A stretch of 64,000 bases of DNA from Carcharhinus amblyrhynchos (taxonomy: Eukaryota): assembly GCA_965287045.1 (NCBI GenBank), contig OZ336889.1, forward strand, positions 44,516,001 to 44,580,000. Direction: 5' to 3'. The notes under the pieces are model-generated. The model saw only the letters and a program-made list of their open reading frames with translations, was not told the DNA's origin and did not search any database. The translations under genes were made by a program, and so were the position numbers. Numbering within the stretch: position 1 is the first letter of the stretch; each line of letters opens with the position of its first letter. Positions 1 through 64,000 of this stretch are shown here, one piece after another.

Positions 1-42
1 CAAATATCAGACAATACCGAAATGGAGATCTTCGGCCTAATA

Positions 43-64
43 TCACGTGACAGGAAATTTGCAT
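43..64 (+). promoter_or_regulatory. Ig light-chain promoter, cluster 1: E-box TCACGTGA (43-50) plus octamer ATTTGCAT (57-64)
   Basis: Perfect octamer in light-chain orientation ~125 bp upstream of the leader ATG, preceded by a CACGTG E-box; same arrangement in all four clusters. Confidence 0.85.
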
Positions 65-185
65 ACCTAATTCATATTCATTCGCCCTGCGGTGTTTGAG
101 TCTTTTTAAGGAGAGGTTGGAATGGACTCAGAAGCGCGTTCGTGTCACGATTTATTTTCCTTCTTCCTCTCCCCAAACCTTCACC

Positions 186-234
186 ATGACACAATCGATT
201 GGAGTTCTCGCCGCACTGATACTCTGTTTCCACA
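186..234 (+). CDS. IgL cluster 1 exon 1, signal peptide MTQSIGVLAALILCFH(S)
   Basis: Kozak-like ACCATG, hydrophobic leader, phase-1 donor A|gtaagt at 235. Confidence 0.93.
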
Positions 235-374
235 GTAAGTACAGGCGTCGGCCTGAAGTAACGCTAATTTTCTTCACATTATGTATTTCTGCGCCTGTGT
301 TTTAACGAACCTGAATTGTGAGCTATATTCAACATTTCACAGTGTGTGACTGACAATACTTTGCATTTCACCAG

Positions 375-725
375 GTACAATTGCGGATCCTGTCCTGACC
401 CAACCAGGATCCATTTCGTCCTCACAGGGAAAGACCGTCACCATCATTTGCACCATGTCTGGTGGCACCACTGGCAGCTACTGGTCGAGCTGGTACTGGC
501 AGAAACCCGACAGCGCCCCTGTGCTTGTTTGGTCCGAGTACAATGGTCTGGCTTCGGGTATTCCGAATCGATTCGCCGGGTCTGTGGACTCATCGAGTAA
601 CAAGATGCATTTAACCATCACCAACGTGCAATCGGAGGACGCTGCAGATTATTACTGTGGTGCTGGTGCGAGAAGCAGTCCATATAGAAGCATTTTCGGG
701 AGTGGAACGAAGTTGAATCTGGGCA
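375..725 (+). CDS. IGLV: IgL cluster 1 exon 2, germline-joined VJ (lambda-like, shark type II): STIA-DPVLTQPGS...C...WYWQ...DYYC-GAGARSSPYRSI-FGSGTKLNLG
   Basis: Acceptor ccag| at 374; Ig V hallmarks (FR1 Cys, Trp, DYYC) run in frame into the FGxG J motif with no RSS; donor A|gtaagt at 726. Confidence 0.96.
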
Positions 726-1029
726 GTAAGTAAATCACTTAACTCTCCTCTAACATTTGTGACGCTTTCTAAATAACTAAATGTACTTGGAAACGGTCGG
801 ATAGGTGGACTGAATTAGTGCAAATCAAAATGATCGCTCCTAAAATATTGTTATGGGGGATCTTTGATTCAGCAGGAAATGATATTGCAGTGATAGCTGG
901 GCTCAGAACTTCGGCGATTTTCTGGAGTGTGTGCTGTTATGTGATAGGGTAAAGGGGCATTTCAGTTACGAGTGAAACTCATTTCACTGGAAGCTTCCGG
1001 TCTGATCTGCTGGGACTGTGCAGAATTTT

Positions 1030-1265
1030 CAACCATCTGATCCAGCCGGCAGTGCGAGGAGATGATTGAGAATGCGGTTGCTAGGAAGATGGAATGTTTC
1101 CCTTCGCTTAGCCAGTGTTAGGAGTGGAGTGCCCCAGCTGTATGAACACTGCGAGCGGAACTATAATTAGCAAGACGATAAACATTTCAAAAGTGAAAAA
1201 ACAGGCATGCAAATGAGCTAAATGGGGAAGTTTGTACAAGCTACAATCGGCCACCTAGTGGGGTC
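1030..1265. promoter_or_regulatory. Candidate J-C intronic enhancer (octamer ATGCAAAT 1207-1214, IRF-like AAAAGTGAAA 1189-1198, PU.1-like GGGGAAGT, E-boxes CATCTG and CAGCTG)
   Basis: Motif cluster ~480 bp 3' of J; octamer also present at 25644, 44053 and 62315; function inferred only. Confidence 0.5.
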
Positions 1266-1914
1266 TATAATTCCATGATTGTATGAAGGGACACAGTGGT
1301 TCAGGTTCTTTCATACTCTGCCCCTGTAGTCTGGTTTAAAGGGTTAGAATTGCATTCAAAGCGTTTACATCAGGCTGTTTCATTCCATTTAAAGCAAGAT
1401 TGCATTATGTTTGCGGAATTATAGTGTGGTGACTGGGTGCGACTCACTCCCACTGGTCCCCAAACTCACTGAAAACCGTTCAGTACAAGATTCTCAGCCT
1501 AATATTTTGCATTAATCCCGGGTGTGCAAAATAACCGTATTGTTGCCGGAATTCCGCCAGTCATAATCGACCCTGATTGTTACTGGATCACATAGTACAA
1601 ACATCAATGATGTGCGGAATATTTGATTTCTTCGGAAATTACGGTTCATATTCTTCCCATCCAATCAGTTGTTTTGGAATGTCCCGGAATAAGGTTGTCA
1701 GGTTTTTGAGTATTGTTGTGGACTCGTTCAGATTGTTGTTGGTTCTCTGAGTGTCAGTTCGTCGTAATAGAACAAAAGATGGAGATTACTGCCAATATTG
1801 ATTCATGGGATGTGATCAGAAAGGTAACATTCATTTCACCACCCCCATCTCCCACGCCTATCATCCACGGATACAGTGACGGTGAGCCGCATTATCAAAC
1901 CGATGTCGTCCATG

Positions 1915-2180
1915 TGTCATAGGTACACCGCAGAGCTGTTAGGAAGGGAGTTAAGAGATTTTGGCCAGGCGACAGTGAAGGAAAGGCGGTACAGTTCTAC
2001 TTTGGTATGCTGTGTGGCTTGTTGGGGGTTTGCCACCTGGTGTTGTAGCCGTGCATCTGGTGCCCGTGTGTTCGTCCAGTGGAAGACATGGCTGGTTTGG
2101 AAGCTGTTGTCGGAGTTCCGGCAGTGTACCTTATAGATATCCACACTGTAGCGCCTGTACGTCAATGAGGGAGAAAAGCA
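1915..2180 (-). mobile_element. Decayed LINE 3' fragment in the J-C intron
   Basis: Resembles the 3' part (~11840-12050) of the minus-strand LINE at 11730-13380; copies at ~26360, ~44770 and ~63025. Confidence 0.4.
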
Positions 2181-2329
2181 ATATAATATATTCGCAAAAT
2201 CATAGAATGGTATATCTTTGGAAAATTGTTGTAGTCGAGTTGGCCAATCGTGTCTGCACTGGTTCACAAGGAACAATCTAACATTTATTCATTAGCCTTT
2301 AAATTACACATTCTATGTTCGTTTAAGTG

Positions 2330-3300
2330 ACCATTAATTTGCCAATAACAGCCTCTCCGGCAGTAGGTTCCACATCCCCTAAACCCTCTGGGTGAAACGA
2401 TTCCCTTCCAATCTCCGCGAAACCTTCTACTTCTAACGACAAATCCAAGTCCTGTTCTTATCGACCCCTCAACCATTGGCAATACTGTTTTCCGATCCAT
2501 TCTGCCCAGACACCTCAGAATATTATGCCTTCAAATGGGTTTATTTTCAGCCTCGTCTGTTCCGAACAAAAGGGACAATTCAATACTTATAACTAAATAT
2601 TCCATTCCAGCCGACATCCCTCTAGATCTGCCTGTACTCGTTCTCGTACAATTACATTTTTCCTATGCATCTTTCCAGCAGTTTCAGCATAACCTCAAAG
2701 TTCTAACAATCTCTACCTCAGCTTATAAATGTAAATGCCCCCTATGCCTTCTTTGCTACTATATCCAGTTGCTCAGCCGCCTTCAGAATCTGTGGACCTG
2801 CGTTTTCTGTTCACTAATTTTCTCTACATTTCTCGGCATTTTCCCATCTGTACAGTGTACTCGCTTGTCTTGTTGGTTTTCCTGAAGTGCAGTTCCTCAC
2901 ACTTTTCGGCAATTAATTCCATTTGTCGCCGGTGCACTAATCTAACTAGTCCATTGTCTTCCTGCATTATCCAGCTTTCTTGTTCGCAACCACACTGCCA
3001 AATTTGTATCATCGAACAACAATCATACAGGCACTCATTGATATACGGACCCTTTGTTCCCTGCCACTGAGCCAATTTCGGATCCAACCTGTTCATCCTA
3101 TGTGTGAACTTAACAAGGGCCTTGTTAAAATCCATGTAGACTATGCGAAAAATATTGCCGTCATTCACCGCTTCATACTACCTGCTCAAAAATACCAATT
3201 AACGCTTTGGGGTGAGATTTACCGGCAGCAAAGCCGTGATCGCTATATTTGATTATGCCGCGTTTATTCCATTAGTTCTCCCTTCACTGAGGTTAAGTTC
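2330..3300 (-). mobile_element. Degenerate CR1-type LINE ORF2 (RT) fragment in the J-C intron
   Basis: Remnant motifs IVYMDFNKALVKF (cf. VYMDFSKAFDKV), MELIAEKCEELHF (cf. MEFNxEKCEVMHF) and RRFRGD; copies at ~26770-27740, ~45190-46140 and 63440-64000. Confidence 0.75.
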
Positions 3301-5058
3301 ACTGGCCTATAATTATGCCACCCCCCTTTCGCCCTTTGACAATTTCATCTCTCTTCCTGCCTCCGAGAGTCAAACCTGCTCCGGGCCCGATTGGAAAACT
3401 GTGGTCAGGGTCTCTTCCCTTCTCAATCTTACTTTCCCTTTTTTATTACTTGCTTCTTCAAGTCATTTGTTTACTGGGCGATAGATACTACGGTGAAATG
3501 GACCAGCATGAGGCAAAAAGGGAAAAAATGCTTTTGAATATTTGAGTTGTTACTTTAAGAAATCAGATCTGGTGAAAATGCCGGCGTAAAAATAATTCAC
3601 TTAAGTCCACTAAATAGAAGTCGATCTTCACACTTGCTCATCGGTGCAAACATTTGAGATGATCCAGCGAAACTCTCGGGGGCGCAGGAAGAAGATACCA
3701 GTTTTGAAATAAGTGGTTGCGGCATTTGTCTGCCGACTCAGTTTCAACATCCAAATTACATTCCAACAAAAATATAAGACCAATTTCTAGCTCCAAAGAC
3801 AATCGATTTTTTACCGACAGCGACAAAACCCATATTGCTGTTGTCGCCGACATAATACCTCAATGTCAGGGCGAATTGTAAAAGGTTAGCCTGATACTTT
3901 TAGTTTGAAATGGATATTTATTTCTGAACCCTTTCTTCGAAGCCTCACAATATATTAACGTATTTACTGAGCGTTTCCCCATTGACTGTGATAGATGGTA
4001 ACTTAAGCGGTAAATGGTCACTTAAAGAGACAAGATTCTGACACAACGCCCTTTCAGCTTTGCGAATATCGACTAATGTCAAAGGAACGAACATGCAAAC
4101 CTGCATTGACTTAGCGCCGACCACGGCCTCAGAACATCCTCACAATTAAGTGTGAAGTAGAATCATTCTTCCAATGTCAGAATCATGGTTCCCTACTTAA
4201 GCACATAAAGATCTCACAGTCCATCTGCTTTGACGACAAGGTGTGAGAGATAAATAATTATGAGGACATGTTTGGTTTATTACTGGCCTTTTGAGGGTGT
4301 CATTAAGTTATATTGTTATATATTAGAATTGTTTACAATATTTATTAGAAACCCTTCCTCTCAGCTGCAACAAATCGTTTGTGACACTCCACTCCGAAAA
4401 AAATGTCTCCAAATATTTCCATTGCGACAGGGAGATATTTGTTAAGATTTACGCAACACCGTCACTGTTGGTCTGGACGGGACACGGGGTGAAGCCGTGA
4501 CAAAGAATGTTCACAAACTCAAATATCAGTCCAGTCTGTTGGACTTGCGTCAGAGAAGTAAATGGTGACAGAAGCAAACAATCGATTTCATTGTTTAGAA
4601 TCGAGGTTTTGGAGTTGCAAACTACAGAAATGTAGCCGTCAGCATAGGTTCCAATATTGACCCCAAATTCTGAGTGATTAGTGTTATTCTGAAATTCTCG
4701 GTGTTCGCGACATTGGCTCGGGCTGCGTTGCCTCAGATCACAAGTGGGTGCATTGAATCTCCCTTCCTATTTTTCTCTTTAATATTTCAAACTCCACTAT
4801 TTCCTTTAGATCAGATTTTATTTGTATGTTCCTGTCCTTTCAGGGAAAAAAGAAAAACCTTCTCAGGTTGTATATGTTCCAGAAACCAGAGTCCCGGCCT
4901 TTTTGCATTTGGCATCAATAAGACTCCAATGTATAAAATCTATACATTCTTGTAGAATAATACCGACTTAAAAAAAACAATTTGAAGAAGGTGGAACAAT
5001 GATTCAGTCATTTATGCTGATTTTTAATGGATGTGCGATCCTTGTCTCTACTTTCCAG

Positions 5059-5381
5059 GTCCACGGAGCCCCACTGTGTCTCTCCTTCCGCCTTCGTCGG
5101 ATCAAATCACAGCGAAGAACATGGCGACCCTGGTGTGTTTGGTGAGTGGTTTCAACCCGGGAGCTGCGGAGATTGAATGGACTGTCGATGGCAGCGTCAG
5201 AGGGAATGGGGTTGAGACCAGTCGGATCCAGCAGGAGGCGGACAACACGTTCAGTGTGAGCAGTTATCTGACTCTGTCAGCCTCAGACTGGAACTCACAC
5301 GAGCTTTACTCCTGTGTGGTTAAACACGAGACTCAAGCAAACCCGCTTCAAACAAGCATCTCCAGATCCAGCTGTATGTGA
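5059..5381 (+). CDS. IGLC: IgL cluster 1 exon 3, constant domain (S)PRSPTVSLLPPS...ATLVCLVSGFNPG...YSCVVKHE...SRSSCM*
   Basis: Acceptor ttccag| at 5058, phase compatible with VJ; C1-set motifs (ATLVCL, W, YSC.V.H) and a penultimate Cys for the H-L bond. Confidence 0.96.
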
Positions 5382-5434
5382 TACATGCATCGAAAGCGTT
5401 TTTGTGTTTTGCCGTTAGTAAAGTTTTATTTCTA

Positions 5435-5581
5435 AATAAATTCGGCAAATAGTGGAACATTTCAAACAGTTCATCACAGTTTGTAGCAGATCGGCTGATT
5501 CCCTTAATTTCAATTTAACTGTGTTCACTCTGAATGGATCAAAGCTTCAGTGTAATGTCATTGACACCGCTGTGTAATAAA
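5435..5581 (+). terminator. Polyadenylation signals AATAAA at 5435-5440 and 5576-5581
   Basis: Canonical hexamers 3' of the C stop codon; the second is followed by a T-rich tract. Confidence 0.65.
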
Positions 5582-6564
5582 ATCATTATACCGTTATCGC
5601 GACTAATGTTCTGTTATTCTCTCTCTTCCCCTGAAAAACAATTAATGGTAACATTCTAAAGGGAATTAAATAGTTAGATTATATCATTGTGATATTCTGC
5701 ACATTTTATTTAAAGTCAGTGACATCCAGGCGCAACATGGAGACGATGGATGACATTAAATTGAAGTAATATTGCAATATTTTTTAATGGACTGAGTTAC
5801 ATTCTGGTATTGTGATGAAAGGGCTGAACTGCGAGTACAGATTACAAAAATACATTAAAGGGCAGACAGTTCTTAACCACCTGGTTCCAAAAATTCATGG
5901 CAAACTCTGTCACTGCCCCATTTTTTAATACACCAGATGCAATGCAAGTTCTGGAACAGCTGGCCACTTTTTAGTAAGCTCACCGATTATTTTAAAGTCG
6001 ATAGGTCACCCCTTTGATACATCGTTGTTTTATTTCTTCAGTTAGATTTGGGCTTGCAAGACATAAATTGTTAAAAGTAGCAAGAAGTTGCGCAGTTGGT
6101 AAAAAGTGCAAAAAAAGGTGCTGGTACACTTACAGAAGAACAAAATAAAACATTCGGGGATTTATTAGACTTTTATAGAATTGTACTCATCTATGGTCTA
6201 CATACTTCAAAAATGATCTTGTGGGATATGAGAAAGTGGAGGAACTATTTGCCAGATTTTTACTAGAATTGGGGCTATGTACCTATCAGGGAAATGAATC
6301 TGTTGGGCTGTTTTCGCTGAGGAGAGGATGCGGAGGTGTAATAGGCGGCTTTAATGTTAGGAAAAGTTGTGATACGGCAACACAGAGAAAGATTTCCAAG
6401 TGTGAGTTAGTCTGAAACAGTGAGACATAAAAGAGACGCAGCGACAGAACGAATGAATAATTTATTTGAATGTATAGGTCGGGAATTTGCTGTGGGCAGG
6501 AGAAAGTACAAGTATTTGTTCTCTGATTGGCTGAATAAGACAATATAGATTCCTGATGATCATT

Positions 6565-6745
6565 TATCACATCACGGAAACCCTACAGCACAGAAAGAGG
6601 CCATTCCGCCCATCGAGTTTGCACCAACCGCAATCCCACCCAGGCCCTACCCCTATATCCCTACATATTTTACCCCCTAGTCTGTCTAACCTACCCACCC
6701 CAGGACACAGGGAGGCTATTTTAAACATGGCCAATGGAACTAACC
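6565..6745 (-). mobile_element. Short SINE/LINE 3'-tail fragment
   Basis: 'gaaaccctacagcacagaaagaggccattccgcccatcgag' resembles the reverse complement of shark CR1/SINE tails; copies at ~31130 and ~49680. Confidence 0.5.
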
Positions 6746-6749
6746 CGCA

Positions 6750-7335
6750 TTGGGTTTAAAAATGGGCAAGTCACGTTGCGGCTTTATAGAACGTTAGTTA
6801 GGCCACACTTGAAATATCCTGTTCAATTCTGGTCGCCACACTACCAGAAGGACATGGAGGATTTGGAGAGGGTACAAAAAATTTCCCGGAACGTTGCCTG
6901 GGATGGAGCGCATGAGCTTTGAGGAGAGCTTGGAGAAACTTGGTTTGTTCTCACTGGAAAGACGGAGGTTGAGGGATGACCTGATAGAAGAGTACGAGGG
7001 GCATGGACTGCGCGGATCATCAGATGCCTTTTCCCAGGGTGGAAGAGTCAATTACTAGGGGACACATGTTTAAGATTCGACGAGCAAGGATTAAAGGAGA
7101 TGTACGAGGCAGAATTTTCACACAGACGGTGATGGGTGCCTGGAACTCGTTGATCCGGGAGGTAGGGGAAGCAGATACGATAGTAACTTTTACGAAGCGT
7201 CTTGTCAAACACATTGATAGAACGGGATGGGAGGGATATGGTCCCTGGAGGGTAGGGGGTTTTAGATCAGTCGAGTAGCATGGTCGGTGCAGGCTTGGAG
7301 GGCCGAAGGACTGTTCCTATGAGGCAATTTTGTTT
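6750..7335 (+). mobile_element. CR1-type LINE 3' end (ORF2 C-terminus plus 3' UTR), frameshifted
   Basis: LYRTLVRPHLKYPVQFWSPHYQKDMEDLERVQ, TRGHMFKI...FTQTVMGAWNSL and tail 'gggccgaaggactgttcct'; copies at ~31325-31900 and ~49875-50450. Confidence 0.88.
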
Positions 7336-8029
7336 GTTTTTTGCTCTAATAATAGAATCCAGAAAAAATAGGGAATACACTTTTCATCGAGGGAAGTTAT
7401 TTCGGAGTGAAATGAAGAAACACTGCTTCGAATGCATCATAGTTGACTCGGATGTTTTTCTCATATATCCCCTCATTTCGGTCATAACTCATTTTATTCA
7501 TTAGACCCATGTAGACCATGTTTCCACCAAATTACTGACCATCGAACTTTGTTTTTTTTGCCCCCACTTTCTTTGCTGTCACTAACTGCCATCCCTCCTC
7601 AGATATTGTTCTTACTTTCACACCGATTACAATCAAACTTCTCCTTGAAACGAGACTTGTTCCTCTTTCCTTGTAAGCTACTACCGATGTTCAGTTAACA
7701 TTTCCTCTCTAAACTACTTGAAGATATTACCGACCCCAAATCCATAATATTGTTCCAACAATTCCAGCATTGAATCCCCACAATCGCGTTTCTGCTTCTG
7801 CCACAATACTGATATGTCCCTTATCAAAGTTACATTCTATTCAACTGTAACGATAGCAAACTATTTCTGGATTTTTTTTTCAGTTTTAAAGGTTTAGTTT
7901 GCAGTTTCTTCATCATTGCCACAAATAGACTTCCAGCTATCGGTTGTAATCCAAACTGCAATTACTGCAATGAAGTAACTGTGAAAACTTCCGAGTCGCC
8001 ACACCCCGGCACCTGGACGGGTACAATGA

Positions 8030-8198
8030 GAGAGAATTTAGCATCGCCAAAGCACCTAATCTGCCCATCTTTCGGACTGTGGGAGGCAACGGAGCACCCA
8101 CACAGATATGGGAAGAACGTGCAGACTGTGACCCAAGCCGGGCATTGAAACCAGGTTCTTGGCGCTGTGAGGCAGAAGTTCGAACCGCCGTGACGCCC
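8030..8198 (-). mobile_element. tRNA-derived elasmobranch SINE (HE1-like), decayed
   Basis: Reverse complement of a tRNA-like head (...cctcacagcgcca...ggttt...) and body 'ggactgtgggagg...ggagcaccc'; copies at ~32590-32762 and ~51140-51325. Confidence 0.65.
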
Positions 8199-9109
8199 TA
8201 CTGCTTATTCTTTTTGTATTGGCGTCGGTCTTTGACACGATTCCACACACGATCCAACAATTCTCCATCGTTAATCAGTTGCTTGGACCTCTGCTCATGA
8301 TCTGGTTCCATTATTATTTATCAGATAATATCCACAGATTGTCTAGAATAGCTCCTCTTCCTGCTCCCATGCCAGCAACTCAGCAATATGCCCCTGGCCC
8401 CATTCTTTTTCCCATCCACATGCTCCCCCTTGTCGGCGTCATCTGAAAGCACAACAGACTTTTTATGCACTCTGAAAGCACGTAGCTCTGTCTCACCATC
8501 GCCTCACTGAACATTTCTATTGTGATGATCAGAATTCTCCTCCAACTATTGGGAAGAATAAATTCGTTGCGCGGCGAGGGCCCCTTTGAGCCTATTGAGC
8601 CTCTTAAGTGACCCATTATGAATCAGTCAAGTGCTTCATCCTGTCCGCACTGCAGTTATTGAAAGAGATATCCAAGTAATCGCGCTCCAGAGCTCGATTA
8701 GCATTTCATGCAGGCATCGGTTTCATTCATCTATCCGATCTTCATCCTGAAGTTAGAATTGGATCGGTTTCCTGTGCTCTTCCAGTGAAATTCAGATCAA
8801 CAAAACTCATTGCATATATTTTCATCCGGCACCTTTGGAGACGCAATTTTCACTCTGTTTCTGTCTCCACAGGTGCTTCCAGGCCAGCTGATTTGTTTCC
8901 CGAATATTCTGGGGTTTTTTAGCTACTCTTGCCTTTGGCACTTTGGCACAGTGCTTACCATTGCGAATTCTCCCTTAGTGTACCCAAACAGGTGCCGGAG
9001 TGTAGCGACTTGGGGATTTGACAATAATTTTATTGCGGTGTTAATGTACGCCTACTCGTGCCACTAACACATCAATTTCAAACTGTAAAGTTAAACGATA
9101 AAAAAACTT

Positions 9110-9890
9110 CAAAGAGTGGGCTTGAGTCTGGGGAATTTGTGGCGAACAAAAAGATTGCAGATGAAGAGAACAGACATTTTGCTTTAGTTTTCATGGTAGA
9201 GGATACAAGTTGTCCCGTAGAACTAGCTGTAGAGCAGGAAATTAGAATGACATTAAGAACGTTATTGAAAATGTCAGTTGCTAAGTCCTCAGATCCTGAT
9301 GGCTTTCATCGAAGGTCTTAGAAGAAGTGACAAATGAGACAATTGATAGGCTGGTAGTAATGTTGCAAAATTGCCCAGATTCTGGGAAGTGTTCGTTAGA
9401 TTGGGAAAAGCGACGGTAGCACCTTAATGCAATAGGAAAGAACGACCTATAGCAGGAAACAACATATGTTAGCTGAACAACACCAGTTAGCTGAACATGT
9501 GACATATAAGGAAAATGTTAGCAGCGGTTATTAAGATTTGATAGCAGGGCACATAAGTAAAACACGATAATCAGATAGAGCCAACACAGTTTTGTCAAAG
9601 GGAAGTCATGTTCAATCAATTTACTGGAGTGATTTGAAGAAGTGACGTGCTGTGGATAAAGGGGAGCAGGTGGATGTACTGTGTTTTCCAGTAAGGATGT
9701 GATAAGATGTCACAGCAAAGACTATTGCTGAAAACGAGAGTTTATCGTGTGGGAGCATGGACAGAAAATTTACGAGCGAATAGGAAGTAGAGAGTAGGGA
9801 AAAGGGACAATTTTGCGATTCGCACGATGTCTGGAGTGATGTGCTACACTGATCAGTGCTGTGGCCTCAACTCTTTACAATATATATAAA
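9110..9890 (+). mobile_element. Degenerate CR1-type LINE ORF2 fragment
   Basis: NKKIADEENRHFALVF (cf. NKEMAEELNxYFASVF), KSSDPDGFH (cf. KSPGPDG) and SQHSFVKGKSCSINLLE; copies at ~34500-35320 and ~53050-53840. Confidence 0.8.
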
Positions 9891-10224
9891 TAATGGTATG
9901 TTTTCAGTATGGTACCAGGTATGTTCTTGCTTTCTACTGCGTTTTACATACGCTCTGTTATTCGCCTTTCTTCCCCCAAATTCCTTCACTCCTGGCCTCT
10001 AATTCTCATCTGTAAATACCTCCGTAAATGAAAACAAATTTTGCGCCACTGCCGCTTTGGCCTTACTTCACTGCTGCTTTTGGAACGAGTTCAGGTGAAC
10101 GGGCTTTTCTGTGACACGTAAACCAATCTGGTCAGGAGGTTCATCATCAATACCACTGCCAACAGCGTGTCACCAACATGGCTGGTCAAGTATTGTGCAC
10201 ATGTTTCCTAATAGCACAAATGTT

Positions 10225-10480
10225 TTTGATTTGATATGATTTGATTTCTCACTGTTTTAGATAATAGTGTACAGTGACAAGTATTCTTTCTTACACGTTT
10301 TATCGACAAAGCATACCGTTCATAGAGAAGGAAAGGAGCGAGTGCAGAATGCAGTGTAACAGTCACATCTAGGGTATGGAGAAACATCAACTCAATGCGA
10401 GTTAGGTCCACTCAAAAGTCCGAGGGCAGCAGGAAGGAAGGTGTTCTTAATTTGGTTGGTACGTGTCCTCAGACTTCATT
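10225..10480 (-). mobile_element. 3' end of a Rex1/Babar-like LINE with a (TTTGA)n tail
   Basis: The copy at ~35655-35910 translates as KNGFFPAALRLLN (cf. KNSFFPxAIRLLN); short pentamer tail; further copies at ~17297 and ~54175. Confidence 0.55.
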
Positions 10481-10868
10481 TTTTCGCGATGGAGTCACAT
10501 ATGTACTGAGTAAGGATGCCAGATTTCCTGCCGGGAATGATTTTAATGAACAAATGTCTTTTTTCAGCAATTCAGTAGTTTCATGGTTAGCATGATAATA
10601 ACTGATTTTGTTCAAGATTTATTGCCAGATACCATGATGGGATTTAGTATCATTGCTTGTTCCAGGACTCTGCAATACTCATCCGGCAATTAGTCGCCGG
10701 TCTTTGGCGTCCGGCACGCTTTACAGTGTTAGTTCCTGCTCCCTTGTTTGAGGCTAGGCGTGCACCTGTCTTCGAAGCGTTTGAAATGCATCATAAACGT
10801 ACGGATCGGATTTAAGCTTAATTTACTAGAGACTGAGCACTGTTTCGCCGAACACAACAGTGCGAATA

Positions 10869-11179
10869 ACCCTTCTACAGAAATTGTGTTTCTCTCTTCC
10901 CAAGTACTACCAGATCTCCCGAATTTATCTTCAATTTTATGTTATAATTGTCATTTTATTCTCCCTGCTTTCTATTGGACTTTGCACAATTGAAGAAAGA
11001 AGTCTAAAAGGAATCCCAACGAACCTTATGCAGAAATTGTGTTTCTCTCTTCAAAAGTGCTATCAGATCTCCCGAATTTATCCTAAATTTTATGTTATAA
11101 TTGTCATTTCATTCTCCCTGCTTTCTATTGGACTATGCACAACTGATGAAAGAAGTCGGAACCGAATCCCAATGAACCT
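10869..11179 (+). repeat. ~153-bp tandem duplication
   Basis: 'cagaaattgtgtttctctcttc' at 10878 and 11031; also doubled at ~17940-18250 but single at ~36295 and ~54830. Confidence 0.9.
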
Positions 11180-11729
11180 GTGCGTGTTTTGCGGCTGAAC
11201 CGGCAGATGGCAATACTGCAGTTGATATACCAAGGACCGTGTAATTACATGAAGCGTATATGGGGCGAGAAATATCTCAAAATGTCAATTCCTGGCAAAA
11301 TACGTGGACACTTGGAAAATAGGGATTCGGACATGAAAGTCGTTTTCAGAATATTCTCATTAGATATTGCCAATTAATTTGGATGTTTCATGAGTTCCCC
11401 TTTTTAATGGTGAATGTCCATAATATCAGAAAATCCGAATGATGAGAAGCAGTAAGATCCCAGTGCCACTAAATGTGTTACTATCACTTCCTTTCCTGCG
11501 TCATTCACTAAAGATAATGCTGCCAGCGCCACATTAATGATCCGAACGTTCAGAAATTTGATAGGATAAAAATAGACAAAAAGGCGCGAACACGTTTCAG
11601 ACCATCACATGAACTGAATCGAAGATCAGGCCGAAGGTCGTGGCTGATGAGATCGTGGGGTCCACCCCACATTCGGTCTGCCCCTATGCTCTTTGGGTCC
11701 CTTTTCAATCAGTAATCTATCGAATTCTG

Positions 11730-13380
11730 CATTTTTTTAATGGGATGTGGGCATCGCCGGTTCGACCAGCATTTATTCCTCACCGCTAATTACCCTGGAG
11801 ATGATGGTGGTGAATTGCTTTGTTGAATCAGCGCCATCCCTGTGGTCTAAGTAAGCAATATATCCCCAGGTCAGATTGTGAATGACTTGGAGGAGAGCGC
11901 GAAGATGGTGGTGTTCCCATGTGTCTGCTCCCCTTGTACTTCTGGACGGTAGAGGTGTGATTTTGTAAGGTGTTGCCCATGGATATTGGATGGGTTTTTG
12001 CAGTACATGGTGCAGATGGTCCCAATTGCTGCCACTGTTCATCGTGACGGAAGCAGTTTGTGGAAGAGGTGCCAGTCAAGTTTTCTCCTGGATGGTGTGA
12101 GCTTCTTGAAAGTTATAGAACTTACACTCTCCTGGCCAGTGCAAATATTCCATCACACTCCAGACTTGTGCCTCGCAGGTGGTGCACAGGCTTGGGAGTC
12201 AGGAAGTGAGACACTTGCCACAGGATTCATGCCCTCCGACCTGCTCTTGTAGCCACCATATTTAAATGTCGACACCAGTTCAGTTTCTGGTCAATGGTCG
12301 GCCTTAGGAAGTCGACAGTGGCGGCATTACCGTTGGATGTCAAGAGACATTGATTAGTTGCTGGAGATGGCCATTTCCTGGCACTACTTTGTCCCGAAGG
12401 ATACTTGCCACTTGTCAACCCAAGCTTGGATATTGCACTGGACTTGCTGCATTTGGACATGGACGGCTTCATTCTCTGAGGGTGCGGGAATGGTGCTGTA
12501 CACTATGCGATCATCCCCATTCCTGACATTATGATGCAAGGAACGTTATTGGTAGAGCAGCTGAAGATAGTTGGGCCTGGAATATCATCTTGAGAAACTC
12601 TTGCAGAGAAGTGTGCAAATTAGAGGATTGAACTCCAACCACAGCAAGACTTTTCCCTGTGCCAGGTATGACTGCAGCCAGCATAGAAATTTCCCTCTGA
12701 ATCGAATTGACTCCATTATTCCTCGAGCTCTTTAATTCCACCCGTGCTGCCTTGACGTCAAAGGCAGTCACTTCACATCTGACATTCAATTACTCTTGTC
12801 CATGTTTGACTCAAAGTTGTAATGAAGTCAGGCGCTGGGTGACTAGCGGAATCCAAACTATGTGTCAGTGAGTAGGTTCCTGCTAAATTCCTGCCGTCTG
12901 ATTGTGCTGTTAATGACCCCTTCCATCAACTTGCTGATGATCTGGAGGGGCCTGATGGCTGATGAATAAGGTTGGAGATGCCCTTCTTTTTGCATAGAGG
13001 ACATAACTGGGCAATTTTCTGCAATGATGGGTAGATGCCAGTGTAGTAGACGCCCTTAAACAACTTGACAGGCGGGGCGGCATGGTCTGGAGCATAAGTC
13101 TTCAGAACTGTTGACAGAATATTGTTAGGGTCCAAAGCCTTTGCAGTATCCAACAGCTTTCGGACATGTCTTGGTATCACGTGGAGCGCATTGAATTGGC
13201 TGAAGCTTAACATCCGCGATGTTGACCATTCCTTTAGAAGGCCAAGATGTGACAGAAGATTGTTGCGAAGGCTTTAGCCTTATCTTTTCTCACTGATCAT
13301 TGAGGATGGGTACATCTGTGATGTCTTCTCTTCCAGTGAGTTGTTTAATTATCCACTACCATTCACGATGGGATATTCCT
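11730..13380 (-). mobile_element. Degenerate LINE ORF2 (RT), second family
   Basis: LDTAKALDPNNI...VLKT.AP, TGIYPSLQKIAQLCP..KK, VTAFDVKAA, and GVSQGGILGPTIFSC in the unit-3 copy; copies at ~18800-20450, ~37000-38670 and ~55520-57190. Confidence 0.85.
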
Positions 13381-13384
13381 GGTA

Positions 13385-15110
13385 AAGAGAGTTCCACAGA
13401 CTAATGTCTTCTACGGAAAATGAAATTCTCTTCATCTCCATCTCAACTGGAAAGCCTCCTATTTTAATTCATGTCCCCTCCTTCCAGTCTCCTTGGAGGG
13501 GAGGCACTTCCTCAGCATTCACCATCTCAACTTCCCTCGGGATAGTAGGTGTTTCAGCAGGATCACATTGAATTCTCCGAAACTCTAATGGGTACAAGAC
13601 CCAACTCTCCAACCGTTCCCAATATGATATCCCTTTCATCTGAAGGGGGCACCTTTCTCCGAATGTTGCTGGTGATATTGTATCCGTTCTGAGGTACCCG
13701 GGCCAACAGGAAAGTACTTTAGATGTGCTCGGGACAAAGCACGACAAATTTGTAGCGAATCTTCCCTACTTTTATATTCCATCCCACTTGCAATAGGTGA
13801 TAAAATTGCGTTTGCTTTCGTAATCACTTAAAGCTTCATGCTAAAGCTTTGTGAATCACGTTCCGGGGCACCCAGATTCCCCAGTGCTGCAGATCTTTGC
13901 ACTCTCATCTCCGTGTAAATAATTTGAGCTTTCCATTCTTCCTGCCAAAGTGGACCAATTCGCATTTCACCACATTATACTCCACCTGTTTCTTTTTACC
14001 ACTCCCGTAGCCTATCTAAATCCTGTTGGATACCATTTTTGCTCACTTCACAATTTACTTTCCCTCCTGTATTAAAGTCGTGAGAAAAAGTTGCAATCAA
14101 TCCTTCCCATCATCCATGTCGTTTCTGTAAATTGATAACAGTTGAGGCCCCAGATGTAATCCTGTGATTCACCGCCGGCTACAGTTTGCCCCTCCCCCCT
14201 ACAAAAAAATGGCTCAGTTACCCCACCTCTCTGTTTCTGTAAGGCAACCAGTCCTCGATTCGTGATGAATATTATCCTATACATGATGACCTCCTATTTG
14301 ACATTTCATATTGTATCTTTGAAACTGTTTCTTATTAAATACGTTTTGGAAATCCAAGTGTACAGGTTCCTCTTTATTCAACTTACTAATAAGTTGCTCC
14401 AGTAAGTGTATGAAATTAGTACAGTATGGCTTCATCTGTACAAAACCATGTTGGCTCTACATAATTGCAAGCGCCATGCGATAACCTTCTAATAATAGAT
14501 TTGAGCATTTAACTTTTGACAGATGTTAGGCTAACTGGCTTGTAGTTACATGTTTTCAGTTTCTTTCTTTTCTTGAATAGAGGAGATAGATATGCTATTT
14601 CCCGATCTCGTCGAGTAATAAAATAACTACACTGCAGACAGAGGGGAATCGGCCCTTCGCGTCTGCATCCACTCCCCCTCAGGGTATCTTACCCAGCTCT
14701 ATCATGTCCTAATGACTTGACAGCCTTTAGTTCTGACCGTTTTCTTAGTAGCATTGACCTGGTGGTTGTAATTGCTTTATGTTCCTCGCTCCTTTCTCCC
14801 TCTTCACCTGCAAGTATTTCTGGGACATTATTTACATATTCTCCAGCAAGGCAGAGAAAATATATCAATTCTTCTGCCATTTCCTCATTTCGTATAATTT
14901 TTCGACGTTCCTTTTCCAGAGTAACAACACTTATTTTAGTGAGCATTTTTCTTTTTAAAAGCATGTAGACATTCTTACATTCATTTTCTATGTCCAGTTA
15001 ACATTCTCTCATACTGTAAGTTCTCCTTTGTCATTACTTTATTTGTCAATCTTTGTCTGTTTTAATATTCTCCCCAATCTTTAGCTCTGCCACTAATCGC
15101 AAAGTTTCGC
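13385..15110 (-). mobile_element. Degenerate CR1-type LINE ORF2
   Basis: KANAILSPIASGMEYKSRE...RAHLKY, MKGISYWERLE, RNEEMAEEL, and NYKPISLTSV in the unit-2 copy; copies at ~20455-22170, ~38675-40390 and ~57195-58900. Confidence 0.85.
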
Positions 15111-15138
15111 ACTTTTTCTCCCACTCGGGCTCTATCAT

Positions 15139-15166
15139 TGGAGATGTTGGGACTTTAACATCTCCA
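15139..15166. other. Perfect 10-bp inverted repeat TGGAGATGTT-GGGACTTT-AACATCTCCA
   Basis: Identical at 22204-22231, 40429-40456 and 58933-58960. Confidence 0.8.
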
Positions 15167-15649
15167 TGAAGTAGGCCCGCTTTCTGTCTGTTATTTCAGC
15201 TGCATACCGTCTTCAGTCAACTTTAACCTGCATTCCTGGCCCTGTGCCAATCATTTTCCGATTCGACTGACACGCCATCAGGGTGGTTCTTCTCTCGCTT
15301 CTGCTGTCTTGTTGCATTAAACTGAACTAGTGTCTGTCTCTCTCCCTCTCTCCACACTGCAGATGTCAACTCTGTGCATTCCACCCACAGGCAAGGCCTT
15401 ATACCTCTCACTCCCTGGGTACTGACTGCACTGCATGACGTGGACCTGAGACATATCCTTTCAGTAAGTACCCTGCGATAACTTTCAGCCTAACAACTTT
15501 AATTATCTGTTCCTGATCCCTCTCCCTGACCGCCGTTTGGACATTTTCCCACTGATGGTAAAATTTTAATATTCCTTCCCCACCGTTAATTCGTTCGACG
15601 CGGGAGTCAGTAAAACTCCAACAACCGAGTCCAAATGCAAGCAAGTATG

Positions 15650-16165
15650 TTAACCCTTTTATCTTTGTTAGACCCCAGCTAGTGTATTAGTTCAGTTCTT
15701 GACAATATTCTTCGAAAGTATTTCAGAGTTTTGGAGAGTGTGCAGGAAGGTGTATTAGCATGTTTCCAGGATAAAAGTCCTCAGTTAGATGTAAGGACGG
15801 GAAACGTGGAGTTGTTCTCCTTAGAGCCGCACAGTAGATTTGATGAAGATGTTCTTAAAGGTGTTGGATAAAGAAAGTAGGAGCTGCTTCAAATGTCGGG
15901 AAGTTTGATCACCAGATGGCAAACATTTGAAATAACTCGGGAACAGGAACAGAAGAGGGCTGGTGCTGGGTAAATATGTTCCGACTCTTAATGAGCTGGA
16001 GACAATTGGATCAAGGGCTCGTGGAAGAGGATTGAACAATCCCTGTAAAGAAGATGGAAAATATGTCGAAAACTGGAGTAAGACCAAGACAGAAATTCCA
16101 GTTCTATCGCTCCTTTACAGAACCGACATGGATGCGATGGGCTGATTGCCCTCTTTCTGCGATCA
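15650..16165 (+). mobile_element. Decayed CR1-type LINE 3' end
   Basis: VRPQL...ALESVQ-like remnant and tail 'gatgggctgattgccctctttctg'; copies at ~22715, ~40930 and ~59430. Confidence 0.6.
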
Positions 16166-16759
16166 ACCTTCTCGAATTTTTTATACTGACGCAACTGCAT
16201 CTGCACCGCGATCGGCAGCTCTCCAGGCGGAGTAATTAATTCATTTCTTCTCGTTCTCCTCTGTGCGCCTCAGCTGCATAACCAAAATGTTACTTCTCCC
16301 AATTGTTCAAGGACACATGGGGTGAAGGTGTGTGACAAGCTCATGTTACCAACATTTAAAGGGCTTGCCAGATTTTGTTTAATTTTTCAAATGCGGGAGC
16401 AATAGAACATTGTTCGATGGCTTCTGCAATACTGTCGGGAGGCGGGAGGCGAGGGTCGTGTTGTGGGGGGAGGGTCACCGGTCATCAGAAATCTGATTTT
16501 AAAAACTGCTATTTTCAGCTCAGTCCGATGTCAGCAAATGCATTGACATTCTCAAACTCACTGTTTCCTATGACAGCAAATATACCCCTCAAATCAAACA
16601 ACGAACGTCACGCGAAAGCTCTGTTTCCTCGAGCATTTTATTTTGCCAAGGCTTAACTCACTGTATGCCGTGGGTTTGCAGCGCTTGAATAAAGCTGAGT
16701 GGGCAGTCTTCGCACCTCAATCACATTCTAGATAGGAAATAAATTGTTTCTCCAGGGTT

Positions 16760-17043
16760 GTCTATCATGCACTCACTTCAGATATCTATCTATCTATGTG
16801 TCGATCTATCTACCTATCTATCTAACTATCTGGCTATCTATCTCTATCCAACTGCCTGTCTCTCTATCCATCTATGCACCTATCTGTNNNNNNNNNNNNN
16901 NNNNNNNNNNNNNNNNNNNNNNNNNNNNNNNNNNNNNNNNNNNNNNNNNNNNNNNNNNNNNNNNNNNNNNNNNNNNNNNNNNNNNNNNNNNNNNNNNNNN
17001 NNNNNNNNNNNNNNNNNNNNNNNCTATCTGTCGATCTATCTAT
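16760..17043. repeat. (TCTA/TCTG)n microsatellite containing an N run (16888-17023)
   Basis: Direct inspection. Confidence 0.9.
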
Positions 17044-20000
17044 CTTCCCCCAAATTCCTTCACTCCTGGCCTCTAATTCTCATCTGTAAATACCTCCGTA
17101 AATGAAAACAAATTTTGCGCCACTGCCGCTTTGGCCTTACTTCACTGCTGCTTTTGGAACGAGTTCAGGTGAACGGGCTTTTCTGTAACACGTAAACCAA
17201 TCTGGTCAGGAGTTTCATCATCAATACCACTGCTAACAGCGTGTCACCAATATGACTGGTCATGTATTGTGCACATGTTTCCTAATAGCACAAATGTTTT
17301 TGATTTGATATGATTTGATTTCTCACTGTTTTAGATAATAGTATACAGTGACAAGTATTCTTACACGTTTTACCGACAAAGCATACCGTTCATAGAGAAG
17401 GAAAGGAGCGAGTGCAGAATGCAGTGTAACAGTCACATCTAGGGTATGGAGAAACATCAACTCAATGCGAGTTAGGTCCACTCAAAAGTCCGAGGGCAGC
17501 AGGAAAGAAGGTGTTCTTAATTTGGTTGGTACGTGTCCTCAGACTTCATCTTTTTAGCGATGGAGTCACATATGTACTGAGTAAGGATGCCAGATTTCCT
17601 GCCGGGAATGATTTTAATGAACGAATGTCTTTTTTCAGCAATTCAGTAGTTTCATGGTTAGCATGATAATAACTGATTTTGTTCAAGATTTATTGCCAGA
17701 TACCATGATGGGATTTAGTATCATTGCTTGTTCCAGGACTCTGCAATACTCATCCGGCAATTAGTCGCCGGTCTTTGGCGTCCGGCACGCTTTACAGTGT
17801 TAGTTCCTGCTCCCTTGTTTGAGGCTAGGCGTGCACCTGTCTTCGAAGCGTTTGAAATGCATCATAAACGCACGGATCGGATTTCAGCTTAATTTACTAG
17901 AGACTGAGCACTGTTTCGCCGAACACGACAGTGCGAATAACCCTTCTACAGAAATTGTGTTTCTCTCTTCCCAAGTACTACCAGATCTCCCGAATTTATC
18001 TTCAATTTTATGTTATAATTGTCATTTTATTCTTCCTGCTTTCTATTGGACTTTGCACAATTGAAGAAAGAAGTCTAAAAGGAATCCCAACGAACCTTAT
18101 GCAGAAATTGTGTTTCTCTCTTCAAAAGTGCTATCAGATCTCCCGAATTTATCCTAAATTTTATGTTATAATTGTCATTTCATTCTCCCTGCTTTCTATT
18201 GGACTATGCACAACAGATGAAAGAAGTCGGAACCGAATCCCAATGAACCTGTGCGTGTTTTGCGGCTGAACCGGCAGATGGCAATATTGTAGTTGATATA
18301 CCAAGGACCGTGTTATTACATGAAGTGTATATGGGGCGAGAAATATCTCAAAATGTCAATTCCTGGCAAAATACGTGGACACTTGGAAAATAGGGATTCG
18401 GACATGAAAGTCGTTTTCAGAATATTCTCATTAGGTATAGCCAATTAATTTGGATGTTTAATGAGTTCCCCTTTTTAATGGTGAATGTCCATAATATCAG
18501 AAAATCCGAATGATTAGAAGCAGTAAGAACCCAGTGCCACTAAATCTGTTACTATCACTTCCTTTCCTGCGTCATTCACTAAAGATAATGCTGCCAGCGC
18601 CACATTAATGATCCGAACGTTCAGAAATTTGATAGGATAAAATTAGACAAAAAGGCGCGAACACGTTTCAGACCATCACATGAACTGAAACGAAGATCAG
18701 GCCGAAGGTCGTGGCTGATGAGATCGTGGGGTCCACCCCACATTCGGTCTGCCCCTGTGCTCGTTGGGTCCCTTTTCAATCAGAAATCTATCGAATTCTG
18801 CATTTTTTAATGGGATGTGGGCATCGCCGGTTCGACCAGCATTTATTCCTCACCGCTAATTACCCTGGAGATGATGGTGGTGAATTGCTTTGTTGAATCA
18901 GCGCCATCCCTGTGGTCTAAGTAAACAATATATCCCCAGGTCAGATTGTGAATGACTTGGAGGAGAGCGCGAAGATGGTGGTGTTCCCATGTGTCTGCTC
19001 CCCTTGTACTTCTGGACGGTAGAGGTGTGATTTTGTAAGGTGTTGCCCATGGATATTGGATGGGTTTTTGCAGTACATGGTGCAGATGGTACCCACTGCT
19101 GCCACTGTTCATCGTGACGGAAGCAGTTTGTGGAAGAGGTGCCAGTCAAGTTTTCTCCTGGATGGTGTGAGCTTCTTGAAAGTTATAGAAGTTGCACTCT
19201 CCTGGCCAGTGCAAATATTCCATCACACTCCTGACTTGTGCCTCGCAGGTGGTGCACAGGCTTGGGAGTCAGGAAGTGAGACACTTGCCACAGGATTCAT
19301 GCCCTCCGACCTCTTGTAGCCACCATATTTAAATGTCGACACCAGTTCAGTTTCTGGTCAATGGTCGGCCTTAGGAAGTCGACAGTGGCGGCATTACCGT
19401 TGGATGTCAAGAGACATTGATTAGTTGTTGGAGATGGCCATTTCCTGGCACTACTTTGTCCCGAAGGATACTTGCCACTTGTCAACCCAAGCTTGGATAT
19501 TGTACTGGACTTGCTGCATTTGGACATGGACGGCTTCATTCTCTGAGGATGCACGAATGGTACTGTACACTATGCGATCATCCCCATTCCTGACATTATG
19601 ATGCAAGGAACGTTATTGGTAGAGCAGCTGAAGATAGTTGGGCCTGGAATATCATCTTGAGAAACTCTTGCAGAGAAGTGTGCAAATTAGAGGATTGAAC
19701 TCCAACCACAGCAAGACTTTTCCCTGTGCCAGGTATGACTGCAGCCAGCATAGAAATTTCCCTCTGAATCGAATTGACTCCATTATTCCTCGAGCTCTTT
19801 AATTCCACCCGTGCTGCCTTGACGTCAAAGGCAGTCACTTCACATCTGACATTCAATTACTCTTGTCCATGTTTGACTCAAAGTTGTAATGAAGTCAGGC
19901 GCTGGGTGACTAACGGAATCCAAACTATGTGTCAGTGAGTAGGTTCCTGCTAAATTCCTGCCGTCTGATTGTGCAGTTAATGACCCCTTCCATCAACTTG

Positions 20001-23000
20001 CTGATGATCTGGAGGGGCCTGATGGCTGATGAATAAGGTTGGAGATGCCCTTCTTTTTGCATAGAGGACATAACTGGGCAATTTTCTGCAATGATGGGTA
20101 AATGCCAGTGTAGTAGACGCCCTTAAACAACTTGACAGGCGGGGCGGCATGGTCTGGAGCATAAGTCTTCAGGACTGTTGACAGAATATTGTTAGGGTCC
20201 AAAGCCTTTGCAGTATCCAACAGCTTTCGGACATGTCTTGGTATCACGTGGAGCGCATTGAATTGGCTGAAGCTTAACATCCGCGATGTTGACCATTCCT
20301 TTAGAAGGCCAAGATGTGACAGAAGATTGTTGCGAAGGCTTTAGCCTTATCTTTTCTCACTGATCATTGAGGATGGGTACATCTGTGATGTCTTCTCTTC
20401 CAGTGAGTTGTTTAATTATCCACTACCATTCACGATGGGATATTCCTGGTAAAGAGAGTTCCACAGACTAATGTCTTCTACGGAAAATGAAATTCTCTTC
20501 ATCTCCATCTCAACTGGAAAGCCTCCTATTTTAATTCATGTCCCCTCCTTCCAGTCTCCTTGGAGGGGAGGCACTTCCTCAGCATTCACCATCTCAACTT
20601 CCCTCGGGATAGTAGGTGTTTCAGCAGGATCACATTGAATTCTCCGAAACTCTAATGGGTACAAGACCCAACTCTCCAACCGTTCCCAATATGATATCCC
20701 TTTCATCTGAAGGGGGCACCTTTCTCCGAATGTTGCTGGTGATATTGTATCCGTTCTGAGGTACCCGGGCCAACAGGAAAGTACTTTAGATGTGCTCGGG
20801 ACAAAGCACGACAAATTTGTAGCGAATCTTCCCTACTTTTATATTCCATCCCACTTGCAATAGGTGATAAAATTGCGTTTGCTTTCGTAATCACTTAAAG
20901 CTTCATGCTAAAGCTTTGTGAATCACGTTCCGGGGCACCCAGATTCCCCAGTGCTGCAGATCTTTGCACTCTCATCTCCGTGTAAATAATTTGAGCTTTC
21001 CATTCTTCCTGCCAAAGTGGACCAATTCGCATTTCACCACATTATACTCCACCTGTTTCTTTTTACCACTCCCGTAGCCTATCTAAATCCTGTTGGATAC
21101 CATTTTTGCTCACTTCACAATTTACTTTCCCTCCTGTATTAAAGTCGTGAGAAAAAGTTGCAATCAATCCTTCCCATCATCCATGTCGTTTCTGTAAATT
21201 GATAACAGTTGAGGCCCCAGATGTAATCCTGTGATTCACCGCCGGCTACAGTTTGCCCCTCCCCCCCTACAAAAAAATGGCTCAGTTACCCCACCTCTCT
21301 GTTTCTGTAAGGCAACCAGTCCTCGATTCGTGATGAATATTATCCTATACATGATGACCTCCTATTTGACGTTTCATAATGTATCTTTGAAACTGTTTCT
21401 TATTAAATACGTTTTGGAAATCCAAGTGTACAGGTTCCTCTTTATTCAACTTACTAATAAGTTGCTCCAGTAAGTATATGAAATTAGTACAGTATGGCTT
21501 CATTTGTACAAAACCATGTTGGCTCTACATAATTGCAAGCGCCATGCGATAACCTTCTAATAATAGATTTGAGCATTTAACTTTTGACAGATGTTAGGCT
21601 AATTGGCTTGTAGTTACATGTTTTCAGTTTCTTTCTTTTCTTGAATAGAGATAGATATGCTATTTCCCGATCTCGTCGAGTAGTAAAATAACTACACTGC
21701 AGACAGAGGGGAATCGGCCCTTCGCGTCTGCATCCACTCCCCCTCAGTGTATCTTACCCAGCTCTATCATGTCCTAATGACTTGACAGCCTTTCGTTCTG
21801 ACCGTTTTCTTAGTAGCATTGACCTGGTGGTTGTAATTGCTTTATGTTCCTCGCTCCTTTCTCCCTCTTCACCTGCAAGTAATTCTGGGACATTATTTAC
21901 ATATTCTCCAGCAAGGCAGAGAAAATATATCAATTCTTCTGCCATTTCCTCATTTCGTATAATTTTTCGGCGTTCCTTTTCCAGAGTAACAACACTTATT
22001 TTACTGAGCATTTTTCTTTTTAAAAGCATGTAGACATTCTTACATTCATTTTCTATGTCCAGCTAACATTCTCTCATACTCTAACTTCTCCTTTGTCATT
22101 ACTTTATTTGTCAATCTTTGTCTGTTCTAATATTCTTCCCAATCTTTAGCTCTGCCACTAATCGCAAAGTTTCGCACTTTTTCTCCCACTCGGGCTCTAT
22201 CATTGGAGATGTTGGGACTTTAACATCTCCATGAAGTAGGCCCGCTTTCTGTCTGATATTTCAGCTGCATACCGTCTTCAGTCAACTTTAACCTGCAATC
22301 CTGGCCCTGTGCTAATCATTTTCCGATTCGACTGACACGCCATGAGGGTGGTTCTTCTCTCGCTTCTGCCGTCTTGTTGCATTAAACTGAACTAGTATCT
22401 GTCTCTCTCCTTCTCTCCACACTGCAGATGTCAACTCTGTGCATTCCACCCACAGGCAAGGCCTTTTACCTCTCGCTCCCTGGGTACTGACTGCACTGCA
22501 TGACGTGGACCTGAGACATATCCTTTCAGTAAGAACCCTGCGATAACTTTCAGCCTAACAACTTTAATTATCTGTTCCTGATCCCTCTCCCTGACCGCCG
22601 TTTGGACATTTTCCCACTGATGGTAAAATTTTAATATTCCTTCCCCACCCTTCATTCGTTCGACGCGGGAGTCAGTAAAATTCCAACAACCGAGTCCATA
22701 TGCAAGCAAATATGTTAACCCTTTTATCTTTGTTAGACCCCAGCTAGTGTATTAGTTCAGTTCTTGACAATATTCTTCAAAAGTATTTCAGAGCTTTGGA
22801 GAGTGTGCAGGAAGGTGTATTAGCATGTTTCCAGGATAAAAGTCCTCAGTTAGATGTAAGGACGGGAAACGTGGAGTTGTTCTCCTTCGAGCCGCACAGT
22901 AGATTTGATAAAGATGTTCTTAAAGGTGTTGGATAAAGAAAGTAGGAGCTGCTTCAAATGTCGGGAAGTTTGATCACCAGAAGACAAACATTTGAAATAA

Positions 23001-24128
23001 CTCGGGAACAGGAACAGAAGAAGGCTGGTGGTGGGTAAATACGTTCCGACTCTTAATGATCTGGAGACAACTGGATCAAGGGCTGGTGGAAGAGGATTGA
23101 ACAATCCCTGTCAAAAAGGTGGAAAATATGTGGAAAACTGGAGTAAGACCAAGGCAGAAATTCCAGTTCTATCGCTCCTTTACAGAACCGACATGGATGC
23201 GATGGGCTGATTGCCCTCTTTCTGCGATCAACGTTCTCGAATTTTTTATACTGACACAACTGCCTCTGCACCGCGATCGGCAGCTCTCCAGGCGAAGTAA
23301 TTAATTCATTTCTTCTCGTTCTCCTCTGTGCGCCTCAGCTGCATAACCAAAATGTTACTTCTCCCAATTGTTCAAGGACACATGGGGTGAAGGTGTGTGA
23401 CAAGCTCATGTTATCAACATTTAAAGGGCTTGCTTGATTTTGTTTAATTTTTCAAATGAGGGAGCAATAGAACATTGTTCGATGGCTTCTGCAATACTGT
23501 CGTGCGGCGGGAGGAGAGGGTGGTGTTGTGGGGGGAGGATAACCGGTCATCAGAAATCTGATTTTAAAAAACTGCTATTTTCAGCTCAGTCCGATGTCGG
23601 CAAATGCATTGACATTCTCAAACTCATTGTTTCCTATGACAGCAAATATACCCCTCAAATCAAACAACGAAAGTCATGCGAAAGCTCTGTTTCCTAGAGC
23701 ATTTTATTTTGCCAAGGCTTAACTCAGTGTGCGAGCCGTGGGTTTGCAACGCTTGAATAAAGCTGAGCGGGCAGTCTTCGCACCTCAATCACATTCTAGA
23801 TAGGAAATAAATTGTTTCTCCAGGATTGTCTATCATTCACTCACTTCAGATATCTATCTATCTATCTATGTGTCGATCTATCTACCTATCTATCTAACTA
23901 TCTGGCTATCTCTATCCAACTGCCTGTCTGTCTATCTATCATTGCAGCTGTCTGTCTGTCTATCTATCCAACCATCTGTCTGTCTATCTGTCTATCTATC
24001 TATATATCTATCTATCTATTTGTCTGTCTACCTATCTATCTATCTATTTCTCAGTCTACCTATCTATCTGTCGACCTATCTATCTGTTTCCCTGTCTATC
24101 TGTCTGCCTACCCGTGTATCCATCCATC
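17044..24128 (+). repeat. Second copy of the ~7.07 kb spacer block
   Basis: Near-identical to 9970-17043; ends in the microsatellite preceding the cluster 2 promoter. Confidence 0.92.
23826..24128. repeat. (TCTA/TCTG)n microsatellite upstream of cluster 2
   Basis: Direct inspection. Confidence 0.92.
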
Positions 24129-24486
24129 GCGAAAAGCTAATACGGAGTCTGGCCTTAGGCGTCTCCGTGTGCACATGAAATCTCAACTCACACTTTTCGC
24201 CTTTAATTTATTCACCAAGGACGTTACGCCTATTAAACAGCTTACTGCCCGCAATATTTGTTTATTGTAATCTGGAGGCTTCGGGACATCAAGCCACGAT
24301 TCATTTAATCTGTTTTATGTTTCACTGCACCGTTTGTTTGTTTCTGGGGGACGGGGGTTGGGTATTGAGCCATTTTACATGCTATTCTGCGCCTTGGGAG
24401 ATTTATATTTCTTCTTTTCCAAAATGGCTGACCTGCTCATTCTGCAAATATCAGACAATACCGAAATGGAGATCTTCGACCTAATA

Positions 24487-24508
24487 TCACGTGACAGGAA
24501 ATTTGCAT
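24487..24508 (+). promoter_or_regulatory. Cluster 2 promoter: E-box TCACGTGA plus octamer ATTTGCAT (24501-24508)
   Basis: Same arrangement as cluster 1. Confidence 0.85.
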
Positions 24509-24629
24509 ACCTAATTCATATTCATTCGCCTTGCGGTGTTTGAGTCTTTTTAAGGAGAGGTTGGAATGGACTCAGAAGCGCGTTCGTGTCACGATTTATT
24601 TTCCTTCTTCCTCTCCCCAAACCTTCACC

Positions 24630-24678
24630 ATGACACAATCGATTGGAGTTCTCGCCGCACTGATACTCTGTTTCCACA
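24630..24678 (+). CDS. IgL cluster 2 exon 1, signal peptide
   Basis: Same leader peptide as cluster 1; donor gtaagt at 24679. Confidence 0.93.
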
Positions 24679-24815
24679 GTAAGTACGGGCGTCGGCCTGA
24701 AGTAACGCTCATTTTTTCACGTTATCTGCTTCTGCGCTTGTGTTTTGACGAACCTGAATTGTGAGCTATATTCAACATTTCACAGTGTGACTGATAATAC
24801 TTTGCATTTCATCAG

Positions 24816-25163
24816 GTACAATTGCGGATCCTGTCCTGACCCAACCAGGATCCATTTCGTCCTCACCGGGAAAAACCGTCACCATCACTTGCACCATGTC
24901 CGGAGGCACCATTAACAGCAACTACGCGGGCTGGTACTGGCAGAAACCCGACAGCGCCCCTGTGCTTGTTTGGTCCGGGTACAATGGTCTGGCTTCGGGT
25001 ATTCCGAATCGATTCGCCGGGTCTGTGGACTCATCGAATAACAAGATGCATTTAACCATCACCAACGTTCAATCGGAGGACGCTGCAGATTATTACTGTG
25101 GTGCTACCCCCAGCGGTGCAAATAGAATCGTTTTCGGGAGTGGAACGAAGTTGAATCTGGGCA
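24816..25163 (+). CDS. IGLV: IgL cluster 2 exon 2, germline-joined VJ (CDR1 GGTINSNYAG; CDR3 GATPSGANRIV)
   Basis: Acceptor tcag| at 24815; open frame through FGSGTKLNLG; donor at 25164. Confidence 0.96.
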
Positions 25164-28100
25164 GTAAGTAAATCACTTAACTCTCCTCTAACATTTGTGA
25201 CGCTTTCTAAATAACAAAATATACTTGGAAACGGTCGGATAGGTGGACTGAATTAGTGCAAATCAAAATGATTGCTCCTAAAATATTGTTATGGGGGATC
25301 TTTGATTCAGCAGCAAATGATATTGCAGTGATAGCTGGGCTCAGAACTTAGGCGATTTTCTGGAGTGTGTTCAGTTATGTGATAGATAAAGGGGCATTTT
25401 AATTACGAGTGAAACTCATTTCACTGGAAGCTCCCGGTCTGATCTGCTGGGACTGGGCAGAATTTTGAACCATCTGATCCAGCCGGCGGTGCGAGGAGAT
25501 GATTGAGAAGGCGATTGCTAGAAAGATGGAATGTTTCCCTTCGCTTAGCCAGTGTTAGGAGTGGAGTGCCCCAGCTGTATGAACACTGCGAGCGGAACTA
25601 TAATTAGCAAGACGATAAACATTTCAAAAGTGAAAAAACAGGCATGCAAATGAGCTAAATGGGGAAGTTTGTACAAGCTACAATCGGCCACCTAGAGTGG
25701 TCTGTAATTCCATGATTGTATGAAGGGACACAGTGGTTCAGGTTCTTTCATACGCTGCCCCTGTAGTCTGCTTTAAAGGGTTAGAATTGCATTCAAAGCG
25801 TTAACATCCGGCTGTTTCATTCCATTTAATGCAAGATTGCATTATGTCTGCGGAATGATAGTGTGGTGACTGGGTGCGACTCACTCCCACTGGTCCCCAA
25901 ACTCACTAAAAACCGTTCAGTTCAAGATTCTCAGCCTAATATTTTGCATTAATCCTGGGTGTCCAAAATAACCATATTGTTGCCGGAATTCCGCCCGTAA
26001 TAATCGACCCTGATTGTTACTGGATCACACAGTAACAAACATCAATGATGTGCGGAATATTTGCTTTCTTCCGAAATTACGGCTCATTTTCTTCCCATCC
26101 AATCAGTTGTTTTGGAATGTCTCGGAATAAGGTTGTCAGGTTTTTGAGTATTGTTGTGGACTCGTTCAGATTGTAGTTGGTTCTAGGACTGTCTGTTAGT
26201 AATAATAGAACAAGAGATGGAGATTACTGCCAATATGATTGATTCATGGAATGTGATCAGAAAGGTAACATTCCTTGCACCTTCCCCCATCAACCCCGCC
26301 TAATATCCACGGATAAAGTGACGGTGAACCGCATTCTCAAACCGATGTTGTCCATGTGTCATAGGTACACCGCAGAGATGTTAGGGAGGGAGTTGAGAGA
26401 TTTTCGCCAGGCGACAGTGAAGGAAAGGCGGTACAGTTCTACTTTGGTATGCTGTGTGGCTTGTTGGGGATTTACCATTTGGTGTTGTAGCCGTGCATCT
26501 GGTGCCCGTGTGTTCGTCCAGTGGAAGACATGGCTGTTTTGGAAGCTGTTGTCGGAGTTCCGGCAGTGTAACTTATAGATATCCACACTGTAGCTCCTGT
26601 GCGTCAATGAGGGAGAAAAGCAATATAAGATATTCGCAGAATCATAGAATGGTATATCTTTGGAAAATTGTTGCAATCTCCTTGGCCAATCGTGTCTGCA
26701 CTGCTTCACAAGTAACAATCTGACATTTATTCATTAGCCTTTAAATTACACATTCTATGTTCGTTTAAGTGACCATTAATTTGCCAATAACAGCCTCTCC
26801 GGCAGTAGGTTCCACATCCCCTAAACCCTCTGGGTGAAACTATTCCCTTCCAATTTCCGCGAAACCTTCTACTTCTAACGACAAATCCAAGTCCTGTTCT
26901 TATCGATCCCTCAACCATTGGCAATACTGTTTTCCGATCCATTCTGCCCAGACACCTCAGAATATTATGCCTTCAAATGGATTTACTTTCAGCCTCGTCT
27001 GTTCCGAAGAAAAGGGACAATTCAATGCTTACTTATAACTAAACATTCCATTCCAGCCGACATCCCTCTAGATCTCCCTGTACTCGTTCTCGTACAATTA
27101 CATCTTTCCTATGCGTCTTTCCAGCAGTTTCAGCATAACCTTAAATTTCTAACAATCTCTACCTCAGCTTATAAATGTAAATGCCTCCTATGCCTTCTTT
27201 GCTACTATATCCAGTTGCTCAGCCGCCTTCAGAATCTGTGGACCTGCGTTTTCTGTTCACTAATTTTCTCTACATTTCTCGGCATTTTCCCATCTGTACA
27301 GTGTACTCGCTTGTCTTGTTGGTCTTCCTGAAGTGCAGTTCCTCACACTTTTCGGCATTTAATTCCATTTGTCGCCGGTGCACTAATCTAATCAGTCCAT
27401 TGTCTTCCTGCATTATCCAGCTTTCTTGTTTGCAACCACACTGCCAAATTTGTATCATCGAACATCATACAGGCACTCATTGATATACGGACCCTTTGTT
27501 CCCTGCCTCTGAGCCAATTTCGGATCCAACCTGTTCATCCTATGTGTGAACTTAACAAGGGCCTTGCTCAAATCCGTGTAGACTATACCAAAAATATTGC
27601 CATCATTCACCGCTTCATGCTACCTGCTCAAAAATACCAATTAACGCTATGGGGTGAGATTTTCCGGCAACGAAGCCGTGATCGCCATATTTGATTATGC
27701 CGCTTTATTCCATTAGTTCTCCCTTCAGAGAGGTTAGGTTCACTGGTCCATAATTATGCCACCCGCCTTTCGCCCTTTGACAATTTCATCTCTCTTCCTG
27801 CCTCCGAGAGTCAAACCTGCTCCGGTCCCGATTGGAAAGCTGTGGTCAGGGTCTCTTCCCTTCTCAATCTTACTTTCCCTTTTTTATTACATGCTTCTTC
27901 AAGTCATTTGCTTACTGGGCGATATTACGGTTAAATGGACCAGCATGAGGCAAAAAGGGAAAAAATGCTTTTGAATATTGAGTTATTACTTTAAGAAATC
28001 AGATCTGGTGAAAATGCCGGTGTAAAAATAATTCACTTAAGTCCACTAAATAGAAGTCGATCTTCACACTTTCTCATCGGTGCAAACATTTGAGATGATC

Positions 28101-29491
28101 CAGCGAAACTCTCGGGGGCGCAGGAAGAAGATGCCAGTTTTGAAATAAGGGCTTGCGGCATTTGTCTGCCGACTCAGTTTCAACATCCAAATTACATTCC
28201 AACAAAAATATAAGACCAATTTCTAGCTCCAAAGACAATCGATTTTTTACCGACAGCGACAAAACCCATATTGCTGTTGTAGCCGACATGATACCTCAAT
28301 GTCAGGGCGAATTGTAAAAGGTTAGCCTGATACTTTTAGTTTGAAATGGATATTTATATCTGAACCCTTTCTTCGAAGCCTTACAATATATTAACGTATT
28401 TACTGAGCGTTTCGCCATTGACTGTGATAGATGGTAACTTAAGCGGTAAATGGTCACTTAAAGAGACAAGATTCTGACACAACGCCCTTTCAGCTTTGCG
28501 AATATCGACTCATGTCAAAGGAACGAAAATGCAAATCTGCATTGACTTAGCGCCGACCACGGCCTCAGAAATCCTCACAATTAAGTGTGAAGTAGAATCA
28601 TTCTTCCGATGTCAGAATCATGGCTCCCTACCTAAGCACATAAAGATCTCACAGTCCATCTGCTTTGACGACAAGGTGTGTGAGATAAATAATTATGAGG
28701 ACATGTTTGATTTATTACTGGCCTTTTGAGGGTGTCATTAAGTTATGTTGTTATATATTAGAATTGTTTACAATATTTATTAGAAACTCTTCCTCTCAGC
28801 TGCAACAAATCGTTTGTGACACTCCATTCCGAAAAAATGTCTCCAAACATTTCCATTGCGACCGGGAGATATTTGTTAAGATTTACGCTGCATCGTCACT
28901 GTTGGTCTGGGCGGGACACGGTGTAAAGCCGTAGCAAAGAATGTTCACAAACCCAAATATCAGTCCAGTCTGTAGGACTTGCGTCAGGGAAGTAACTGGT
29001 GACAGAAGCAAACAATCGATTTCATTGTTTAGAATCGAGGTTTTGGAGTTGCAAACTCCAGAAATGTAGCCGTCAGCATAGGTTCCAATATTGACCCCAA
29101 ATTCTGAGTGATTAGTGTTATTCTGAAATTCTCGGTGTTCGCGACATTGGCTCGGACTGCGTTGCCTCAGATCACACGTGGATGTATTGAAACTCCCTTC
29201 CTATTTTTCTCTTTAATATTTCAAACTCCACTATTTCCTTTCGATCAGATTTTATTTGTATGTTCCTGTCCTTTCAGGGAAAAAAGAATAACCTTCTCAG
29301 GTTGTATATGTTCTAGAAACAGAGTCCCGGCCTTTTTGCATTTGGCATCAATAAGACTCCAATGTATAAAATCTATACATTCTTGTAGAATAATACCGAC
29401 TTAAAAAAAACAATTTGAAGAAGGTGGAACAATGACTCAGTCATTTATGCTGATTTTTAATGGATGTGCGATCCTTGTCTCTACTTTCCAG

Positions 29492-29814
29492 GTCCACGGA
29501 GCCCCACTGTGTCTCTCCTTCCGCCTTCATCGGATCAAATCACAGCGAAGAACATGGCGACCCTGGTGTGTTTGGTGAGCGGTTTTAACCCGGGAGCTGC
29601 GGAGATTGAATGGACTGTCGATGGCAGCGTCAGAGGGAATGGGGTTGAGACCAGTCGAATCCAGCAGGAGGCGGACAACACGTTCAGTGTGAGCAGTTAT
29701 CTGACTCTGTCAGCCTCAGAGTGGAACTCACACGAGCTTTACTCCTGTGTGGTTAAACACGAGACTCAAGCAAACCCGCTTCAAACAAGCATCTCCAGAT
29801 CCAGCTGTATGTGA
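29492..29814 (+). CDS. IGLC: IgL cluster 2 exon 3, constant domain (intact; one D>E difference from cluster 1)
   Basis: Acceptor ttccag| at 29491; full C1-set domain ending SRSSCM*. Confidence 0.96.
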
Positions 29815-29867
29815 TACATGCATCGAAAGCGTTTTTGTATTTTGCCGTTAGTAAAGTTTTATTTCTG

Positions 29868-30014
29868 AATAAATTCGGCAAATAGTGGAACATTTCAAAC
29901 AGTTCATCACAGTTTGTAGCAGATCGGCTGATTCCCTTAATTTCAATTTAACTGTGTTCACTCTGAATGGATCAAAGCTTCAGTGTAATGTCATTGATAC
30001 TGCTGTGTAATAAA
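29868..30014 (+). terminator. Polyadenylation signals AATAAA at 29868-29873 and 30009-30014
   Basis: Same positions as in cluster 1. Confidence 0.65.
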
Positions 30015-33000
30015 ATCATTGTACCGTTATCGCAACTAATGTTCTGTTATTCTCTCTCTTCCCCTGAAAAACAAGTAATGGTAACATTCTAAAAGGAATT
30101 AAATAGTGAGATTATATCATTGTGATATTCTGCACATTTTGTTTAAATTCAGTGACATCCAGGCGCAACAAGGAGACGATGGATGACATTAAATTGAAGT
30201 AATATTGCAATATTTTTTAATGGACTGAGTTACATTCTGGTATTGTGATGAAAGGGCAGAACTGCGAATACAGATTACTAAAATACATTAAAGGGCAGAC
30301 AGTTCTTATCCTCCTGGTTCCAAAATTTCAGGACAAACGCTTGTCACTGTCCCATTTTTTAATACACCAGATGCAATGCAAGTTCTGGAACAGCTGGTTA
30401 TTTTTTAGTAAGCTCACCGATTATTTTAATTGGCCTATAATGATTATACTGAAGCAGGCGCTTTACTAACAAGTCACCCAAATGCATTTTCAGTGACTCA
30501 AACCAGTTCAGGACCAAGTCTGTTTTTTTTATATAATTCCTCTTCACACGAATAACAAAGTCGATAGGTCACCCCTTTGATACATCGTTGTTTTATTTCT
30601 TCAGTTAGATTTGGGCTTGCAAGACATAAATTGTTAAAAGTAGCAAGAAGTTGCGCAGTTGGTAAAAAGTGCAAAAAAATGGTGCTGGTGCACTTACAGA
30701 AGAACAAAACAAAACATTGGGGGATTTCTGAGAATTTTTTAGAATTACACTCATCTATGGTCTACATACTTCAAAACTGTTCTTGTAGGATATGAGAAAG
30801 TGTAGAAACTATTTACCAGATTTTTACTCGAATTGGGACTATGTAACTATCAGGAAAATGAATTTGTTGGGTTGTTTTCGCTGAGAAGAGGATGCGGAGG
30901 TGTGATAGGCGGGTTTAATGTTAGGAAAAGGTGTGATACGTTAACACACAGAAAGATTTTCAACTGTGAGTTAGTGTGAAACAGTGAGACATAAAAGAGA
31001 AGCGGAGACAGGACGAATAAATAATTTATTTGAATGTATAAGTCGGGAATTTGCTGTGGGCAGGAGAGGGAAAGTACAAGGATTTGTTCTCTGATTAGCT
31101 GAATAAGACAATATAGATTCCTGAGGATCATTCATCACATCATAGAAGCCCTACAGCACTGAAAGAGGCCATTCCGCCCATCGAGTCTGCACCAACCGCA
31201 ATCCCACCCAGGCCCTACCCCTATATCCCTACATATTTTACCCACTAGTCCCTCTACACTACCCATCCTAGGACACTAAGAGGCTATTTTAAGCATGGTC
31301 AATCGACGTAACCCGCACTGGGCTTAAAAATGGGCAAGTCCCCTCGCGGCTTTATAGAAGCTTAGTTCGGCCAAACTTGAAATATAGTGTTCAATGCTGG
31401 TCGTCACACTACTAGAAGGACATGGAGGCTTTGGAGAGGGTACAAAAAAATTCCCAGGATGTTGCCTGGTATGGAGGGCATCAGCAATGAGGAGGGCTTG
31501 GAGAAACTTGGATTGTTCCCACTGGAAAGACGGAGGTTGAGGGGTGACCTGATAGAAGAGTGTGAGAGACATGGACAGCGCGGATAACCAGATGCCTTTT
31601 CCAGGGTGGAAGAGTCAATTACTAGAGGACACATGTTTAAGATTCGACGGGCAAAGTTTAGAGGAGATGTTGGAGGCAGAATTTTCACACAGAGGGTGAT
31701 GGGTGCCTGGAACTCGCCGTTCCGGGAGGTAGTGGAAGCAGATACGATAGTGACTTTTAAGGAGCGTCTTGTCAAACACATGGATAGAACGGGATTAGAA
31801 GGATATGGTCCCTGGAGGGTAGGGGGTATTAGTTAAGTCGAGTAGCATGGTCGGTGCAGGCTTGGACGGCCGAAGGACTGTTCCTACGCTGCAATTTCCT
31901 TGTTCTTTGCTCCAATAATATAATCCAGAACAAAATAGAGCATACACTTTTCTTAGAGTGAAGCTATTTTGGAGTGAAATGAAGAAATACTGCTTCGCGC
32001 GCATTAGAGTTGACTCGGATGTTTTTCTCATATATCCCCTCATTCCGGTCACAACTCATTTTCTCCATTAGGCCCATGTTGACCATGTTTCCACTAAATT
32101 ACTGACCATCGAACTTTGTTTTTTTTGCCCCCACTTTGGTTGATGTCACTAACTGCTATCTCTCCTCAGATACTGTTCTTACTTTCACACCGATTACAAT
32201 CAAACTTCTCCTTGAAAGCAGCCTTGTTCCTCTTTCCTTGTAAGCTACTACCGATGTTCAGATAACATTTCCTCTCTAAACTACTTGAAGATATTACCAA
32301 CCCCAAATCCATAATATTGTTCCAACAATTCCAGCATTGAATCCCCACAATCGCATTTCTGCTTCTGCCACAATACTGATATGTCCCTTATCAAAGTTAA
32401 ATTCTATTCAACTGTAACGATAGCAAACTATTACAGTTTTTTTTCAGTTTTAAAGTTTTTTTTGGCAGATTCCTTATCATTGTCAGAAGTAGACTTACAG
32501 CTATCGGTTGTAATTCAAACTGCAATTACTGCAATGAAGTTATTGTGAAAGTTTCCTAGTCGCCACACCCCGGCACCTGTACGGGTCCAATGAGAGAGAA
32601 TTTAGCATCGCCAAAGCACCTAATCAGCCCATCTTTCGGACTGTGGGAGGCAACGGAGCACCCACACAGATATGGGAAGAACGTGCAGACTGTGACCCAA
32701 GCCGGACATCGAAACCGGGTTCTTGGCGCTGTGAGGCAGAAGTTCTAACCGCCGTGGCGCCCTACTGCTTGTTCTTTTTGCATTGGCGTCGGTCTTTGAC
32801 ACGATTCCACACACGATCCAACAAGTCTCCATCGTTCGTCAGTTGCTTGGACATATTCACATGACCTGGTTCTTTTATTATTTATCAGAGAATATCCACA
32901 GATTTGTCTGCAATGTCTTCTCTTCCTTCTTCCATGCCAGCAACTCAACGATATGTCCCTGGCCCCATTCTTTTTCCCATCCACATGTTCCCCTTGTCGG

Positions 33001-36000
33001 CATCATCTCAAAGCACATCAGACTTTTTATGCACTCTGAAAGCACGTAGCTCTATCTCACCATCGTGTCACAAAGAATTCTACTGTGATGATCAGAAATC
33101 TCCTCCAACTATTGGGAAGAATAAATTCGTTGTGCAGCGAGGGCCTCTTTGAGCCTATTGAGGCCTTTAAGTGACCTATTAAGAATCAGTCAAGTGCATC
33201 ATCCTGTCCGCACTACAATTATTCGCCTGGTTGGGACCGGACTATGTCAAGACAATAATCTAACAGGCGGAGCTTAGTGTTGGTGCCCGGCAAGGGGAAC
33301 CCCACCAATTCCCTCAGTGGGATTTGGAAATCGGCTGCACCAAAGCCCCAAGAACCTCTGTTATTTGGCCTACATCAGGTCTCATCTTTCGAGACCAGTT
33401 GTAATCCGAACTGTCGCCGCCGCTCGAACCTACAGAGTTGCTGCACCTACGGTTGGCCGTCAGTCCCCTGAGGTGGTTACTCCTCCGCAGAACGGTGTGC
33501 ATGTCTTGCTTATGGCTGATTTCTGCCCCCACCATATATCCAGTGACTGCGGAGCGCACAGAATGAGCGGGGAAGTGAGTTGGCGGAGCAGACAAACCGA
33601 CTCTCCCAAAGACCCTGCCCTTGCAACTGAAGGCTCCAGCGAATGTTTGCCTTGGCTGTAAAGTCCAGATTAGACTCAGCATCAGTGGACAATCGTTTAG
33701 GATAGAACAAAGAGAAGTGACGATGGCCAGTTAATCCAAGGCATTCTCTCGCAATAATCTTTCAATTGTTCTTCGCTTCACATGTAATTTCTATTAATAT
33801 TTAGAAGAGTCTTCCGAATCTTTTCGTCATCATTTAAACTTTTGCATTCCTGATCATAAAAAACTGGCTATGTAACTTTGTGTCCCCAGCTAAAGAAAAA
33901 TATGTGAACATAGAAAGGATAAACACCTGGTTCCCTCCATAGGGAAAAACAATTGATAAATGACTTAGGAACTTTATATTGAGCTCAGTGCCCAAACATT
34001 TCACTGAAGAATACAACACAAAAATACCATTGACCCAGTGTGCTCTTTGAAAGATCTATCCAAGTAATCGCACTCCAGTGCTCGATTAGCATTTCATGCA
34101 AACACCGGTGTTATTAATCTATCCGATCTTCATCCTGAAGTTATAATTGGATCGATTTCCTATGTTCTTCCAGTGAAATTCAGGTCAACAAAGCTCATTG
34201 AATATATTTTCATCTGGCACCTTTGGAGGCTCAATTTTCACTCTGTTTCTGTCTCCACAGATGCTTCCAGACCAGCTGATTTGTTTCCCAAATACTCTGG
34301 GGGGTTTTAGTTACTTCTTGCCTTTGGCACTGTGGCACAGTGCTTAACATTGCTAATTCTCCCTCAGTGTACCCAAACAGGCGCCGGACTATAACGACTG
34401 GGGGATTTCACGATAACTTTATTGCACTGTTAATGTACGCCTACTCATGACACTAATGCACCAATTTGAAATTGTAAAGTTAAACGATAAAAGAACGTAC
34501 AAAGAGTGGGCGACAGTCCGATAGAAATTGAGTCTGGGGAATTTGTAGCAAATGAAATGATTGCAGATGAAGAGGACAGGCATTTTGCTTTAGTCTTCAT
34601 TGTAGAGGATACAAATTGCACCGTAGAAATAGTTGTAGAGCAGGAAATGGAAGAGAAGGACTCAAGAAAATTATAATGTCATCAAGGACGTTTTTGAAGA
34701 TGTCGGTGGCTAAGTCCTCAGATCCTGATAGCTTTCACCGAAGGTCTTAAAAGGAGTGACAACTGAGACAATTGATAAGTTGGTTTTAATGTTCCAAAAT
34801 TCCCCAGATTCTGCGGAATTCGTTTGATTGGGAAAAGCGACTGTAATACCTTAATGCAATAGGAAAAAACGACCTATAACGGTAAATAACACATGTTAGT
34901 TGAACAACACCAGTTAGCTGGACATGTGATATATCAGGAAAACGTTAGCAGCGGTTATTAAGGTTTGATAGCAGGGCACAGGAGTAAACTCACGGTAACC
35001 AGATAAAGCCAACACAGTTTTGTCAAAGGGAAGTCATGTTCAATCAATTTACTGGAGTGATTTGAAGAAGTAACAAGCTATGGATATAGGGGAGCAGGTA
35101 GATGTACTGTGTTTTCCAGTAAGTATTTGATAAGATGTCACAGCAAAGGGTATTGCGGAAAATAAGAGTTTATGGCGTGGGAACATGGACAGAAAATTTG
35201 CGAGCGAATAGGAAACAGAGAAAAGGCAAAAAAGACAATTTTGTGATTCGCAAGGTGTAAGGGGTGGTGTGCTACCGTGATCAGTGCTGTGGCCTCAACT
35301 CTTTACAATTTATATAAATAATGGTATGTTTTCAATATGGTACCAGGTATGTTCTTGCTTTCTGCTACGTTTTACATATGCTCTGATATTCGCCTCTTCT
35401 TCCCCCAAATTCCTTCACTCCTGGCCTCTAATTCTCATCTGTAAATATCTCCGTAAATGAAAACAAAACTTCTGCCACTGTCGCTTTGGCCTTACTTCAC
35501 TGTTGTTTTGAAACCATTTCAGGTGAACGGGCTTTTCTGTAACACGTAAACCAATCTGGTCAGGAGTTCATCATCGATACCACTGCGAACAGCGTGTCAC
35601 CAATATGGCTGGTCATGTATTGTGCACGTGTTTCCCTAATAGCACAAATGTTTTTGATTTGATTTATTACTATTTTATGTAATAGTATACAGCGACAAGT
35701 ATTTTTTCTTACATGCTTTACCGACAAAGCATACCGTTCATACAGAAGGAACAGAGACAGTGCAGAATGTAGTGCAACAATCGCAACGAGGGTGTGGAGA
35801 AACATCAACTTAATGCGAGCTAGGTCCATTCAAAAGTCTGAGGGCAGCAGGGAAGAAGCCGTTCTTAACTTGGTTGGTACGTGTCCTCAGACTTCTGTGT
35901 GTGTACCCGATGGAAAACATGGAGTCACAGATGTATTCAGTAAGGATGGCAGATTTCCTGCCGGGAATGATGTTAATGAAGCGAATGTTTTTTTTCAGCA

Positions 36001-39000
36001 ATTCAGTAGTTTCATTGTTAACATTATTATAACTGGTTTTGTTCAAGATTTATTGCCAGATACCATGATGGGATTTAGAATCATTGCTTGTTCCCGGACT
36101 CTGCAATACTAATCCGGCAATTAGTCGCCGGTCTTTGGCGTCCGGCATGCTTTACAGTGTTGGTTCCTGCTCCCTTGTTTGAGCCTACGCGTGCACCTGT
36201 CTTCGAAACGTTTGAAATGCATCATAAAAGTAGGGATCGGATTTACGCTTAATTTACTAGAGACTGAACACCGAACACAGCAGTGCGGATAACCCTTTGC
36301 AGAAATTGTGTTTCTCACTTCAAAAGTGCTGCCAGATCTCCCGAATTTATCCTGAATTTTATGTTATAATTGTCATTTCATTCTCCATGCTTGCTATTGG
36401 ACTATGCACAAGAGATGAAAGAAACCTAAAACGAATTCGAATGAACCTGGGCGCGTTTTGCGCCTGAACCAGCAGGTGGCAATACTGCAGTTGATATGCC
36501 AAGCACAGTATTATTACATGAAGTGGATATGCGGCGAAAAATATCTGAAAATATCAATTCCTGGCAAAATACGTGGACACTTGGAAAATAGGGATTCGGA
36601 CATGAAAGTCGTTTTCAGAATATTCCCATTAGGTATTGTCAATTAATTTGGATGTTTAATGTGTTCCCATTTTTCATGGTGAATATCCACAACATCAGAA
36701 AATCCGAATGATGAGATGCAGTAAGAATCTAGTGTCACTAAATGTGTTACTATCACTTCCTTTCCTGCGTCATTCACTAAAGATAATGCTGCCAGCGCCA
36801 CATTAATGGATCCGAAGTTTCAGAAATTTGATAGGATAAAAATAGACAAAAAGGGCGCAAATACGAATCATACGATCATATGAATTGGAATGAAGATCAT
36901 GTCTAAGATCGTGGCTGATGAGATCGTGGGCTCCACCCGACATTCGGTCCACCCCTATGCTCTTTGGGTCCCTTTTCAATCAGAAATCTATCGAATTCTG
37001 CATTTTTAATGGGATGTGGGCATCGCTGGTGAGACCAGCATTTATTCCTCACCGCTAATTACCCTTGAAAAGATGGTGATGAACTGCTTTGTTGAATCAG
37101 CGCCGTCCCTGTGGGCTAAGTAAACAATATATCCCCAGGTCAATTTGCGAATGACTTGGAGGAAAGTGCTAAGGTGGTGGTGTTCCCATGTGTCTGCTGC
37201 CCTTGTCCTTCTGGACGGGAGTGGTGAGATTTTGTAAGGTATGGCCCATGGACATTGAATGGGTTTTTGCAATGCATCGTGAAGATGGTACTCACTGCTG
37301 CCACTGTTCATCGTGAAGGGGGCAGTTTGTGGAAGAGGTGCCAGTCAACTTTTGTCCTGGATGATGTGAGCTTCTTGAAAGTTATAGAAGCTGCACTCTC
37401 CTGGCGAGTGCAAATATTCCATCACAATACTGACTTGTGCCTCGCAGATGGTGGACAGACTTGGGAGTCAGGAAGTGAGACACTTGCAACAGGATTCATG
37501 CCCTCTGACCTGCTCTTGGAGCCACCATATTTAAATCTCAAGACAAGTTCAGTTTCTGGTCAATGGTCGGCCTTAGGAAGTCGACAGTGGCGGCATTACC
37601 GTTGAAAGTCAAAGGACAATGATTAGTTGTTGATTGGTCATTTCCTGGCACTACTTTGTCCCGAAGGATACTTGCCACTTGCCAACCCAAGCTTGGATAT
37701 TGTCCTGGACTTCCTGCATTTGGGCATGGACGGCTGCATTCTCTGAGGGTGCAGGAATGGTACTGTACACTATGCGATCATCCCCATTGCTGACATTATG
37801 ATGCAAGGAACGTTATTGATAGAGCAGCTGAAGATAGTTGGGCCTAGGATAGCATCTTGGGAAACTCTTGCAGAGAAGTATGCAAATTAGAGGATTGAAC
37901 TCCAACCACAGCAAGACTCTTCGCCTGTGCCAGGTATGACCCCAGCCAGCATAGAAATTTCCCTCTAAATCTAATTGACTCCATTATTCCTCGAGCTCCT
38001 TAATTCCACCCGTGCTGCCTTGACGTCAAAGACAGTCACTTCACATCTGACATTCAATTACACTTGTCCATGTTTGACTCAAAGTTGTACTGAAGTCAGG
38101 CGCTGAGTGACTAACGGAATCCAAACTATGTGTCCGTGAGTAGGTTCCTGCTAAATTCCTGCCGTTTGATTGCGCTGTTAATGACCCCTTCCATCAACTT
38201 GCTGATGATCTGGAGTGGCCTGATGGTTGATGAATAAGGTTAGAGATGCCCTTCTTTTTGCATAGAGGACATAACTGGGCAATTTTCTGCAATGACGGGT
38301 AGATGCCAGTGTAGTAGACGCCCTGAAACAACTTGACAGGCGGGGCGGCATGGTCTGGAGCTCAAGTCTTCAGAACTGTGGACAGAATATTTTTAGGGCC
38401 CAAAGCCTTTGCAGTATCCAACAGCGTTCGGGCATTTCTTGGTATCACGTGGAGCGCATTGAATTGGCTGAAGCTTAACATCCGCGATGTTGACCATTTC
38501 TTTAGAAGGCCAAGATGGATCATCCACTCGGCAGATGTGACAGGAGATTGTTGCGAAGGCTTTAGCCTTATCTTTTTCACTGATCATTGAGGATAGGCAC
38601 ATCTGTGATGTCTTCTCTTCCAGTGAGTTGTTTAATTATCCACTACCATTCACGATGGGATATTCCTGGTAAACAGAGTTCCACAGACTAATGTCTTTTA
38701 CGGAAAGTGAAATTCTCTTAATCCCCATCTCAACTGGAAAACCTCCTATTTTAATTCATGTCCCCTCCTTCTAGTCTACTTGGAGGAGAGGCACTTCCTC
38801 AGCATTCGCCGTCTCAACTTCCCTCGGGATAGTAGGTGTTTCAGCAGGATCACATTGAATTCTCCTAAACTCTAATGGGTACAAGACACAACTCTCCAAC
38901 CGTTCCCAATATGATATCCCTTTCATCTGAAGGGGGCACCTTTCTCCGAATGTTGCTGGTGCTATTGTATCCGTTCTGAGGTACCCGGGCTAACAGGAAA

Positions 39001-42000
39001 GTACTTTAGATGTGCTCGCGACAAAGCACGACAAATTTGTAGCGAATCTTCCCTACTTTTATATTCCATCCCACATGCAATAGGTGACAACATTGCATTT
39101 GCTTTCCTCATCACTTACAGCTTCATGCTAAAGTTTTGTGAATCACGTTCCGGGGCACCCAGATTCCCCAGTGCTGCAGACCTTTGCACTCTCATGTCCG
39201 TATGAATAATTTGCAGCTTTCCATTCTTCCTGCCAAAGTGGACCAATTCGCATTTCACCACATTATACTCCACCTGTTTCTTTTTACCACTCACGTAACC
39301 TATCTAAATCCTTTTGGATACCATTAATGCTAACCCCACAATTTACTTCCCCTCCTGTATTAAAGTCGTGAGAAAAAGTTGCAAACAATTCGTCCCATCA
39401 TTCATGTCATTTCTATAAATTGATAACAGTTTAGGCCCCAGATATAATCCTGTGATACACCGCCGGCTACAGTTTGCCCCTCCCCCAACAAACAAATGGC
39501 TCAGTTACCCCACCTGTCTGTTTCTGTGAGGCAACCAGTCCTCGATTCGTGATGAACGTTATCCCATACATGATGACCTCCTATTTGGCATTTCATAATG
39601 TATCTTTGAAACTGTTTCTTATTAAATACGTTTTGGAAATCCAAGTCTACAGGTTCCTCTTTATTCACGTTACTGATAAGTTGCTCCAGTAACTATATGA
39701 AATTAGCACCGTATGGCTTCATTTATACAAAACCATGTTGGCTCTACATAATTGCAAGTGCCACGCCATAACCTTCTCATAGTAGATTTGAGCATTTGAC
39801 TTTTGACAGATGTTAGGCTAATTGGCTTGTAGTTACATGTTTCAGTTTCTTTCCTTTCTTGAATAGAGGAGTTCGGTCTGCTATTTCCCGATCTCATAGA
39901 ATTATAAAATCACTACAATGCAGAAGAAGGCCAATCGGCCCTTCGCGTCTGCATTTACTCTCCCTAAGGGTATCTTGCCCACCTCTATCATGTCCAAGTG
40001 ACTTGACAGCCTTCAGTTCTGACCGCTTTCTCAGTAGCATTGACCTGATGGTTCTCATTGCTTTATGTTCCTCGCTCCCTTCTCCCTCTTCACCTGCAAG
40101 TATTTCTGGGACATTATTTATGTATTCTACAGCCGAGGCAGAGAAAATATATCAATTCTTCTGCCATTTCCTCAGTTCGCATAATGGGTTTTCGACGTTT
40201 CTTTTCCAGAGTAAGCACACTTATTCTAGTGAGCATTTTCCTTTTTAAAAGCATGTAGAAATTCTTACATTCTTTTAATATGTCCAGCTAAAATTCTCGC
40301 ATATTCTTAACTCTCTTTTGTTGTTATTTTCTTGGTCATTTTTCTTCTGTTTTTATATTCTTCCCAATCTTCAGCTCTGTCACTAGTGGTAAAGTTTAAA
40401 ACTTTTTCTCCCGCTCGGGCGCAATCATTGGAGATGTTGGGACTTTAACATCTCCATGAAGTAGGCCCGCTTTCTGTCTGATATTTCAGCTGCATACCGT
40501 CTTCAGTCAACTTTAACCTAAATTCCTGGCCCTATGCCAATCGTTTTCCGATTCGGCTCACACACCATGAGGGTGGTTCTTCTCTCGCTCCTGCCGACTC
40601 CTTGCGTTAAACTGAACTCGTGTCTGTCTGTCTCCCTCTCTCCACACTGCAGATGTCAACTCTGTGCATTCCACCCACAGGCAAGGCCTTAAACCTCTCA
40701 CTCCCTGGGTACTGACTGCACTGCATGATGTGAATCTGAGACATATCCTTTCAGTAAATACCCTGCGATCTCTTTCAGCCTAACAACTTTAATTACATGC
40801 TCCTGATCCCTCTACCTGACCGCCGTTTGGAAATTTTCCCACTGATGGTAAAAATTTAATATTCCTTCCCCACCCTTCATTCTGTCCACACGGGAGTCAG
40901 TAAAATTCCAACAACCGAGTCCAAATGCAAGCAAATATGTTAACCCTTTTATCTTTCTTAGACCCCAGCTAGAGTATTAGTTCAGTTCTTGACAAAATTC
41001 TTCCAAAGTATTTCAGAGCTTTGGAGAGTGTGCAGGAAGGTGTATTAGCATGTTTCCAGGATAAAAGTCCTCAGTTAGATGTAAGGACGTGAAACGTGGA
41101 GTTGTTCTCCTGAGAGCCGCAAGTAGATTTGATAAAGACGTTTTTAAAGGTGTTGGATAAAGAAAGTCGGAGCTGCTTCAAATGTCGGAAGTTTGATCAC
41201 CAGAAGGCAAACATTTGAAATAACCTGTGAACAGCAACAGGAACAGAAGAGGGCTGGTGGTGGGTAAATATGTTGCGACTCTTAATGATCTGGAGACAAT
41301 TGGATCAAGGGCTCGTGGAAGAGGATTTAACAATCCCTGTCAAAAAGGCGGAAAGAATGTTGAAAACTGAAGTAAGAGCAAGACAGAAATTCCAGTTCTA
41401 TCGCTCCTTTACAGAACCGACATGGATGCGATGGGCTGATTGCCCTCTTTCTGCGATCAACCTTCTCGAATTCTTTATACTGACACAACTGCCTCTGCAC
41501 CGCGATCGGCAGCTCTCCAGGCGAAGTAATTAATTCATTTCTTCTCGTTCTCGTCTGTGCGCCTCAGCTGCATAACCAAAATGTTACTTCTCACAATTGT
41601 TCAAGGACACATGGGGTGATGGTGTGTGACAAGCTGACGTTATCAACATTGAAAGGGCTTGCTTGATTTTGTTTAATTTTTCAAATGAGGGAGCAATAGA
41701 ACATTGTACGATGGCTTCTGCAATACTGTCGGGAGGCGGGAGGAGAGGGTGGTGTTGAGGGGGAGGGTAACCGGTCATCAGAAACCTGATTTTAAAAAAC
41801 TGCTATTTTCAGCTCATTCCGACGTCGGCAAATGCTTTGAGATTCTCAAAGTATTGTTTCCTATGACAGAAAATATACCCCTCAAATCAAACAACGAAAG
41901 TCATGCGAAAGCTCTGTTCCCTCGAGCATTTCATTTTGCCAAGGCTTAACTCACTGTGTATGCCTTGGGTTTCCAACACTTGAATAAAGCTGAGTGGGCA

Positions 42001-42077
42001 GTCTTGGCACCTCAATCACATTCTAGATAGGTCATAAAATGTTTCTCCAGAATTGTCCATCATTCACTCACTTCAGA

Positions 42078-42550
42078 TAGCTATCTATCTATCTATCTGA
42101 CTATCTATCTCTATCCATCTGTTTGCCTGTCTATCTATCCATCTATCGGTCTGTCTGTTTATCCATCCATTCATCCATCTATCTATCTCGCTATTTATCT
42201 ATCCATCTATCTATCTTTCTTTCTACCTATCTATCTGACTATCNNNNNNNNNNNNNNNNNNNNNNNNNNNNNNNNNNNNNNNNNNNNNNNNNNNNNNNNN
42301 NNNNNNNNNNNNNNNNNNNNNNNNNNNNNNNNNNNNNNNNNNNNNNNNNNNNNNNNNNNNNNNNNNNNNNNNNNNNCTGTCTATCTTTCTGTCTATCTGT
42401 CAGTCAATCTATCTATCAATCGATCTATGTATCTATTTCTCTATCTATCATTCTATCTATCTTTCTGTCTGTCTATCTATCTATCTATTTCTTTGTCTAT
42501 CTGTCTATCTATCTATCTATCTGTCTGTCTGTCTACCTATCTATCCATCA
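42078..42550. repeat. (TCTA/TCTG/TCCA)n microsatellite with an N run (42244-42376), upstream of cluster 3
   Basis: Direct inspection. Confidence 0.9.
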
Positions 42551-42899
42551 ATCGCGAAAAGCCAAGAAGGAGTATGGCCTTAGGCCTCTCTGTGCGCACA
42601 TGACATCTCAACTCACACTTTTCGTCTCTAATTTATTCGCCAAGGACGTTACGTCTATTAAACAGCTTACTGTCCCCAACATTTATTTATTGTAATCTGC
42701 AGGTTCCAGAGATCAAGACACGATTCATTTAATCTGTTTTATGTTTCACCGCACCGTTTGTTTTTTTGGGGTGGGTATTGAGGCATCTTACATGCTGTTC
42801 TGTAGATTGGGAGATTTATATTTCTTATTTTCCAAAATGGCTGACGTGTTCATTCTGCAAATATCAGACAATACCGAAATGGAGATCTTCGTTTCAGTA

Positions 42900-42921
42900 T
42901 CACGTGACAGGAAATTTGCAT
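42900..42921 (+). promoter_or_regulatory. Cluster 3 promoter: E-box plus octamer ATTTGCAT (42914-42921)
   Basis: Same arrangement as cluster 1. Confidence 0.8.
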
Positions 42922-43035
42922 ACGTATTTCATATTCATTCGCCTTGCGGTGTTTGAGTCTTTTTAAGGAGAGGTTGGAATGGACTCAGAAGCGCGTTCGT
43001 GTCAGGATTTATTTTCCTGTCCCCAAACCTTCACC

Positions 43036-43084
43036 ATGACACAATCGATTGGAGTTCTCGCCGCACTGATACTCTGTTTCCACA
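43036..43084 (+). CDS. IgL cluster 3 exon 1, signal peptide
   Basis: Same leader peptide; donor at 43085. Confidence 0.9.
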
Positions 43085-43223
43085 GTAAGTACGGGCGTCG
43101 GCCTGAAGTAACGCTCATTTTTGCACATTATCTGCTTTTGCGCTTGTGTTTTCACGAACCTGAATTGTGAGCTATATTCAACATTTCACAGTGTGTGTCT
43201 GACAATACTTTGCATTTCACCAG

Positions 43224-43571
43224 GTACAATTGCGGATCCTGTCCTGACCCAACCAGGATCCATTTCGTCCTCACCGGGAAAGACCGTCACCATCACTTGC
43301 ACCATGTCCGGAGGCACCATTAACAGCAACCAGGCGAGCTGGTACTGGCAGAAACCCGACAGCGCCCCTGTGCTTGTTTGGTCCGAGTACAAAGGTCTGG
43401 CTTCGGGTATTCCGAATCGATTCGCCGGGTCTGTGGACTCATCGAGTAACAAGATGCATTTAACCATCACCAACGTGCAATCGGAGGACGCTGCAGATTA
43501 TTACTGTGCTGCTCGGCTCAGCAGTGCAGTTAGAATCATTTTCGGGAGTGGAACGAAGCTGAATCTGGGCA
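43224..43571 (+). CDS. IGLV: IgL cluster 3 exon 2, germline-joined VJ, open frame (CDR1 GGTINSNQAS; CDR3 AARLSSAVRII)
   Basis: Intact splice sites and V/J motifs; its cognate C exon is defective. Confidence 0.92.
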
Positions 43572-46500
43572 GTAAGTAAATCACTTAACTCTCCTCTAAC
43601 ATTTGTGACGCTTTCTAAATAACAAAATGTACTTGGAAACGGTCGGATAGGTGGACTGAATTCGTGCAAATCACAATGATTGCTCCTAAAATATTGTTAT
43701 GGGGGATCTTTGATTCAGCAGGAAATGATATTGCAGTGATAGCTGGGCTCAGAACTTCGGCGATTGTCTGGAGTGTGTGCTGTTATGTGATAGGGTAAAG
43801 GGGCATTTTAATTACGAGTGAAATTCATTTCACTGGAAGCTTCCGGTCTGATCTGCTGGGACTGTGCAGAATTTTGAACCATCTGATCGAGCCGGCAGTG
43901 CGAGGAGATGATTGAGAATGCGATTGCTAGAAAGATGGAATGTTTCCCTTCGCTTAGCCAGTGTTAGAAGTGGAGTTCCCTAGCTTTATGAACACTGCGA
44001 GCGGAACTATAATTAGGAAGACGATAAACATTTCAAAAGTGAAAAAACAGGCATGCAAATGAGCTAAATGGGGAAGTTTGTACAAGCTACAATCGGCCAC
44101 CGATTGTGGTCTATAATTCCATGATTGTATGAAGGGACACAATGGTTCAGGTTCTTTCATACTCTGCCCCTGTAGTCTGGTTTAAAGGGTTAGAATTGCA
44201 TTCAAAGCGTTTACATCAGGCTGTTTCATTCCATTTAAAGCAAGACTGCATTATGTCTGCGGAATGATACTGTGGGTGACTGGGTGCGGCTCACCCTGGT
44301 CCCCAAACTCACTGAAAACCGTTCAGTACAAAATTCTCAGCCTAATGTTTTGCATTAATCCCGGGTGTCCAAAATAACCATACTGTTGCCGGAATTCCGC
44401 CAGTAATAATCGACCCTGATTGGAACTGGATCACATCGCAACAAATATCAATGATGCGTGGAATATTTGCTTTCTTTGGAAATTATGGTTCATTTTCTTC
44501 GCATTCAATGTGTTGTTTTGGAATGTCCCGGAATAAGGTGGTCAGGTTTTTGAGTATTGTTGTGGACTCGTTCAGATTGTTGTTGGTTCTGTGACTGTCA
44601 GTTAGTAGTAATAGAACAAAAGATGGAGATTACTGCCAATATTATTTGACTGATGGGATGTGATCAGAAAGGTAACATTCATTGCACCAAACCGACCCCC
44701 CCCCCACCCCGCCTAATATCCATGGATAAAGTGGTGGTGAGCCGCATTCTCAAACAAATGTCATCCAAGTGTCATAGGTACACCGCAGACCTGTTAGGGA
44801 GGGAGTTAAGAGATTTTGGCCAGGCGACAGTGAAGGAAAGGCGGTACAGTTCTACTTTGGTATGCTGTGCGGCTCGTTGGTGATTTACCAACTGATGTTG
44901 TTGTCGTGCATCTGGTGCCCTTGTGTTGGTCCAGTGGAAGACATGGCTGGTTTGGAAGCTGTTGTCGGAGTTACGGCAGTCTACCTTATAGATACCGACG
45001 CTGTCGCTCCTGTGCGTCAATGAGGGAGAAAAGCAATAGAATATATTCGCAGAATCATAGAATGGTATATCTTTGCATCATTGTTACTATCTACTTGGCC
45101 AATTCTGTCTGCACTGGTTCACAAGGAACTATCTAAATTTATTCATTAGCCTTTAAATTACACATTGTATGTTAGTTTAAGTGTTCATTAATTTGCCACA
45201 AACAGGTTTTCCAGCAGGAGGTTCCACATCCCCTAAACCCTCTGGGTGAAACTATTCCCTTCCAATCTCCGCTAAAGCTTCCACTTCTAACGACAAATCC
45301 AAGTCCTGTTCTTATCGACCCCTCAACCATTGGCAATACTGTTTTCCGATCCATTCTGCCCAGACACCTCAGAATATTATGCCTTCAACTCGATTTCCTT
45401 TCAGCCTCGTCTGTTCTAAAGTAAAGGACAATTCAATACTTACTTATAACTAAATATTCCAGTCCAGCCGACATCCCTCTAGATCTCCCTGTACTCGCAC
45501 TCGTACAATAACATTTTTCCTCTGCATCTTTCCAGCAGTTTCAGCATAACCTCCAAGCTCTAACAATCTCTACCTCCGCTTATGCCTTCTTTGCTAGTAT
45601 GTCCACTTGTTCAGCCGCCTTCTGGATCTGTGGACATGCATTTTCTGTTCCCTAATTTCTCTACATTTCTCGGCATTTTCCCATTTATACAGTGTACTCG
45701 CTTGTCTTGTTGGTCTTCCTGAAGTGCAGTTCCTCGCACTTTTCCGCATTTAATTTCAGTTGCCGCTGTTGAATTTATCTGACTAGTCCAATGTTGTCTT
45801 CCTGCATTATCCAGCTTTTTTGTTCGCAAACACATTGTTAAATTTGTGTCACCTAACAACAATCATACAGGCACTCATTGATATACAGACCCTTTGTTTC
45901 CTGCCTTTGAGCCAATTTCGGATCCAACCTGTTCATCCTATGTGTGAACTTAACAAGGACCTTGCTAAAATCCATGTAGACTATACCAAAAATGTTGCCG
46001 TCATTCACCGCTTCATGCTGCCTGCTCAGAAATACCAATTCACGCTGTGGGTTAAGATTTTCCGCCAGCAAAGCCGTGATCGCTGTATTTGATTATGCCA
46101 TGTTTATTCCATTCGTTCTCCCTTCAGTGAGGTTAGGTTCTCTGGTCTATAATTATGCTACCACCCTTTCGCCCTTTGACAATTTCATCTGTCTTCCTGT
46201 TTCCGAGAGTCAAGCCTGCTCCGGGCACGATTGGAAAACTGTGATCATGGTCTCTTCCCTTCTCAATCTTCCTTTCCTTTTTTTTATTATTTTCTTCTTC
46301 GAGTCATTTGTTTGCTGGACTATGTTACGGTGAAATGGACCAGCATGAGGCAAAAGGGAAAAAATGCTCTTGAATGTTATAGTTATTACTTTAAGAAATC
46401 AGATCTGGTGAAAATGCCGGTGTAAAAATAATTCACTGAAGCCCGCTGCCCTTGAAATAGAAGTTGATCTTCACACTTGCTCATCGGTGCAAACTTTTGA

Positions 46501-47780
46501 GGTAATCCAGCGAAACTTTCGGGGGCGCAGGAAAAGGATATCAACATTGAAATAAGGGTGGCGGCATTTGTCTGCCGACTCAGTTTCAACATCCAAATTA
46601 CATTTCTAAATATAAGACGAATTTCTAGCTCCAAAGACAATCGACTTTTACACCAACAGCGACAAAACCCATACTGTTGTTGTAGCCGACATAATACCTC
46701 AATGTCAGGGCGAACTGTACTTATCCTTTTAGTTTGAAATGAATATTCATATCTGAACCCTTTCTTCGATGCCTTACAATATCTTAACGTATTTACTGAG
46801 CGTTTCCTCGTTGACTGTGATAGATGGTAACTTAATTGGTGAATGGTCACTTCAAGAGACGAGATTCTGATACAACGCCCTTTCAGCTTTGCGAATATCG
46901 ACTAATGACAAAGGAAAGAAAATGCAAACCTGCGTTGAATTAGCGCCGACCACGACTTCACAACATTTTCACGATTAAGTGTTTGTGAAGTCGAATCATT
47001 CTTCAAATGTCAGAATCATGGCTCCCTATCTAAGCACAGTAAGATCTCACAGTCCAATTGCTTTGGCGAGTAGGTGTAAGAGATAAATAATTATGAGAAC
47101 ATGTTTGGTTTATTGCTGGCCTTTTGAGGGTGTCATTAAGTTATGTTGTTATATGTTAGAATTGTTCACAATATTTATTAGAAACTCTTCCTCTCAGCTG
47201 CAACAAATCGCTTGTGACACTCCACTCGGAAAAAAATGCCTCCAAACATTTCCATTGCGACAGGGAGATATTTGTTCAGATTTTCGCTACATCGTCACTG
47301 TTGGTCTGGGCGGGACACGGTGCGGAGCCGTGGCAAAGAATGTACACAAATCCAAATAACAGTCCAGTATATAGGACTTGCGTCAGAGAAGTAAACGGTG
47401 CCAGAAGCAAACAATTGGTTTCATTGTTTAGAATCGAGGTTTTGGAGTTGCAAACTCCAGAAATGTAGCCGTCAGCATAGGTTCCAATATTGACTCCAAA
47501 TTCTGAGTGATTAGTGTTATTCTGAAATTCTCAGTGGTTGAGACGGTGGCTCGGACAGCGTTGCGTCAGATCACATCTGGATCACTACACCTCCCGTCTT
47601 ATTTTTCTCTTTAATATTTCAGACTCCACTATTTCCTTTAGATCCGATTTTCTTTGTATGCTCCTGTCCGTTCAGGGAAAAGAAGGAAAACCTTCCCAGG
47701 TTGTATATGATCCAGAAAACAAAGACCCAGCCTTTTTGCATGTTGCATCAATAAGACTCCATTGTATAAAATCTATACAT

Positions 47781-47963
47781 AAGATCATAGGAACATAAGA
47801 AATAGGAGCAGAAGTAGGCCATCTAGCCCTTCGAGCCTGCCCCGCCATTCAACAAGATCATGGCTGATCTGAAGTGGATCAGCTCCATTTACCCGCTTTC
47901 ACGCCATAACCCTGAATTCCCTTGTCTATCAGAAACCTATCTACCCGTGACTTAAATATACGT
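47781..47963 (-). mobile_element. Cluster-3-specific ~183-bp 5'-truncated CR1-type/SINE insertion
   Basis: Absent at the orthologous 'tatacat|tcttgtag' site in clusters 1 and 2; begins 'aagatcataggaacataagaaataggagcagaagtaggcc' (reverse LINE tail); flanked by tatacat/tatacgt. Confidence 0.8.
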
Positions 47964-48065
47964 TCTTGTAGAATAATACCGATTTTTAAAAAAAAGGCTA
48001 AACAACGATTGAGACATTTATGCCGATTCTTCATGGATGTGCAATCATTTCTCTCTACTTTCCAG

Positions 48066-48388
48066 GTCCACGGAGCCCCACTGTGTCTCTCCTTCCGCCT
48101 TCATCGGATCAACTCACAGCGAAGAACATAGCGACCCTGGTGTGTTTGGTGAGCGGTTTTAACCCGGGAGCTGCGGAGATTGAATGGACTGTCGATGGCA
48201 GCGTCAGAGGGAATGGGGTTGAGACCAGTCGGATCCAGCAGGAGGCGGACAACACGTTCAGTGTGAGCAGTTACCTGACTCTGTCAGCCTCAGACTGAAA
48301 CTCACACGAGCTTTACTCCTGTGTGGTTAAACACGAGACTCAAGCAAACCCGCTTCGAACAAGCATCTCCAGATCCAGCTGTATGTGA
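48066..48388 (+). pseudogene. IGLC: IgL cluster 3 constant exon with a premature stop (Trp TGG>TGA at 48296-48298)
   Basis: GAC TGA AAC versus GAC TGG AAC in cluster 1; the truncation removes the second intradomain Cys and the C-terminal Cys. Confidence 0.88.
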
Positions 48389-51300
48389 TACATGCATCTA
48401 AAGCGTTTTTGTATTTTGCCGTTAGTAAAGTTTTATTTCTAAATAAATTCGGCAAATAGTGGAACATTTCAAACATTCATCACAGTTTGTAGCAGATCGG
48501 CTGATTCCATTAATTTCAATTTAACTGTGTTCACTCTGAATGGATCAAAGCTTCAGTGTAATGTCATTGATGCCGCTGTGTAATAGAATCATTATCCCGT
48601 TATCGCGTCTCATGTTCTGTTATTCTCTCTCTTCCCCTGAAAAACAATTAATGGCAACATTCTTAATGGAATTAAATAGTGAGATTATATCATTGTGATA
48701 TTCTGCACATTTTATTTAAAGTCAGTGACATCCAGGCGCAACAAGGAGACGGTCGATGACATTAAATTGAAGTAATATTGCAATATTTTTTAATGGACTG
48801 AGTTACATTCTGGTATTGTGATGAAAGGGCTGAACTGCGAGTACAGATTACAGAAATACATTAAAGGGCAGACAGTTCTTCACCTCCTGGTTCCAAAAAT
48901 TCAGGGCAAACTCTGTCACTGCCTCATTTCTTAATACACCAGATGCAATGCAAGTTCTGGTAATGCCAGTCATTTCTAAGTAAGCTGACCGATTATTTTA
49001 ATAGGACTATAATGATTATACTGAAGCAGGCGCTTTAATAACAAGTCACCCAAATGCATCTTCAGTGACTCAAACCAGTTCAGGACCAAGTTTGCTATTT
49101 TTTACTCCTTCATCTTAATACGAATAACAAAGTCGATAGGACGCCCCTTTGATACATCGATGTTTTATTTGTTCAGTTAGATTTGGGCTTGCAAGACACA
49201 AATTGTTTAAAGTAGCAAGAAGTTGCGCAGTTGGTGAAAAGTGCAAAAAAATGGTGCCGGCGTACTTACACAAGAACAAAACAAAACATTCGTGGATTTA
49301 TTAGACTTTTACAGAATTGTACTCATCTATGGTCTACATGCTTCAAAAATGATCTTGTAGGATATGAGAAAGTGGAGAAACTATTTGCCAGATTTTTACT
49401 AGAATTGGGACTATGTACCTATCAGGGAAATGAATATGTTGGGCTGATTTCGCTGAGGAGAGGATGCGGAGGTGTAATAGGCGGCTTTAATGTTAGGAAA
49501 AGATGTGTTAAGGTAACACAGAGAAAGATTTTCAACTGTGAGTTAGTCTGAAACAGTGAGACGTAAAAGAGATGCATTTATTTGAATGTATAGGTCGGGA
49601 ATTTGCTGTGGGCAGGAGAGAGAAAGTACAAGGCTTTGTTCTCTGATTGGCTGAGTACAACAATATAGATTCCTGAGGATCATTTATCACATCATAGAAA
49701 CCCTACAGCTCAGAAAGAGGCCATTCCGCCCATCGAGTCTGCACCAACCGCAATCCCACCAAGGCCCTACCCCTATATCCCTACATATTTTACCCACTAG
49801 TCCCTCTAACCTACCCATCCCAGGACACTAAGAGGCAATTTTAAGCATGGCCAATCAACCTAACCCGCATTGGGTTTAAAAAGGGGCAAGTCACGTTGCG
49901 GCTGTATAGAACCTTAGTTCGGCCACACTTGAAATATAGTGTTCAATTCTGGTCGCCACACTACCAGAAGGACATGGAGGATTTGGAGAGGATACAAAAA
50001 AGTTCCCAGGATGTTGCCTGGTATGGAGGGCATCGGCTATGCGGAGTGCTTGGAGTAACGTGGTTTGTTCTCACTGGAAAGACGGAGGTTGAGGGGTTAC
50101 CTGACAGAAGAGTATGAGAGGCATGGACAGCGCGGATAATTAGATGCCTTTTCCCAGGATGGAAGAGTCAATTACTAGAGGACACATGTTTAAGATTCGA
50201 CGGGCAAGGTTTAAAGGAGATGTACGAGGCAGAATTTTCACGCAGAGGGTGATGGGTGCCTGGAACTCGTTGTTCCGGGTGTTAGTGGAAGCAGATACGA
50301 TAGCGGCTTTTAAGGAGCGTCTTGTCAAACACATGGATAGAACGGGATTAGAGGGATATGGTCCCTGGAAGGGTAGGGGGTTTTAGATAAGTCGAGTAGC
50401 ATGGTCGCTGCAGGCTTGGAGGGCCGAAGGACTGTTCCTATGCTGCAATTTCCTTTGTTCTTTGCTCCAATAATGTAATCCAGAAAAAAATAGAGCATAC
50501 ACTTTTCTTAGAGTGAAGCTATTTTGGAGTGAAATAGAGAAACACTGCTTCGCATGCATCAGAGTTGACTCGGATGTTTTCCTCATATATCCCCTCATTT
50601 CGGTCACAACTCATTTTCTCCATTAGACCCGTGTTGACCATGTTTCCACTAAATTACTGACCATCGAACTTTGTTTTTTTGCCCCCACTTTCGTTGATGT
50701 CACGAACTGCTATCTCTCCTCAGATACTGTTCTTACTTTCACACCGATTACAATCAAACTTCTTGAAACCAGACTTGTTCCTCTTTCCTTGTAAGCTTCT
50801 ACCGATGTTCAGTTAACATTTCCTCTCTAAACTACTTGAAGATATTTCCAACCCCAAATCCATAATATTGTTCCAACAATTCCAGCATTGAATCCGCACA
50901 ATCGCGTTTCTGCTTCTGCCACAATACTGATATGTCCCTTATCAAAGTTACATTCTATTCAACTGTAACGATAGCAAACTGTTACTGTCATTTTTCAGTT
51001 TTCAAGTTTTTTTTCGCAGTTTCTTTATTATTGTCACAAGTAGACTTACAGCTATCGGTTGAAATCCAAACTGCAATTACTGTAATGAAGTTACTGTGAA
51101 AATTTCCTAGTTGCCACACCCCGGCACCTGGAGGGGTACAATGAGAGAGAATTTAGCATCGCCAAAGCAACTAATCAGCCCATCTTTCGGACTGTGGGAG
51201 GCAACGGAGCACCCACACAGACACTGGAAGAACGTGCAGACTGTGCACAGACTGTGACCCAAGCCGGAAAGTGAAACCAGGTTCATGGCGCTGTGAGGCA

Positions 51301-54300
51301 GCAGTGCTAACCACTGAGCCGCCCGACTGCTCATACTTTCTGGATTGGCGTTGGTCCTTGACACGGTTCTACACACGGCCCAACAGTTCTCCATTGCTAA
51401 TCAGTTCCTTGGGCCTATTCACATGATGTGGTTCCATTATTATTTATCAGACAATATCCACAGATTTGTCTGCAATGGCTTCTCTTCCTGCTCCCATGCC
51501 ACCAACTCAACAATATGTCCCTGGCCCCATTCTTCTTCCCATCCACATGCTCCCTCGTGTAGGCATCATCTGAAAGCACATCAGGCTTTTTATGCACTCT
51601 GAAAGCACGAAGCTCTATCTCACCACCGCTTCACTGAACGATTCTTCTGTGATGATGAGAAATCTCCTCCAAACTATTGGGAAGAATGCATTCGTTGCGT
51701 GGCGAGGGCACCTTTGACCTATTGAGGCCCTTAAGTGACCTATTTAGAATCAGTCAAGTGTTTCATCCTGTCCGCACTACAATTAGTCCCCTGGCTGGGA
51801 CCGGACTATGTCAAGACAATAATCTAACAGCCGGAGGTTAGTGTTGGTGCCCGGCAAGGGGAACTCCGCCACTCCCCTCAGTGGGATTTGCAAATCGGCT
51901 GCACCAAAGCCCCAAGAACCTCTGTTATTTGGCCGACATCAGGTTTCATCTTTCGAGACCAGTTGTAATCCGAACTGTCGCCACCGCTGGAACCTACAGT
52001 GTTGCTGCACTAACGGTTGGCCGTCAGTCCTCCGAGGTGGTAACTCCTCCGCAGAAGGGTGTGCATGTCTTGCCTATGGCTGATCTCTGCGGCCACCATA
52101 TATCCAATGACTGCGGAGCACACAGAATGAGCGGGGAAGTGAGTTGGCGGAGCAGACAAACCGACTCTCCCAGAGACCCTGCCCTTGCAACTGAAGGCTC
52201 CAGCCCGATGTTTGCCCTGGCTGTGAAATCCAGATTAGACTCAGGATCAGTGGACAATTGTTTAGGATAGAACAAAGAGAAGTGACGATGGCCAGTTAAT
52301 CCAAGGCATTCTCTCGCCAAAATCTTTCAATTGTTCCTCGCTTCACATGTAATTTCTATTGACATTTAGCAGAGACTTCCGAATCTTTTCCGTTATCATT
52401 TAGACTTTTGCATTCCTAATCATAAAAACTGGCTTCGTAACTTTAAAGAAAAAGATGTGTACACAGAATGGATTAACACCTGGTTCCCTCCAAAGGGAAA
52501 CACAATTGAAAACTAACTTCGGAACATTATGTTGAGCTCAGTTCCCAAACATTTCACAGAAGAATAGAACACAAAATTACTACTGACCCAGTGTGCTCTT
52601 TGAAAGATCTATCCATGGAACCGCACTCCAGAGCACGATTAGCATTTCATGCAGACATCGGTTTCATTAATCTATCCGATCTTCATCCTGAAGTTAGAAT
52701 TGGATCGGTTTCCTGTGCTCTTCCAGACAAATTCGGATCAACAAAACTCATTGCATATATTTTCATCTGGCACCTTTGGAGACGCAATTTTCACTCTGTT
52801 TCTGTCTGCACAGATGCTTCCAGACCAGTTGAATGCTTCCCCGAATACTCTGGGGTTTTTAGTTACTTTGGCACTGTGGCACAGTGCTTAGCATTGCTAA
52901 TTCTCCCTCAGTGTACCCAAACAGGTGCCGGAGTGTAGCAACTGGGGGATTTGACAATAATTTTATTGCGGTGTTAATGTGCGACTACTCGTGACACTAA
53001 TACATCAATTTCAAATTGTAAAGTTAAACGATAAAAAAACGTTCAACGAGTGGGCGACAGTTCGATGGAAATTGAGTCTGGGGAACTTGTGGCGAACAAA
53101 AGGATTGCAGATGAAGAGAACAGGCATTTTGCTTTAGTCTTCATTGTAGAGGATACAAGTTGTACCGTAGAAGTAGCTGTAGAGCAGGAAATTAGAATGA
53201 CATTAAGAACGTTGTTCAAGATGTCGGTTGCTAAGTCCTCACATCCTGATGGCTTTCACCGAAGGTCTTATAAGAAGTGACAAATGAGACAATTGATAGG
53301 CTGGTTGTAATGTTCCAAAATTCCCCAGATTCTGGGAAGTGTTCGTTAGATTGGGAAGAGCGACCGCAGTACCTTAATGCAATAGGCAAAAACGACCTAT
53401 AGCAGGAAACAATATATTTTCGAAGAACAACACCAGTTAGCTGAACGTGTGACATATAAGGAAAATGTTAGCAGCGGTTATTAAGTTTTGATAGCAGGGC
53501 ACATAAGTAAAATCACGATAATCAGATAGAACCAACACAGTTTTGTCAAAGGGAAGTCATGTTCAATCAATTTACTGGAATGATTTGAAGAAGTAACAAG
53601 CTGTGGATAAAGGGGAGCAAGTGGATGTACTGTACTTTACAGTGAGCATTTGATCAGATGTCACTGCAAAGGGCATTGCGGAAAATAAGAATTTATCGTG
53701 TGGGAGCATGGACAGAAAATTTGCGAGCGAATAGGAAACAGAGAGTAGACAAAAGAGACAATTTTGTGATTCGCAAGATGTCGGGAGTGGTGTGCTACAG
53801 TGATCGGTGCTGTGGCCTCAACTCTTTACAATTTATATAAATAATGGTATATTTTCAGTGTGGTACCCGTTATGTTCTAGCTGTCTGCTACGTTTTACAT
53901 ACGCTCTGATAGTCGCCTCTTCTTCCCCCAAACTCCTTCACTCCTGGCCTCTAATTCTCATCTGTAAATACCTCCGTAAATGAAAACAAAACTTCAGCCA
54001 ATGCCGCTTTGGCCTTACTTCGCAGTTATTTTTGGAACGATTTCAGGTGAACGGGCTTTTTCTGTAACACGTAAACCAGTCTGGAATGGAGATTCATTAT
54101 CAATAGAGCTGCTAACAACGTGTCACCAATATGGCTGGTCATGTATTGTGCACGTTTCCCTAATAAACAAATGTTTTTTGATTTGATTTGATTTATTACT
54201 GTTTTATATAATAGTACACAGTGATAAGTATTCTTTCTTACATGCTTTACCGACAAAGCATACCGTTCATAGAGAAGGAAAGGAGAGAGTGCAGAATGTA

Positions 54301-57300
54301 GTGTAACAGTCATAGCTAGGGTGAAGAGAAACATCAACTTAATGCGAGATAGGTCCATTCAAAAATCTGAGGGCAGCAGGGAAGAAGCTGTTCTTAACTT
54401 GGTTGGTGCGTGTCTTCAGAGTTCAGTATCTTTCTGGCGATGGAAAACGTGGAGTCGCAAATGTACTCAATAAGGATGCCAGATTTCCTGCCGGGAATGA
54501 TGTTAATTAAGTGAATTTTTTTTTCAGCAATTCAGTAGTTTCATGATTAACATTATTATAACTGGTTTTGTTCAAGATTTATTGCCAGATACCATGATGG
54601 GATTTAGAATCATTGCTTGTTCCTGGACTCTGCAGAACTAATCCGGCAATTAGTCGCCAGTCTACACTTTCCGGCATGCTTTAGGTGTTGGTTCCTGCTC
54701 TCTTGTTTGAGACTGCGCCTGCACCTGTCTTCGAAGCGTTTGAAATGCATCATAAAAGTACGGATCGGATTTACGCTTAATTTACTACAGACTGAACACT
54801 GCTTCACCCAACACAGCAGTGAGAATAACCCTTATGCAGGAATGGTGTTTTCTTTCTTCAAAATTGCTGCCAGATCTCCCGAATTTATCCTGAATTTTGT
54901 GTTATAATTATCATTTCAACCTCCCTGTTTTCTACTGGACTATGCGCAATAGATGAAAGAAGTCGAAACCGAATTTCAATGAACCTGTGCGCGTGTTGCT
55001 GCTGAACCAGCAGATGGCAATAGTGTACTTGGTATACCAAGGACCGTGTTATTCCATGAAGTGTATACAAAATATCAATTCCTGGCAAAATACCTGGACT
55101 CTTGGAAAATAGGGATTTGGACATGAAAGTCGTTTTCAGAATATTCTCATTAGGTATTGTCAATTAATTTGGATGTTTCATGAGTTCCCCTTTTTAATGG
55201 TGAATGCCCATAATATCAGATAATCCGAATGATTAGAAACAGGAAGAAACCAGTGTCACTAAATGTGTTACTATCACTTCCTTTCCTGCGTCATTCACTA
55301 AAGATAATGCTGACAGCGCCACATTAATGGATCCGAAGATTCAGAAATTTGGTAGGATAAAAATAGACAAAAAGGGCACAAATACGAATCATACGATCAT
55401 GTGAATTGGAACGAAGATCAGGCCGAAGATCATGACTCATGAGGCCATGGGCTCGACCCCACATTCGATCCACCCCTATGGTCTTTGGGGCCCTTTTCAG
55501 TCAGAAATCTATCGAATTCTGCATTTTTTAATGGGATGTGGGCATCGCTGGTTCGACCAGCATTTATTCCTCACCGCTAATTCCCCTGGAGATGATGGTG
55601 GTGAACTGCTTTGTTGAATCAGCGCAGTCCCTGTGGTCTAAGTAAGCAATATATCCCCAGGTCAGATTGCGAATGAGTTGGAGGAGAGCGCTAAGGTGGT
55701 GGTGTTCCCATGTGTCTGCTGCCTTTGTTCTTCTGGGCGGTAGAGGTGTGATTTTGTAAGGTGTTACCCATGGATATTGGATGGGTTTTTGCAGTGCATC
55801 GCGCCGATGGTGCTCACTCCTGCCACTGTTCATCGTGACGGGGCAGTTTGTCGAACAGGTGCCAGTCAAGATTTCTCGTGGATAGTGTGAATCTCTAGAA
55901 AGTTATAGAAGTTGCACTCTCCTGGCTAGTGCAAATATTCCATCACAATCCTGACTTGTGCTTCGCAAACGGTGGACAGGTTTGGCGAGTAAGGAAGTGA
56001 GATACATGCCACAGGTTTCATGAATTCTGACCTGCTCTTGTAGCCACCATATTTAAATGTCAAGACCTGTTCAGTTTCTGGTCAATGGTCGGCCTTAGGA
56101 AATCGATAGTGACGGCATTACCGTTGAATGTCAAGGGATAATGATTAGTTGTTGGAGGTGGTCATTTCTAGGCACTACTTTGTCACGAAGGATACTTGCC
56201 ACTTGCCAGCCCAAGCTTGGATGTTGCCCTGGACTTGCTGCATTTGGACATTCACGGTTTTCAGTCTCTGAGGATGCGGGATGGTATTGTACGGCATGTG
56301 ATCATCCCCATTGCTGACATTATGATGCAAGGAACGTTACTGATAGAGCAGCTGAAGATAGTTGGGCCGAGGATACCACCTTGAGAAACTCCTAGGATTC
56401 CATCTTGAGAAGTGTGCAAATTAGAGGATTGAACTCCAACCACAGCAAAACCCTTCCTCTGTGCCAGGTATGACTGCAGCTAGCGTAGAATTTTCCCTCT
56501 GAATCTAATTGACTCCATTATTCCTCGAGCTCCTTAATTCCACCCGTGCTGCCTTGACGTCAAAGGCAGTCACTTCACATCTGACATTCAATTACTCTTG
56601 TCCATGTTTGACTCAAGGATGTAATGAAGTCAGGCGCTGAGTGACTAACGGAATCCAAACTATGTGTCAGTGAGTAGGTTCCTGCTAAGTTCCTGCCGTT
56701 TGATTGCGCTGTTAATGACCTCTTCCATCAACTTGCTGATGATCTGGAGTGGCCTGATGGCTGATGAATAAGGTTGGAGATGCCCTTCTTTTTGCATAGA
56801 GGACATAACTGGGCAATTTTCTGCAATGACGGGTAGATGCCAATGTTGTAGATGTACTGAAACAAATTGACTGGCAGGGCCGCATGGTTTGGAGCACAAG
56901 TCTTCAGGACAGTGGACAGAATATTGTTAGGGCCCAAAGCCTTTGCAATTTCCAACGCGTTTGGACATTTCTTGGTATCAGGTGGAGTGAATTGAATTGG
57001 CTGAAGCTTGACATCCGCGATGTTGACCATTTCTTTAGAAGGCCAAGATGGAACATTCACTTCGCACATGTGACAAAAGATTGTTGCGAAGGCTTTAGCC
57101 TTATCTTTTTCACTGATCATTGAGGATGGGCACATTTGTGATGTCTTCTCCTCCAGTGAGTTGTTTAATTATCCACTACCATTCACAATGGTAAAGAGGG
57201 TTCCACAGGCTAATGGTTCTCACGGAAAATGAAATTCTCTTTATCTCCATCTCAACTGGAAAACCTTCTATTTTAGTTCATGTCCCCTCCTTCTAGTCTC

Positions 57301-60300
57301 CTTGGAGGGGAGGCACTTCCTCAGCATTCACCATCTCAACTTCCCTCAGGATAGTAGATGTTTCGGCAGGATCACCTCGAATTCTTCTAGATTCTAATGG
57401 GTACGAGACCCAACTGTCCAACCGTTCCCTATATGATATCCCTTTCATCTGATGGGCAAACCTTTCTCCGAATGTTGCTGGTGCTATTGTATCCATTCTG
57501 AGGTACGCGGGCTAACAGGAAAGTACTTTAGATGTGCTCGCGACAAAGCACGACAAATTTGTAGCGAATCTTCCCTACTTTTATATTCCATCCCACATGC
57601 AACATTGCATTTGCTTTCCTAATCACTTACAGCTTCATGCTCAAGTTTTGTGAATCACGTTCCAGGGCACCCAGATCCCGCAGTGCTGCAGACCTTTGCA
57701 CTCTCATCTACGTGTGAATAATTTGCTGCTTTCCATTCTTCCTGTCAAAGTGGACCAATTCGCATTTCACCACATTGTACTCCACTTGTTCCTTTTTACC
57801 ACTCACGTAGCCTATCTCAATCCCTTTCTATGCCAATTATGATAACTTCACAATTTTCTTTCCCTCCTGTACTAAAGTCGTGAGAAAAAGTTGCAATCAA
57901 TCCGTCCCATCATTCATGTCATTTCTATAAATTGAGAATAGTTGAGGCCCCAGCTGTAATCCTCCGATACACCGCCCATTCCCCCCTCAACAGAAAAATG
58001 GCTCAGTTACCCCACCTCTCTGTTTCTGTAAGGCAACCAGTCTTCGATTCCTGATGAATATTATCCCATATATGATGATCTCCTATTTGGCATTTCATAA
58101 TGTATCTTTGAAACTGTTTCTTATTAAATACGTTTTGGAAATCCATGTCTACTGGTTCCTCTTTATTCACGTTACTAATAAGTTGCTCCAGTCTGTATAG
58201 GAAATTAGTACAGTATGGCTTCATTTATACAAATATATATGTTGGCTCTGCACAATTGCAAGTGCCGTGCGATAACCTTCTAATAATAGATTTGAGCATT
58301 TAACTTTTGACAGATGTTAGGCTAATTGGCTTGCAGTTACATGTTTTCAGTTTCTTTCTTTTCTTGAGTAGAGGAGTTAGATATGCTATTTCCCAATCTC
58401 TTGGAGTAATAAAATAACTACAATGCAGACGGAGGCCAATCGGCCCTTCGCGTCTGCATCTACTCTCCCTAAGGGTATCTTACCCAGCTCTATCATGCCC
58501 TAATGACTTGACAGCCTTTAGTTCTGACCGCTTTCTCAGTAGCATTGACCTGGTGGTTGTAATTGCTTTATGTTCCTCGTTCCCTTCTCCCTCTTCACCT
58601 GTAAGTATTTCTGGGACATTATTTCCTTATTCTACAGCAAGGCAGAGAAAATATATCAATTCTTCTGCCATTTCCTCATTTCGCATACTGGATTTTCGAC
58701 ATTCCTTTTCCAGAGTAACCACTCTTATTTCAGTGAGCATTTTCCTTTTTAAAAGCATGTTGCTATTCTTACATTCTTTTAATATATCCAGCTAACATTC
58801 TCTCATACTCTAAGTTCTCCTTTGTCATTACTTTATTTGTCAATCTTTGTCGGTTTTTATATTCTTCCCAATCTTTAGCTCTGCCACTAATCGCAAACTT
58901 TTACTCTTTTGCTTCCACTCGGGCGCAATCATTGGAGATGTTGGGACTTTAACATCTCCATGAAGTAGGCCCGCTTTCTGTCTGATATTTCAGCTGCATA
59001 CCGTCTTCAGTCAACTTTAACCTGTATTCCTGGCCCTATGCCAATCATTTTCCGATTCGACTCACAGGCCATGAGGGTGGTTCCTCTCTCGCTGCTCCTG
59101 TCTTGTTGTATTAAACTGAACTAGTGTCTGTCTCCCTTCCTCTCTCCACTCTGCAGATGTCAACTCTGTGCATTCCACCCACAGGCAAGGGCTTAAACCT
59201 CTCACTCTCTGGGTACTGACTGCACTACATGACGTGAATCTGAGACATATCCTTTCAGTTAATGCCCTGCGATCTTTTTCAGCCTAACAACTTTAATGAT
59301 CTGTTCCTGATCCCCCTGCCTGACCGCCGCATGGAAATTTTCCCACTAATGGTAAAATTTTAATATTCCTTCCCCACTCTTCATTCTGTCGACACGGGGG
59401 TCAGTAAAATTCCAACAACCGAGTCCAAATGCAAGCAAATATGTTAACCCTTTTATCTTTGTTAGACCCCAGCTACAGTATTAGTCCAATTCTTGACAAT
59501 GTTCTTCCAAAGTATTTCAGAGCTTTGGAGAGTGTGCAGGAAGGTGTATTAGCATGTTTCCAGCGATATAAGTCCTCAGTTAGATGTAAAGACGAGAAAC
59601 GTGGAGTTGTTCTCCTTAGACCCGCACAGTAGATTTGATAAAGATGTTCTTAAAGGTGTTGGATAAAGAAAGTCGGAGCTGCTTCAAAAGTCGGAAGTTT
59701 GATCACCAGAAGGCAAACATCTGAAATAACCTGTGAACAGCAACAGGAACAGAAGAGGGCTGGTGGTGGGTTAATATGTTCCGACTCTTAATGAGCTGGA
59801 GACAACTGGATCAAGGGCTGGCGGAAGAGGATTTAACAATCCCTGTCAAAAAGGTGGAAAATATGTGGAAGGCTGGAGTAAGATCAAGACAGAAATTCCA
59901 GTTGTATCGCTCCTTTACAGAACCGACATGGATGCGATGGGCTGATTGCCCTCTTTCTGCGATCAACCTTCTCGAATTCTTTATACTGACACAACTGCCT
60001 CTGCACCGCGATCGGCAGCTCTCCAGGCGAAGGAATTAATTCATTTCTTCCCGTTCTCCGCTGTGCGCCTCAGCTGCATAACCAAAATGTTACTTCTCAC
60101 AATTGTTCAAGGACACATGGGATGAAGGTGTCTGACAAGCTAAGGCTATCAACATTGAAAGGGCTTGCCAGATTTTGTTTAATTTTTCAAATGAGGGAGC
60201 AATAGCACATTGTTCGATGGCTTCTGCAATACTGTCGTCCGGCGGGAGGAGAGGGTGGTGTTGAGGGGGAGGGTAACTGGTCATCAGAAATCTGATTTTA

Positions 60301-60584
60301 AAAACTGCTATTTTCAGCTCATTCCGATGTCGGCAAATGCATTGACATTCTCAAACTCATTGTTTCCTATGACAGCAAATATGCCCCTCAAATCAAACAA
60401 CGAAAGTCATGCGAAAGCTCTGTTTCCGAGAGCATTTCACTTTGCCAAGGCTTAACTCACTGTGTATGCCGTGGGTTTCCAACACTTGAATAAAGCTGAG
60501 GGGGCAGTCTTGGCACTTAATCACATTCTAGGTAGGTACTAAAATGTTCTTCGGGACTTGTCTATCATTCACTCACTTAGCATA

Positions 60585-60790
60585 GCCATCTATATATGTA
60601 TCTACCTACCTATCTGACTATCTATCTCCATCCCTCTATCTATCTGTCTGCCTCTCCATCTATCCATCCATTCATCTATCTATCTACCTGTCGATCCATC
60701 TATCTGTTTCTCTGTCTATCAATCTATCCATCAATCTAGCTATCTATCTATCTGTCTATCTATCTATCTATCTATCTATCTATCCATCAA
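60585..60790. repeat. (TCTA/TCCA/TCTG)n microsatellite upstream of cluster 4
   Basis: Direct inspection. Confidence 0.9.
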
Positions 60791-61150
60791 TCGCGAAAAG
60801 CCAATAAGGAGCGTGGGCTTACGCCTCTCTGTGTGCACATGAAATCTCAACTCACAGTTTTCGTCTTTAATTTATTCACCAAGGACGTTACGCCTATTAA
60901 ACAGCTCACTGCCCGCAACATTTATTTATTGTAATCGGCAGGTTCCAGAGATCAAGCCACGATTCATTTAATCTGTTTTATGTTTCACTGCACCGTTTGT
61001 TTTTTTCTGGGGGGAGGGATGTTGGGTATTGAGCCATTTTACATGCTATTCTGCGACTTGGGAGGTTTATATTTCTTCATTTCCAAAATGGCTGACGTGC
61101 TCATTCTGCAAATATCAGACAATACCGAAATGGAGATCTTCGGCCTAATA

Positions 61151-61172
61151 TCACGTGCCAGGAAATTTGCAT
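61151..61172 (+). promoter_or_regulatory. Cluster 4 promoter: E-box TCACGTGC plus octamer ATTTGCAT (61165-61172)
   Basis: Same arrangement as the others; the 3' flank of the E-box differs (A>C). Confidence 0.85.
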
Positions 61173-61293
61173 ACCTAATTCATATTCATTCGCCCTGCGG
61201 TGTTTGAGTCTTTTTAAGGAGAGGTTGGAATGGACTCAGAAGCGCGTTCGTGTCAGGATTTATTTTCCTTCTTCCTCTCCCCAAACCTTCACC

Positions 61294-61342
61294 ATGACAC
61301 AATCGATTGGAGTTCTCGCCGCACTGATACTCTGTTTCCACA
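61294..61342 (+). CDS. IgL cluster 4 exon 1, signal peptide
   Basis: Same leader peptide; donor at 61343. Confidence 0.93.
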
Positions 61343-61482
61343 GTAAGTACGGGCGTCGGCCTGAAGTAACGCTCATTTTCTTCACATTATCTATTTCTGC
61401 GCCTGTGTTTTAACGAACCTGAATTGTGAGCTATATTCAACATTTCACAGTGTGTGACTGACAATACTTTGCATTTCACCAG

Positions 61483-61833
61483 GTACAATTGCGGATCCTG
61501 TCCTGACCCAACCAGGATCCATTTCGTCCTCACCGGGAAAGACCGTCACCATCACTTGCACCCTGTCCGGAGGCACCATTAGCAGCTACTACGCGAGCTG
61601 GTACTGGCAGAAACCCGACAGCGCCCCTGTGCTTGTTTGGTCCGAGAGCGATGGTATGGCTTCGGGTATTCCGAATCGATTCGCCGGGTCTGTGGACTCA
61701 TCGAGTAACAAGATGCATTTAACCATCACCAACGTGCAATCGGAGGACGCTGCAGATTATTACTGTGCTGCTGCTGCGAGCAGCAGTCCATATAGATGCA
61801 TTTTCGGGAGTGGAACGAAGTTGAATCTGGGCA
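61483..61833 (+). CDS. IGLV: IgL cluster 4 exon 2, germline-joined VJ (CDR1 GGTISSYYAS; CDR3 AAAASSSPYRCI); C exon expected beyond the window end
   Basis: Intact splice sites, open frame, V and J motifs. Confidence 0.95.
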
Positions 61834-64000
61834 GTAAGTAAATCACTTAACTCTCCTCTAACATTTGTGACGCTTTCTCAATAACAAAATGTATTTGGAA
61901 ACGGTCGGATAGGTGGACTGAATTAGTGCAAATCAAAATGATTGCTCCTAAAATATTGTTATGGGGGATCTTTGATTCAGCAGCAAATGATATTGCAGTG
62001 ATAGCTGGGCTCAGAACTTCGGCGATTTTCTGGAGTGTGTGCTGTTATGTGATAGGGTAAAGGGGCATTTCAGTTACGAGTGAAACTCATTTCACTGGAA
62101 GCTTCCGGTCTGATCTGCTGGGACTGTGCAGAATTTTGAACCATCTGATCCAGCCGGCAGTGCGAGGAGATGATTGAGAATGCGATTGCTAGAAAGATGG
62201 AATGTTTCCCTTCGCTTAGCCAGTGTTAGGAGTGGAGTACCCCAGCTGTATGAACACTGCGAGCGGAACTATAATTAGCAAGACGATAAACATTTGAAAA
62301 GTGAAAAAACAGGCATGCAAATGAGCTAAATGGGGAAGTTTGTACAAGCTACAATCGGCCACCTAGTGTGGTCTATAATTCCATGATTGTATGAAGGGAC
62401 ACAGTGGTTCAGGTTCTTTCATACTCTGCCCCTGTAGTCTGGTTTAAAGGGTTAGAATTGCATTCAAAGCGTTTACATCAGGCTGTTTCATTCCATTTAA
62501 AGCAAGATTGCATTATGTTTGCGGAATTATAGTGTGGTGACTGGGTGCGACTCACTCCCACTGGTCCCCAAACTCACTGAAAACCGTTCAGTACAAGATT
62601 CTCAGCCAAATATTTTGCATTAATCCCGGGTGTGCAAAATAACCATATTGTTGCCGGAATTCCGCCAGTCATAATCGACCCTGATTGTTACTGGATCACA
62701 TAGTAACAAACATCAATGATGTGCGGAATATTTGATTTCTTCGGAAATTACGGTTCATTTTCTTCCCATCCAATCAGTTGTTTTGGAATGTCTCGGAATA
62801 CGGTTGTCAGGTTTTTGAGTATTGTTGTGGACTCGTTCAGATTGTTGTTGGTTCTGTGACTGTCAGTTAGTAGTAATAGAACAAAAGATGGAGATTACTG
62901 CCAATATTGATTCATGAGATGTGATCAGAAAGGTAACATTCATTTCACCACCCCCATCTCCCACGCCTATCATCCACGGATACAGTGACGGTGAGCCGCA
63001 TTATCAAACCGATGTCGTCCATGTGTCATAGGTACACCGCAGAGCTGTTAGGAAGGGAGTTAAGAGGTTTTGGCCAGGCGACAGTGAAGGAAAGGCGGTA
63101 CAGTTCTACTTTGGTATGCTGTGTGGCTTGTTGGGGGTTTGCCACCTGGTGTTGTAGCCGTGCATCTGGTGCCCGTGTGTTCGTCCAGTGGAAGACATGG
63201 CTGGTTTGGAAGCTGTTGTCGGAGTTCCGGCAGTGTACCTTATAGATATCCACACTGCAGCTCCTGTACGTCAATGAGGGAGAAAAGCAATATAATATAT
63301 TCGCAAAATCATAGAATGGTATATCTTTGGAAAATTGTTGCAGTCTAGTTGGCCAATCGTGTCTGCACTGGTTCACAAGGAACAATCTAACATTTATTCA
63401 TTAGCCTTTAAATTACACACTCTATGTTCGTTTAAGTGTCCATTAATTTGCCAATAACAGCCTCTCCGGCAGTAGGTTCCACATCCTCTAAACCCTCTGC
63501 GTGAAACGATTCCCTTCCAATCTCCGCGAAACCTTCTACTTCTAACGGCAAATCCAAGTCCTGTTCTTATCGACCCCTCAACCATTGGCAATACTGTTTT
63601 CCGATCCATTCTGCCCAGACACCTCAGAATATTATGCCTTCAATTGGGTTTATTTTCAGCCTCGTCTGTTCCGAAGAAAAGGGACAATTCAATACTTACT
63701 TATAACTAAATATTCCATTCCAGCCGACATCCCTCTAGATCTTCCTGTACTCGTTCTCGTACAATTACATTTTTCCTATGCATCTTTCCAGCAGTTTCAG
63801 CATAACCTCAAAGTTCTAACAATCTCTACCTCAGCTTATAAATGTAAATGCCTCCTATGCCTTCTTTGCTACTATATCCAGTTGCTCAGCCGCCTTCAGA
63901 ATCTGTGGACCTGCGTTTTCTGTTCACTAATTTTCTCTACATTTCTCGGCATTTTCCCATCTGTACAGTGTACTCGCTTGTCTTGTTGGTTTTCCTGAAG

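What the first reader, a model, noticed from the sequence alone, without database searches (positions are those of the whole stretch)
186..61833. Dense tandem array of pre-joined (RAG-independent) Ig light-chain genes, each a self-contained transcription unit
Seen: four same-strand clusters 18-24 kb apart, each with its own octamer promoter and V fused in frame to J with no RSS; the three complete clusters also show their own C exon. Established: cartilaginous fish have cluster-type Ig loci, and their type II/lambda L chains are germline-joined. Inference: with no rearrangement step and near-identical promoters, a one-cell-one-light-chain outcome would need stochastic transcriptional choice among neighbours (as in olfactory receptor or protocadherin arrays), or else the genes are co-expressed. 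This array is a tractable place to look for such a mechanism.
Basis: partly seen in the sequence, partly recalled or inferred. Interest (0 to 1): 0.7.

Follow-up and report, generated by a model that had tools for sequence, protein, structure and literature searches.

The report
Shark pre-joined lambda antibody gene array
This is part of a run of 34 antibody light-chain genes in a shark, nearly all ready-joined as is long known for this gene type, but almost every copy also carries its own predicted DNA-looping (CTCF) site and the run ends in one unjoined copy, two features that could help show how a B cell picks one gene and how the joined genes arose.

Summary
Observation confirmed, with corrections. 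The window holds units 27-30 of a 34-unit Ig lambda (type II) array on contig C20; nine more units lie 0.7 Mb away. The third window unit has a stop codon in C (48296); 37 of 42 joined units are intact. Germline-joined shark lambda clusters are known, and this scan noted the same array from the neighbouring window. The spacing is not special: the split kappa clusters are about as dense. Two additions. (1) A same-strand CTCF consensus lies within 14 kb (mostly about 6 kb) upstream of 29 of 31 plus-strand units; none in 200 kb of kappa or in the second array, and no reverse anchor within 270 kb downstream. (2) Outside the window, the array's edge unit is split, with lambda-type 23/12 signals; a catshark gene model reads through the same J signal. 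Reviews call all cartilaginous lambda genes joined. Its C exon has a stop. How one gene is chosen is untested; independent, insulated, low-probability activation is my best reading.

The parts
57..64 (+). Promoter octamer, unit 27
   Evidence: 129 bp before ATG
186..234 (+). Leader exon, unit 27
   Evidence: joint 234>375 GT..AG in a relative's RNA-guess contig
375..725 (+). Joined VJ exon, unit 27 (CDR3 12 aa), intact
   Evidence: joint 725>5059 GT..AG
1207..1214 (+). J-C intron octamer (inverted), unit 27; candidate intronic enhancer
   Evidence: function inferred
1250..1261 (-). Reverse CTCF-consensus match in J-C intron; exact only in this unit, degenerate in the others
5059..5381 (+). C exon, unit 27, intact; AATAAA at 5435 and 5576
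9966..23955 (.). 7-kb tandem duplication of spacer (9966-16887 / 17040-23955, 97.8%)
11200..11211 (+). Forward CTCF-consensus site (CCGG variant), first copy in the duplication
18271..18282 (+). Forward CTCF-consensus site, 6359 bp before unit 28 ATG
24501..24508 (+). Promoter octamer, unit 28
24630..24678 (+). Leader exon, unit 28
24816..25163 (+). Joined VJ exon, unit 28 (CDR3 11 aa), intact
25644..25651 (+). J-C intron octamer, unit 28
29492..29814 (+). C exon, unit 28, intact; AATAAA at 29868 and 30009
36469..36480 (+). Forward CTCF-consensus site, 6567 bp before unit 29 ATG
42914..42921 (+). Promoter octamer, unit 29
43036..43084 (+). Leader exon, unit 29
43224..43571 (+). Joined VJ exon, unit 29, open; identical to unit 26
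44053..44060 (+). J-C intron octamer, unit 29
48066..48388 (+). C exon, unit 29, with premature TGA at 48296-48298 before the second Cys: pseudogene; stop shared with unit 26
55007..55018 (+). Forward CTCF-consensus site, 6287 bp before unit 30 ATG
61165..61172 (+). Promoter octamer, unit 30
61294..61342 (+). Leader exon, unit 30
61483..61833 (+). Joined VJ exon, unit 30 (CDR3 12 aa); its intact C exon starts at window-equivalent 66169
62315..62322 (+). J-C intron octamer, unit 30

Best explanation
The window is four units of a tandem array of germline-joined Ig lambda light-chain minigenes, each with its own octamer promoter, VJ exon, intronic octamer, C exon and upstream CTCF-consensus motif, and each unit is likely switched on independently and with low probability in a developing B cell. 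Shown: gene anatomy, isotype, array extent, growth by recent unit duplications with mosaic nearest neighbours, and excess replacement changes in germline CDRs, which supply diversity in place of V-J junctions. Inferred: the joined state came from more than one RAG event in germ cells acting on split 23/12 clusters like the one still at the array's edge; the CTCF site would insulate each unit from its neighbours; feedback from a working receptor and heavy-light pairing would then leave mostly one light chain at the surface.
For: Anatomy. Isotype. 34+9 units. Splicing at the predicted joints and exon-centred cover in relatives' RNA-guess contigs. CDR pN/pS 2.42 (bootstrap 1.7-3.7), framework 0.52, C 0.29 over 26 units (24 for C). 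Units 98-99.5% alike over 11-14 kb and nearest relative changing along the unit. CTCF consensus upstream of 29 of 31 plus-strand units; the one broken copy belongs to pseudogene unit 16, and unit 3 has one at 18 kb. Motif 33-fold over its reversed control genome-wide (3328 vs 102). 20-mer around it more conserved than 401 of 401 neighbouring windows, 12-mer core at the 2.6% rank. Independent activation of few clusters with pairing and feedback is the model argued for shark IgH in PMC2435157. A single joining event is rejected, AU p 0.0086.
Against: No expression, chromatin or single-cell data for this animal; no run was on record as RNA. CTCF binding is a motif prediction, and most copies descend from one site, so they are not independent. 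The nine joined units of the second array have no exact site, so the site is not required for a joined lambda gene. The reversed pattern also hits 4 times in the array. The IgH model rests on rearrangement as the limiting step, which joined genes lack. Trout B cells transcribe several light chains (PMC8188548, title and one passage seen). The AU grouping was set after a tree had been seen, and kappa versus lambda is unresolved in those trees.
Confidence: 0.55

Rival explanations
1. Protocadherin-like choice: the tandem forward CTCF sites compete, through cohesin loop extrusion, for one shared distal enhancer with a reverse site, and that picks one lambda unit per allele.
For: 33 of 35 consensus matches in the array are on one strand; this is the topology of Pcdh-alpha in PMC7811963. 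The site recurs in at least three more spacer contexts that do not align with the main family, is not a repeat element (28 hits, all in the array), and none of the 40 listed differences in four other organisms' DNA falls in 55001-55022 (120 rows not shown). Kappa, which has rearrangement to limit it, has no match in 200 kb.
Against: No exact reverse site in 270 kb downstream (three one-mismatch candidates). Sites lie 5.6-10.9 kb from the ATG, not flanking the promoter. Each unit has its own C exon and intronic octamer. The second array lacks exact sites.
Confidence: 0.15
2. Co-expression: several lambda units are transcribed in each B cell, and specificity is set afterwards by which chain pairs with the heavy chain; the CTCF sites are structural only.
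For: Promoters 85-99.6% alike with an exact octamer in 37 of 42 joined units; nothing needs rearranging. Multiple IgL transcripts per cell in trout (listing). Recalled, paper not held: functional lambda mRNA in surface-kappa nurse shark cells (Iacoangeli 2017).
Against: Positive selection on germline CDRs is easier to explain if single units dominate a cell's receptor. C domains are 93-100% alike in units 2-6 and 9-34, so pairing could hardly discriminate through C.
Confidence: 0.27
3. The joined copies are a somatic B-cell product or an assembly artefact.
For: Units 32/33 and 26/29 have identical VJ exons.
Against: 42 joined units in several old lineages with orthologues in sharks, rays and chimaera; joined form in another organism's DNA contig; near-identical units still differ by 0.5-1.3%.
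Confidence: 0.01

Closest known systems
Sandbar shark (Carcharhinus plumbeus) germline-joined lambda / type II light chains (AAA86748.1, AAA86749.1; P0008, P0012, P0015)
   Same: Same leader, V 85% and C 97% identical to unit 27; joined VJ, own C, variable CDR3 length (5-12 here; 5-12 in PMC2192082).
   Different: Known from clones and cDNA; here the whole 43-unit layout, pseudogenes, CTCF motifs and a split member are visible.
Nurse shark NS3 (lambda)
   Same: Joined, cluster type (PMC5192425).
   Different: Six loci there, 43 here; that review gives 82 to over 200 kb between IgH clusters, against a median 18.4 kb here.
Little skate type I (sigma-2) joined genes, at least 89 clusters (PMC2192082)
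   Same: Large RAG-independent family with replacement changes concentrated in CDRs.
   Different: Other isotype; fixed CDR3 length; no octamer at the usual place.
Sterlet IgL3 / gar C-lambda pseudogene (PMC5985310)
   Same: Single V-J-C cluster with 23/12 signals, like the split edge unit; linked to IFT81, which lies on the same contig C20 here.
   Different: Bony fish; IFT81 is 17 Mb from the array here, so only chromosome-level linkage.
Clustered protocadherin alpha (PMC7811963)
   Same: Tandem paralogous promoters with same-orientation CTCF motifs.
   Different: Pcdh has promoter-flanking site pairs, a reverse-site enhancer and shared constant exons; none of these was found here.

Membership tests
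Chondrichthyan Ig lambda / type II L chain (window units) | V and J joined in frame in the germline, no RSS | tested here: met
   kappa positive control 7 of 7
Chondrichthyan Ig lambda / type II L chain (window units) | Cluster layout: leader, VJ, own C | tested here: met
   one C per VJ in all 43 units
Chondrichthyan Ig lambda / type II L chain (window units) | Orthology to cloned type II chains | tested here: met
   (unit 27 with P0008, 96/91)
Chondrichthyan Ig lambda / type II L chain (window units) | Octamer 100-150 bp before ATG | tested here: met
   criterion from PMC2192082
Chondrichthyan Ig lambda / type II L chain (window units) | Transcribed and spliced | tested here: inconclusive
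   predicted joints seen in related organisms' contigs guessed to be RNA; none from this animal
Chondrichthyan Ig lambda / type II L chain (window units) | Pairs with a heavy chain at the cell surface | not testable with these tools
   needs protein work
Protocadherin-type promoter choice | Tandem same-orientation CTCF sites, one per alternative | tested here: met
   motif only: 29 of 31 plus-strand units
Protocadherin-type promoter choice | Sites flank each promoter closely, as a pair | tested here: not met
   5.6-10.9 kb upstream; intronic reverse site exact in 1 of 26 units
Protocadherin-type promoter choice | Distal enhancer with reverse CTCF sites | tested here: inconclusive
   no exact reverse site in 270 kb downstream; three one-mismatch candidates; about 390 kb before the second array not read
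Protocadherin-type promoter choice | Shared constant exons | tested here: not met
   each unit has its own C
Protocadherin-type promoter choice | Stochastic monoallelic expression in single cells | not testable with these tools
   no single-cell data
Olfactory-receptor-type choice | Heterochromatin silencing, enhancer hub, feedback | not testable with these tools
   recalled features; no chromatin data
Rearranging lambda cluster (edge unit 1, outside window) | V with 23-spacer RSS facing J with 12-spacer RSS | tested here: met
   heptamers 1 mismatch, nonamers 2 and 0; 255 bp between coding ends
Rearranging lambda cluster (edge unit 1, outside window) | Belongs with lambda rather than kappa, sigma, sigma-2 or lambda-2 | tested here: inconclusive
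   V 44-57% and C 58-62% to shark lambda, against 40/50% kappa and 40/37% sigma; sister to joined units 35-36 at 98/97; CDR1/CDR2 8/3 by my hand count, outside the lambda-2 (5-7) and sigma-2 (8/7) ranges of PMC5985310; but no lambda-2 or sigma-2 sequence was in the trees and lambda monophyly is unresolved (AU p 0.26)
Rearranging lambda cluster (edge unit 1, outside window) | Intact C exon | tested here: not met
   TAG in C in this assembly; the Mustelus model P0001 is open
Rearranging lambda cluster (edge unit 1, outside window) | Somatic V-J joints in lymphocytes | not tested
   no read data obtained for this gene

The most novel reading that the evidence does not exclude
Shark lambda genes replaced RAG rearrangement with a CTCF/cohesin-based, protocadherin-like lottery that picks one of about 30 pre-joined antibody genes, and the array still carries at its edge the unjoined 23/12 lambda cluster type from which joined copies were made several times. 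The second half alone (a split lambda-type cluster kept in carcharhiniform sharks) I put at about 0.85 real and 0.6 unreported; the probability given is for the choice mechanism.
Probability: 0.15. Interest if true: 0.85.

Novelty: new variant of a known kind. Interest (0 to 1): 0.52.

Why it matters
How a shark B cell limits expression among dozens of ready-made light-chain genes is an old open question. A fully resolved array with distinct promoters (26 of 26), distinct VJ exons (24 of 26) and one predicted CTCF site per unit gives concrete targets for single-cell RNA, ChIP and Hi-C. A split 23/12 cluster among shark lambda genes would be an exception to the statement in three reviews or papers read here (PMC5192425, PMC4279169, PMC12227049) that these genes are all joined. 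It would show the lambda signal polarity directly in a cartilaginous fish and argue against one early joining event (proposed in PMC2192082).

Tried and rejected
Density as a special trait: rejected; 40 of 42 kappa C exons lie in 1.1 Mb of C9, about one per 28 kb. Intronic reverse CTCF motif as a conserved element: exact in 1 of 26 units, so weak. CTCF motif as a repeat-borne passenger: not supported. Re-splitting of unit 1 by a RAG transposition: no target-site duplication at the heptamers by eye, so retention of a split ancestor is preferred; carpet-shark and sevengill models of this lineage have a uniform 10-aa CDR3 and may be joined, which I could not check in DNA. Tight IFT81 linkage: 17 Mb away. 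PDB search: best hits mostly lambda-type human chains, no isotype resolution. No RNA holder listed as RNA. No sigma-2 locus was identified for the trees (C12 hit is a broken lambda-like C, C13 a multi-domain gene). Elephant-shark supplement: only tables were held, so its Ig notes were not seen. Literature searches for a split shark lambda gene and for CTCF at shark Ig clusters or single-cell lambda exclusion found no such report, but the main reviews (Hsu 2016, Matz 2021, Criscitiello and Flajnik 2007, Flajnik 2024, Iacoangeli 2017, Hohman 1993) were not held.
Full report
OBSERVATION. Each has an octamer 122-129 bp before the ATG, a 49-nt leader exon, one open exon with V and J in frame, and a J donor. 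Three C exons lie in the window (5059, 29492, 48066) and the fourth 2.2 kb beyond it. No RSS flanks any junction; the scanner finds paired 12/23 signals at 7 of 7 kappa V segments in 200 kb of C9. The 24-kb first gap is due to a 7-kb spacer duplication.

EXTENT AND IDENTITY. The window is G000:C20:44516001-44580000. It holds units 27-30 of 34 between 43.99 and 44.66 Mb; nine more lie at 45.34-45.51 Mb. Of 43 units, 42 are joined. Of these, 37 give full-length chains; units 16, 18, 26 and 29 are truncated and unit 14 has a one-base loss at the start of C (read by eye). Unit 27 is 85% (V) and 97% (C) identical to sandbar-shark lambda P0008 and groups with it. The animal is a carcharhiniform shark by protein similarity; I did not determine the species. 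Contigs of related organisms, guessed to be RNA, show the joints 234>375 and 725>5059 with GT..AG ends and cover centred on exons; a DNA contig spans CDR3, J and intron. Median spacing in units 9-34 is 18.4 kb, but 40 of 42 kappa C exons sit in 1.1 Mb, so tight packing is not tied to joining.

HOW DIVERSITY IS MADE. Over units 9-34, pairwise pN/pS is 2.42 in CDRs (bootstrap 1.7-3.7), 0.52 in frameworks and 0.29 in C (related copies are not independent, CDR limits set by hand). Pairs 26/29, 32/33, 27/30 and 28/34 are 96.8-99.5% alike over 11-14 kb, and the nearest relative changes along a unit, as expected from unequal crossover or conversion (inference). The stop in unit 29 was copied with unit 26.

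REGULATORY ANATOMY. An exact octamer lies upstream of 37 of 42 joined units (32 at 121-132 bp, 5 inverted at 187 bp), and most of units 10-34 have a second one about 480 bp into the J-C intron. A CTCF core consensus (recalled from memory) occurs on the plus strand within 14 kb upstream of 29 of 31 plus-strand units, mostly at 6.0-6.6 kb; window copies are at 11200, 18271, 36469 and 55007. Three exact matches of the stricter pattern occur in the window against 0.06 expected, though copies are not independent. The 13-mer pattern occurs 3328 times in the genome against 102 for its reversal, about one per 880 kb, and 24 times in 684 kb of the array. Among 26 homologous sites two variable core columns stay within the consensus and the one that breaks it is in pseudogene unit 16. 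The 20-mer around the core is more conserved than all 401 neighbouring windows, the 12-mer ranks at 2.6%. The site recurs in spacers of units 2-6 and near units 3 and 7 that do not align with the main family, and its flanks hit only the array. In four other organisms' DNA none of 40 listed differences falls in 55001-55022, with 120 rows not shown. Against a general role: no exact match in the nine-unit second array or in 200 kb of kappa, no exact reverse site in 270 kb downstream, and the reversed pattern hits 4 times in the array.

THE SPLIT EDGE UNIT (outside the window). Unit 1 (C20:43995375-43988854, minus strand) has a leader, an open V followed by a heptamer, 23 spacer and nonamer, and 255 bp on a nonamer, 12 spacer, heptamer and J with a donor. 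It is single-copy and its C has a TAG. Orthologues exist in Mustelus (V 98%), carpet sharks, sevengill shark and chimaera. The Scyliorhinus torazame model P0108 reads through the same J signal and intersegment, 29 of 41 residues identical to unit 1 read in the J frame, which indicates a split gene in a second family. The junction of the Mustelus model fits read-through of the J heptamer (inference). Two loose ends in an RNA-guess run match this lineage's C exon by eye. Its V and C are closer to shark lambda than to this genome's kappa or sigma; a V+C tree makes the lineage sister to joined units 35-36 at 98/97 (25 rows, a subset of the proteins held). A clade of all joined-type lambda without it is rejected (AU p 0.0086), one with it is not (p 0.26); the grouping was named after a tree was seen, and carpet-shark members may themselves be joined. 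No target-site duplication is visible, so a retained split ancestor with repeated germline joining is preferred, as shown for kappa in PMC2193156.

MECHANISM. Shown: self-contained joined lambda units, expanded in tandem and diversified in germline CDRs. Inferred (0.55): each unit is activated independently and rarely, insulated by its CTCF site, with receptor feedback and pairing doing the rest, by extension of the shark IgH model (PMC2435157). Rivals: co-expression with selection at pairing (0.27); protocadherin-like competition for one enhancer (0.15); artefact (0.01).

LITERATURE SEEN. Passages: PMC2435157, PMC5192425, PMC12227049, PMC4279169, PMC7811963, PMC3308330, PMC8188548 (listing and one passage). 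Abstract and passages: PMC2192082. Passages and one section: PMC2193156, PMC5985310 (supplements listed, not read). PMC3964593: supplement tables only. PMC6901605: a reference line. Iacoangeli 2017 and Hohman 1993 are recalled, not read. Three texts state that cartilaginous lambda genes are all joined. Searches found no report of a split shark lambda or of CTCF at shark Ig clusters, but key reviews were not held, so novelty is provisional.

VERDICT. The finding as written is a well-resolved example of a known gene type, already noted by this scan next door (e1-9395581). What lifts it is the per-unit CTCF motif, which makes the choice question testable, and the split 23/12 unit at the array's edge. 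Interest 0.52; new variant of a known kind.

Noticed in passing
G000:C20:43995375-43988854 minus (L001:2854-9375): Single split lambda-like cluster with V-23 / 12-J signals at the edge of the array; C has a TAG. V is 98% identical to the Mustelus orthologue, far more than main-family V genes (about 80%). Catshark model P0108 reads through the same J signal.
   Followed up: partly
G000:C20:43993308 (minus) and 44006324 (plus): Divergent pair of exact CTCF motifs between the split unit and the first joined unit, a boundary-like arrangement.
   Followed up: no
G000:C20:45340390-45514048 (L067-L084): Second array of nine joined lambda units in three V lineages; units 37-43 have V about 45-50% but C 83-91% identical to the window's, suggesting C homogenisation. 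One-mismatch CTCF-like divergent pairs upstream of several units.
   Followed up: partly
window 9966-23955; also near G000:C20:44624689/44631761: 7-kb spacer duplication that doubles the CTCF site; a similar doubling lies upstream of unit 33.
   Followed up: partly
G000:C9:83.84-84.95 Mb and 85.56-85.58 Mb: 42 kappa-type C exons in mixed orientation; 7 of 7 V segments in 200 kb are split with 12/23 signals, V-J distances about 0.8-2.3 kb.
   Followed up: partly
G000:C26:36.13-36.20 Mb (L094): Four sigma-like C exons; the V examined has a 12-spacer signal. No sigma-2 locus was identified by these searches.
   Followed up: no
G000:C12:26040646-26040954 minus (L097): Isolated broken lambda-like C exon resembling units 35-36, no V found in 20 kb.
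   Followed up: no
G000:C13:57580598-57587014 minus (L099): Three C1-type exons in a row without nearby RSS, possibly a UrIg-like gene (recalled from PMC12227049; not tested).
   Followed up: no
G000:C20:43948700-43949000 and 43976600-43976900 minus (L102, L087): Two divergent V-type Ig domains (21-27% to IgL V) just outside the array edge.
   Followed up: no
L091:4703-6651 (G000:C131): Heavy-chain-type cluster with three D segments between V and J, one with 12/12 spacers; IgNAR-like layout by recall.
   Followed up: no
window 61758-61805: Unit 30 encodes an extra cysteine at the end of CDR3.
   Followed up: no
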